A stretch of 64,000 nt of DNA from assembly GCA_037379345.1 (NCBI GenBank), contig CM074515.1, positions 22,320,001 through 22,384,000 on the forward strand, written 5' to 3'. The translations under genes were made by a program, and so were the position numbers. The notes under the pieces were generated by a model. That model searched no databases. It had not been told where the DNA came from and saw only the letters and a list, made by a program, of their open reading frames with translations. The DNA is from Perna viridis. Lineage: Eukaryota. Of the stretch, positions 1-64,000 are shown piece by piece; within the stretch, counting starts at the first letter, position 1; each line of letters starts with the position of its first letter.

Positions 1-161
1 ACTGCCATGAGACTGTGTAGGCGCTATGGTAACAACAGGAGGTGAATTAAGTGATGAATGAGATGTATACACTAATGGTGGGGGTCCTCTCTTTGGCGTT
101 GTTGATCTTGGACTCGTTGTTGAACTTCCTGGCTGTGAACCATGCTTTGGGGGTGTTTCTT
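1..161 (-). CDS. GSE1: GSE1 homologue, shared coding exon (truncated by window edge): EETPPKHGSQPGSSTTSPRSTTPKRGPPPLVYTSHSSLNSPPVVTIAPTQSHGS
   Basis: Acceptor tatttacAG at 163-162, phase 1 matching the donor at 666. TPKR...PPVVTIAPT matches the vertebrate GSE1 N-terminal region as I recall it (STPKR...TPPVVTIAPTK). Confidence 0.9.
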
Positions 162-666
162 CTGTAAATAAGAGTCATTCGTTTTAATACAATTGACACT
201 TTCCAACTCTTGATTCTTTATGTGTTTGTCAGTTTAGAGTTAGCTGCAAACCTAAACTTATAAATTCTAACTTACAATAACAATGTTGTGAGTGTAGTTT
301 GTATAAGATTGGCCAGTGTGGTAAAACAGTGAAAAATTTAGTTTCTGTGATTAATTTTGATTCTAATAGGACTAATTGCTTCATATTTTTGAAGACGCAG
401 TCTGTGTTGCACCAAATGGGGACTGTTATAGAGCAAAGTTCTGTTGTGACATCGGTTAAATCTACAATGTTGGAAGTAAGACAGTTGAACATCTATGAGG
501 TTTGTCATATGTTTATCCAAGTTTGACCACAGCTAAGCTCTTAAGACTTTTGAATCACATTAGATTGGTAGTTCATAATAGCTTGTTTTCATATACTTAA
601 ATACAGTTTTTATTTTCCACATAATTTCTGGGGGTTTCTGTCATGACCAATCAATCAGCTTCCTAC

Positions 667-876
667 CTGGGTCTTTTGCTTGATGAGCCAGTTTTCTAAG
701 AGCTGCTGCAAAGCTTGAGGTTCTGGTGGCATTCAGAGCAGCATTAGAACTAATTGAGGTCAAACCATTGCTTGGTGAGGTCTGGTTTAAAGGTGGCACT
801 GTGGCAGTATTCCTAGAAAGTTTGGAGGAACCTCCTAGCATGTTCAGTGGTGGAGGCTTGACATTCTGGCCTGATC
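667..876 (-). CDS. GSE1: GSE1 homologue, shared coding exon: GSGQNVKPPPLNMLGG...TSSFAAALRKLAHQAKDP
   Basis: Polypyrimidine acceptor tttttttctttcAG (878-877), donor G|GTAGGA (666), 210 nt, phase 1-1. Contains the GSE1 hallmark SSFAAALRKLAxQA. Confidence 0.92.
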
Positions 877-2364
877 CTGAAAGAAAAAAAATGAGCAAAT
901 TTTATTAGTTAAATCAACTAATGTAATATAACCTTCATTACACTAACTTTGAGTGCTGTATATTAAACCACAACTTCCCACAAAATCAGTACCTCACACA
1001 TAAAGATATGTATTAAACTACTATTGATGTAAATTTACAAGTACATGTATAAATGGTTATCGCAACTTAATCTCTCTTGTACATGTACAACAAAGTGCAT
1101 CTTGTTAATGGTTACTTCATACAACACATCCTGAAAAGGTCAAGTAGTTTACAAGTACCATGGATTTCCCATAGAAGTCTTAATCACTTTTCTAAGAGGA
1201 CAAGATTCTAGATTTGTTGATAGCTAGGAGTTTCCTTATTTGACAATCCACACCAACACTTAACTGTACTGATTACACAACTTACTGATTAAAGATTGGT
1301 TTATAAACAACAGCTTTGGTCATAGTGTCAATTACTTTTCATAGAAAACAATAATTCTTGTTTTTTTTTTTGTCCCACATCTTATCAAGAGTTCTGTTTG
1401 TCTGAACCTTCATGTAAATCAGAAGAAATAAATGAAGAGGTTACAGGAAGTCAGTATGTTTAGTCTACATCACTATTCATTTCATTATAATGAAAACTCT
1501 CTTGTCAATGCTTCCTTCTATGATTTCCCATCTTATCATTCATTGCTTAAGAATTAAGTGCAAATTATTGTAAGAATCAGGCAAAATAGGACAAATCAGG
1601 AACAAGTCAAAACCCCACCAATCTGACAATACAATTTCACTCATGGATGCTTCCTCTATTTGAAAAGACAAACATTTAATTTCTGTATCACTGGATTTGC
1701 ACAGAACTATTAGAAAAAAATCAGGTTTATGACAGATTTATCTGCTTTGAAATGTTTGTTTTCAGTGCATTTAAATGAAACTATAACTCAATTTACCAAA
1801 AAGATATGGAAGATCTTATCTTGATTCTGATGGTCCCATAGGTCAAATGGTGGTTTTTTCGTACCATGTTTCACCAACCGCCTGATTCTTACAGTGACTG
1901 ACACTTAGTTAAATTTGAAGGTTCATGAAAAATGTTGGTTTTTCTAGATCTATTTCTAAAATGCCTTTAATATTATCAGTATGTGTCACCATAAAAATAT
2001 CCACCCATATAATTTAAAATTCCATTATAATACACACTGCAAATTAAATGTATGTTCAACACAATGGAAAATTAAAACATTAAAATTTTAAAAAGATTAT
2101 AAAAACACCTAAATTGCTGTCATTGCACACGATCAAAAGTTTGAGCATTAAATTTTAAACTGGGATAAAATCCTGATGAGTTTAGCAACCTGACTGTGAC
2201 AGGGCTAATAAGGCTATCATTACTGCTGTCTTATTAATAATTCATAACACTATAAAAATTCATCAATATAAATCATGTCTAAAAAGTTGACTCAATGAAA
2301 GGATGGGTCCTTATCATAAACAATAAAACATAAATAATCAATAAAATGTCACCAATAATGCTTC

Positions 2365-2541
2365 TACAATGAAACCTATCTAAAGTGAACTCCTTTTGAA
2401 CTTTAAAATTGGCTCAGTTTAGACAGGTGCTTCATTAACAAAGGCTCAGAATATATTTAAAATGATATAAAAGAACTTTTTTAAAATATCTGGTTTAGAC
2501 AGGTCTCAAAAATTTTTCAATTCAAACAGGTTTTTCTGTAC
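2365..2541. mobile_element. TA-flanked MITE with GTTTAGACAGG subrepeats; related arrays at about 2995-3130 and 31480-31615
   Basis: TACAATGAAACCTATCTAAA...ACAGGTTTTTCTGTA ends; repeated GGTTTAGACAGG units. Confidence 0.5.
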
Positions 2542-3559
2542 TACACTATTTTCAAAAAAATAACTGTAGACAGCACTTCCAGAGCATACTTGAAATAGAT
2601 AGAACTATAGCAAATAGATAGGGTAAAAAAAAACATTCCATTGATTTTTATAAAAACTGGATGTTTTTAATAAAACTTAAACTTCTACAAGAAGTAGAGT
2701 TACCTGTCAGATCAAAATTAATTAAAAGCAAACCAAGAAGAAATCATTGTATTATTGATTGCTAATGACAATCTGTTCTATGCAGTAACTATACCCTAAT
2801 AGAATCAATTAACTAAAACTACAGGAAAACATGGATTAATGTTTCTTTATTTAGTGCTTTAATTCCCTACTGGTACTTCTTATTCATGAATTGCAAAAAA
2901 TTGTCATGGTATTAAAGAAAAATGCCAGGATGACATTTAAAATATGTGCACAATCAATGATGCATGAACTTAACACCTTTGAGACATAAGAATTTGTCCA
3001 GTTTAGACAGGTGTTCGGTTTATACAGGTTTAAATTGTATAGATATCTAAAAATAAGTTGTGTCATTTTGGTTAAGACAGGTTTCTGGTTTATTCAGGGT
3101 TGTTTCAGACAGATTTTACTATACAACAGGTGTAAAATTTTGATGTTTCAGTCAAAACTGTTGTAGAACAGTACACATTTGACACTATGACAGTGCATGG
3201 AATCTGCCCCTCAGACCTCTGTCTCTTGTATATGAATATAATATTTGACCTGTCTGGCCATATCTTTAAAAATAAATCAAAATATAGTTGTTTACATCCT
3301 TTTGCATATTTATAAAGATATAATGAAATTACATGAAATAGGGATATGGCAAGATTAAAATTTTGAAAATAGACCATTTCCCAGTGACAGGCCGAGTTGC
3401 AATAGATCGTTCTTCGAATCCTTTGTTAATATTTCTGATTTTTAAAAGACATTTTCCTCTTATATTGTATATTAATACGGAACTTGATTCCCTCTCATTC
3501 CAATCTATGGACAATAACTAAAGAGCTTCTTCCAATATAGCTGTCATTATACAACATAA

Positions 3560-3746
3560 TGTGAAAGCATCATTCTTCGTGGTATTCTAATTTTTGGGCT
3601 TGACAAACCACAGATATGTATTCCAGAATAAAAAAAATTGGAAATTTTCCATTTGTTTGTATCCTGTAGTTGACAACTCCACAAATTCCCAAATTTACAA
3701 TCTGACATTTCTTCCCTAAAATACAAATAAAAGTACTTTCACAATA
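3560..3746. mobile_element. MITE family C, degenerate
   Basis: TGTGAAAGCAT...AGTACTTTCACAATA ends. Confidence 0.5.
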
Positions 3747-6700
3747 TACTTAGTGGCATATTTGTTTGATAATTGTATTTTGAGTAGATTTGGTTGGTGC
3801 TTTCAAAGTGGATACAATATCAATACACAGTTTATGAGTATCTCTGGAAAAGAAACTCTATGTAGAGGTTCAATACTAAAATTAAGATTAGCTCAGGGGA
3901 GGAAACTTATAAGTTAAACACAGAGCTCAGATTTTGGGGAAACTCTATAAGTAATATTATTCAGGGGAGAAAACTCCTCATGTAAGCATGACAGGTTAGA
4001 ACAAAATAGATCAAATGAAAAAATAATCAAATACTAGGTGCAAACTGAACTTCTTAACATTGAAGCTTTAACCTTAAGGCACTTCAGTTTTTTTTTCTTT
4101 TTCCAATTTAATCAACAGCTGTTGCCTGAAAAGTACATCTACAGAGTACTCATTAGTAAACCTGTTTATGTTGTTTTATATCATAACATGCTGCAAACAT
4201 CATTTTAACGATTTTCACAGAACTTCACCACTTATATCATACACCTACCACTTCTAATCTTTCATAATCTACTACTACATCTCAAGGCAAAGTGCACCAG
4301 ATATAATCAAACGTTTCTTGTTATATGAAATACATGTATTAAAATCTTTTTTAATTATTTTTTATTAAATTATATTTGTGTTTTCCTTCAATATTCTGAA
4401 GATCAGAGTTTTTCTTCATTTACAATCACATTTTGTAAGTATGTTGGATTGGGTCCACAACCAATGTGTCCACATGAACAATTTGGCCCATGGCAAGGTT
4501 ACAAATAATTTGATCTTCCTATGAACACCTGTATTGGCAGTGTGTAGTGGCATCCCTTACATCTCCCTGGAAATCCTAAATACAACACTAGTATCATATT
4601 CAAGTTTACAGTCTAATCAATAATCAGAAGATTTGTGGAAGGAAACTGTTGTATTTTTAAAGACAGAACAAACATGTTATGCACTAACAAAAAGAAACTG
4701 ACATGTTTTATACCTGAAAAGCATTAAATCTTTAAGAGGTTTAGAAAAATAAGTGACGACTTTTAAAATAGCAAGTAATCAAACTTACAAAATGTCAGAA
4801 ACATCATTCCATGACATGCATCTAAAAACAGGGGAAAACGCTACTCACTGAATGAGAACATTATCTTTTCCTCCAAGGAGAAATTATTACTTGTTATTGA
4901 ACAGAAACTGAAACAAGCTTCATTTAAATCTCTTCCATATCAGTGTTGTGTTATAAAATGAATGCTCCCAAATGAATCTCACATGCTTAGGGAGATTATA
5001 TTACTGGCACAAGTCAGGGAGGCTGTTACTTCAGGTTCATGGAAAACTTATCACTTTAACGCAGGCTGCACATAATACCTGTGGTTACATAACTTGATCT
5101 CAACTCAATTTCAATCAAGGAAAGTGTTTATCAACAAAATATAATTAATCACAGACCATGCTGTATTCCTGGGGTTCAGAACAGGTGCTTTTAATAACTG
5201 TGGATAAAATTACACAATGAATATCATCTTACTGTCAAATATCAAGGTCACTCAGGTCAATGTATGTTATTATTTTCTACATAATCTATACCAGATTAAA
5301 AATCTTCCAACCTAAGTTTTGGCAATCAATTACTATTTTAATAAGATGAATAAAACATAATATTGACACCTGAAATCTGCCCTAATATAGAGAAAAGCCA
5401 ACAAATAAAGAGTCACAAAAACCAATTTAAAAAGCACATGTTCTTTATTCATTTTTAATGGAATTTTTTTCGGAGTAATGAACATTGACCTTGCTAACAG
5501 AAAATGTTGGCAACCTTCTTTCCATCAAGTCAATTCATGGGAAATTGAGAAATAATTAAACATATGCAAAAAGAAAACAAAAGAAAAATATAAGAACAAT
5601 CAACGGAAATGCAAAAATTCATCACAATGGGGGAATATCTCCTTTATAAGACAATGTCAATAGTCTTGTCTTTACATTACAGATGAAAGCATGTGCAATC
5701 ATATCTTTAAAGCCCTGCATAAAACCAGAGAGTAAACACAATGAAGTAGACAGCAAATACATGACAGAAAAGAAGAGCTTTTTACCAGAAAAGACAGTTT
5801 CGGTCATTAAAAACAAGAATAAAATCAATTCACTGACTCCATGTTGTGTTTATTTATCAGTGGCATGTACCATTGAATCCAATATCTCAACAAGAAGTTA
5901 TCCAACTAACTTTACACCTAAGAGGTTCCTCTACAGTTAACTGTTATTTCATCATTATTTTCATGGTTACTAGAAATGTGAATAAATAAGACACATTTTT
6001 AAAAAAAAATTGACTCACAAGCTAAGAATTTAAGTAGCTTTTGATTTTTTTCCCTCGGACCACATGTGCTAAGATGAATGAACCCATTGTATACTACACC
6101 TTCAGAGACTCCATAACAGTCAACACTCCCTAAGTGACCCCACTAAAGAAACCTTATGCATGTTCTATCACTTCCTACTGCTACCAACTAAAATTCCAAT
6201 TATGGATCCTTTTGTTGGCTAACAAATTGACAAAGCAGTCTAATATTTGATTTCCAGGCATGATACATTAATCACAAGTCAGTGGTTCACTGGAGATAAC
6301 TGGGGATAAATTAGGCTATAATCAGTGAGCTCTTTATTGGAGAAAAATTGATTTTATATTGTAAGGTTTCAAGTAATCTTAGAGGAGCCATGTAATAACC
6401 TGATAAACCAGTCTTTTTTGTGAACTGTTGATTAAATTTGATGGAAAACAGAAGCATTTATAATTAAATTGGCAATAGTGGTGCTTCTTATCTCTTCAGT
6501 AATTAGACGCATCATTTTTAAGCACAATTTACTGATACAGACAAACCATGTTTTCATATCATGTGCAATTGCATGTCATAACTAATAATGTAATGTTTAT
6601 CAATAACCTATCTGAAATATCTGCAGCCATCACTCAGCCAATAGGTACAAATGATGCAGCATGCAGCTTAATAGGTCATTACCCACTGCAATAAGGAGGT

Positions 6701-9700
6701 TTGAAATTTCTACCACTTAGTAAAATAGAGGAATTTATTGCTAATCACAGACACCCCTGCATTCTACATTTTGAAAAAAAAACTGAACACACTTATTTTC
6801 TTAAAACCTATCAACAGAAAATGCAAAAAACACCATAACTGAATGTAGAAGTTTTGTGGTAAGTTTAACCAGAAAATCTCTGAGTGTTTAAGAATACTCC
6901 CTACCCAACAGACCATATGGTCAAAATATAAACAGAATGTCATTTCAGTCTAAAATCAAATTCCACCATGTGGCAAACTTACATGTATAAAAAGCATTTG
7001 TTAAAATATCAAATGGCTGTGATAGGTAGTAGCAGAGAAAAATCACAAAAAAAAATGTGGACATACACAGAGACCAAACCTAAGAATGAACTGACGGACA
7101 GACACCATGGCCACTATATACCTCCCGAAAAGCCTGGGGTGTAACAAAAAATATGCTAGGTGGTGCCAACAGTGAAATGGATTGACGAACTGATAAAAAG
7201 GAAGTTATAATAATATATTTGTACAGTTGCATGTCCTCGTCAACTACTAACCCCTAGAAAGCTGTTAATTAATGCTCTTATACAGCTATTACTACCTGCT
7301 ACACTGCATAATATTCCTTCAAAAAGAGCTGTTTGAGAACAAAAGCATCCACTAAAATGTACAGGTTAAAAAGAAAGTATAAGAAATATGCTGGGACAAT
7401 AGTATACTTGAAAGTGATTAGCTGTGCGGATGCAGATGTCTTCAGAATTATGGCATTATAAAAATCCTCAGAACAGATCCAATAAATATATTTCTTCTGA
7501 CATAGGAGCATCTCCAGTTGCACAACTGTCACTTGAAATAATTCATCAAAAATACATACATGCATACTATTGTATTTTTATGGAGGAAGCTGTATTAATA
7601 TCACTCAATCTCATAGACTCTCACAGATTACATAACTCAACAAGTAGGTCAGGGGTAAATTTTCCCCTAATTACATTTGACACGACCCCCATCATACAAA
7701 TGAATTCTAATGAGTATATATCCCATCAAAAAGTGTGAATCATTCCCATAATAATGTGTCATTTTTTAACTAATAACACAATTATAAACCATCTGCTCAA
7801 CTCAATAACCATGAAATGAATGTCTAACTTGGTTAAAATTGCCAATTATTTCAAATTATACCATAAAATGTTTAGATTTTCCACAAGATGTTTGTGTTTT
7901 TGTCTTAATTTCTGCTGGTCCATTTGTGGTCTATATTTGGTCTAGTGGATTAAAGTGATATAATTCTTAATTTACTGATCAATGCTATGATTCTTCACAA
8001 GAAATAAATGCATCTCTTTTTCTTGGTTTGATGTCTTATCAACATCAAAATGGATCTACATAGAATTATGTCTGCTATATTTGATTAATTTAGAGATTTT
8101 TCACAAGATGTTTGGTATTTTCCTCAGTTTTGGAAGGACTGTTTGTCATCATTCTGTACCACAATAGATCTGAATCAATTCATTTCTATGATACAAATCT
8201 CCTCAACTTCAAAGCAATTATTCAATTAATGTCCCATTTTGCCCCATTTGGAACAGCACCATGTCCAATAATGTGAGAATAATATTGGTTAATGTAATTG
8301 ATGTCTGAGGAAACATGTTGAAGATACTATCATAATGTTCATTTTCAATCTGAGAGGGACTACTGTTGACACACTTCATTGTTTCCATAATGAATAGAAA
8401 AAAACCACAATCACACATGATCAGTCCAATGACCTGTATCAGTTGGTGGATCAAGGAAGATGGTCTAAAATTTAGTTCATTATAGAAAACCACCACCACT
8501 GATCCTTAACAATCTGCCATATAGTTACCACAACTTCATAGCATTGGAAATTCTTCTACTTGAAAAAAAATGCAAGCAAAAAGAAGTGAGTTCCCTATGA
8601 AAAAAATTGACAAATAAGGAACTACATCTTTTAATTGGAAATAAATTTATAATAGATATTAAATCAACTAGAAAACCATAAAAATTCTACATCAACTGAA
8701 TACTACAAAATAAAAAATCAATAACTAAATAAGCTACCACGGTTTTTGCTTTGATGTTACCTTTTTTCTAAACTACATATGCGGTAGCAGCATTGTAAGC
8801 ATCAATGCAGCAGCTTGCAACCAAGATACAATAACTGTTGAATAGATAAAATTCCCTTATTCAGTCACGATATATATACCTTACCTTTCTATCAAACAGT
8901 CAAATCAAGTATCAAAACAAGATCCTCTCACAAATACATCACACAATAATGACCAAATATTATGCTAAAACCTTTTAACCAAACACAAATTTGTCTTCAT
9001 TGAAGAGCTTTTAAAGCAGTCATCATAGCAAGTAATTTGTGAATTTGCCTTTAACAGGATAAAATTAACCAGCTTACCCCTTTAGTAAACAAATGCTTCA
9101 TCAATATTGGTAAAAGCCGTCACCATAACCCTTGTACATGGTCACTAGTGTGATACAGCTCTATATCTTCTATTGACAATGAAATAAATCTATGTCCAAT
9201 AATCATACAGCTAAACCTAATAACAATGTTGTAATATTTACAAAGAGTCCTATAGAATTTGTTAAGTATCAGTGTTCTGCCTCGGGTTGTAAAGATCGGA
9301 TCAACGGGAAAATGAATAACCCAAGCCAAACAATGATAAAACCAGGTGAATCTTACACCATGTTTATTGACAAAAGTATTCAAAACCTGATTTAGGTAAA
9401 ATTATACACTTAAGGTACAGTTTTAAAATCCATAATCGGTTATGAGATGTTGAGAAGTTATTGTATTGTATTCAAGGGAAAACACAAAGTAGACAAAGAC
9501 TTATGTTTATTTCAATGCACATTCTTCCTTCAAAGATGGATTTTTGATCCCCTTATGATAGAAATCTTAACTTTTTTTCACTCAGATGCAGTTAAAACAT
9601 GAAAACTGCAGCGATAAAAATCTTGTAAAAAAATAACCTTCAATTCATGTAATTTGCTTAAATACTTGGCTGTCTTGTAATCATGCAAACAGCTAGGATT

Positions 9701-10224
9701 TTATCAAGCAAAATAAAAATATCATTTTGATAATTCAAAATAATACAGGGTGTCTAAGAATCTTAATCAATGCAAATTAAAGTCAGATTTAACAGATTAA
9801 AAGATACAAGACTCCACCTTGTAAACATGCAGTGCATGTGCAATACAGACTGCAAATTTTTCAAGATATGATATACATCCTGCAAATAGTGCATTTTGTT
9901 ATTCAAATAATCAAAAAGATAGTGCACTTTTTCAACAACAAGAACCTGTGTATTTCTTATTAAAGAATTCGTAAAGCCATCAAAAAATGAATTGTAGATC
10001 AGAGATCAAGTCAAAATGGAAATATCAAGCTTATAAAGCAAACCCTGGCAGCTGAAAAATGAACAATTGTAGAGTCTTTCAGAGTTTACTGATAATAACA
10101 TAGAAACTGACAAAAGATGGTAATAGTCTGGTCTGACATTATAGATACAGAAAGTTGATTGTCAGAAATTGACATGAAAGATCATAAGTCCAATTAAGAC
10201 CAAGTATGTTCTAGCTCCTACTGA

Positions 10225-10290
10225 CAAAAAAAAAAAAAATACAAAAAAATACAAAAAATACAAAAACAAAAAAACAAAAACAAAAAAACA
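10225..10290. repeat. A-rich simple repeat (poly-A / CAAAAAA(T)A units)
   Basis: Directly visible. Confidence 0.85.
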
Positions 10291-11686
10291 GGGGCAAATA
10301 CACCCATATGACAAAAATACAGAGGTAATTTGTGACACAGTATAAAGAAACAGTGGTGGATTCTGGAAAGAGGGGACCCACTGACTGACCTAAGATGGGA
10401 CCCACTGACTAGCCTAAGAGGGTTTCCTCCAGTGATTTTCTATATAATAAACTAATGTTTTTTAGTGCAAGTGCTATCCCCCCTCCCTTACAAAATATAT
10501 ATATATTTATTATCTCTGAAAGTATTTAATATTTTGAATTTAGGTTAAACCCTAGAACTTTTGTAGCATTTTACCAGATCCATTTAAGAGGTATCCAAAA
10601 TCATTTTCAACTACCAGTGTTATGGACTTATTATTTTCAATAAGAACTTCTACAAGATTACCAAATCTAAAGCCTTTTGCAACTTTATAAGTTCCAATCT
10701 TGTGTACAGAACTTATGGAATGTATGGACAGATGAACAGAAGTGTCATACCAACATGTAACTATACAGACTGCAAAAGTAGAGAAGTTAACACTGAGTAT
10801 AGAAAGACAAAAAGTTCCAAACAAATGTTTCAGAGGAAAGAAAAGTATGCATGGGATGACTGTCACACATCACCAAGAAGATAATATGACATAACACATA
10901 GTAATTTTTTACTTTAGCCATGTAATAAACAATATAAGCTCATCAAATTTGAAACTCTTTATGTTTCAGTGAGAAATCAACCTATATAAAAATCATCAAT
11001 TTAAAGTATAATTAAAACCATGTGTTTTATTACATTATTATTATTCACAACCATGTTTGAAGATAATCTATTTTGAATGAGAAATAAGACCTCTGAGCAG
11101 TATATCATTGATCCACAACAATCATAATACACAATCTTGATGTAAACCCCGAAGTCCTAAATAACAAGATCGTACAAGATGTTTTTTAAAGTTTAATATG
11201 TTGACATAGATGGTAATAAATCTACTAGTATTATACTTACTGTAAACGATAAACAATACCCACTGATAGTATATCAAGTCCTAATCAATAAGCCTGTATC
11301 GACCTATGCCGACCCCTACTACAACTTGTCATTAAAGCATTTACAATTCATGGCAGAATAAAGATTTTAACTGGTATGATGTATAATATCTATTTAATAG
11401 GAGCAGGCATCTAATAGGTCAACATGAAACTTAGAAACAATAGCTTGCTTTCAGTTTGGTTTACAGTATATTTTTCTTGTATCTTTAGAAATTTATACAA
11501 CATTTGTATTAGCAAGAATCAAAGAAATCTTTTCTACAATCTTTGCACCAATAGATTTTACAACATATGGTATTTTAATTTATTTTCATATGAATATCAG
11601 AGTGACACCATTACAAGATTAAAATATATCCACAAATCACCTGATAATTGTGAAACAAAATCTAATAAGGACTCCAGGCAGACAAC

Positions 11687-11896
11687 TACTGTGAAAGTAC
11701 TTTAATTCATGGATACCGATCTACATGGATTAGTGAAGAAACACACTTTCGCGGATTCTTGAAATCGTGGTTATTGGGTTTTCAGTTTACACATCAATGG
11801 GATTCTTCTTTCTGTTGTAACTTAATTTTTCGCTGTTTTGCCTACCCATGCAAACCATGAAAATGGGTACCCAAAAATAATAGTACTTTCATAGTA
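11687..11896. mobile_element. TA-flanked Tc1/mariner-type MITE (family C)
   Basis: TACTGTGAAAGTACT...AGTACTTTCATAGTA inverted ends; related copies at about 3560-3746 and 32128-32329. Confidence 0.65.
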
Positions 11897-12668
11897 GGTA
11901 GCTCTTTGTGATGCTCTACAATTTATTTTGGTTTGTGTACACATATTGCACTATGCTATAGTTCTTCAGGGAAGAAGTCCAAAGAGCTGTGCCATTACAC
12001 TGCAATTTTCAACTCTACCTATCAAGTTCCATATCAGTTGCATTACACATACTTTTTTTAATACTAAGTTTTCTTCTTTTTCACATCCACATCCAAAGCA
12101 TAATAATGTTGTTTGTCATGTATTATCTACATTAAAGCACCAATAAACTTTGTTTCAAGACAACAATCTATCTTTTTGCCTAGTTCTAATGCAGTACCAG
12201 TAGATCCAAATCCCACAATGTATTACACCTCAACAGAAAATTCTGTAGAAAGGACAACTGCTTGAATTCAAAGTACCTGCTATGTCTAAACATATATATA
12301 GACACCAAGCTTCTCAGGGACACTTGTCTATATATTTTTCATTTTAATTGAATATTAATTTCAAGTTAAATGACCCTTCCACAAGATATTTGAAAGAACG
12401 AATTAACTTACTGATCAAATAACAGTTAAAAGGAAACTAAATTGTTCAAATTTTATCCCTAGTTGGATTATGTAGTCTGACTAGGAGGCAAAATGGAACG
12501 ATCAATATGTATGATCATGTGGTATAAACACTTAAAAACCTATAATTTCAATTTCTTCATAGAACATGATCTTGGATGAGATTAACTGTAATTTGTAGTG
12601 ACATACAACAGTAGTTTAGAGAACCTAACAAGTAAATATATTTTATTGTGATTTATGTTTTATGGTCA

Positions 12669-12748
12669 GAGTCCAATTTACTTATCTCTCGTTCATTACT
12701 CAAGTACTGAGTCCAATTAACTTATCTCTCGTTCATTACTCGAGTACT
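12669..12748. repeat. 40-bp tandem duplication (2 copies)
   Basis: GAGTCCAATT.ACTTATCTCTCGTTCATTACTC.AGTACT occurs twice, 40 bp apart. Confidence 0.85.
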
Positions 12749-15700
12749 AGGTATTTATTTCATGCTGTGTATGTTTTGTCCTGTAACATTTATCATCTAG
12801 ACTTTTTTTACCTTTTTTTTAGGATGATGTTATTATCTCCCTTATTAAACTAACACTTATTTTTACAAAGAATTATCCAGTTCAGACTAAGGGAGTAACC
12901 CCTACTTAAAAGTTTATATTTGTCACTTTTAAGAAATGAAATAAGAAAATCTGCAATTAACTGAAAAAATCAAATAATTGACAATTCATTAGTATACTTA
13001 CTATACATAGGAATAGACCCATCCATCATAAAATGATTTTGCCAAGGTGACCACATTATTCTGTATTTTTAATCAGCATCCAAAGGAAAATGTCACTTAC
13101 AAAACTAGTATGATCTCTATCCAGGAAGACAACAGTATTGTGAAAACATAAAACCCTGATACAAGTACCGGTAACACTTAACCTCACTCTCGTTAGAAAT
13201 GTTCAGTTCCGCAAAAATAGTTTGTCATTTGTCTAATAGCGGAAATTTTTCACATAAAGCGTTAACTGTCCGTTAGTTTAATCAACAGTCAAAGTCTAAC
13301 TTTCTACCACCCACGAGTGCATACTCAAGAATATGAAAATGATCCCAAGTGGCGTGTTCACAGTCCTAATATGAAACCGATAAGTGTTAAATCATTGTCA
13401 AATTGCATAATTCCTTTGTAAATATTTTTTGCCTTAAAAATGCATTAAACAGACATTGATTATCTTTTTTCAGAGAGGAGTTTGACCTCTGACCTAATCA
13501 TTGCATATTAAATTCTTGTTTGCCCATCAATGAAAGCTGTTAAATGAATTTATCTTCCCAACTTATACCTTCTTCACAGGTACATAAGGTAACTTAGGTA
13601 TGAGAAAAGATATTGGTTTTTCCGACCTGCTATGTAATCGCTAAATATTAATACCAGAGTTCAAACAATTCCAAATTTTTTGTTGTTACAGAAAAAAGAA
13701 TAGCCATCAAATATTCAATGCCTTGCAGTGATTTTCTCATTTACAACAAAATTTACTTTTCACTCATGGTTACCTGTCAATTTGAACAGCAGTTTGAATA
13801 TTTGATTAGAGATAAATTATCTGTTTTCTAAACTCACCTTGTGAAGTTGGTAGTAACAATTATACTGGGCTGCTAAATGACATTTGATATTTCATTAAAG
13901 GATTAATATGTTCACATTAAGAAGTGATGTATTTTCAATAACTGAATCATCTCTTGAACAGAAATGGAGTTGTCTTTCATTGTTAGCACTTGTAGAATAC
14001 ATGTACTACAATAAAACTTCTATTCTAACAGGAAAAATTCCAGTTTTTCTGAAAATGTCATTATGGACTACATTGGCTGAAAAAGTGAACTTCTCAATAG
14101 CATATTGTAGATATGATGAGGGACACTGATCATCATGCTCCAAAGCCTGGGTATTATACAGTAACTTAATTACCCAGCTTATATCATAAATAGTAAAAGT
14201 CCTTGAACAAAGTCTTTTTACATGACATACATCAATCTATATTGTTACACAGTATTAAGAGAAACATTCAGCTGCATGACTGCACAATATGTTCACATAA
14301 CAAGCTGTTATAGATTTTCTGATGTACATCTGATGTGAGGTACAATGCTTTATGTCAAATAAATATTTCAGTCACAGATGCAAAGTGGACAAGGGCTGGG
14401 AATATGCCCCAGATATTGTAAGAATTTTTTTATAACTCATTCCCCATTTGATGTTCATATCCTGGATTTGAACATGAGTAAAATATCTTGTACAATTATG
14501 CCTCAGTTCACCGAATTCTCCGTGTCAGTTTGAAAATCATTTTCCTTCAAGATGGATTAATAAAACAGAAAAACAATCAAACCATAAGTGTCCAAATATG
14601 ATAAAATATCCCAAATGTACTATTTTTGGTAACGGTAACCTTCAACTTAACCTTGTAATTCGTCAAAATCAATTTTCTAACAATCCTTCACAATCAACAG
14701 TGCAATGTGAACCAGCTACATGTAATGACTGCTAAGTATCTACATTTACATGTTAAACAGACAGATAAGACCTTATAATATATTTTTGACCTTTCAGAGT
14801 CGATAATTTTAAATGATTGCGATTATGACAAAAGATTGCACCATGATAAAGAGAATTTAAGACCATCTATCACAGCACTTTGCACAAGTAATCTACATGT
14901 TTACACAATTTATTTTATTTCCTCTTATGAATTTTATGTAAATATAGTTATATCATTCATCATCACAACTTATATTTTAGCTTGGTAGGTGCAACATGAG
15001 AACTAAGCCAATACCTATAAAATACTTATAAAAAGGGAATTATATATTTATATATATACAAAGCAGGTTGCAAGGTACCTTAAATAATACAAAAAAAATC
15101 TTCACAACTGAGGAAAAAAGAAATTTGAAGTAAAAAGGCAAAGACGTCGCTATCAACAGATAATTTGAAATTTAAATTAAATTACAATAATTACAATAGT
15201 CAATTTACTGTGTACATTTTTTAAGCATTGAGAGAAACTTTTCTTCCTTATTAATCCTGGATTCTATTTTCATACAGATTATTGGTCTTTGCAGTTTTGT
15301 TATTTACTATTCTAATCATAACATACATATTTTTACTTATGTTCAATAATATGCCAAGAAAAAGAAACATGTAACAAGAAAATGATCAGGAATATCTACA
15401 TATTAGGTTAAAAGAAAGGTTAATCCCTTCTTTTTTAAAATAGCAACCTATGAAAGGAAGTCTATCCTACAGGAAGTCACTAAGAGTGTGTTTCTATTTT
15501 TAGTAACAGAAATGCAGCATGTTTCATGTAATATGCAGAATCTAAATCAGCAAGACATTGTTTAAAGATTAATCAAATTTACATCAAAAATAAGTTTTCT
15601 GTAGAAGATCAAACACTCTTAGACTTGGCAACAGATGGCGTATGTGCTTCTGGGTTAAAGGTCGTGCAAATTAAAACTGCTAAGTGATGCATTTTCCTGC

Positions 15701-16301
15701 ATTAAAACCTGCTGCAGACTGACAGAAAACAGAAATTTCAGCAAACCTCCCACAAATGCTATCTAAATGGTGCAGAACATTTCTTAATAAATATACAAAT
15801 AGCTGTTTTAAGCCTGGAATCAAAGGGAAGGCAATCGAGGTAATCAGTGCTTAAATCTACAAATAAATTGTATTTTATTATAGTGATGATATGTGTTACA
15901 ATCATTGATATAATGTTTATAGAATAACAGGCTGCATCTGCTTCAAGTGGCTTCACAATGAAAAGGAAAGTTGGCATGTTAATAGAGTTAACCAGAAGAT
16001 AACAAGGCAGAAATTTATGGTCATATTTAACCAATTTGAATAGATTGAGCCACTTAAATTCCACATGTATTCATATTAATTGGATAAACACAGATAAGAG
16101 ACATCATAATCTTCAGCAGATTCTGAAACTTAACTCCAAGCAAAAGAGCTGTCCACAACAGAGAGATCATAATCCAAAAAATATTCTACAGTTCAATGGA
16201 AAGCTGCCTTTAATAGGTCTAGTTTTCAACCTATGTTTGGTCTGTCTTTTTCTAAATAAACATACTGGATGCTCTGGCAGCAAAACTAACACTTACCTTA
16301 A

Positions 16302-17141
16302 GGAGATAGACCTACGGTAAGGGACATAACTCTTAAAATCAGTGATATGTTTGTATCATATTCAATTTCACAAAAGCCATTAAAGCTTTCCTTTGAAACA
16401 GAATGAAATAAATCCAAGTTACTTTGATGCTTACATGAGGTTGGTCAGCACTCCAAAGTTTAGTTTAGTTTTGCGTTTTTGGCTAGGGATGAAAAATGAC
16501 ATTAATGGAAATTGATGGTTGCTATAGTGATTAAAACTGAAGAATCTATTGTTGATAACATATTTTCTGAAAAGGGGGACTTTTGAAAGTATTTTGCAAT
16601 GTTTCATATATTTTCAATGTTGAAGGGGCTTTTTTTCAATGTGAAAGTGAAAGTAAGTCAATTTTTTACCATGCTAATTTGATAAGTGGATTACAAAGTG
16701 AAATAGCTAAAAATCTAACCAGCGATGCCCATATGAGGAAGGGGTTTTCCAAGGAAAAAGTTTTGACAGTTTCAGGGCATGAAAAAAAATTTAAGATATT
16801 TTGTGGGCAATTTGGTATTTATAAACCTGATTTTATCAACTTCTTTGCAAATTTTCGCATATTTTTGCATGGTTTCTATGGTAACCCTATTTGTTGGGGG
16901 TAATTTTTTTCTAGAAAATTTTTACTGCATTCTGAAGGCCTTGGCTTGAGCCATTTCTAGATATATAGATTTACAGATGCTTGACAATTTTTTAAAGTGA
17001 TAAATAATACAAAGTATCAGATTACAAGACCAAAATTAGGCAATTCTACAATACTGTGGAGTGCTGGCTTGATGTTAATGGTTGAATACAAACATTCCAA
17101 TGATTTGTAAGAGTTGTGTCCCTTACCCAAGGTCTGCATCC
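16302..17141 (+). mobile_element. Family A MITE interrupted by a nested insertion
   Basis: Same termini and internal sequence (AACTCTT..AATCAGTGATATGTTTGTATCATATTCAATTTCAC) as the other copies, split at 16443/17069. Confidence 0.8.
16444..17068. mobile_element. 625-bp non-autonomous TIR element nested in the family A MITE
   Basis: TIRs GTCAGCACTCCAAAGT / GCCAGCACTCCACAGT. TTG is duplicated on both sides and present once in uninterrupted copies (ACATGAGATTGA). Confidence 0.75.
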
Positions 17142-18633
17142 TTGAAGCAGAATATTTCCAAAAACAATGGATTGGCTTACAATGGTTTGATAATGCTTCT
17201 TATTACATGTAAATGGGAAGCTACCAGTTAAGTTTAGTCACTGGGCACTGTTTTATATAAAATCTAAATTTGAAGTTTATCCCCATATTGATATTTAATA
17301 AAAAAAAATAGGCCTAACTCACAACAATATACATTATATAGTGAACTAATTAGGCACTAATGATAACTTTCTTCATCAACACAACACAAAGGCATCTTCT
17401 TTTAATGCACTCCACAGTACTCAGGCCTATGATACATTTCTCAATCAATTCAGATTAAAAAAAAATTAATAAGCTTAATAATTACTAACTAATAAACATT
17501 TTGTTCTCTATCTACAATTTTGTACATTGAAAGGATTTCTTCTGATAACAAGACTTTCTATAAAAATATCCAACATAAAGTTGTTTAATTCCTTCTCCTT
17601 TCAAACAATCCTTAATGACAATCCCATTTCATGCTGCTTTGACATAAAGCATTATTACTCAACAGAATTTATCTTTCTAAATTATTTAATGCTTTCAAAT
17701 TGTGAAGTTACATCTCAAATAATCGATCTGTTCAGCACAATAAGAAATAAAATAAATGTTTTAATGGCGGTGTTTCTGATCTCTGGCTCTGTTAGCTAGA
17801 AATCCTTGTTTCTCTCTAGAGATGTTAACTTCAACAAACAATTGATTTTAAGGTAATACATAATTTAGACTAAGTTTAATGTTCACATTAGCTGACAATT
17901 GTTCTACTGGTAAGCAGGAGAGGAGGTGAGGTTACCACTGATCTAAAGCTTGCTTATATCTTCATTCAATTAATAAGGTCACAAAGCAGTAGTTGGAGCC
18001 ACAGTATCTTCAGAGTCAGCTACATCTCCCATTAATACAGTGCATAAATGCACAATGGATAACATCGCTTCATTCAATTACAGGAAATTTCAGTTTATAC
18101 AACTTGTAAGCATCTGATTATATTGCATAAAACAAAAAAATAAGAGACTGTCAAAGAGACAGCAAACCATATTATCCTTCACCAATATGTCTGCCCTGTA
18201 AGTTGGTTGACCAATGTCAACTCCATAATTTTTATTTTGTCATCCCAAACATCATGTTAAAATTTGACAGCAATTGACTAAATACGGACAGGGTTCAAAG
18301 TCCACATTTCTGCCACCAAAATTGCTGCCACTTAGAAAAGAAAAAAAAACATGTAATGCATACTTGTGATAATTGAACTTGACTCTTATGTTGTCATCCC
18401 AGACATCATATTAAAATTGATGAAATGGCACAAAATTGGAACAAAAATCTTAACCTAATAAGATAAACATGGTTATAATAGAGTGATAACATTTGTAAAG
18501 AAATAAAGCTTCATTAGAAATCTAAACCTGAGGGGGAGGGGATGATTGAAGAAGGGAAGGATAAAGAGGTGGAGGCAGACAGAAAAAAATACTTTGTTAG
18601 CAGAATGTAAAAGAACATGGTATCAAAAAAGTA

Positions 18634-18771
18634 ACCCCTACTAATGGGGGTTGGTCATGCTTGTCATAGCTGATGGGTTGGGTTAGTTAAGATTACAAAA
18701 GGATCTAGTATACTGACCCCTTAAGACTTGCCATCATAATTCCCCATCCAATTTCCCCCATTAGTAGGGGT
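18634..18771. mobile_element. Small fold-back element / MITE (piggyBac-like CCCC termini)
   Basis: Perfect 17-bp inverted repeat ACCCCTACTAATGGGGG / CCCCCATTAGTAGGGGT; degenerate TTAA-like flanks. Confidence 0.55.
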
Positions 18772-20289
18772 AAGTTTAACATATTTTTAACTCATAATTA
18801 TTATGAAGCAGACCCCTTCAACATCTATATCAAGATCTTCAATTTCAAACTCATTAACAGATAATAACCCTGCATAGAGAAAAACACACATTGCACAAAA
18901 AATGATCTTTGTCTAATCCTGTACTACAAGTTAAAGATCAAATACTGTTCACATGTGTTACATAACCAAAAAACTTTGATGATGGAGTATATATAAAATT
19001 AAGACATGCATGAACGTACTCAAATAGGCATAAAATTGAATTCCTTAGCAAATTTAGTAACTGTATACATAATTTAGGATCTAAATACATAAATCCTTAT
19101 ATACTGAAAACTAAAATCCCCTTGTTGACAGTATTCTCCGATAATGGTTTGTCAATTTTTTATTTCTGCCCTTTAATATTATTCAATGTACATGGTATTC
19201 TATGGCTATAACAATTGTTATATTGATTCTGAATAATAACAAATTTAATAATCCTTCTTACAAGCGATGCATGTAAAGATCAGAGACGAAGGTCACAGAA
19301 TGGCTGTATGACATGTTTGAAATGTGACACTTTCCAATAAGTTTGATCGCAGGTGGTGAAAACAGCTAACTCTTTCTGTGTATTGCCTTACAAAACAATT
19401 TTGTGGGTTATGGGAAATGAAACTATGAAGGAAAGAACTAGTAATCAAACCTTTGTCACAATAATTTAAGTCTCTTGTGAGTCACTTTTGTAAACTGCAG
19501 TCCTTAAAATGAGATCTAGAGACTCAAATTTAACTGTTTTACATTGAAAGGGATGAAGAAAAATAAAGTTGCAAATGTTGCTACATACTTGTATAGCATA
19601 CTATTTAATGAACTTCACTTACAATGTCATGTTGGTAAACCCCATCTTGTATAGCGCATACCTATTAATGGAACTCACTCACTATGACATTTTAGATATG
19701 CCCCTACTTGTATAGCATACCTTTTCATTTTACTCACTTACAACACATGCCCCATCTATACAAAGCCAAATATCAAAATAAAAATCTTATCCAACCATTG
19801 GCAGTTGAGATAATAGCGACTGAATTTGGAAGGATGGATGGATAGATGGACAAAATAATTTTAATTTTATATACCATCCACTATTTGAGTGGGGGTATAA
19901 AAAGTTAAGTGTTTAGTTTTCAATAATACTAATACAATGTACAAGTAGCCTTAATCAAATCCAGTAAATAATCATGTTAGATACAGACTAACATTATCAA
20001 CTCTAAAAGTAATCATCTCAAAATTGGAAATAAGTGGACTTCCTTAATGTTTCACAAAAAATTAGGTTGGTGCACAGTGGCAATGTAATTTCAAAGGTGT
20101 TTTGACTAAACCATAAATAACATAAAAAAGTAGTACTCATATTATGCATTGAACATTATATGTAATTAATTTCCCACCATAGAAGGCATGCAATCAGTTC
20201 ACAAAAAGTTATAAATCAAATTGAAAGAAAATATAACAAGAATAAGTATGAAATCATTTTATAATCTGGCTTTGACAGATTTCTTGAAT

Positions 20290-20860
20290 ATCTTGCTTCC
20301 TACTTACTTCCGGGTAATAAGGTTAGCTGTTTATTTCTTGTAAAGGCTTCTGCCTATTTCCTGTTTCTAAGGCTTGTTGTATATTTTCTGTTGACAAGAC
20401 TTGCCGCATTTTTACTTTTTATTAAGCTTGTTGCTTATTTCCTGTTTATTTGACTTGCTGCAGTTTTCCTTTTTTAAGGTTGAAGCTTATATTCTGTTAA
20501 TAAGGCATGCTGCATTTACCTATCCATATAACTCCTTTTTCCTGTTTATTGGGCTTGCTGCTTATTTTCTGTTACAAAGGCATGCTTCATTTTTCCATAC
20601 TTAGTACATATTTTCAGTTTATCAGGCTTGCTGCATATTTCTCAATTATAAGGCTTGCCATCCTTTTTTCCTGTTCGAAAGACTTGCTGCTTATTTCATA
20701 TTCATAAAGTTTACAACATATTTCCATCAGACTTGATCCTTATTTTCTGTTTATAAGGCATGCTGCATTCTCCTATCTATCAAGTTTGCTACATATGTAC
20801 TGTTTATCTTCTGTTTATAGGGTTTGCTGCTTATTTCCTATCTATAGAGCTTCCTGCTTG
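20290..20860. repeat. Degenerate ~27-30-bp minisatellite (AAGGCTTGCTGCTTATTTCCTGTTTAT-like); short satellite copy at 21675-21785
   Basis: Roughly 20 recognisable diverged units by eye. Confidence 0.8.
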
Positions 20861-23800
20861 TTAACCTGTAGTAACTGCTGCTTTGAAAAGATTTTAGTCT
20901 ATCTATTGTGCTGCTGCACAAACTATTTGGCATTCAAGTAAGGGGCATTTCATGCTTTATAAAGTGTTTTGTTCATTAAATACAATACTAAGACAGGTTT
21001 CTAGTTTGTAATTCTCCTGCTTTGATAGACTGTTCTCCTTTTAATTCAGCATTTTATTAAGTGAGGTTTCCTGTTCATTTAGTGTGCCTTCTTCACAGGT
21101 TTCCTGATAGTTTAGGATGCTTTGTTGATAAGTTCACCCTTTATTAAGCATTTGTTTATAGAGGTTCCCTGACTAGAACCCTATAAAACTGGAGTACTGT
21201 CTTGAAAGATTTCTTTTTTCAATTGTTCTGCTTCTATAAGAAGTATGTTTCATTGTTACAAAAGGATTTTGTAATCTTCAATGATATTGAAAAAATAATA
21301 TATAAACTATAAGGTTTCAACTAAAACAAAAAAGATGTAAATCTAGCACTGTTTGTCATCAAACCTATCATCACAGGAAGTTGTCACAGATATAGTGTGT
21401 TGATAGTTTGTGTAACAGATGCTTAAGACTGACACATATAGTAAAGACAATCTGAATCAGATGATATCAGGTCATATTACCATACTGAAAGATCGAGAAC
21501 AACAGTAGCTCACTGTTGAAGTAACAGGACACCAGGATCAAATGTTACTTTCTATAGAGCACACTAATCTTGATAAGAGTCAGGCAGCACAATGTTGTAG
21601 TGTTTCTAGATTGAATAGTACATTGTACATATGATTTTCCTTAGCTATCATTTAATCAAAAAGTCAGAACTATAAAACTTGCTGCCTATTTCCTGTTTAT
21701 CAGACTTGCTGCTAATTTTCTGTTATAAAGGCATGCTGCATTTTTCCTATCCATATTTGGTACATATCTCCTGTTTATCAAGCTAGCTGAACCATAAACT
21801 TCTAAATCAATGTCAATCTTTGGAGATAGAACAACTATGATAAATAAACTAATTAAGTAGTTAGTTATGCAAAATGTATCTGACTATATGCTTACTATAA
21901 AAAAATAACAACATAGGAAAATACAATGTAGTCAATTTACATTTACAGATGTAAATAAACTAAATCAGAACATTTAAGTCAATGCTGAAATAAATGTACC
22001 TCTTCTCTTTAATGTTACATGACTCTTGACCAGAATGATTTCCAGAAAGAATACACCCACTTCCATCAAATCACGCAAAAAAATTACAACTCTGAACTTG
22101 AAATTCAGTTGGCAGTTTATTGATGACAAAGATGGTGTTAGAAAATACATAAAGATAGGAATGAAAGAATAGTAAGACAGTTCCAGAAAGTCAATGAAGA
22201 AATTTGAAAAAATCATGTAACCTGATACTGAAAGAAAATCAGATGCCAACCAATTCTCTGACAATCTTGATTCTTAGTTACCAGCGTACCATGACTACCA
22301 AGCTCAACCAAAGAAGCTTACAATTTAACTTCACAAATATAAAATACCAATGCCATAATACTGGTATTTCAGGGGTCCAAACACAGAATGTTTTTATGTA
22401 TTTCTGAACAGTAAGTAATGCAGTAAGCATCAATGATATTCACCTATCAAGTGACAGATTAAGGTCTGACAAATAGTGATCTCTAGACCTTTTCTTATTC
22501 AACCTGTACAATCTGATGGTAATCAAGGCAGAAGATTTACAAATTATGGGGTTAAATGTCAAATTATTGCTTCCATAAGCCCTTTATAAATGTCTCAAAC
22601 AATGTGATGATTTAAAGCCTTGTTTACTATGCTCTATCAGTTCTTCAAGGGGCATTGTTCATTTCTTGGAGAGGAGTTAAGGAACGGATAGCGATATCAA
22701 GCATATGAAAACATCACTGATAAAAAATGTTAATTGTTGTAAAAGTGCACTGCCAACAAATTTTTTTCAGATTCCAAAATAATTCAACTCAACAATTTAT
22801 TAATCCTCTCCATCATTTAAGAATTCCGTAATTCCATTCCATATTACATGATAGCCCATGAGAGTGGTCTTTTCTTTACCTCGGTAACAGATTATAACAC
22901 TGTGTCTACCCAGTCTTTCTAAAATATGTTGATAGATATGTTCATAAGGGTACAAGACTGTTTACAATTGGACTATGAACAGATCTTCATATAAACAACA
23001 CTTGATTTAAGTATAATGTGTTAGTGCACCTGCTTTTAAATCATTACATACCTGTACATGTAGCATTACTGATTGACTTGCACCAAAGAATAATTTGTAA
23101 CAAGGTTAATTTTATCTTTAATTTCTACAATGGTAGGTAAAATATCTCACTAGTGAAATCAGTATAAAGTCCATTTTACAGTGTCAGGTAAAAACAACAT
23201 TGTTATTGCTGTAGCCACATGTCCACAGTCACTTAAGAAGATGTAGTGCAAAAGTAGAATAAGTTCAGAATAACTTGAAACAAAATGGTGGCACAATATA
23301 ATCAGCTAAATATAGTCACTAATAATCCTACAAAATTTGAACAAAATATTTGCAGGGATATAAAAATGTCCCTACTGAATGTTCCTTAGCTTCTCATTAT
23401 CCTTCTTGAGACACACTATCTCTCCTTCTACAATTAACCACCTAAACTCATTATAAATTCATGTACCAGTGGCCTCTTTTGACCATCATAAACACCATAT
23501 AACTTCAAATACATCCTTTTTTCTTAAGACCTCTTGATCCACTAAAGACCCTCAATGAAAACCTCCTTGAAAGCCTCCCAAGTCTATTTATCATGTAGAG
23601 AACTTAATTACATGTGTTTTTACTTCATTTATCAGGTGAATAAGGATTAAGTCAATCTCTTTAGACAGAGCCATAACAAAGATCCCAGCATTAGATCTTT
23701 GACAGATCTATGGTGTATGATGAAAGGAAGAGAACTTAGCCTTTTTATTGTGAGTTACAGACCCCACTTAATCACTATAGTCACTCAGTTATCTTGATCC

Positions 23801-24827
23801 ATTTACATAGAGGAAAGTTCTCTGGGATTTGTTACCTGTCCAGACCCATACATCAGTAATAGAAAGTGTTTACTAGGGGGATTTACATGGAAAAATATTA
23901 GGTTTTATATCTTTAATTTGCCAGGTTGTACAAAGAATTTAAAGGTACTAGAAACAATTTTGAAAAGGAATTTAATCAATGTATTGGGAAGTTGTTTTTA
24001 TTTGGGTTGCAAAGGTAAAAATAAGTAAAGACTGAGGTAAATGTAATATGAAGACAATGATTATCTATTTTAATTGACTAGCCAAATTAAACCAGGCCAT
24101 GAGAGAAAACCCTGAACCTTTAACCTCTTACACTTAAGGTTGAACTCCTTGAATGTAAAGTGACATATGAGTAAAACATAGATGACATATGTATCTTCCT
24201 TAAACTTCATAGTAAAGAATATTTAAAACATTTCAATCAGCCAGGTAATGCAGTAAATTTAAGGTTTAGAAAATTGAAGCTTTTTAAAAAGGATTTATGA
24301 GGAACAGCTTTCTAAGCTGTCAATAAGTTTCATTTTCTAGGTTGTGTAAGATCTTTATTCAAACTTGACTTAATTGATTTTTTCTAAACATTTACTGACA
24401 AATGAATATAACATTTTATGTAATATACCATTATGTAAAAATAGAAGGTAATCGGTCACCACTAACAGGTAAGGTTTCAATAGTTATTTGTTTGTGGTGC
24501 ATTGGTACATGTCAATTTTATTTAATCAGTTTTAACGATGAAAATTTCTGAGATCACATTCAAATGTTTAATGGGTTAGCCACACCACTTCATTCAAATT
24601 CTCTAGCTGTGAATGATTTCTTGAATAGTATTTGTACTTTTTATTTTGTATCAATTAATTCCACTTAAAAAGGAATTTATAAGATAAATTTGAATATTGC
24701 ACAATTGGGATTTTAAGACCAAAATAACACACCCAATTTTCATGACCACATTGACCTAAAATGAATAAAAGCAATATTTTAGTTTGGAGTACAAGTAGGA
24801 AGATGGATTTTTTTTATCCTATCAGTT

Positions 24828-25045
24828 AGGCCAAAAATTAATATGTCTGTTTTCTGTTACCCTACCTACCCTATTTTTTGTGCCTTCCCTAAACATTTTA
24901 CGGTCATTATTAGCTGAAGCACCATTAAATATAGATTGTATTCCCATTAACTCAATGTAAAATGTTTTAGAAAAATAAAATAATTTTCGTACCTACCCAA
25001 TTTTTCTTGCTGGAGGCAGGAAACAAGACTATTATTTTTTTCCCT
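24828..25045. mobile_element. MITE with AGG.AAAAA...TGTTTCCTG ends; fragments also near 57167-57210 and 61127-61161
   Basis: Imperfect inverted ends and CCTACC subterminal motifs shared between loci. Confidence 0.45.
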
Positions 25046-25587
25046 AAAAAGTATACTAACAACACTGATCCAATTTTTAGATTAATTTCACTAAGATAGA
25101 GAGGTTAGTATACTCAATAATCAGATCAACAATACAGCTGAAGGTATGCTAGGGTTACTAAAACAATGGTTAATTTCTCATGAAAGTGAAAAGAAACTAA
25201 TAAAGAGAGAACCTGGAGTAATGTTACATTAATATTAACTGAATGTAAAACTCATGTTATTTTGTCATTTATTGTGGAAAAGGAGTCAGGAGAAAAAAAC
25301 ACATGATAACTAGATCTTTCTAGGCACACATTATTTTACAACAAAATGAAGATACTTATCAATCCTTGCTCTCAAAAACTTCAAAAGCCATATTGAATAC
25401 TTTCATTCAAACAAACTAACTTTAATGATAAGGAAAGAACATGAAATAAGTCAAATGAAAATACACAATCAGAATACATACTGTTATCATCTACTAAAAT
25501 GTACCAACACAATAAACAAAATTAATCAAGTACTTACTGTAACAGGAAAACTTCAAATATGACAAAGTCAGAAATCATATTACTTAC

Positions 25588-25696
25588 CAGGAAATGGAAA
25601 AAGGGTCGGAGGGGGCAATGCCCCTGAATACTGTGACATCAAATATGCCTCCATCCTATCCATCAGATGTGGGTAAGCTCCTTTATTAAGCGACAT
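25588..25696 (-). CDS. GSE1: GSE1 alternative first coding exon (short isoform): MSLNKGAYPHLMDRMEAYLMSQYSGALPPPTLFPFP-G
   Basis: ATG at 25696, 36 open codons plus 1 nt, consensus donor CTG|GTAAGT at 25587. Phase 1 joins exon 667-876 in frame. No good upstream acceptor; CpG-richer patch upstream. Confidence 0.7.
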
Positions 25697-25899
25697 TTTC
25701 TCTCTGTATTGATCCTAGTGTTATATTAATGAGATAATCACTTTTCCCCTGTTTAACAGACAACTGACTTGTTTCACTGTATCATGATGGATCAATGGTA
25801 ACTCCACCACAATATTAATATCCAGTCATCTTTATCAAACCATTCAATTGCCTTCTTTAGCTTGCCACAAATTCCACTTCTCCTTCCTCAACCCCTCTC

Positions 25900-26400
25900 C
25901 TTGCCACAAGACAAGAACGAAATCTTCAATTTACACCCAAACACCAGAACAGCTCGTTGGGATTATAAAACGGTTAGCAATTGACAATAAGTCTTCTACC
26001 ATCAATTTCATTGATTACTTGAGCACTACCGTATGCTGTATGAAACACATTCCGCAGTGCGATATCATATCATCTGTTATTCTTTTCTAATTGATGTAAA
26101 CGCTAGTAATCATATTAACGGACTAGTGAGCTTCATGATAGCTTGCAACAAAGCGGGAGCACTCAAGCTTTAAAAGGTGCAATAGTGTTGATAAACTTCA
26201 TGTATGAAAACTTATGCATTACCTTAAAGCTATTACATTATCAATATAACTCGTCACTGCATTATCTATAATAGTGGTGACCTCTTTTGACCCTGATGTC
26301 ACGTCACGGTATATCGTCAAACCTACCCTGTATTTAAATCACACATTGAACTCATCCTAAAAAAAACTTATCAAGGCCGAGAAAATTAGATTTAAATAGG
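25900..26400 (-). promoter_or_regulatory. Probable internal promoter for the short GSE1 isoform
   Basis: CpG-retaining patch within an otherwise CpG-poor intron, directly upstream of exon 25588-25696. Tandem CRE/ATF-like GTGACGTGACATCA at about 26294-26307 (minus strand). Confidence 0.4.
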
Positions 26401-29400
26401 AGTAAATTCAACATTACAACACAATCCATCAGCAAAATTTGATCAAAGCAAAAAATACCAAAAAAAAATGATGAAAGGCAATTACATTACACAACCAATG
26501 CTACCCTATAATTTGATATGGAAAAAATATAATTCATAAAAGAGAATATTAAACTGCACAATGATCTGTTCAAATGATTGTTGTACATAAAAGAAATTCT
26601 GAGGTTGACTTTTTATCATGACTTTTCAAATGAGTTTAAAATCTGCAATAGAAGTTTGTTAATGATAGAATAGCTGTCACCTTCCAATTCAATAGTTCTT
26701 CAACAGCCTGCTATCATTATAAAATGCATATGGTCACAAGAAAAATTTGATACTAATTAGGCCAGAGTGTCCTTTGCACAAGTATTTCATTTAAGATTCA
26801 ACTGAAGAAAGAAATTTGTCTACATGATATCTTTTTACAGCAATTTTTTGGGGAGGGACAGATATCATTATATAACAAATAATAACCTAAGGGCTTTGAA
26901 AAGTTAAAACATCAACACAAATTTTTACATTTACCCTATGATTTTTGTTATTACATGACAACTTTTAGTCAGAAATTTCTCCATAAGTTGATTCAATTTA
27001 TCTTTGGTAAAACCTTATCATTGAAGGAGAAACTTGTGTTAATTCAAATCAGTTACAGTTTAAACTCGCTCTTTAGACATTTCTCTTTTTTAAACATATA
27101 TATTTTACTTGTCGCCCTTTACTAATCTAAAGATTTTTATTTATCATATCTAAGTGATTATTTCAATATTTATATTGTATACATTTTGTACATTAATTTG
27201 ATTTGTTGTGTAAGCATTTAATTGAAGCCTTTATTTTGTCCAACTTTCTTGATGAAAGGGAGAAAACAATCCTTATATGTTACGAAACCTTTTTTTATTG
27301 CATTTCAAAAACTAAGGTGCATGTATTACTTAACTTCTGACTTATGAAGTGATAAATGACTTAGCACTCCAAATCACTATCTCAATCAAATAAAAAAATC
27401 CACTGAATTAGTCATATCTCTATGCATAACAAATAAACACAAATAAAGACTTGTTCACCTAAACAGCCACATCCACGGAGTTTTTCACCTAAATTCATTT
27501 GACAGCCACATCTATCTACTTGTTCACCTAAAATGCCATGTCAGTTGAGTAGTTCACCTTAACAGGCAGAAACCTATCCAAGTTAAATTGTCTCCCATTT
27601 CACTATGATTTTCATCTGTCGGGAGAGAAAATGGCTGCAATAGGCCGTTGCTGGTTCTGATACGGAAAATGATCGAGTATGAACAACATTCGTGTGTTGA
27701 TAAAATCTGACTTGTAAAAATTGCTCTCTACTTGTATGGTGAACAGGAAACAACAAACGTAGATCGTGCCAGACAGATTTATAAAACGAGGATTTCTTTA
27801 GATGGATGTTTTGAAAATTCTTAATCTGGTAGTAAACTGTGGTGTCCTGATAATATTTTGTGGTTTAAAATTATATTTCTCTATGTCACACATAGAAGTG
27901 ATCCAGTTAAACCTACAGTTTGACCTAAAGACACAGCACATGTACATTATTAAATATACATGTGAATGTAAACAAAAAGGGTCAAAGGTGGTAATGCAGA
28001 ACTGTTGTACTGTCTTACAGCTTCATTCCTGATAACAACTGTCATATGACAATCATACCTTAAAATCTAATTTCAAGATTAGAATAGAATATAATAGCCA
28101 ATGAAGGATTCTCACAAGATGACAAGTTACCAATTTGGAATAGGTTCTATGCAAATTTTATGCTAAGACGTTATATGTTATGTTCCGAGCATATGAAGTC
28201 AGGGTTTGAGGGAGCAAAGGTGAATTCAAAACTCTGATGTGAGAGGGTGAGCATATGACACCCAGAAAGCTAGTTAAAATCCGTCACAAGTTTTTGTTAG
28301 GTCCCATTATTAGGTGAGGAGGGGTCAGATCTACCTCTATGGTCATTTCAAACTGCAACCTGGGAAGCTTTACATCCCTTGTTGAATTAGAATTGGTTAC
28401 AATCAGGTTGCAATTTACTTGCAGATACGATAGGTGTGATTTGTTACACAAAGTAGACCTGCTTTATTAAGTCAATAACAACAAAAAGGATGAAACTTAA
28501 TGGGATTTTGAGTGTGGGTATTATAGTATTTATACATGTACATAGATTCAATACTTTTGATGAGAAAGAGGTGCGAGATGCATGCTTTCAGCTATATGGA
28601 AAGATTCAGGTCTACACCAGATTAGGCTGATCTTGATAAAATTTCATAACAGCGTAAAGGAAGGTTTGTATTGATTCTAGGTTTTGGAGGAACTTTGCAT
28701 AGTCCTCTGAACAACCAAAATTATGTCACGACGGGACGATATCTTGGCACCGTATCTTGTACACTGTATGCGCATGTGTAGTGTAAATGCCTTTTCTACT
28801 GAAAAAAATTCTGGCATAGGTTTAAATTTAATAAACCATAGAATTAGGGACAGTGTGATTGTAACACTAACAAAAGAAATTCAGGACTGAAAACTTGAGA
28901 AAGGAATCAAGAGTACAATGTACAGCAGAAATCAAAAGACAAAACGAATGGAATAAATTAAACAAAAAACAAAAAAATGACTTGGATACAAAACCTAATC
29001 CTAAACTCACAGATTAAATGTTGTTTAACTGACAAATCAACAGATTCCAACAGAATCACAACAAAACAGATTTTTATGTCATTAACATATTTTGACTGAG
29101 AGAAAAAATCTGCAAATGGAAACATCTTAAATAAAAACCATGCTTAACACTACCACGGACACCTCAAAAGCAAGAATTAATCAAATTTGTGAAGATTTTC
29201 ATGAATAAAACTCCTAGAAAATAGAGTGAAAAGTGTACTCAAATAATATTGGAGTAATATCGCTCATAGATGTACATTTGTAGTAAATCACTTTCGGTCT
29301 TTAACCACTTTGCCAATATACAAGTACATGTAACCTTGAACTTAATTGTTGACAAGCTTATTTGCCTGATTATACAGGTAAACTTAGGTAAAAAAAATTA

Positions 29401-29739
29401 CAAATTTGGCATGTTGGTAGATACACATTTGACAGACTTGTGATTTTTTTCCTCATATTTTTGTGATCAAACACAAAGTGTAATCCATTTTTTATTAAAC
29501 GTACCCCCACTCACAATCATTTCCATTAAAGATCAAGGCTTGACCTTACTGTTATTTTTACAGTTTTTGTTGATAACTTAATGTTTACCAATAATATTCC
29601 TAATCTAAATCAAAAATAATAACTTTTTTGTAACTTTTAGGGTCATTAGCAACGGCAATAAACAACAGGGTTCACTTTTTCGCCTTAACTAAACAAGAGT
29701 GTGATTTCTATTGTTCTCATCGCAGTAGATTTCTGCCTG

Positions 29740-30015
29740 TTAATTTAACCAACCACCACAGCTATCAAGTGGTTCACTTAAATTTAACAAACAGCCATAT
29801 ATATCAGTGGTTCACCTCAATTTAAACAACAGCCACATCTATCAAGTCATTCACCTAACTTTCGTCAGTTCAACTAAATTTAACCAAACTCACATCTATC
29901 ATGGGGTTAACTTAATTCAACCAATGGCCACATCTTTCCATCAGTTCACATTAATTTAACCAACAGCCACTTTTATCATGGGGTTCACCTAATTAAGCCA
30001 ACAGCCACATCTATT
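29740..30015. repeat. Degenerate ~37-bp tandem array (GTTCACCTAAATTTAACCAACAGCCACATCTATCA-like); sister array at 27450-27580
   Basis: Repeated TTCACCT..., ACAGCCACAT and CTATCA motifs at regular spacing. Confidence 0.75.
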
Positions 30016-32127
30016 GATTTGATCAGTCATCCAAGTCATATCATGAAATTAAACAATGACCATTAAATTGGAGATGTATAGATTGGTATCCTTATTACTC
30101 AGAACTAGTAGTGGACATATCAATGTAAGCTAAGTGTGAGGCTCTGTAATGACTATTTTTAAGTGAACCAAGAATTAGGTGGTGTTTATCCTTGATTTCA
30201 AGGATAATTCAAATGATATTTTGAATAAACCAAAGCAAATCTTGAAAAGCTTATTTCAACTTCACTTTTTATCTGTATTTTATTTTCTGGAAAATTAGTT
30301 ACAAGTCTACTTATCTGCTTTCAAATCACTTTTTATAGTGGATAAATAAAGAATTATTTTGTCATTTATTCCATCTTTAAGCCCATGTTATACAAATATA
30401 AAGCTTTGAATTACGACCAGAAAATCATTTATGGAATTATAGAGTTATCAAACATGCTAACTGTTGGATAAACAAACCTTGGCAAATCAATGAAAATTCT
30501 AAACCATTTATCATCAATTCATCATTACGACTAATTTCCAGACCCCCAACTCTTTAGAGACCAGAAATGAAATTGAGTTTTTAAATCAGTCTTGTCATAA
30601 TAGGTTTTCCATTTAATTCTATCAGCAATCCAATTGCAACACGAGTCATTTTCACCTATAACTTCCCTCAAACAAGCTTATTCACAGTCTAACGGCATTA
30701 ATATCCGCAATGTTCAATAATTAGTGATGTGCCTAATGAAGAAAGAAACAAGCACTTGTGATGTTCAAATTTCCCAGCAAGTGGCTGCTTATTGATAATT
30801 TTTAAAGCTTTACAGGTTCAGGTGCCATGTTGCCATGGCAACCAAATAAAGCATTTAAATGTTGCAGCTAGTTTCATTTGGAGATGCTTATATGTGTTGT
30901 TAAAAAAACCCAGGCATGACTAAAAGTCATTAGCTGCTGTTTAACCAGCTTAAATCATTTCATGATCAAAAGTTGAAGTCTTAGAAGATGGAACAATATA
31001 AGAAATTGAATCAATCAATGAATAATTACAACAGGCTAAATGCCATAGGTCTTGTCGTTTATCCATTGTGCACTAACTGAAAACTTTTAACCAGTATCAG
31101 ACAGTGGTATTATGTGACGACATGATCATCAATTAAGTTAAGAGGGAACAATTGCAAAGGGAAATATTCCATTGATTTTTACAAAGATAAGCAGAGTTAG
31201 AAAACATCAGAACAGTTTAATTTTTAAAGTTCAATTGGCTCTAAGGTATGCACATATTGTATACTATTTCTTCTGTAAAAGCATTAGTTTGATTAGAACA
31301 CCAAACTGTCAATGGAAAGACCAAATCCGGACAACTAATCTAGGTTGACCACCGACACCAGCAACAATGGGAAGAATACAGCACTTCAATGTTTGCAAAA
31401 CAAACCATCAAAATGGCAATTAATAAAATCATCAGCATACTCCACAAAAATCTGAATTTTTTCCAAACTTGGATGAACTGAAACTGATTAAACCAGACAT
31501 CTTATAAAGTTCATTTATATCAATTATCTGTTTTGAATCTGTGTAAACCAAAAACCTGCATTAACTGAACAAGACTTTGTACAAAAAGGAACCAGCTTAG
31601 ACTGGTTTCAATGTACTGGTATCTTCTTTCTTTCAAAACAATTTAAATACCTGTATGCAGACCAGCAATTCATAGCTTACATTCAATTCACGTGACCCTA
31701 CTTACATGTAGCTTAGAAACAAAAATTAATGATGTTTTTTTTTCTATATTTGATAGATGTACATTTCAATCATAATTCTCTATATCATTTCCTCAATCAT
31801 AAACTGCGGACCTTCTAATCATGATCGCCTTGTCAATCAAATTTCCAATGTTATAATGCATGTCTATGTCTCTTTAACAACCACCTACATCTGGCTGTCT
31901 CCATAAATTTCACAAAGCAAAAAATATACAGCTTTTAACAGAAATGTCAAGGGAAAAATGCAATTACATTTGTACAGTAATATTTGACGTAAAATACATA
32001 CTTCTTACACAACTGGATATGTAAAATCATGCACAATGTCCTTTTATCAATTTAAATAATTATTATACAACAAAAATATCATTAATTTATTATTCAATGC
32101 TACCCAAGTTTATTTGTAGATGTCTGT

Positions 32128-32329
32128 ATAGTGTGAAAGTATTATTGTTTGTGGGGTACCAATTTTCAGGTAGGTCAAACCACAAAATTTGGTTTCCCAC
32201 AAAAAGGACACTTCCATTAGTGTGTATACTAAACACCTTAAAACCATGAATTAAAGAATCCACAAACATGTGTTTCTTGCCTAATCCACAAAAATTTGGT
32301 ATCCACAAATTAAAGTACTTCCACAGTAT
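32128..32329. mobile_element. MITE family C
   Basis: TAGTGTGAAAGTATT..TTTGTGGGGTACCAATTTT ... AAAATTTGGTATCCACAAATTAAAGTACTTCCACAGTA inverted ends. Confidence 0.65.
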
Positions 32330-32699
32330 ATGGAATATCAGTTTGCACCAACAACTGTTTTAGACAAAATACAATTTTACAATTTTTTTTTATAGGACAA
32401 TCATATATTTATGTAACAAATTTTTAGTTGGTCTGAATGAACTTTTTCTATAGCCTTGAATATCAAATAAGAAGCTACATGTCTAAAACATACAAATTCA
32501 TTTCTAAAACTTTACACAAAAGTTCAAAATTAATAGGTTTTATACAAAATATAGCCAGGCCAAGACAAAACAGAATAGATTGGTAGTTACTAGGTAAAAT
32601 AACTTTTTTTAATTTTAAAATTTATCTTATAGATACTTCTTGGAGAATTTCTCGACTTAAAAATTTAAAAAGATGACAGTTAAGCCGCATTTCATAAAA

Positions 32700-33258
32700 A
32701 TACCAATAAAATGTGCTAGGCATACTCCAACTAGTACAGGAAGTTGATACCGGACAGCAACCAAAATCACTTACAACATATGCCCCATCCATAAAACGCT
32801 ACACATCAAATTTGAAATCAATCCATCTATTGGGAGCCAATATTTTAGTGACAAAAATTTTCTCTATCATTTCATATAGTGCAAAGTGGCAAAGTCTCAG
32901 GAAGTTGACAACAGACAACACCCACAGCAGCTAATAATATATGCCCCATCTATATAAAGCTACACAACAAATTGGAAATCAATCCATTTATTGGGAGCCA
33001 AGATTTGTGATGAAAATATTTTCATATAATTATCATTTTATATAGTGATAAGTGGCTAATTCCTACAAAACAGGAAGTTGATATCAGACAGGTCCTAAAA
33101 TGACTTATAATGTATGCCCCATCTATATGAAGCCATATACCAAATTTATAATCAGTCCATCCATTGGGAGTCAAAATAATTGTGTCTAAATATGGACAGA
33201 CTGACGGAATGACTAGGTGATTCCAATATACCACCAATTTGTTGAAATGGGGTATAAC
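32700..33258 (+). mobile_element. Helentron/HINE-like non-autonomous element with internal ~160-170-bp repeats; similar 3' ends near 7145 and 19900
   Basis: Three degenerate repeats (ATGCCCCATC.AT..AA.C.A.A...CAAATT), a GACA/GACG-like tract, and a terminal ATACC...GGGGTATAA hairpin. Confidence 0.5.
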
Positions 33259-35212
33259 AAACAAGTTTTTTTTTTCTCTGGCCAAAAGTCTATGCTCATT
33301 TCCAACATCATTTTCCTTTTTTCCAGCATCATCTACACAATGTACATGTACAAAATATCTAGCATAAAAAGTTAAAAAGTTTAGTACTATGTAATTTAAA
33401 GGCTTAAAACATTAAGATTTTTAAAAATTCGAAGAAAAAGACTAACTTCCAGCTCAATTATTTCTATAAAGATTGAGATAGATAACTCAAAAAAAGGCAA
33501 AAAAAGAAATGAGGTTCAGTGAGGAGATGAGAAGTATAAGAAGAATCTAAGTTATTTACATGGATAACTTGTGTTTTATAATCGAATATTATTAAAAAGA
33601 AAAGCAAATATACAACTACTATCCTTTTAAAATTTGAGCAATAAAAATGGAAATATGTAGCTGTGACATTGTAAAGCTACCCATCACATAAGGAGAGGTT
33701 TTGTTCCTAGGGTCAATCGGGTTATACTTCAGTGTATTTATAGCTAATCCATGCATTAAATGTCTGGTGTATCATTCATTTCACTGAGCACTTCAGAGAA
33801 AAAAACAGGCTTCTCAAAACAGCAGTAAAAATCAATTCTTTTATGAGTGTTTTAGGGATATTAAAATTGTACATTAAAGGCTACAATTCCCAATCGCTGA
33901 ACCATGTGTTATAAATTATTATTTATCATTCAGAGTTGATCAAAACATATCTTAATTTTATTTTCCCAGGAGAGAAAATGTAAATGACAAGTTTCATAAA
34001 GCAATCATTTATTGATCAATGCTATGCTTTATGGCTAATTTAATTGCTCAACCTTGATGAGATTAAAAATCCCTACATTATCTGAGCAGTTTTTCTCCCT
34101 TTTCACGACCCATCAATTAATAAACTTGCATGATAAAACAGCCTCAATTCTCAACAAATCATTACAATTATTTACTATTAGGAGTATATTCTCTAACTTG
34201 AGGCAAAGTTTGTTTGGATATTTGAGCATTAAATCACTATGTTTACTGGATAATAAGTAAATATGCTTGACAATGCAATCAGCTTTTGTTATGGTATTGA
34301 ATTCTCTACTGAATATCTATAATATTGAGCAACATGAAGTGCGAGAAATCTTTTGTTGTCTCGGCTATTTGATAATATTTAGATAGAAAACTACTAGGTT
34401 AAAATAAATCAATATTATAATAGAACTGTGGGTAATTATTTGCAAATAATGTGTTACAGCCTTTGAAGAAAATTTACAGCCACTTCTTCTGTGTAATTAA
34501 GGCATGCTGAGGGTCAAGGGTTAATCATGTGTCTAGTAGAAAGTGATAGGGGTCAAAGTGTTGGTAAAACTTGACATCCATCTCTTCTTCAGTAGAACCA
34601 CAATGTTTATCAAATTTACTGGAAAAGGGAGTCTGGTGTCAAACAGGAAATCAATGGGTGTAAGGGAGACAACTTATAAGCAAACAATTTTGAAACAGTT
34701 CAGGCCTCATAGAGACTGTTTCCCCAAACCCTCTTTTTCTATTTAAACTTGTTTTAATTTTTTTAATCTTTTATACAAAAACAAGGTGTAACATATTTCA
34801 AATATAATACAATGGAATTTTTCCTTTCCTTTTTTGAACTCTTTAACCATTTTACTAAAAGATTTTTTATCCTTATGAACCATGATTTTTTTTTCTAAAA
34901 TATTATAACACGTAGGAATCAAGGCTCCATTTGAAAAGTTGTTAAATCCCCAGAAAAGGCTTATTTCTTCAAAAGAATAAGTAAATGAAGTACACCTATT
35001 ACACTGACACACACTACTGCTCAAGACAACCTATCCTGTTCATAGAAGATATAAATAAGTTGTCTTATGGTCTTGCTGTCCTAACCTACAAAAATCAGAT
35101 CCCCCTCCCTTTCCTGGTGTCTATAAATGACAGTATATAATGCCAACAATGAGGATGACAGTGCTGTACAATAGAGAAAAACCAATATTGTGGTTGAATA
35201 AAAAAGCTTTCA

Positions 35213-35424
35213 GGAAGTTGACCTATGGTAAGGGAAACAACTCTTACAAATCAATGGAACGTTTGTATTCAGTATTTGACATCAATTTTATGTAAGTATC
35301 AAAGTAACTTGAATTGATTTCATTCTGTTTCAAATGAAAGCTTGATAGGCTTTGGTGAAATTGAATATGATACAAACATATCACTGATTTCAAGAGTTAT
35401 GTCCCTTAGCCTAGGTTTACCTCC
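35213..35424 (-). mobile_element. Family A MITE
   Basis: Reverse-orientation copy with degenerate GGA.GT.GACCT...AGGT.TACCTCC termini and the conserved core. Confidence 0.8.
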
Positions 35425-36040
35425 TGAGGACTTATGTGTATTCATGCACTGTGATACAGTCATGCACAATTATGATACACATATCAGATTTAGTACATTA
35501 AGTACATTTTTAATCAACTAATAACAAAAATTATTCCCATCCTAATTGACTGATAGTAATAGTCGAATCAGTCAATATATTTTCCCAATAGAACAGTCTA
35601 CTGCCCAGGTAAGACAAATGGAGTAAATATATAGTGACAAACATGTACAGATGTCTACATAAAATTGAAAACTCATGATTAAATCATATATGATAGTGGC
35701 GGTTCCAGGAATTCTGACCCCCTCCCAATTTTGTTGAAATACATTGTTAATTTTGTGCAAAATCTACGAAAATGAGCAAATAATAGCCTAGAACCCCTAT
35801 ACAAAATCTTTCAACCCATTTCTGAATGAACCTTCCTCCATATCACTGTCAATAAGGGGCAATTTTTCATGTCTAATATAACCCATGCCTAATGAATGTA
35901 GAATTATCACTTGTCAAAATATAGTATACTGTCTAGTCCAATAAAAAATTGCCAATAATCAAATCCATTAAATATTTCAGTAATCATTATCACTATATAC
36001 ATATATATCAAGTCCTATTTAGTAAAGACACGACCTGTCA

Positions 36041-36554
36041 ATAGGGTTTGTAAGTCTTGTAACTGGTCTCATCAGAATGGGTCCTAGTCTACCATTCAAT
36101 TGCATGGAGTTTTGTCATTTTCGTAGCATTTGGTTCAGAATATAAAAGCAAAACGTATTTTCATTATAAAAATACCAATAAATATGATAATAGTTACTTC
36201 CACATGATAAAAGTGTTAAGAAAAAGCATAAAATAGAACATTTTGCATTGTAATACAGCATTTTAAGATCCCTGAAGTTAACAATAAAATGCAGACTGGT
36301 TTTAGGTTAAATGTGTTCAATATAAAAGCAAAACATATTTTCATATAAAAATACCATTAAAAATGATAAATATTTACTTCCACATGATAAAAGTTTTATG
36401 AAAAAGCATTAAATAGAACATTTTGCATTGTAATACAGCATTTCAAGATCCCTGAAGTAAACAATAAAATGCAGACGGGTTTTAAGTTAAATATGTTCTA
36501 CCTTAGAATTTCTGGTAAGAAAAATGAAACTAGAAAAAGACTTACAGACCCTAT
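36041..36554 (+). mobile_element. MITE family B with an internal 180-bp tandem duplication
   Basis: TIRs ATAGGGTTTGTAAGTCTT / AAGACTTACAGACCCTAT. Units 36139-36318 and 36319-36498. Homologous to 62830-63171. Confidence 0.75.
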
Positions 36555-38341
36555 AGATTTACTGAACTAAGGGGGGTAACAAATACAAAGCAGTTGGAGT
36601 CAACATTGTACCAAAGGAGGCAACTCCAGCATATACAAGAGGATTTTTTTCAAATTCCAACTATTTCTTTTTCTTTTTTGGGTTAACGTTCTTTGCTATG
36701 TTTGAACATAAGTTAAGGTTCCATAAATTGACCAAAAATTTAGAAAATTTAATTTAAAAGAGTAACTTACTAGTAGACACTACCATACATAATTTTGATA
36801 AAAGATGTAATATAAACAATAACATGCCCTAAGTTAACTATAAGAATAGACTTCCCATGCCATAAATTTAAACCTTAAAGTTAACTATTGGAATGATCTT
36901 CCTTTAATTGTTCTGAAAGTATCATAAGTAGGGGGAACTCTTTCAGTTTAGAAACAATAGTGCGAGTTACACATTATAAAAGTGCTTACCAATGAAAGTG
37001 CGTACTGCCAAAAAAGTTTCTTATTTCAACAGGTTACAGTTAATATTTGTCATATATGTCCACAATACAAGGTACCAATAGGTTATACGTACATGCAGAT
37101 AATCACTGTACTAGCTGAAGAACACTGAACTTATATTTTGTTTTTCCCCCCCAAATTTTGATAATATGACCATGACCTTTTGTACTGATAACAGGAGACC
37201 ACAATACAAAAAAAGAAATCAGAAGTATAAAATGGATAAAATGTAGGTTCAGATATCAGTTTCAGGTCTGCATCTTTATGAAATTTCCAGTTTTCTTAAG
37301 AATACTTCAATGCTAAAATAATGATTTAAACCTGATCCACTGACAATGTACAGTTATATCATAATTATGCTACATGACAAAGTATTTTTTTCTACACCGT
37401 TATTTAAGAATTAGTACGGAGTGATATGTTTGCATTTCATTCAATCAAGAAATATAGAGAACACACACTGAACAACTTACATTTTGTTGTGTGTTGTGAT
37501 GACACAAACACATTTTTGATCAAATATATGCTGATTTTTTTATCATCTTATTCAGCACAATAGATGCATTAGCTACAGTAAACAAGTAATGTAGACTTTA
37601 ACAATAATATAGTGCAGTTATCACACTTTCTTGGCAAGCTTAATTGATTGTGGGGCTGAATTTGTTATCCATGAACACTTCAATTTGACTGAAGAGATTT
37701 TCACAAAATCTAGACAGACTGTATTATTGACATGCTCAAATTACATGTAAAATGTAAAAAGGGCAAGGTAGGGTATAATTGTAACACCCAACTATTTTAA
37801 ATAGGACAGCAGTTCGTTTATTCATAATTTCAATTGCAATCACAACTTACCTGTCTCAACATGTACTACTTATAACTGGTTCTGTGAATCTACATGAATT
37901 ACCTTTTATACACCTGGCTTTTTCATCACATACCTGTTACTAATACTGTCTCTGAAGTCTACTCTCAACTTTGACATGTCAAAAGCTACACTACTGCTAA
38001 CACATATTTTAAATTCTAAGTGACAGCAGTGGAGTAGAACAGACTATCAGTCTGTCAAGTAATTAGGAATAACTATTTCAAAACATAAAAGATTGGCAAG
38101 AATAACCTGTTGGGGAAAAATGTATCCCTGCTTTAGACAATATCCCTAAAAAGAATTACACAATGCAATAAGATGTTTAAAGCACATTTTTTTTGCTAAC
38201 TTTCAATAAACATGTACACATGTATAATAGGTCAAATTCATATGGTTTCGTAGTATAATTTATTTTTTGCATGTTTCAAACACTGGGACAAAATAAAGAG
38301 TAAAACTGAGAAATCAGAATTAAAATGACCTTTAAATGTAC

Positions 38342-38411
38342 CTGAAGTTTCATCTGTAGCTTCTAGCTTGGTTATCTCCCTTGGCATCTGTTCTTTAACT
38401 TGACAAATTTC
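38342..38411 (-). CDS. GSE1: GSE1 long-isoform exon 2: EICQVKEQMPREITKLEATDETS-G
   Basis: Acceptor ttattttctgcAG (38413-38412), donor TCAG|GTACAT (38341). 70 nt, phase 0 to 1, which is what is needed to link exon 39615-41744 to exon 667-876. Confidence 0.72.
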
Positions 38412-39388
38412 CTGCAGAAAATAAATTTGTTTATTGATGCTGAGTAAAATATCTTCCCTTAAAAAAATATTTCTCATCAATTTTGTACATATAAGCATAT
38501 GTTTAAAACAATTTTACATCACCATACAATCTTAGAAGGGCCAAGGGATGAAAAGATGCCATGCCTAGCTGGCAACATCCAAACATTTTTATAACAGGCT
38601 GATTGCACTAGGGTATAGTGAAAGAGAACTAGTATGTGTTTTGAGCGAGTTTTTAATCTATTTTTTCACAAAGAGAAAACATGCTTTTTAATCTATTTTT
38701 TGTACAAATTTGTAAACGTAGTTTAATTCAAGGCATCATGAACTATTGAAAATTTTTAAGATACAAATATACACATACATTTCACTCAGCATGCATTTGT
38801 GGAACTACACAATGGAGTCAACATTTGAAAACACATGATGTCTTAAACTCTTTATACATTTTTGTACATGTACAATTACATGTAGCTTTCTTTTTTAACA
38901 AACTATGACTTATAACAAGATTTCGATTACATTGTATGTATTGGGAAAGGAATTATAAAATAAGTATGATTGAAACAATTTTATACAAGTTTTATTTTTT
39001 GGAGCAAGTACAATGAATGTTATGATTTCAAATGGTTTTATGCCATTAATGACATATGTTGCACATTTTCTCGTCTGATACTCTCTAGCACATTTTAGTA
39101 TAAAATAATTTTCTATACTATACTTAATATTAAAACAACTTTTTTTCTTAAGAGATATAAGATATACATGTTTTTGTCAAACTGACTCATTAAAGAACAA
39201 AACAAATGATGTCAGGTGCTTTTGAAAAATCACAATTTTAGGACACCTCAACTAAACATGAATATATCATTTTATGGCAAAATCTTACAGTTTGTAATGT
39301 CTTAACATATGAAATTTATTGCAATACATGTATTAAGTTACAATGTAACTGATAATCACTACGGAATTCGTGGTCTCTAGCAGTTTAA

Positions 39389-39589
39389 GGAGGTAGACCT
39401 ACATGTAGGGGAAAGGTCATAACTCTTGAAATCAATATGTTTGTATCATATCCAATTTCATCCAAGCTTATCAAGCTCTCATTTGAAACAGAGTGAAATC
39501 TGTCCAAGTTACTTTGCTTCTTACATGAGATTGACGTAAAATGTTCAATGATTTGTACAAGTGGTGTCCCTTACCCTAGGTCTACCTCC
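39389..39589 (+). mobile_element. Kolobok-type MITE (family A), complete copy
   Basis: TTAA|GGAGGTAGACCT...AGGTCTACCTCC|TTAA. TTAA TSD with purine termini fits Kolobok rather than piggyBac. Confidence 0.8.
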
Positions 39590-39614
39590 TTAAGGAAAAT
39601 TTTTATAATGATAC

Positions 39615-41744
39615 CTCTTCATCACTACTATCATCATTTTGAGCCTGCAGCTCTTTTTGTTTGGTCCAGTTGAATTTTCTAAGCTCTACAGGAACACCCA
39701 TTCTTTCATATTCAATATTCTGCATGTTCAAGTTCTGAGCACACATAGTGCATACCCCTACAGTCAATCCATCTTCTATGGTTGGTGCAGTATTTGGTTT
39801 GATGTCTTTCAGAAAGGGGTACATTTTACAGCTCAGTAGCTGGATATTTTTGTGCTTCATCCACTTGGAACATAAACAGCACACGAAGTCAGGTAAGGTA
39901 TATTTACGGAGCCATCTATTAGAGTCATTACCACCTTTGTTCTCTTCATAGTCATTCCACTGCTGAATCAAAATATGAAAACAAACATCACAAGAAATGA
40001 CAGTCCCATCTTCTGTCATAGTTTCAGCTTTTGGTGCAGGTTCCTTGTTAGCCAGAAAGGGGAAAAATGGAATCACCTGATTGTTCATAGTTTTGGCCTC
40101 ATGGCGAGGTGGATAAGAGCACAAGACATGGGCTTTGGATAGTCTGCATTTTTCCCCACATAAGAAACAAATTTTCTTAGGAATCTTTGTTGCTTGAAGC
40201 AATGGATGTGGAACAGTTTTAGCAAACGAATCTACTGATGGACTCTTGTTCACTTTAACAGGTGATTTTGACTTCGGTGGTTCATTTCCATCACCCTGAT
40301 TTGTAGAACCAGAAGATGCAATTGCCAGAAGACCTTGTGAGGCCAAAAGGGTATCTGCCTGCTCAGAAGAATTCTCAGAAATTTGAATATTCAAAGGCTT
40401 GTTTAAATCTGGTTTTGGTGATTCTCTTCCCTTAAGAATTGGCTCATCTTTCAATTGCTTTAGCCGAAAAGAGCTATCAAGTAAATCTGGTTTGTTTCCA
40501 AGAAAAGACAAGGAATACTGTCTTTGTGCTAATGGTACTCTTTCCATCTCTTGCAACTGCCACTGCTTGTATAAAGCTTCATAACAATTTCTACATGCAA
40601 GTACAGATCCATCAGACCTTAAAGGCTCGGCTCCTGCTGGTCTACTTAATTCCCTGACAAATGGGAAGAATAAAGTTCCCATTGATGGTTCAGTTGAAGG
40701 GGATGTGAATAATGACCTGATTAATTCAGCAGGATACATATTGCCACAAATGTAACAAACATGCTCTAAACGTGCTTGTGAGAGTTCAACTGAATGCATT
40801 CTAGTAAGAGAAGCAGCATTTGCTCGTATTATTTTCAATTCTTGACTTTCAAAGACCTTGTAATTTCTATGCTGGTTGGGAATACCTGACATTTCATATG
40901 CTTGCCACTGTTGAAACAAAGAGTTTTTACAAGCAACACAAACTCTTGTCTGCCCATTATCATTCAGAGGTAAAGCACCAGGAATACATGGAATTGTTTG
41001 AATAATTGGGAAATAAGGCTCACTGATTGACTGCCGAACTGAATTAACAACTTTACTATCATAAAGACTGATTTGATTTGCACATAAGAAACATAGAAGT
41101 ATTTGTTTCTTATCATCAGTTGCAGTATTACTAGTGTCACTTTTCTTTGTCACAGATAAATCTAAGACACCCTCACTAGGCACAGGTTTTTGTGTAACTA
41201 CCTGACTTCTATTTTCTGAACTATACAAAGGCACATTTGTAGGTATACTAGCAACAGTTTTAGGTTGTACAGCTGTGCTGCTAAACTGAACGTTCTTTTT
41301 TTCTCTAGCAATGTCAGCAGATTTCCTATCAACACGGACTTGCTGAGGAACCTCTCTAAGTCCTCTTTCTCGTCCAAAGTCAGATGGAGATGTTCTGCCA
41401 TCAAATGCTCCAGGCTGATATTGCAGACCCATTATTTGAGCAATATATTCTCCCTGCAATCTCATCTCAGCTCCTGTAAAATGTCCATTGTCTGCCCTCT
41501 TCAACCAATACAGTCTTTTGATTGCTGGAGTATGTGACCTTTCATAAGCTTCCCACTGCTGACAAAGAAAGGCACTGCAGACCCTACAGCTGTCTACAAT
41601 GCCCTCTTTTGAAGGTAGACGAGATCCTTTGGGAGGGTCATGGTGCTCTAAGAATGGAAAATAAGGTTCACTGTCACAGGCTTTTATTCGCAGTCTGTGT
41701 TCTGCCCCTTGACTTCCACACACAAAGCAGATTATTCGAGCCAT
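39615..41744 (-). CDS. GSE1: Large first coding exon (710 codons) with five Cys4 repeats (CxxC-x~20-[YF]FP[FI]-x~22-CxxC-xxxLxxQWxxYE); probable N-terminal extension of the GSE1 long isoform (Plexus-like)
   Basis: 713-aa ORF, the only long ORF in the window. Repeats start at Cys 6, 218, 330, 526 and 622. Phase-0 donor GAG|GTATCA at 39614, three codons before the stop. Same strand as and upstream of the GSE1 exons; linkage inferred from phases. Confidence 0.8.
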
Positions 41745-41999
41745 TTTTCTCTAAATGGTTGAGAATATAAGCTACAAGTCTCTTTGTGTAAGCAGTAACT
41801 TACTAACTGTCATTGTAGAACTTCAAAAACTTTTTGTACTTTTCACTAACAATAAAAACCTTGTTTGAGGATTTTCATTTATCTGTGTAAATGCAACTGA
41901 GTTGACTATGAAAAAAAGAAGGAAGTAGCTATTTTTGCAAAGCAGTTGGTGGTTGTAATTGCCCAGAATATCCTCTAAATGACAGAAACACTTTGGTGG

Positions 42000-42300
42000 A
42001 GGGAACAACAAGCATTTTCGCCGCCATTGTCAAAACATCTGTCTTACCCAGAATGCATTAGCTCTATTGGTACAGGCGATAACCAAACTAATAAGAAATC
42101 GCAATTGACTGTAACGCATGTAATGGGTCGTGTGCGGACAGAGGCATCACCCTGTCGTCGTCGAAATCGTCGTTGGTGTCCGTTAAATTTCGATTATTTA
42201 CGACTTATCCGTTCTTGTTTTTTTTTAATTTAACACATCCTTCGGAAGTTCCTACGAATGTGGTGGAGGGCCGGGCCCTCTATCATATTTTGACTAAAAA
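42000..42300 (-). promoter_or_regulatory. Probable promoter/TSS region of the GSE1 long isoform
   Basis: Abrupt switch to CpG-containing sequence about 280 nt upstream of the ATG. YY1-like motif CCGCCATTGT at 42021-42030 (ACAATGGCGG on the transcribed strand). Confidence 0.5.
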
Positions 42301-42471
42301 GGGAAAATGCGGGTCACCATTAAAATTGACAGGAATAGTTTATTCTTTATCCAATTTTTATGGTTTATATGTCAATGTGTTCCTTTTTGAAATTCTGTTT
42401 TAACGGTTTATACATGATAGATTTATCTTTAACTAGTAAGTTGCTATGAAAGTCCTTTCTTTAAGCATTTT

Positions 42472-42679
42472 CAGGGGCGGGTCCAAGTGAGGGCGTAGTG
42501 GGTGCACGCCCCCTCCTTTCAAAAAACTTAAAAACCCGAAAAACTATCGTAATCTGCTAAATATTGTATTGAGTATGGCGATTTACCATAATCATTCATT
42601 CAATATGTCACAATTTGGTTTTCTTTCACACTGATTCTAGTAATTACGTCTCTCCTTCATAAAATCCTAAATCCGCCCG
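42472..42679. mobile_element. Small hAT-like MITE (CAGGGGCGG.TCC...ATCCGCCC ends); related ends near 35697, 43609 and 47817
   Basis: Imperfect GC-rich inverted ends; recurring GCGGATCC-type motif at several loci. Confidence 0.45.
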
Positions 42680-42915
42680 ATTTTTTTTTTTTTATTTTTT
42701 AAGGGGTAATAAATTCGGCCACGCCTTAAAATCAAGTTTTTCACTTTTAGGTCCGATTTATATATATATTTCCCATAAGAAAATCCTGTCCACGTTTTTA
42801 AATCCATTCTGATATTCTCAAGTGGATACCTGATGAAAACTCCTGCCTGCATTTACTTTACGATCAAATTTCAAATATCTCTTAAGGTTACCGAGTTAGG
42901 GGCAAAACGGACAAC

Positions 42916-42981
42916 CCCCCCCCCCCAAAAAAAAAAAAAAATAAAATAAAATAAAATAAAATAAAATAAAATAAAATAAAT
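42916..42981. repeat. Poly-C, poly-A, then (TAAAA)n microsatellite
   Basis: Directly visible. Confidence 0.9.
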
Positions 42982-44699
42982 AATATATAAATAATAACTT
43001 TTTTTAATTTTTACTTCATGGAATAATTGGTAGGTATAATTTTAATTGGATTGCATAAAAAATCAAAGTTTGAAGTCTTCCAAGTCGCTAATCGTCAAGT
43101 ATTCACTGTCACTGATTTTGGCTTACTTTCAACATCCGAAATGGTATGAATGCGATATGCTCTAAAATCGGGTGACTTCCACGAAAATCTTGTTTCCCTT
43201 GATATGATTGCGTACACTTTTGTAACCGTGATGACCCAAATGTTTTCAATCATCCGGAACGAGATTAAGTAACTGGCAATGGCTATATAAAGACATCGGG
43301 TCCTGATAATATATGACATTTGCGTAGTAATTGTAACGGACGCCTGTGTTTGAATCGGAAACTGGATAATATTACACAAATTCAATGCTAACCGATCATT
43401 TGCTCTTTTAATGTAAACTTCCCGTTCTAATACAAGCACCCCATCCCCCCCACCAAAAACAAAAAAGAAACAAAAATACACGCATAGATATGTGTATGAT
43501 AGGTACGTTGTAGCGATCTTTGGGTCACTTATAATAATGATCAGGGATTCAGTTTAGGAACCAGATTAAGCAACTGAAAATGAATATTCATAAATACCGG
43601 GGCGTGCTCATGCGCGGATCCGAGGACTGGCGTGCCGGGCGTACGCCCCCCTCCTAAATCGGTAAAAAAATATTCACCCATAATAATTTTGCCTTGCTTT
43701 GCATGGCATTTAATTCAATTAACGCCCCCCCCCCCTTTTCAACTAAAATCTGGTGCTAATGTATATGACATATTTAGTATTTTAATGAGCCCCAGTGCCT
43801 GAATCTAAAACTGGGAAAAGTTCAAAGCTAACAGATCATTTCATGTAAACTTCCCATTCTCGTACGAACAAGAAACACTCGTAGAACAAAATTGTATGAT
43901 ACTTAAGAAGTACATTTTTATCTCGTATAAATCTAAAACTATGACCCTATGGCGATAAACACATCGAAGGTCTCCAGCATCACGCGGCCATGGCGTATAA
44001 CTACGTATTTATCCAAATCATATGCGAATATGAAGTTCTAAAATTACGAGTGCAACAAGTCGGTAACAATATTACCGACTTTAAAACCTCTGATGCTTAG
44101 CTAAAAATGAAAACCCTGCAAAACTATAAATAGTCATCAATCATAGAATTGAAATATAAAGAGGAATGCTGAGAAAGAGCTGAATACAGATATTTCATGC
44201 AGACCCTGGCGGATAAAAGGGCTACGATCAAGAAACTGATAAAGACAGAGGTTTCAGGCTATTAATAATAATTTCATACCCTTCTATGCTTACGTTATCT
44301 TCCATGTATCCATTTGTTCCGATGGAGCAGTTTATCGAATAGAGTCGTCATATTCTTAGACATATATAAAAATGAGTAAATATATTTTATTATTCGAAGT
44401 TATAAAATAAAGGTCTTGTTTGAAAGGAAAGAATAAACCTTGTAACTTTTGAGAGTTTTTCAAAGGTTGAATTGTCGTTGAGTGTTTTAGAATGCTAACG
44501 CAGTCACAATGAAATTAGCAGGGAGGGTCCAGGATTTTATAATACGAGAATCAGAATAAAAGGACATGTTTAATGAATGAATATGATAAATTGCTGTATT
44601 CAATACAATTAGCAGATTACTATAGATTTTTTTGGTTTTTTTTGTTTTTTGTTGAAATGGATGATAAAAATGAACTTGAAATAATGATTAAATGAAAAA

Positions 44700-45096
44700 T
44701 GGGATGGACACACGGGTAATGGGGTCGACAAATTTTAATTGCCACTGGAAATAGGGAGAGGTGAGCAGAGTCGGACAATTTAGTCTCCTGTGGCGGAGAC
44801 CTATGGTTCCTACTCCGAGAGAATATCACAGGAGGGTTCTTTAACGTGCGAGGAAAGTGGCATCTTTCCCAAAACGTTGCACCACTAAGGTTTGCAGTCG
44901 GGTTTTTCGTATTATGGCTTGACAATCCCAGCATGTTACATGCAAGGGTTACCCCATTCCTGGGGCACACGACCCAGTTGCTCTGTGGGCAGAGCGCCCT
45001 AGCCCAGGGTTCTGAGCACTGTGTAGACGCCTTTTACGACAAGCTTAGCGCTGCTGCGGGCCTATTCTTTTGACACCTGGACCCGCACGGGCCTCC
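44700..45096 (-). mobile_element. GC-rich, highly structured SINE-like element with a non-tRNA head and a Deu/Nin-like central block
   Basis: About 400-nt GC island in AT-rich DNA with at least six short hairpins. The block GCACGTTAAAGAACCC...GGAGTAGG...CTAAATT resembles the DeuSINE domain (from memory). Degenerate CATT/AATC-like tail; no tRNA A/B boxes seen. Confidence 0.55.
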
Positions 45097-48058
45097 TGAT
45101 TAGAATCTAATGAACAAAAAAAACCTGCTGAGTGCGTGCGATAGCAATGGCCATTTCGTACATATGTGCTGTGAGGACTAATAAAAGAATGATTAAATGA
45201 GTTTTGGGAAAGAAATACCGAAATTTTCAATTTCTGGTAGTATACTAGTAACTAATTACTGTTAGACTGACTTTTTGAGTTTACAACCAATCAAACTATA
45301 TAAGTAACCACTTTTCAATTAAATATAAATTTTATTGCATTTAATAACCAATTAAGAATTTACCATTTTCATAAAGTTTCCCTTGGGTAATAACAGGTAA
45401 CTTATGTTTACTGGTAAATTTTGACATGATGTGTTTTCAGAACACACCTTCCCTCGGTATTTTCAGTATGACCTTTTTCTATGAAAATTTGCTAATTCTA
45501 TAACTCATATATTAAGATTCTTGAATAATTTATCGCTGTTATGACGTGCGTACATTAAAAAGTGTATACACAAGCTTTAAATTTTCACACCATATAGGCT
45601 GTAAAGGTACTGTTCTTTCAACTGGACACGGGCGAATAGTAGTACAAAGAGTTGAAAAATGATAGGTCTTGATGCTATCATATTCCAAAAAAAATCTTTC
45701 GAATTTTCATGATCCACATTGAATTCACCACTTCGAGAGTAACAAGTGACATAGTAAGACTGGAGACCCTCTATCTGAAGGTTGTAAGTAGTTGGGCTTC
45801 GAACGAGGTTTGTAGGTACATTTAGCAGAACCAGATATGAAGCGCAGTGTGTATGGATAATTGAGTTTTGGAATCCATTACATGGACGGAAGATCACAAC
45901 CATTGTCATTTGCACAAAGGCTATAAAAGATGATAGAACAGATTTGCAGTTGTCGACTATTTCTTCTTTAAGGAGTGTTGTTACTGCTTGTATTTTCTGC
46001 ATTCATCTCCGATTATAAATATCGGATATAATACGTTTTGTAGACAAAAACAATGTTATTTTGGGGTTTGTCTGCATATAATACAACATACTTGTTATGT
46101 ATAGTAGAAAAGGTTCGCCTATATCTGAATCATTAAAAATCTACTCATGTGAGTAGATTTTTAACATCTTACTCTGTTTCGTCCATTGTATAATCTGTTA
46201 CATATTTGACATGTGCCAAAACTACCAAAGCATGTGAAAGTTTTACTTTATTTTGCAATAATACATATGCTGTATAGTGATAGAAAAATAGGAATCTAAT
46301 CACGATAGTTTTATCAATGACTTGGATAGTTAACTATTAATTCAAAATGACTGAATGATATGCAACTAGTCAATGTCAGATTTATCTGAAAATGCAAAGA
46401 GTAATCTGGAAGATGTTTTGTCAGACATAGTAGTCTAATTCAAACTATCGACCAAAATCTGTTTGGAGATACATGGCGTTTACCATTTTTTTTAAATAAT
46501 TCTTCCTGAAAACTTACCCCAAATCTACAAGAAAAAAAAATAAAATGATAAAACAACCAGGTGAAAATCAAAATCATAGAAATGACTTGGGTTAGCATGA
46601 GCACCAAGAACTATGCAGACTATACTGTGGGGAAAAAAAAACTTCACAATAAGGTTTTCCTAACTTTGCAAATGCATGTATGAAGGATATATTTACCCCC
46701 TTTTGTTATATAAAATATTAGTTTTATAAAAAGAAACGTTCAAGATTTTAATATAACAATTTAATGCACCCGGAACATTAGGATAATTTTTCAACAGTTT
46801 GCTGGTAGGGTAACAAAAGAACACAAATCTTCGTGTTTTTTTTTAATGTTTGCACTCAGTGCACGACATTGTTTCTTTGTGATTAGGTTACTTAAACCTG
46901 ACTAATATAGGACATATTTATTTCACACTTGTCGGTACTATTATTTTGGGCACGACCGCGTGATTTGATTTCCATCTACATTTTGAACGCGGGTACAAAG
47001 AATCGGTTTACAGAATAAAAACTAAAAAATCAAGTTCTGATGTAAAAATGAACTAGTTGCAGACTCTGGAAATGATTGAATACATTATAACTGGGTCTAC
47101 ACATCTGTAAAGCTTGTTATCTTCTGCGATTCTCTCCTACACCACCGCAGGAAAATAGTTTCACTAGCATGCCCCTTTAAGGTTCAAATAGAGATATTAG
47201 TATTTAAATCCCCTTTGTAGGTATTTTAACCATATCAAGTTTATAATTTTATGTTGTTACGCCAATAGACTTTTTTACCAAACCCCAGAAACCAACATGA
47301 TGTTTCGCCCACTGTTTCGTGAATGTTGGCGGCTAAGTTGAAATCAAATGTTGCACTGATCCAGATTTTTAGTACGGCTTACCGCCTCGTGACGTCAAAT
47401 AAAACTTTGCTTGATGGCATGGGAATTTTTATTATGCAACTTACTTAGAAATGGTACTACGAGTGTAGTTTGCGGCCTGGTGATATTGCTTTTTGTTTGC
47501 CTATTTTAGTTTTATGTTATGATAATAGAGCTGTAGATGCTATAGGGGCTTAAAGGTGCATGACTGGGAAACTAGGGAAGACCAACTAGTAGTTTGTATT
47601 ACTAAATCAGCTATGCAGTATGTTGGAGAGTTTTATGTTCATTCATCTATTGGTGTTCCATGCATGCCGACAACGAACCTGAATATAATTTGATCACAAA
47701 TTGGCGCACTGCTACGATGCCATGCGAATTTTAGTGTGATTTTTTAAGATAAATTAATGTGTTTTCGTTAGAGTTCAATATCAAGAATTTATAACGATTA
47801 GCTTGTGTTTAGATGTCAGCGCCGGATCCAGACACTTTGAAAAGGGGGATGAGTGCTAGCCGATCTTCCTCTTTCATTGCTCTTAAATTTATTATATTCT
47901 TACGAGTTGTTGTGATGAAGAAGATACCAATTAAAGCCAGTTTAGGGTAGATTTTACAGCAAACTTATAAGAAGAGTTCGGAGAATAATAAAATTAATAA
48001 TTTTTAAACTGATATTTCTCTTAATATGCTGAATATGAGATTGAAGATGAATCATTTT

Positions 48059-48139
48059 CACACTCAGTTTGTAGCTTCCTTGAAAAGAAGTCGTCGCGCA
48101 CACTCAGTTTGTAGCTTCCCTGAAAAAAAAAAGTCGTCG
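48059..48139. repeat. ~40-bp tandem duplication (2 copies)
   Basis: CACACTCAGTTTGTAGCTTCC.TGAAAA...AAGTCGTCG occurs twice. Confidence 0.85.
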
Positions 48140-48328
48140 TGCAAATTGTTATTCTACAGTAAGACTTCCTTTTTCGAAACATGTGAGTTATCTGTTTCGA
48201 GAAGTACATCGCGCTGGTAACTATATATAGACAAAGTCTGCTCAATATCTTGACAAACATTCTAAAGAAAACCTTACTACTTGCAGGCATGATGACTCTG
48301 CATTTTGTACTGTATCGACGATTTTGAA

Positions 48329-49784
48329 CCCAGACAGCAAGCCTGCGTTGGGCCAACGCTGGCTGATGGTTGGATCGTTGGTTTATAGTTGGCGTTGGCA
48401 AGACAACGTTTGCCCAACGTTGGCCCGATGTAGTAGTCCGTGGCTATGAAAATATTTCTTCTTTATTTATTTTTAACCAAAATGGTTTTTACTTGACAAC
48501 CAAATGATTAAACACGACATTTTGAAATTTTAAATACTTCCATACTATAAAAAGGTTCTACGTTGGCCCTACCATATTTGAACAACCATTTCATTTTATG
48601 TTTCTCTTTAAAAACTTGTTTTAGAAGTGAATTCTGCGTGAGAGTATTGTTAAATTTTAATTTTTAAATCAAAACCATGATTACATGATTTGCAGTATTC
48701 TACATTTGTCCAGCCCAGAGCCAATAGTGAGCCAACACTGAACCAACATTGAACCAATGTCGAAACGTCTTTGTTAACAAACATGTTAAAAAAGGCTTAA
48801 TATCATTCTTGATGCAAAAATGTATGTCGGTCTCAAGAAAGTAATTATAGAAAGCAAATCCGGACGTATGAAAGCAAATATTGTATTGCATCTAAACTGC
48901 GATACTAAGTTGGGCCAACGTTGGCCTTACGTTGAAACACCAATATATATATATATTCGCGTTTAATATTTAGAACTTAATAAAAGAAAACAAATTATTA
49001 TGAATATCCAAATCTAATTTATGATAACAATAGTGTACATAATTATCTCCCCCTTATGCAGCTTCGTAACTGAGAGCATAATGCACCTTTTACAAAACAA
49101 AAGTTGTCTTTCATTTTGAACAAATGTATCGAAATTGGTCACTGTGCCTGATGGAACCTACATAGTATTTGTTTATTTATTAGTATTTAAGGCATATATG
49201 GATCACTTGCGGTGTAATTTGGAAAATTACTAGCATGGAGTACTTAAATATTTTACTAACGTTTAAACGAAGTTTATTAGATAATAAATATATTTTCAAT
49301 GTAAATTCATTCTAAACACAAAACAGTGACAGGTAGTATCATATGTCTATTCAATGCAAAAAAGTGCGAATTTTCAATATTTAGTATAATAGACTTTCTT
49401 GTTTTAATCTTGTAAACTAAAATCAACTTATCAGTGGTATATTCTTACTGAAAAGATTTTATATGACAAACTGAGGGGAAAAGTGAGTGCTTTCTCTGAA
49501 GGAGTGCACAGCTTCAGCACTATGCGACATGACCAGGAAATACATAATAAAATTATGTTCTAATATCTTAAGGAATAAAATCGTCTGACCATATGGTTGG
49601 GTTAACGTGGGGCTTATGTTGTGCCAACATTGGGGATTCGTTGGGTCAATGTTGGCATTACGTTGGGCCGACGTTGGCTTTCTTTGCACATACAACGTTG
49701 GGCCGAAATTGTGTACCCTACGTTGGTCCAACGTAAATGATTCCGTTGAACCAACGTTGGCCCAACGTAGGAATGGTGTCTGGG
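48329..49784. mobile_element. Non-autonomous CACTA/EnSpm (CMC)-type DNA element, 1456 bp
   Basis: TIRs CCCAGACAGCAAGCCTGCGTTGGGCCAACG / CCCAGACACCATTCCTACGTTGGGCCAACG, 2-bp AA duplication on both sides, clustered subterminal CCAACGTTGG repeats, no ORF. Confidence 0.8.
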
Positions 49785-50747
49785 AACATATCTACATACA
49801 CGGTAGCATAACTTGCAATCATGCGTATTCGGTTTTCACTCTCAACTCGTACTTATTATGTTACATGGAGTTGGAGTTGATTTAAACTTCCTTAATCGTA
49901 CGAAGTTTTGATTTTATTACCTAAATTTTACACGATCAAATGTAGGTTGACTTACTTACATATTTTATGCCGCAAATTGATACCACGCGAATCTTAGACG
50001 ACTGGAAAAATGAGTGTTAATAAAATCATAAAATGACGACTTCCCATATGGGTAAAGAGGCGAATTAAACAGGCCGAACGAAGCGAGTAAAGAAAATTTT
50101 GGGGGTATAATTTGAGAAAAATTTTAGGAGGCGTTCGCACGGTACGCCTTTCTTAGAATCAATGCCTGCTGCCATGCAGTTAGAAAAGGAGGAATGCGAA
50201 AATCGATTATAACTGGATTAATATATATTTTTAAAAACTTTTTATTTCTAGCAAAACTCCTGACTGGATCCGGTTGGATCTGTACAACAGAACTATCAAT
50301 AAAAATCGGGGTATTAAATTTGATTTACTCTCGTCAATTAACCTTAGACTTTGCTTTTCTTATGTTTCAAGCTAGTGATTGAATAATTGAAAAATTGCAA
50401 TAAATGATCAGCCAATACACATTTTGTGTATTTCGTCATCATATTATGGGCTTCTCATTGGAATATTTACCCACAATGCCTTTTAACCCCACCCAGCTCT
50501 ATCAAATTGACGTATGGTATGGTTGCCTTGCTATGTCGGCAGACGAGGACTACATCACTTTTATGTCTGACATAGACATTTTAGGACTTCTAGACATTTC
50601 TGAACTTATTCATTAGCAGGTTAATTCATTCATCTTTAACAATTCAGATAATCCTCTCGGATTTATCCCCGGCGTGAAGCAGGTGGGGATATATTTGTTG
50701 TGTGGTTGTCGACAAAAACGGGCAAAATTTCGTGGATACTGTACAGT

Positions 50748-50889
50748 ATGGGATGTTTTAAGCCGAAGGGAGGCACAGGAGACGACCATGAAGAAGAAAA
50801 AGCGAAAAGGCAAATTAATAAACGGATAGAGGAGGAATTAAAGAAGGAGAAGCAAGTGTATAGAGCCACTCACAGGTTGTTATTGTTAG
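50748..50889 (+). CDS. GNAS: G protein alpha-s subunit, coding exon 1: MGCFKPKGG...[13 protein letters not shown]
   Basis: MGC N-terminus, Gs-specific [11 protein letters not shown], donor G|GTATGT, phase 1. Confidence 0.97.
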
Positions 50890-50995
50890 GTATGTATCGA
50901 TGAAAGACGAATATGGTCGTTCGTGACATACCTGCTTTACCTATTTCAAAATATAGAATGGCCATATATAAAACAACTATGTTTTCTTTTCAAAG

Positions 50996-51068
50996 GTGCC
51001 GGCGAATCTGGAAAATCGACGATTGTGAAACAAATGAGGATCTTACATGTGAATGGATTCTCGTCTGA
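50996..51068 (+). CDS. GNAS: G alpha-s coding exon 2: (G)[25 protein letters not shown]-loop
   Basis: Acceptor ttttcaaAG, G1 motif GAGESGKS, donor GA|GTAAGT, 73 nt. Confidence 0.97.
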
Positions 51069-51250
51069 GTAAGTAGATTTAGTATTATTCATACCGAAAT
51101 CTTCATACATACGAATAACTGCCAGATATTATGTATGCATAAGTACTGTCAATTTTTGTTTGGTTTGGGGTTCAATGAAGGGTAAATGATTTAATAAAAT
51201 GAAATTTTAATTACAGAAGTATTTTATTTACATTTAGTTCTATATTGTAG

Positions 51251-51305
51251 TGAAAGAAAACACAAAATAGAAGATATTAAAAAGAATATCAGAGATGCAA
51301 TTTTG
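51251..51305 (+). CDS. GNAS: G alpha-s coding exon 3: ERKHKIEDIKKNIRDAIL
   Basis: Acceptor ttgtAG, donor TTG|GTGAGT, 55 nt, phase 2 to 0. Matches the start of the Gs helical domain. Confidence 0.95.
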
Positions 51306-51765
51306 GTGAGTAGTGTACATATTAACTATATTTTACTTGACCCTCAAAGTTTTCCAAGATGGCCACAAGAAATGTACCCAATACACAAATACATGTACCT
51401 TATTTTTGTCTGAAGAATCTTGTTTGTCACCTGTATTTTGAAATAGACAATCAGTTGACAATGTAATTCACACTCTTACAAAACCCAAGTGCTATTCATT
51501 ACAACAAAATGTACATTGTGTGAATAGACATAAATAATGTTTACTCTCAAATTACTTAGTTGAAGGAATGTGACATTGTGTAATATTCTTATGACTTTCC
51601 ATGATGAGAATGAGGGAGTATGTAAAGTTTTTTTCTTGAATTGACATTGGTATTGAGGGAAGTAGGCAGATCAACTCGAGAACTTTAAAAAATGGGTCTT
51701 TAAAAATATGTAATGAAAATTATTTTTGTCTTACTTATATAAAATGTCTTACTTAATTAAAATGA

Positions 51766-51825
51766 TATCGCCTGAATATAGCTGAAATATTGCTGCTCGG
51801 GCGTTAAACCCAATAATCAATCAAA
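51766..51825 (+). mobile_element. SINE 3' tail fragment
   Basis: TCGCCTGAATATAGCTGAAATATTGCTGC..GGCGTTAAACCC followed by (AATC)n; near-identical inverted copy at 59920-59978. Confidence 0.65.
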
Positions 51826-52148
51826 TAGACAAACTTAATGATGTTTTGGGGCCAGCTGCAGCCTGCTCTTTGTGAGGGTTTCCGCTTTGTTCGGTGAAGA
51901 CCAATGAGTGGCCTTGGGCTGACATTTTCATCCAGGTGGGGTTGTTGTCTCTTTGACATGTTCACTATACCTAATCTTGTTATATTAATTTTCGTATAAA
52001 TCTTAAGATTTGTGACTTAAATTAATGTCGCACATCAAGTACATATATAATACATGTATGTGTAAAAAAAAAAAAACTGCACATATAGTTAATATTTCTG
52101 AAATTTCATATGCTTTAAGGTCCGTTACCGGTACTATTGACTATTTCA

Positions 52149-52348
52149 GAAGGTAGACCTTAGGTAAGGGACACAACTCTTACTGATTACCGGAACATTT
52201 GTATTCAGCATTTTATATCAATCTCGTCTAATCATCAAAGTAACTTGGACTAATTTCACTCTGTTTCAAATGATAGAGTGATTGGCTTTGGTGAAATTGA
52301 ATATGATACAAGTGTATCACTGATTTCCTTTACCGTAGGTCTACCTCC
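52149..52348 (-). mobile_element. Family A MITE (G alpha-s intron 3)
   Basis: GAAGGTAGACCT...AGGTCTACCTCC|TTAA with the conserved core. Confidence 0.8.
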
Positions 52349-53138
52349 TTAAGGAAACTTGTATATTTTTATTTTTCACTTTCTGAAGTGTTGATAAATC
52401 TATTTTTTAAATCATTATTAATGTGTTAAAAAATAGTGAATTCAATTTTGTTTCTTTGAAATATGTTTGTTTCTTGGTTCAGAATTTTTCTTGCTAAAGT
52501 ATATTGATGTATAAATAAAACAGGCGTGTGTGTGTTTTGTGGGGAGGGGTCATATATACAGTGTGTGAAACCTGAATATTTTTAGCGTTACCTGTCCAGT
52601 CTTAAGTAACCAAGTTGACATAAGGACCTGCTCTAGATTATATCTGTCAAGTTGTAATGGTCTAAGGTCAACTCTGGTAATAATGGTTGGCAATATCTTA
52701 TTTCCTATTTACACAAACTGCTATCCAAATTTAATTTCAAGGGAGGAAAGGCTTGGATTTTTACAAGTTAAGACTTTTGTAATGGTAGATTTTGAAAAGA
52801 GAAAAAATCACTTGGTTGCTATTCAGAATAAATTGAATTTGTTTTTGTTTTGAAATTTTAGGACTGACTCTGAAAGTATCATATTTGTGCCATCATAAGT
52901 GGTGATGTAACTGTACCTATTAGAATAGGTTGACAAGTTTTTAAGAATTGATGAGTGGGGTAGTTTCATTTTAACATGTAGGCATTTTATAAGGGAACAC
53001 TTCATTAACAGTAGATGCACATATATTCACTGTATGTACATGAACATGAGACAATTACATAAAATTTGGAGAAATTTTTGTAAATGTCTTCAGGACAAGA
53101 ATTTTCCACAATGGTGACTGTGGGTTTTTACAGTCTTG

Positions 53139-53373
53139 ACTATCCTTGTGGATCTGGTATGGACCTCCTCTACTGGGGAGTGTGTTAGTACATGTTGATG
53201 TGTTAGCTGGTGTTGGTGGTGAATCCCTTGGTATATCTAACCAAAGAACTTGTTTAGAGCATGTCCAACAAGCAACTGCTATGTTGACGCTAAGGCCTAT
53301 TGTCATACCTCACATTCTAAGATTCTCATTTCCAGTCACCTGGGAGAGGCAGTGAAATTTGATTAGGGATAGT
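53139..53373. mobile_element. Possible short GC-richer interspersed element
   Basis: Compositional island bounded by ACTATCCTT / AGGGATAGT inverted ends; only one copy here. Confidence 0.3.
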
Positions 53374-54124
53374 TATTAAATATGTGTGTGTTCTTTTCTT
53401 CCATTGACAAGTAGAAAACCTTTAAGGATTTTTAAAGATTTGAAATGAGACAATGATTTTGTATTTGGAGTTTTTCTTGAAAAATCTGAATTTTTAAAAA
53501 TTTTAGAACACTTGAAGGACTTGATATGATTGAAGATAAGTGTGCATATATGACAACGATTGAATCAGTACTTTCCCTTAGCCTGTTTTATACATGTATT
53601 CTTACATAGGTTATCAGAACTACAAGACACTAGGCATTCCATTGTTGGTTATATTCTGTACCTGTGTAAAATGGGGGGGGGTCACTTTGGTTAAAATTTG
53701 GTACAGGGGTGCAGTTGCAGCTAGAAACACACCCATTCTTATATTTATCTGGGAGAAGATCAGTCCCATTCATATATTTTTCTGTGCTAAATACATACCC
53801 ATTCATATATTCTACCATTGTGTACCTAACATTTTTTTGAATAGAGAGAACATAAATAAAAATTTAATTTCTGATAACTTTCTGTTTGACTATGAATGAA
53901 TTTGATTATGGAGATGATTCATATTTGTGTGCATGTGTGCTTGGTCCTGCTGCTTTTGAAAAGGGCAAGGTGATCCAGTTAAAAATAAAAAGAGGCACAT
54001 TCTGTAAGCATCAACATCATATTAGGGAAAATTGGCAGAAAGGGCAGGGCATTTGTAAAACCTATCAGAAAGGGCAGGGTGCTTGCTTAACCAAAACTCC
54101 TGGTTGTAGGGAACACAGGTGTAA

Positions 54125-54945
54125 GTAATCAAGGGAACCAAGATCCTAGTGGAAATCAAAAGAATGTAATCTAGGGGCATAGACCAGACAGGGAATACAG
54201 ACACATACATACACACACACACCAAAGAACATAAAATAACCAAAATAGTACATACAAAGTAACAGAAGTAAATGAGCAATTGTGACTCCACTAAGAACTG
54301 GGAGCATAGACCAGGTGCACCGGAAGTGTATGCATCCTTTACTTTTCTAAAAACACTGCTGAGTTGCTTATAAAAAGTCAAGTCCAGGCTAGAAGGAAGA
54401 GGAAAAAAAAACTATGACATGTTGAACAAATCTGTTCTCATGGTGGAGATGGACATACCGTAACGATCCACGAGTTCATGATGACGACCAAAAATATTAA
54501 CGTAACCGTGTTTCAGAAGCCTAGTTGTAAGAAATCTAGCGCAATACAAAAAGTCTGCATTGTCATGGCAATCTCTGTCATAACATATGAGTTGTGATAC
54601 GAAATCTCCATGTGCAGATGGTGAGAGAATGTTGCCACAGATGGACAGAAAGTTTACAATATGGAATGAAAAATCATCGCATTTGTCGTATATTTTGGTC
54701 AGTAGTTTTCCTCTACCATTGATCTCTAAGTGTAGGTCAAGATATGAGGCTGACTTCACAGTGTCTATAGAATCCTTTTTCTGAAGTTCTTTGGGGTAGA
54801 TGTGATTTATCAAATCCCAAAAACTAGGATTCTTTAATGATAATACATCATCTATATGGCGGAAACTGAGATTAAAGGATCTATCTAAATGATGTTCCTT
54901 CTTTTGGATCAAATCAGCTGTAGAGTCAGCCTCATGCAAGTGAAT
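54125..54945 (-). pseudogene. 5'-truncated, decayed Penelope-like retroelement (RT C-terminal part plus 3' UTR), Naiad-like
   Basis: ORF 54412-54939 with FRHIDDVLSL (YIDD altered), SASYLDLHLEI and TKIYDKCDDFSF.IVNF motifs. No C-terminal GIY-YIG. Followed by a CTTCCGGTGCACCTG.../T-rich 3' segment. Confidence 0.85.
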
Positions 54946-55845
54946 GGAAGTAGATTTTTCACATACTATACTTGCTAATTTTATTTTTTTATATGAATCC
55001 CTGTCAGGAGGGGAAGGGTATTGAATTATTTCTTATTCTTTCTTTGTCATTTTGTCTTCATAAAGTTTGATTGTTTTAACTATCATTTATACATGTAGCA
55101 TTAGTACACATTTTCATCTTTGTAGTATTTAAAAATATATAAAATGATCCTAGCTCCCTGCCCACAAACAAAAAAGATCTACATGTACTTTGTGGGAGGA
55201 GGTTGGCAGATACAAAACAGTTTAATAGACTTTGTATATGTACATGTATCAAATTGCTTTAAAGTTGTAGATTGGAAAACCCATTTAGTGACTCTATTTT
55301 AAAAATTAAAAAGAAATCTTCGACCTTGCATGTGATCATATCATTTAAATGCCTACATGTGGCTATAAAATGTGCATGTGAAGTAGATTAATAAATGTTA
55401 TTAAATGGTATAACATTTTGTAAAGTAGTTTAAATTCTTGAATAAGTTTATAAGATACATGTACATGTACAATAAATATGTATATAAAACTGTCAGACAA
55501 GAAAGTATAGAATTTCTTGGTGGCTCCATTGATTATCAATATGATTTTAAATAGATGTACATATATGAAGTAAGAAATGCCCCATTTACAGGAGAGACAT
55601 AAAAGTACACATATGTGATGTGTTCTTGGTTATTTTTAACAAAAAAATATCTACTATTCATGTACATGTATAGGCCAGATTAAAAGTACATTTGTACATT
55701 TATCATCTTTGAATCTATGTTATTACAGTTACTGTCCTATACAGACAGTTCAGTCTACAATTGCTGTATATTCAATACTTTTGCATTATTCTTAAAATTT
55801 AATTGTATTTTATAATGACTATTTTCATTATATATTTTGTTACAG

Positions 55846-55965
55846 ACAATAACAGGGGCCATGAGTACACTAAATCCTCCCGTTCCTTTAGAAAATCCAG
55901 ATAACCAATTTCGAGTGGATTACATGCAAGATAAAGCCAGTCAAAAAGATTTTGATTATCCTCCT
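55846..55965 (+). CDS. GNAS: G alpha-s coding exon 4: [40 protein letters not shown]
   Basis: Acceptor ttttgttacAG, donor CCT|GTAAGT, 120 nt, phase 0-0. Typical Gs helical-domain sequence. Confidence 0.96.
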
Positions 55966-58900
55966 GTAAGTATATACTGTAAAGTAGCACTCCAGCTAAG
56001 AATCATGCAAAATGTGATTCATGGGTGAACAGCCTACACATTTTTATTTTTGATATTTTGTTTGAATTGCCATAGTAAACAGAAATTATATTCAGTTTTT
56101 CATATAACCCGTGTTCTTAGGAGATAAAAATTATATAGAATGCACTGTAAATTTCAAAAGTAAGGGAGATAACTCTGTAAATGACATCCAAATACAATAG
56201 AATCTATTGGATTTTCAATGTCAATTATCTCCTAAGAGCAGGCAGATTTGAATGAATAATTACACATTTCATAGTATAGACCCATAAAACAACTTAATTA
56301 CAAAAATAAAAATATGTAGCCTTTTTTGGGGTGTATCACATTTCTCAGATTTTGCATGATTCTTACAAAGACAGTTACTTAATAAGTGACATCCAGTCAA
56401 GACAACTTTGAATTTTGAGAGCACATGCACATTTGCATACTAACCAGTGTCATTAGCAAATTGTCAACCAGCCTGTGCACTCCCCACAATTTTCTAGTGG
56501 CACATTGCATTCTACAATACCAGAGTTCAACATGTTCCTTTAGGCCCATCTTTCAATGTATACAGGACATATTATGGTACACCATTGTCCATCTATTGTT
56601 TACATTTTGTTCAGTAAATAACTCAAAGACCCTTCCACCAATTTTTATGAAACTTTGGTACATTTTTTCTTTTTGTTGATGTGAATTCCTTTTATATTTT
56701 TTTTTAACCAATTTCAGATTTTTTGTTTTTGAGTTACAAATGTATGTGATTTTTTCATTTAAAGATGGTTTGATTTTCTGTTTTGGGACTATTATTCAAA
56801 AACACTTTCTGCAACTTCTGTTGAGGTAGGCTCTTTAGTGTAAGAGTTATTGGATATTTGTCAATGGGGGATTTCCTGTTAACTCTAAAAAGCATTTCAG
56901 CAATTTCCATGTTACTTTCAAAGAATTATGTATTTTCTGTGGATGTTAGCTTCCTATTGAATATAAAAAAAAAAAATCAAATTTTACATTTTTGAGTTTT
57001 TAGGGGGACAGTCTAATTCAGCAGTGGTCTCAATCATATAGGTATTCATCAATTTTCATTTTAAGTATTTAGTCGAGCTTGGCTGAAAGAGACTGGGGTA
57101 TCCTGTACTTATGGTGCAGCTCTTTATAACTAAAAGTAATAGGTGTAATACCCTCAATGAATTGTAAGGGGAAAAATGTAATTGTCTGTTTCCTGTTGCC
57201 CTACCGACCTGGACTCAAAACTCAAAATTTATATCGATTTATATATTATATATGGTGAAAAGAAATGTGGAACTGTGAAGACTGAAAAGCTTGTTTTCAA
57301 ATAAACCGAGCTACATGTATCTTATTTACTATCTACTGGCCACCAGAGTTTTATGGGCCTACCTTCACTAGAATCCAAGAGAACTTCTGGCCACAAACTT
57401 TGAAAACAAATATAAGGGTATGGTGCTATTGTCATCTGTGTTGTCTGTAAGCACATGGCTTTTGTGTGATAACTTGAATATTACTGGTGGACCTTAAAAT
57501 TTTTACCACAGTGATTCGAACCAGTATATAAACAGATGTGAAAAGGGGCCAAATGCAAGTACAATGTAGTTTAAATATTACTGAAGAATATTGGTATGGA
57601 TCTCTATGTTTCTGTGCATTGTATTACTGAATCTATACCAATGAATTCAGATGTAGATTGATTTTTGAGGTGTTTACTGTGTCCACAGAGGTATAAGTGG
57701 CTATAAGGGATCAAAACCCAACGTTTCTGGTTACTGGACAATAGCTTGAATAAGAAGTGTAAGTATTTGTATGAAATGGTACTGTAAAAAGTTCTATAAT
57801 GCAGAAGTAATGTTTTGATGGATTAAAAGGGTTATGGCTCTTAAGATATAGGAAGTAAGGGTGAAAAAGAGATCCAAAATAAGCATTTTCTACAACATCA
57901 TATACATTGCTTATTTTTTTTTGTCTTACTGCAAGTGTCTCTGGTCAGAATCTTGTCATCTTGTCAAACATTAAGTATGATTTACAAGCTGCATATCATG
58001 TTTTGATGTTGAGTTCATATTTGTCTCAACTGATTGACATCCTCAGCTGAATGAAATTTCTCCCTGTAAAGCACTTTATTTTGGTTGTGTTTTATCTGTA
58101 ATGTTCATGTTTGACTCCCTATTGCTGAAGTCCCAGATATGTGCATTAGTTCTGATGTTGTCTTGCTTGTTTCCTGCTGACCAAACTCAATGAAATTACT
58201 TCAAGCCCGGGAAAATTCTTAACATTTTGTGATATCACAGTCATTAAAATTCAGTAAGACTTCTGTTCGAATGCATCTTTTTGTACTATGAAATTAAATC
58301 TTTCCACCTACATTTTGTACATGTAAACACTGGTCTTTTGAGCTTTTTCCCACTTAGGTTTCTTTGTACTTGAAGTACATGTACAGCTTATATAAATCTC
58401 AAGTAAGATCAAGGTTACTTAGCTATACCAAATTATTTTTTCCAATTCCAGGCCTTTAAATTGTTGCTCTGAATGGTACCTTTTTGTATACAGTTACATT
58501 TAGTCTAAAAGCGAGTCCTGTACTAATGCTTCATCATGTTGAAAAATGAAAATCGTTTGTATCCTCATTAGAATTAATTTGGTGCATGCTTATCTAAAGT
58601 CACCATTGTGGAGTACACAAAAATCCTGGTAGTGAAGATGTGCACAAAGTAAGACTTGTGTCTGTTGTGCACAGCATTGAGTGTGAAGGACAATTTTATT
58701 GCTGATCTAATACTAAGTAAAATGTTTCCATCACAGCCATCCCCCTTCTGGTTGAAATTAGTCAAGACCATATTTTTGCTGAATTGTCTAAGATAAACTT
58801 CGCTTAAGAGAATCAATGTTATTATTTAATTTCTGAAGCTGAACGGGAGTCAGGTATACTGCCTGCCATTTGTTGATTGATCGTAAACAGAATTGATTTT

Positions 58901-59919
58901 TCTCTGTACAACATAATGTGTGATTGGCCAGGGAGCACTATACCAATGATGGGTCAGGTTATTTTTAGCAACAGATGGCATAATTCACTGCAGAAAATAG
59001 GAAGAGATAGATAAATTTAGCTTGACAGATAGAACTACACAGACTGCAAGTTTTAGGGGCCTTTCAAGGGGGAGGGTATTAATATAGAAAAAGAGCATTG
59101 TATATTCATTTCATAGCAGTGTTAATCTTATATCAATGGGGTATATGTTATGTATACACTGCCATCGTTTTTGCTGCGTTATTTGGCGACTATGAGGTAA
59201 GACGTGTGGTTTCGTAAGATGTTCATTGTCTGACTACCATTTTGTATTTTTTACCAAGACTATTAAAAAATGCCCCTTTGAAATTCAAAGGATCATTAAA
59301 AATAGCCCATTCTCAAAACTTTAGGCCCAATCACTGTCATGGACATTAAGAATTAAAATCTGGTAAAACAAAATGGTATGACAGAGAAATCTAATGCACT
59401 CTTGGGTAATAAATCCAGGTTCTTTCCAACGTGAAAAATTACTTTGGTGAAGGTGTTGTAGGGACAGAACTGTAACCCTTAGCCAGCAAAGATGAGTCTT
59501 AAAATACATTAGAAAAAAAAAGAAATACAAACTTAGTATTCTGAAGCATGGGTAACTCAAATTTTATGCACAATGCATAAGTGAATTTGTGCTAATTGAT
59601 GAAGTCTGTACCATGTTGTCTTCAGATGTAAACAATGAAGGAAAGACTTTTATGTCTTACAACTTTCTAATACTGACAATCTTGCAGAGGTTCAAATGTA
59701 CAAGACATCTGAACATTCATTATGATCTCAAATGTTCAAATAAGTGGTGGTCAATAGTCTGGAACCCTCATTTTCTTAGCTAAGACCATTGAAACTTCAT
59801 TTATCTGGGTCTTTGACCTTCATTTTGATTTTCCTCAAGTGTAAAATTTATTTGAAACTTGAAAAAAAAATCAGGACCTTTCACTTGAATCCCTAATTCA
59901 TAAAATGGATGGCTTGAAA

Positions 59920-59978
59920 TTGACTAATTGTTGGGGTTTAAAGCCCAAGCAGCAATATTTCAGCTATATTCAGGCGAA
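59920..59978 (-). mobile_element. SINE 3' tail fragment
   Basis: Reverse complement reads TCGCCTGAATATAGCTGAAATATTGCTGCTTGGGCTTTAAACCCC, same family as 51766-51825. Confidence 0.65.
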
Positions 59979-60845
59979 GGATGGCTTTAGTGGATATTCC
60001 TTGTGCAATACTGAATGCTTTACTAATACAATGTAATGTACCAACTCCTCCACATCTATGTATATATGAGTCTATTCATGAATGGTTGAATGCTAGAATG
60101 ACACTTAGAAATATCAGGTCAGTCACCCCAAGTTTTTAATAACCATTACCCATATAAACATAATGTTACTTTTTTCAAGTGGATATTCTTTGTCAGAGGC
60201 AAAAAAAGACACTGTCACTACATTCTGTTCTGTTGAAAAAAGAAAGTGTATTGTAATTGCACTTAGTTGCATTGTAGTGAGCATTTACATTTTTCAATAA
60301 CTGTCAGATTTCCAATGTTGACATTCTATTTGTGGAAGTATTGATACTGGGCCCAAGGTTGTAATTTTATGATCCATTATGTAACTTTACTGCATGAAAA
60401 TGCATTATCACTGACTGATCTAAACTTGGTGCTCTCCTTGATCAGAACGTGAGATAACTTCCAAGGATCTTTCCAATCTTCTTTTGATTGTAGGAGCAAT
60501 CAAAAGTTCTGATGTGCATTTAAATGATTGGAGGACTTGTTGAGGGAATTTGTCCATCATTTTCAGGAAGAGCCAGTGAAGCATATCATTTGTAGATGAT
60601 AGTTGAAATATGATGATTTACTGAGTGATGTAACAAAGAATTATTTATCATTATACATGTACATGTACGGTTGCTGTAGAATGGAGCTAAACATTATCAT
60701 GATACAAAATTTGAAGACTTAAAGATTAAACAGCAAAAAAATGATTTAAAATGATAGATCATGGTTCTAATGCTTTTTACAGCTTACAAATTGCACTTAT
60801 TTCAAAGAGTTGATTCAGTTCAGGCCAGTAGACCCATCAACATAA

Positions 60846-61048
60846 GGAAGTAGGCCTAGGTTAAGGGGCATAACTCTTACAAATCATTGGTATGCTTGTG
60901 TAAACCTATATATCTCATGTGAGCATTCAAGTTACTTGGATTGATTTCATTCTGTTTCAAATGAATGCTTTATAGGCTTTGAAATTGTAGAATATATGTA
61001 TATATTACTGATTTCAAGAGTTATGTCCCTTAACCTAGGTCTACCTCC
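60846..61048 (-). mobile_element. Family A MITE (G alpha-s intron 4)
   Basis: GGAAGTAGGCCTAGG...CCTAGGTCTACCTCC with the conserved core. Confidence 0.8.
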
Positions 61049-61222
61049 TTGATTTGGATGAATAAGACACCTTCTTCAGTTAAATTGGGTGGCAACATGG
61101 AAGGTTTAATGTAACAAGGTTGTTCTGGAGGCAGGAAACAACTTTCTTATTGTTTTGGCCTGATTTATATGCATGTGTGTGTACATCAGCCACATTATAC
61201 TAATGAGGTATTTTTTTTATAG

Positions 61223-61320
61223 GAATTTTATGAACACACAGAAATTTTATGGAAAGACAAAGGAGTACAAGCATGTTATGAAAGATCTAATGAATATCAG
61301 TTAATTGATTGTGCCCAATA
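61223..61320 (+). CDS. GNAS: G alpha-s coding exon 5: [33 protein letters not shown] (gene continues beyond window)
   Basis: Acceptor ttttttttatAG, donor TA|GTAAGT, 98 nt. Conserved [11 protein letters not shown] motif. Confidence 0.97.
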
Positions 61321-62829
61321 GTAAGTATTGCTTTTTAGTATGAGTCTTAATAAGAATCAGACAGGAGGTGATTCATGCAAGTCAAAAATCCACAGAGATC
61401 ACATTTATTTCCAGTTCAGTTACAGACCATATAACAAGTCATAGTTTTTCATACTGTTGTTGCACGTTTATGATCAATCTTGATTTGGTTGAATCAGGTG
61501 GGAGATGAATGTATGGTTTTCTCCAAAATACAATGGACTTCAAGTATGAAAAAATATGATATACATATGTAGATTGAAAAAGCATTGTTTGTTTGATGTT
61601 TTTTTTTTCTATATCATGAATCACCTCTACTATTGGCAGTTTCTGAATTTATATGGATCAGTACATAATGTCACTACATGTAGGGCATGCTGCATAAGTC
61701 TCATGGACAGAAGCAATCCCTGATGTGTAAACAAAAGTTCCTTTCTAAACATCTTATGTACGCTGGATTTTTTGCTTTTTCCAAATTATGTGGGGGAGCA
61801 TGTACATAACTTATTTTCAACAAGTTAGTGAGAACTGTGACACATGATGTTTTTTTATGTCACCTCTTTAATGTCATCAGAAATTGATTTGGGATTGAAA
61901 AGTTCAAGCTACTAATGTAAAAGTATTTTTTGTTTGTCTTTTTAGAGAGAATTAAAAATGAACACTGTGTTTTGCATTAATCCCAGTTATAGCCCATATT
62001 GAAAATCGTTGGTTTTTATAGGTTGTTAGATGTAAATTCACTTTCTAGCATTATATCAATATAAAAGATCCCAATTTTTAACCCTTACTAACCAGCAACT
62101 GTCAAAGCCAGAAGTTCTGTATAAGAACACATTTATTTATGGTATTTTCACACTTCCATATAGTACCAATCTGTATATAGGAGCAGATCCTTTTGTTTAA
62201 AGTGTTGTGTCAGTTCACGGGATATGAATTCTATATCCATTCAATCATAGCCAGAAATCTGATCTATAAATATCTCTATGGCTCATCTAACTAATGAAGG
62301 TTTTTTACCTGTCTGGAATGTAGGTTAGATCAATAATTCATCAATATACTTTAATGTAGGTCATTTCAAAGTAGAATTTATCCATTTAATAAATTATGGT
62401 ACATGTGTTGATGAGAAATGTCATGTTATATTTTTTTTCATGGGCTATGACTTAAGTTTATAAAACATTATTGGTTTTACAAGCAAATACCCTCAAAATG
62501 TACATGAGTTTAGAAAAAAAATTGTTTGTATATGTAGTAAACCCTTGTTTTCTGTGGGATGAATTAATTATAAACTGCATAAAATCTTAATTAATATTAC
62601 AATTTTACTATGAACTAAGTTTGGTCTGTGGCATTGTCCCTTTAGGGTTAAGGACCTAAAAGTGTTTAAATTGAGCATTTTAGTAATTGAATTCAACACA
62701 TTCTACACCAAACACTGATTTATGGGGTAAATAATGAATGTGTTCAGCTATAGTATGCAATTACTTACCCATTTATAATGCATGTTGAGCCACTCTCCTG
62801 CAGTATATAAGAAAGGGTCTGTTCACTGC

Positions 62830-63171
62830 AGGGTAAGCAAGTCTCATCATGTGACCCCATGATTTCGTGAGAATGGGTCTTAGTCTACCATTCAAAAGCA
62901 TGGAGATTTGTCATTTAGAAAGCGTTGAGTTCAGTGTAAAGGGCAAAACATCTTTTTGAGTAATAAATACAGATAAAAATGACAAATATCTATTTCTACA
63001 TGATAAAGGTGTTAAGAAAAAACATAAAATATTAAATTTTGCATTGTTATACAGCGTTTCGAGTAACCGAAAGTATACAATAAAATGTAGATCGGTCTTC
63101 GGTTGTCAATACATTCTACGTCGGAAATTCTGGTAAAGAAAATAAAACTAGAATGAGACTTACATACCCTA
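62830..63171 (+). mobile_element. MITE family B, single-unit copy
   Basis: AGGGTAAGCAAGTCTCA...TGAGACTTACATACCCTA; shares AGAATGGGTC.TAGTCTACCATTCAA etc. with the 36-kb copy. Confidence 0.75.
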
Positions 63172-64000
63172 TTGCAATTGACCTCTTCTGACTCTCTTTG
63201 GGTTTGGTAATTGTCTCAGTTTACTGTATACACTTCTATTTCTATGATGCATGTTTATAGCAAGTTTTTAAATCTGTTTAATTAAAGACGGATACCATTT
63301 GGTTTCTCCTAGCCCTACTTGTAAATTATTTGACGGTTTTTATCCAAACTTTCAACGAAAATCGGGTAAATTTGGAATACTGTGGTAGATAGACCTTATT
63401 AGAATATGAAGCTTAGATGCTATGAAATCAGGTAATAAAGAACTAAGAACCTGTGCAATAGACCCTTCTGGTTCACTTCGGGGTAGTTGATGAGTATGAG
63501 TGACATATACTACCATAAGGTAGGGCATAGGGTAGAACAGAAGGAAGTGTAGCCAACCTCTTGCAGTGAACAAACAAGAAAGGGTCTGTTCACCATTGTA
63601 ATTGACCTATTCTGACTCGCTATGGGCCATGACATCAATTAACAGCACAGCCTTATCATGTTGATACTCAAGAGGCCAGTTCTATGTAGTACATGCATTG
63701 TACATACATTATTCAGGTCATAAAGAAGTTGGTAATCTTTTACCCAGACAAGTTTTCCATACACACTGTCTAAGCCATAAATGTGTTAGAGCTTTTACTT
63801 GGCCTCAATTGTGGACAAAAGGATTAAAAACCTACAGTTTGTGTTTCCATTTTGTTGCTTCTTATGATTATGTGTTTGTAAGAATATTACAAGGTTGTTG
63901 AACTCCTACAAAAAGAAAATGTATAATTTAATCACCACATATGTCGTGAATATTCTTGGCAAGCTGACTATAATCTGTAACTGCTTGCTGATTTCTACTC

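What the first reader, a model, noticed from the sequence alone, without database searches (positions are those of the whole stretch)
667..41744. A five-repeat Cys4 (Plexus/ZAD-like) module appears to be spliced onto GSE1 across a 37.5-kb intron
Seen: a phase-0 donor 3 codons before the stop of the 713-aa ORF, a 70-nt phase 0-to-1 exon at 38342-38411, and a phase-1 acceptor on the GSE1 exon at 876, giving one open frame. Known: GSE1 is described as a Pro-rich/coiled-coil subunit of the LSD1-CoREST-HDAC complex, and its canonical form has no zinc-binding domain. Inference: a long isoform adds ~730 aa of putative Zn-binding repeats that resemble, from memory, the cysteine-rich motifs of Drosophila Plexus. 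That would suggest Plexus-type repeats and GSE1 belong to one ancestral gene that annotation may split. Poorly characterised long GSE1 transcripts may already be annotated in vertebrates, so novelty must be checked.
Basis: partly seen in the sequence, partly recalled or inferred. Interest (0 to 1): 0.8.

Follow-up and report, generated by a model that had tools for sequence, protein, structure and literature searches.

The report
Bivalve GSE1/Plexus gene with zinc-module exon
The 713-codon reading frame is the large first coding exon of this bivalve's GSE1 gene, the counterpart of fly Plexus; its five zinc-type modules are real, but the same long form is already annotated from molluscs to mammals, so the locus is ordinary and the module itself is unstudied.

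Summary
These are a 713-aa minus-strand ORF (41744-39603) with five CxxC...FFPF...CxxC...QWxxYE modules, and a GT donor after 39615, three codons before the stop. There is also an AG/GT-flanked 70-nt open segment at 38411-38342 and a phase-1 acceptor at 876.

The downstream exons are GSE1. They carry the SSFAAALRKLA motif, and DUF3736 lies 5.2 kb beyond the window start on the same strand.

Predicted proteins of about 1,500-2,300 aa (mostly RefSeq) join the same modules to DUF3736. They occur in scallop, oyster, zebra mussel, brachiopod, annelid, nemertean, priapulid, spiders, insects, amphioxus, sharks, frogs, turtles, birds and several mammals. The scallop protein is collinear with this locus, and its match ends 3 nt before the proposed donor.

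Drosophila Plexus belongs to the same family. It keeps the modules and the SFAAALR/GFQPYR motifs, but Pfam no longer detects its DUF3736.

The 70-nt linking exon is unproven: it is one of 782 frame-compatible candidates, and no RNA data could be obtained.

The module has no Pfam model and no solved relative. AlphaFold2 predicts five confident C4 domains with a treble-clef-like layout, and the likeness to ZAD is weak.

The parts
39615..41744 (-). First coding exon of the GSE1/Plexus orthologue. The start codon is at 41744-41742. It encodes 710 codons holding five C4 modules and disordered linkers, and ends at a phase-0 GT donor (GT at 39614-39613).
   Evidence: The scallop GSE1-like protein aa 4-733 aligns to 41741-39618. 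Orthologues start at the same Met.
41490..41744 (-). Module 1 (aa 1-85), the best conserved. It is followed by the conserved KRLYWLKRxDNGxFTGAEMxxQGEY extension.
   Evidence: AlphaFold2 pLDDT is about 85-97 over aa 1-80.
40845..41108 (-). Module 2 (aa 213-300).
   Evidence: C218, C221, C269, C272 and W280 are invariant in 51 sequences. pLDDT is above 90.
40509..40772 (-). Module 3 (aa 325-412).
   Evidence: C330, C333, C384 and C387 are invariant. pLDDT is mostly above 90.
39909..40184 (-). Module 4 (aa 521-612).
39675..39896 (-). Module 5 (aa 617-690). It abuts module 4 and lacks the QW pair.
39603..39614 (-). Read-through tail (Val-Ser-Leu-stop) that starts with the GT of the donor. It is intronic in the spliced form.
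   Evidence: The equivalent tails in oyster, zebra mussel, snail and brachiopod are unrelated to one another.
38342..38411 (-). Predicted 70-nt linking exon (phase 0 to 1) encoding EICQVKEQMPREITKLEATDETS. It is plausible but not verified.
   Evidence: It is single-copy in the genome. It ranks 13 of 782 frame-compatible candidates. Oyster has a 26-aa acidic linker in the same place.
667..876 (-). GSE1 exon (phase 1 in, phase 1 out) with GQNVKPPPL...SSFAAALRKLAHQAKDP.
   Evidence: It is 81% identical to scallop GSE1-like aa 775-843.
1..161 (-). Next GSE1 exon (Ser/Thr/Pro-rich). It runs on past the window start to about G000:C5:22319977.
   Evidence: It is 76% identical to scallop aa 850-907.

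Best explanation
The window holds the 5' two thirds, by genomic span, of the orthologue of GSE1 (vertebrates) and Plexus (Drosophila) in a bivalve genome.

**Gene structure**
- One 2.13-kb exon encodes an N-terminal array of five independently folding modules of about 75-90 aa.
- Each module has four invariant cysteines. A CxxC knuckle on a beta-hairpin is followed by a short FFPFL helix, and a second CxxC opens a 17-residue helix carrying L..QW..YE. This is the layout of a treble-clef C4 zinc site.
- The exon ends at a GT donor three codons before an in-frame stop.
- It is spliced across about 38.7 kb, most likely through one small exon, onto the exons for the conserved GSE1 body. That body comprises the SSFAAALRKLA motif, a Pro-rich region with RGFQPYRP, an E/R/K-rich coiled coil containing 'QREKE', DUF3736 and a C-terminal coiled coil.

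**Shown here**
- The sequence features and the homology.
- The collinearity with a scallop orthologue.
- The conserved fused architecture across Bilateria.

**Inferred**
- The protein acts, like vertebrate GSE1, as a scaffold subunit of the CoREST/LSD1/HDAC1-2 repressor complex.
- The zinc modules act as interaction surfaces, for protein or nucleic acid, that target or multimerise the complex.
- A shorter module-less form arises from an internal promoter, as in amphioxus.
For: - **GSE1 body downstream:** DUF3736 is on the same strand 5.2 kb downstream. Typical GSE1 exons lie in L008, including 'EEERLRDLEKEQREKEKE' and 'RGFQPYRPGDD'.
- **Relatives:** phmmer found 385 relatives, many of 1,500-2,300 aa. 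Of 24 long ones, 21 carry PF12540.
- **Names of the long relatives:** 'genetic suppressor element 1-like' in Ylistrum, Dreissena, Lingula, Priapulus and Branchiostoma, and 'genetic suppressor element 1' in a shark.
- **Collinearity:** the scallop protein matches the ORF and then 11 downstream exons in order. Its match to the ORF ends at 39618, 3 nt before the donor.
- **Donor position:** in oyster, zebra mussel, a snail and a brachiopod the large exon also ends a few codons before the ORF's stop, and it continues into G..K[PA]PPL in three of the four.
- **Continuous ORFs elsewhere:** Logan contigs of 9.1 and 5.2 kb carry uninterrupted ORFs of 2,257 and 1,472 aa that join modules and DUF3736. 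They look like assembled mRNAs.
- **Vertebrates:** long isoforms have 1-4 modules upstream of SFAAALRKLA.
- **Plexus:**
- **Fold:** five segments have pLDDT above 90 and are separated by disordered linkers. The cysteines are invariant in 51 sequences.
- **Short isoform:** amphioxus isoform X4 starts with 3 aa of its own and then joins the long form at aa 700, after the last module.
- **GSE1 in the HDAC1/CoREST complex:** PMC10681733.
- **px1 allele:** its truncated transcript lacks the Cys-rich and QREKE motifs (PMC13322080).
Against: - There is no RNA evidence for this genome.
- The three Logan contigs of this species run 46 nt past the donor into the intron, so they are unspliced. Their ends coincide with dispersed repeats, so they say nothing either way.
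- The linking exon is not singled out by sequence.
- Zinc binding and CoREST association are inferred, not tested.
- No significant structural or sequence match assigns the module to a known domain family.
Confidence: 0.88

Rival explanations
1. Two separate genes. The 713-aa ORF is translated as a stand-alone protein that ends at its own TAA, and GSE1 is transcribed only from a promoter inside the 37.5-kb interval.
For: - Several annotations model the module alone: Dreissena KAH3773202 (716 aa), Otolemur LOC111725756, Sturnus LOC106852020 and Fukomys H920_06721.
- The only contigs of this species in the collection are unspliced.
- No RNA data were obtained.
Against: - The fused form is annotated in dozens of species from both branches of Bilateria.
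- It also occurs as continuous long ORFs in Logan contigs.
- The read-through tails after the donor are short and unrelated between species, which is typical of intron sequence.
- Zebra mussel has both the split GenBank models and the fused RefSeq model at one locus, so the split there is an annotation artefact.
Confidence: 0.06
2. The fusion is real, but the link is not the 70-nt exon at 38411-38342. One or more other small exons in the interval, with lengths summing to 1 mod 3, are used instead, or alternatively.
For: - There are 782 open AG...GT candidates with a length of 1 mod 3, and 12 score higher on a crude splice measure.
- The donor CAG|GTACAT is only moderate.
- The linker is not conserved in sequence among bivalves, and zebra mussel and the brachiopod splice directly.
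Against: - The acceptor has a good pyrimidine tract.
- The exon lies only 1.2 kb from the large exon.
- It is single-copy.
- It encodes a hydrophilic, acidic peptide of 23 aa. Oyster has a 26-aa acidic linker at the same position, which starts with Glu and ends with Ser before the Gly of the next exon.
- The higher-scoring candidates mostly translate to hydrophobic, low-complexity peptides.
Confidence: 0.35
3. The modules are true members of the ZAD (zf-AD) family and work as ZADs do, by head-to-tail homodimerisation.
For: - The predicted order of elements is the same: a CxxC knuckle, a beta-hairpin, a short helix, and a second CxxC at the start of a long C-terminal helix.
- Five ZAD entries appear among the top 50 of 48,161 chains and cover model residues 1-73. 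They are Serendipity-delta, ZNF276, CG2712, Grauzone and M1BP.
- Grauzone and CG2712 ZADs also appear in the Foldseek lists.
Against: - All these matches are in the noise: Z 2.3-2.7, Foldseek E of about 1-2 and TM 0.41-0.43.
- Other treble-clef zinc domains score the same or better, including the TK1 lasso, FYVE, GATA, nuclear-receptor DBD and HNH.
- Pfam zf-AD hits neither the ORF nor any of 51 relatives at E<=10.
- A profile of the five modules finds no PDB sequence.
- ZADs are single N-terminal domains in front of C2H2 arrays, and there is no C2H2 array here.
Confidence: 0.12

Closest known systems
Long predicted isoforms of GSE1 ('genetic suppressor element 1-like'), e.g. Ylistrum balloti XP_060080641.1 (1,865 aa), Dreissena polymorpha XP_052233715.1, Branchiostoma lanceolatum XP_066289963.1, Mustelus asterias XP_078066705.1
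   Same: - The architecture is the same: an N-terminal array of C4 modules, SSFAAALRKLA, a Pro-rich region, a coiled coil, DUF3736 and a C-terminal coiled coil.
- Scallop has the same five modules.
- The scallop protein is 48% identical over the large exon and 69-81% identical over the next exons, and collinear with the locus.
   Different: - Only species-level differences were found. Linker sequences differ, and the link after the large exon is direct in zebra mussel and the brachiopod.
- The number of modules varies: 5 in amphioxus, priapulid and a beetle, 7 in a spider, and 1-4 detected in vertebrates.
Drosophila Plexus (px), the nuclear-matrix protein that represses wing-vein formation (Matakatsu et al. 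1999, as cited in PMC8864742 and PMC13322080)
   Same: - The C4 modules are homologous (E=5e-52 to the D. ficusphila orthologue).
- The SFAAALR.LAKQA and GFQPYR motifs and an E/R-rich coiled coil are shared.
- The 'QREKE' motif named for Px occurs literally in the downstream exon here.
   Different: - The Drosophila proteins give no Pfam DUF3736 match even at E<=1, whereas bee, beetle and planthopper px orthologues do.
- The fly proteins have long low-complexity insertions.
- A 2021 paper lists px as having no human orthologue (PMC8864742). The chain of homologues found here contradicts that.
Canonical vertebrate GSE1 (KIAA0182), subunit of the HDAC1/CoREST/LSD1 complex (PMC10681733)
   Same: The body of the protein from SSFAAALRKLA to the C-terminus, including DUF3736.
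   Different: - The studied form lacks the N-terminal zinc modules. The statement that the canonical human form has none rests on general knowledge and was not checked here, and no human sequence was fetched.
- Here the modules are the first 710 codons.
ZAD (zinc-finger-associated domain, Pfam zf-AD)
   Same: - It has four cysteines in two CxxC pairs.
- The predicted order of secondary-structure elements is similar.
- The size is similar.
   Different: - No sequence-profile match was found.
- The structural scores are insignificant.
- Here the modules form a tandem array of five inside a co-repressor scaffold, not a single domain ahead of C2H2 fingers.

Membership tests
GSE1 / Plexus orthologous group | DUF3736 (PF12540, 'genetic suppressor element-like domain') in the same gene | tested here: met
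   A match of 52.3 bits (cut-off 22.6) lies at G000:C5:22314529-22314783 on the minus strand, and its second half at 22313796-22313981. This is 5.2-6.2 kb downstream of the window start on the same strand. It is collinear with scallop aa 1493-1643.
GSE1 / Plexus orthologous group | Conserved N-terminal body motifs SSFAAALRKLA.QA and RGFQPYRP, and an E/R/K-rich coiled coil | tested here: met
   SSFAAALRKLAHQAKDP is in exon 876-667. RGFQPYRPGDD and EEERLRDLEKEQREKEKE are in L008 ORFs. These positions are nearly invariant in 24 long orthologues.
GSE1 / Plexus orthologous group | N-terminal array of CxxC...FFPF...CxxC...QWxxYE modules on the same polypeptide | tested here: inconclusive
   The modules are present. 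They are homologous to those of fused proteins in more than 40 species. The splice sites and reading frame allow the join. No transcript of this species was seen.
GSE1 / Plexus orthologous group | Association with the CoREST/LSD1/HDAC1-2 complex | not testable with these tools
   This is known for human GSE1 (PMC10681733). It is inferred here by orthology only.
ZAD (Pfam zf-AD, PF07776) | Match to the family profile | tested here: not met
   There was no zf-AD hit for the ORF at E<=1, or for any of 51 relatives at E<=10. HMMER's filters drop most matches above E of about 0.1.
ZAD (Pfam zf-AD, PF07776) | ZAD fold (treble-clef C4 with a long C-terminal helix) | tested here: inconclusive
   Five ZAD entries score Z 2.3-2.7 over model residues 1-73, and Foldseek gives E 1-2 and TM 0.41-0.43. 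These are no better than other treble-clef domains and lie within the noise range stated by the tool.
ZAD (Pfam zf-AD, PF07776) | Single N-terminal domain followed by a C2H2 zinc-finger array | tested here: not met
   There are five tandem modules. No C2H2 family was found in the ORF or in the long orthologues.

The most novel reading that the evidence does not exclude
The CxxC...FFPF...CxxC...QWxxYE module may be an undescribed, bilaterian-wide zinc-binding domain family that forms the ancestral N-terminal half of GSE1, mammals included.
- It has no Pfam model and no solved relative.
- No paper in the held library links GSE1 with Plexus or mentions DUF3736.

On this reading, the GSE1 studied in CoREST biochemistry is only the short isoform. 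The long isoform would use the modules to target or multimerise CoREST/LSD1/HDAC. The Drosophila vein repressor Plexus would then be the fly's GSE1 and would act through CoREST.
Probability: 0.3. Interest if true: 0.55.

Novelty: already known. Interest (0 to 1): 0.27.

Why it matters
For this genome the result is a routine annotation point. The 713-aa ORF and the GSE1 exons 38 kb away should be modelled as one gene, and split models in other genomes are probably artefacts.

The wider value is a reminder of something that sits in the databases but was not found in the searchable literature.
- GSE1 has an ancient, conserved N-terminal array of zinc-type modules of unknown function.
- Drosophila plexus is its orthologue, although a 2021 paper lists px as having no human counterpart.
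- This links a classical wing-vein repressor to the CoREST/LSD1/HDAC complex, and it points to an unstudied long GSE1 isoform in vertebrates.

Tried and rejected
- **RNA evidence.** Before and after that I only used protein-level tools and own-genome searches on this stretch.
- **Logan contigs as transcript evidence.** The contigs of this species (L011-L013) are collinear with 42568-39569. Both ends fall at dispersed repeats, so they are uninformative.
- **Domain libraries.** Pfam on the ORF and on 51 relatives found no family for the module. PDB sequence searches with the ORF and with a five-module profile found nothing. The ESM Atlas feature search on module 1 gave no usable hit.
- **Fold searches.** The whole model and the module-1 model gave no significant match.
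- **Literature.**
  - No paper joins GSE1 with the fly gene plexus; the word-start hits were GEO accession numbers.
  - DUF3736 occurs in no paper of the library, and CG4444 in one unrelated paper.
  - Matakatsu 1999 is not held.
- **More coding exons in the interval.** Relaxed tblastn of 11 orthologues against the 37.5-kb interval found none.
- **Upstream ORFs.** Pfam found nothing for six ORFs between 43 and 55 kb.
- **Alignment.** A first alignment of 84 sequences failed internally, so a smaller set was used.
- **Joined model.** The spliced model was examined exon by exon only.
- **Human sequence.** None was fetched or compared.


Full report
**1. What is in the sequence**

- The window is G000:C5:22320001-22384000 of a 723-Mb, AT-rich genome.
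- The best protein matches are to bivalves: ark shell 52% identity, scallop 51%, oyster 50%.
- On the minus strand, 41744-39603 is a 713-aa ORF, the only ORF of 150 aa or more in that part of the window.
- A motif search finds ten CxxC pairs arranged as five modules, at aa 6/53, 218/269, 330/384, 526/585 and 622/665. [YF]FP[FI] lies between the pairs in four modules, and QWxx[YQ]E follows the second pair in four.
- Aligned to one another, the modules share C, C, P, G, C, C, L, Q and E in all five copies (A4).
  - The donor is GAG|GTATCATTATAA, with 39615 as the last exon base.
  - The mini exon has ttttctgcAG|GAAATT at 38411 and TTCAG|GTACAT after 38342. It is 70 nt: 23 open codons plus 1 nt.
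  - The acceptor is tttcAG|GA at 876, and the exon ends at 667 before GTAGGA.
- Read exon by exon, the phases fit (0, then 0 to 1, then 1).
- A direct 39615>876 join would run into a stop, so an intervening exon with a length of 1 mod 3 is needed.

**2. The downstream exons are GSE1**

- Exon 876-667 encodes ...KPPPLNMLGG...NATRTSSFAAALRKLAHQAKDP.
- DUF3736 (PF12540) scores 52.3 bits, above its cut-off of 22.6, on the same strand 5.2 kb beyond the window start. Its second half follows 0.6 kb further on.
- The 10 kb below the window hold ORF pieces with RGFQPYRPGDD, MERYRMMQPQ... and EEERLRDLEKEQREKEKE.

**3. The module array and GSE1 are one gene in other animals**

- Pfam left the ORF open, so I ran the exhaustive phmmer search. 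It gave 385 relatives, 134 of them at E<=1e-30, and many of 1,500-2,300 aa.
- Of 24 long relatives, 21 carry DUF3736.
- Their consensus runs modules, then SSFAAALRKLAKQA, RGFQPYRP, a coiled coil, DUF3736 and a C-terminal coiled coil.
- Names from the sources:

| Name given | Species |
|---|---|
| 'genetic suppressor element 1-like' | Ylistrum balloti, Dreissena polymorpha, Lingula anatina, Priapulus caudatus, Branchiostoma lanceolatum |
| 'genetic suppressor element 1' | the shark Mustelus asterias |
| unnamed or 'uncharacterized' models | Owenia, Tubulanus, Parasteatoda, Centruroides, Limulus, Agrilus, Nilaparvata |

- A word search with the shark N-terminus lists long GSE1 isoforms in many vertebrates: other sharks and rays, coelacanth, teleosts, many frogs, caecilians, turtles, birds, a wallaby, pika, a whale, rodents and an anteater.
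- Those I inspected have one to four modules upstream of SFAAALRKLA.
- The scallop protein is collinear with this locus. Its aa 4-733 match 41741-39618, aa 775-843 match 871-668 (81% identity), and aa 850-907 match 147 to beyond the window start. Nine more exons then follow in order over the next 9 kb. The first match stops 3 nt short of the proposed donor.
- I compared stand-alone ORF translations with the fused models of the same species. The large exon ends a few codons before the ORF's stop in oyster, zebra mussel, a land snail and a brachiopod. The read-through tails are unrelated to one another.
- Oyster then has a 26-aa acidic linker before G..KPPPL, while zebra mussel and the brachiopod splice directly.
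- Two Logan contigs, of 9.1 kb and 5.2 kb, carry uninterrupted ORFs of 2,257 and 1,472 aa with both parts. They have leaders of about 500 nt, as assembled mRNAs would.

**4. Plexus**

- The ORF matches a Drosophila ficusphila protein of 1,940 aa at E=5e-52.
- That protein's relatives are named 'protein px', 'Plexus' or 'MAP7 domain-containing protein plexus'. The bee, wasp, beetle and planthopper members carry PF12540.
- The Drosophila proteins themselves give no Pfam hit at all, even at E<=1.
- They do retain SFAAALRTLAKQAD, GFQPYR and an E/R-rich coiled coil, aligned with the bee protein.
- This probably explains why a 2021 paper lists plexus with human orthologue 'None' (PMC8864742).
[quoted passage not shown] 'QREKE' occurs literally in the coiled-coil exon here.
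- No paper in the library connects GSE1 with the fly gene, and none mentions DUF3736.
- The main GSE1/CoREST paper does not mention a zinc domain in GSE1 or any GSE1 isoforms.

**5. The module**

- AlphaFold2 on the whole ORF with 51 sequences gives five confident segments: about aa 1-85, 210-300, 325-415, 520-615 and 618-690. Most 10-residue blocks there have pLDDT above 90, and the linkers fall below 50.
- Each module has a hairpin with the first CxxC, a short helix at FFPFL, and a strand leading into the second CxxC, which opens a helix of 16-17 residues.
- The eight cysteines of modules 2 and 3 are invariant, and the other cysteines are at least 90% conserved, in 51 sequences.
- Module 1 has a conserved extension, KRLYWLKRxDNGxFTGAEMxxQGEY.
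- Modelled alone, module 1 has mean pLDDT 82.8 and pTM 0.71.
- No structural match is significant. The best VIA Z is 4.2 and the best Foldseek E is about 0.1-1.
- The lists are dominated by treble-clef zinc domains: the TK1 lasso, FYVE, GATA, nuclear-receptor DBD, HNH and ribosomal zinc proteins.
- Five ZAD entries score Z 2.3-2.7 and cover residues 1-73. That is a lead, not a test.
- Pfam zf-AD does not hit, and a profile of the five modules finds no PDB sequence.
- I therefore call the module a treble-clef-like C4 module of its own, uncurated family.

**6. What remains open here**

- No RNA data were obtained.
- The three Logan contigs of this species are collinear with 42568-39569. They end at dispersed repeats: an element with inverted ends at about 39384-39594, and another repeat at about 42540-42678. 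They say nothing about transcripts.
- The 70-nt exon is one of 782 frame-compatible candidates and ranks 13th by a crude score.
  - In its favour are its nearness to the large exon, its pyrimidine tract, its single-copy status, and its acidic 23-aa product, which resembles the oyster linker in length and composition.
  - I put it at about even odds.
- A short isoform from an internal promoter is likely by analogy with amphioxus isoform X4, which has 3 aa of its own and then joins the long form at aa 700.
- The joined coding sequence was not built or searched.

**7. Verdict**

- The residual interest lies in the module family, for which I found no Pfam model, no solved relative and no paper, and in the Plexus-GSE1 equivalence, which I found only in database annotation.

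Noticed in passing
window 25588-25714 (minus strand; ATG at 25696): A single-copy segment inside the 37.5-kb interval. It is open from an ATG (MSLNKGAYPHLMDRMEAYLMSQYSGALPPPTLFPFP) and ends at a strong CTG|GTAAGT donor in phase 1, which fits the phase-1 acceptor at 876. It could be an alternative first exon for a short, module-less GSE1 isoform, as in amphioxus isoform X4. Its similarity to orthologues is not significant (best E 0.15).
   Followed up: partly
window about 39384-39594: A dispersed repeat of about 210 bp with inverted ends (aaggaggtagacct...aggtctacctcctt) sits 20 nt downstream of the large exon's donor. The first look found more than 2,300 candidate copies in the genome at about 80% identity. 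It is where all three Logan contigs of this species break.
   Followed up: partly
window about 42540-42678: Another dispersed repeat, with about 390 first-look candidates at 81-87% identity, lies 0.8 kb upstream of the start codon. It marks the other end of two of the three Logan contigs.
   Followed up: partly
window about 303-570: The intron between exons 876-667 and 161-1 holds a short interspersed repeat, with about 850 first-look candidates at 70-87% identity across all large contigs.
   Followed up: no
proteins P0089 and P0199 (Drosophila px orthologues): Drosophila Plexus proteins give no Pfam DUF3736 hit, although px orthologues of bees, beetles and planthoppers do. The domain has diverged beyond the Pfam model, or been lost, in the drosophilid lineage.
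   Followed up: partly
window 43095-54939, minus strand: Six ORFs of 116-175 aa upstream of the gene have no Pfam match. The region 42-46 kb has a higher G+C content (0.36-0.39) than the rest of the window, as a promoter region might.
   Followed up: partly
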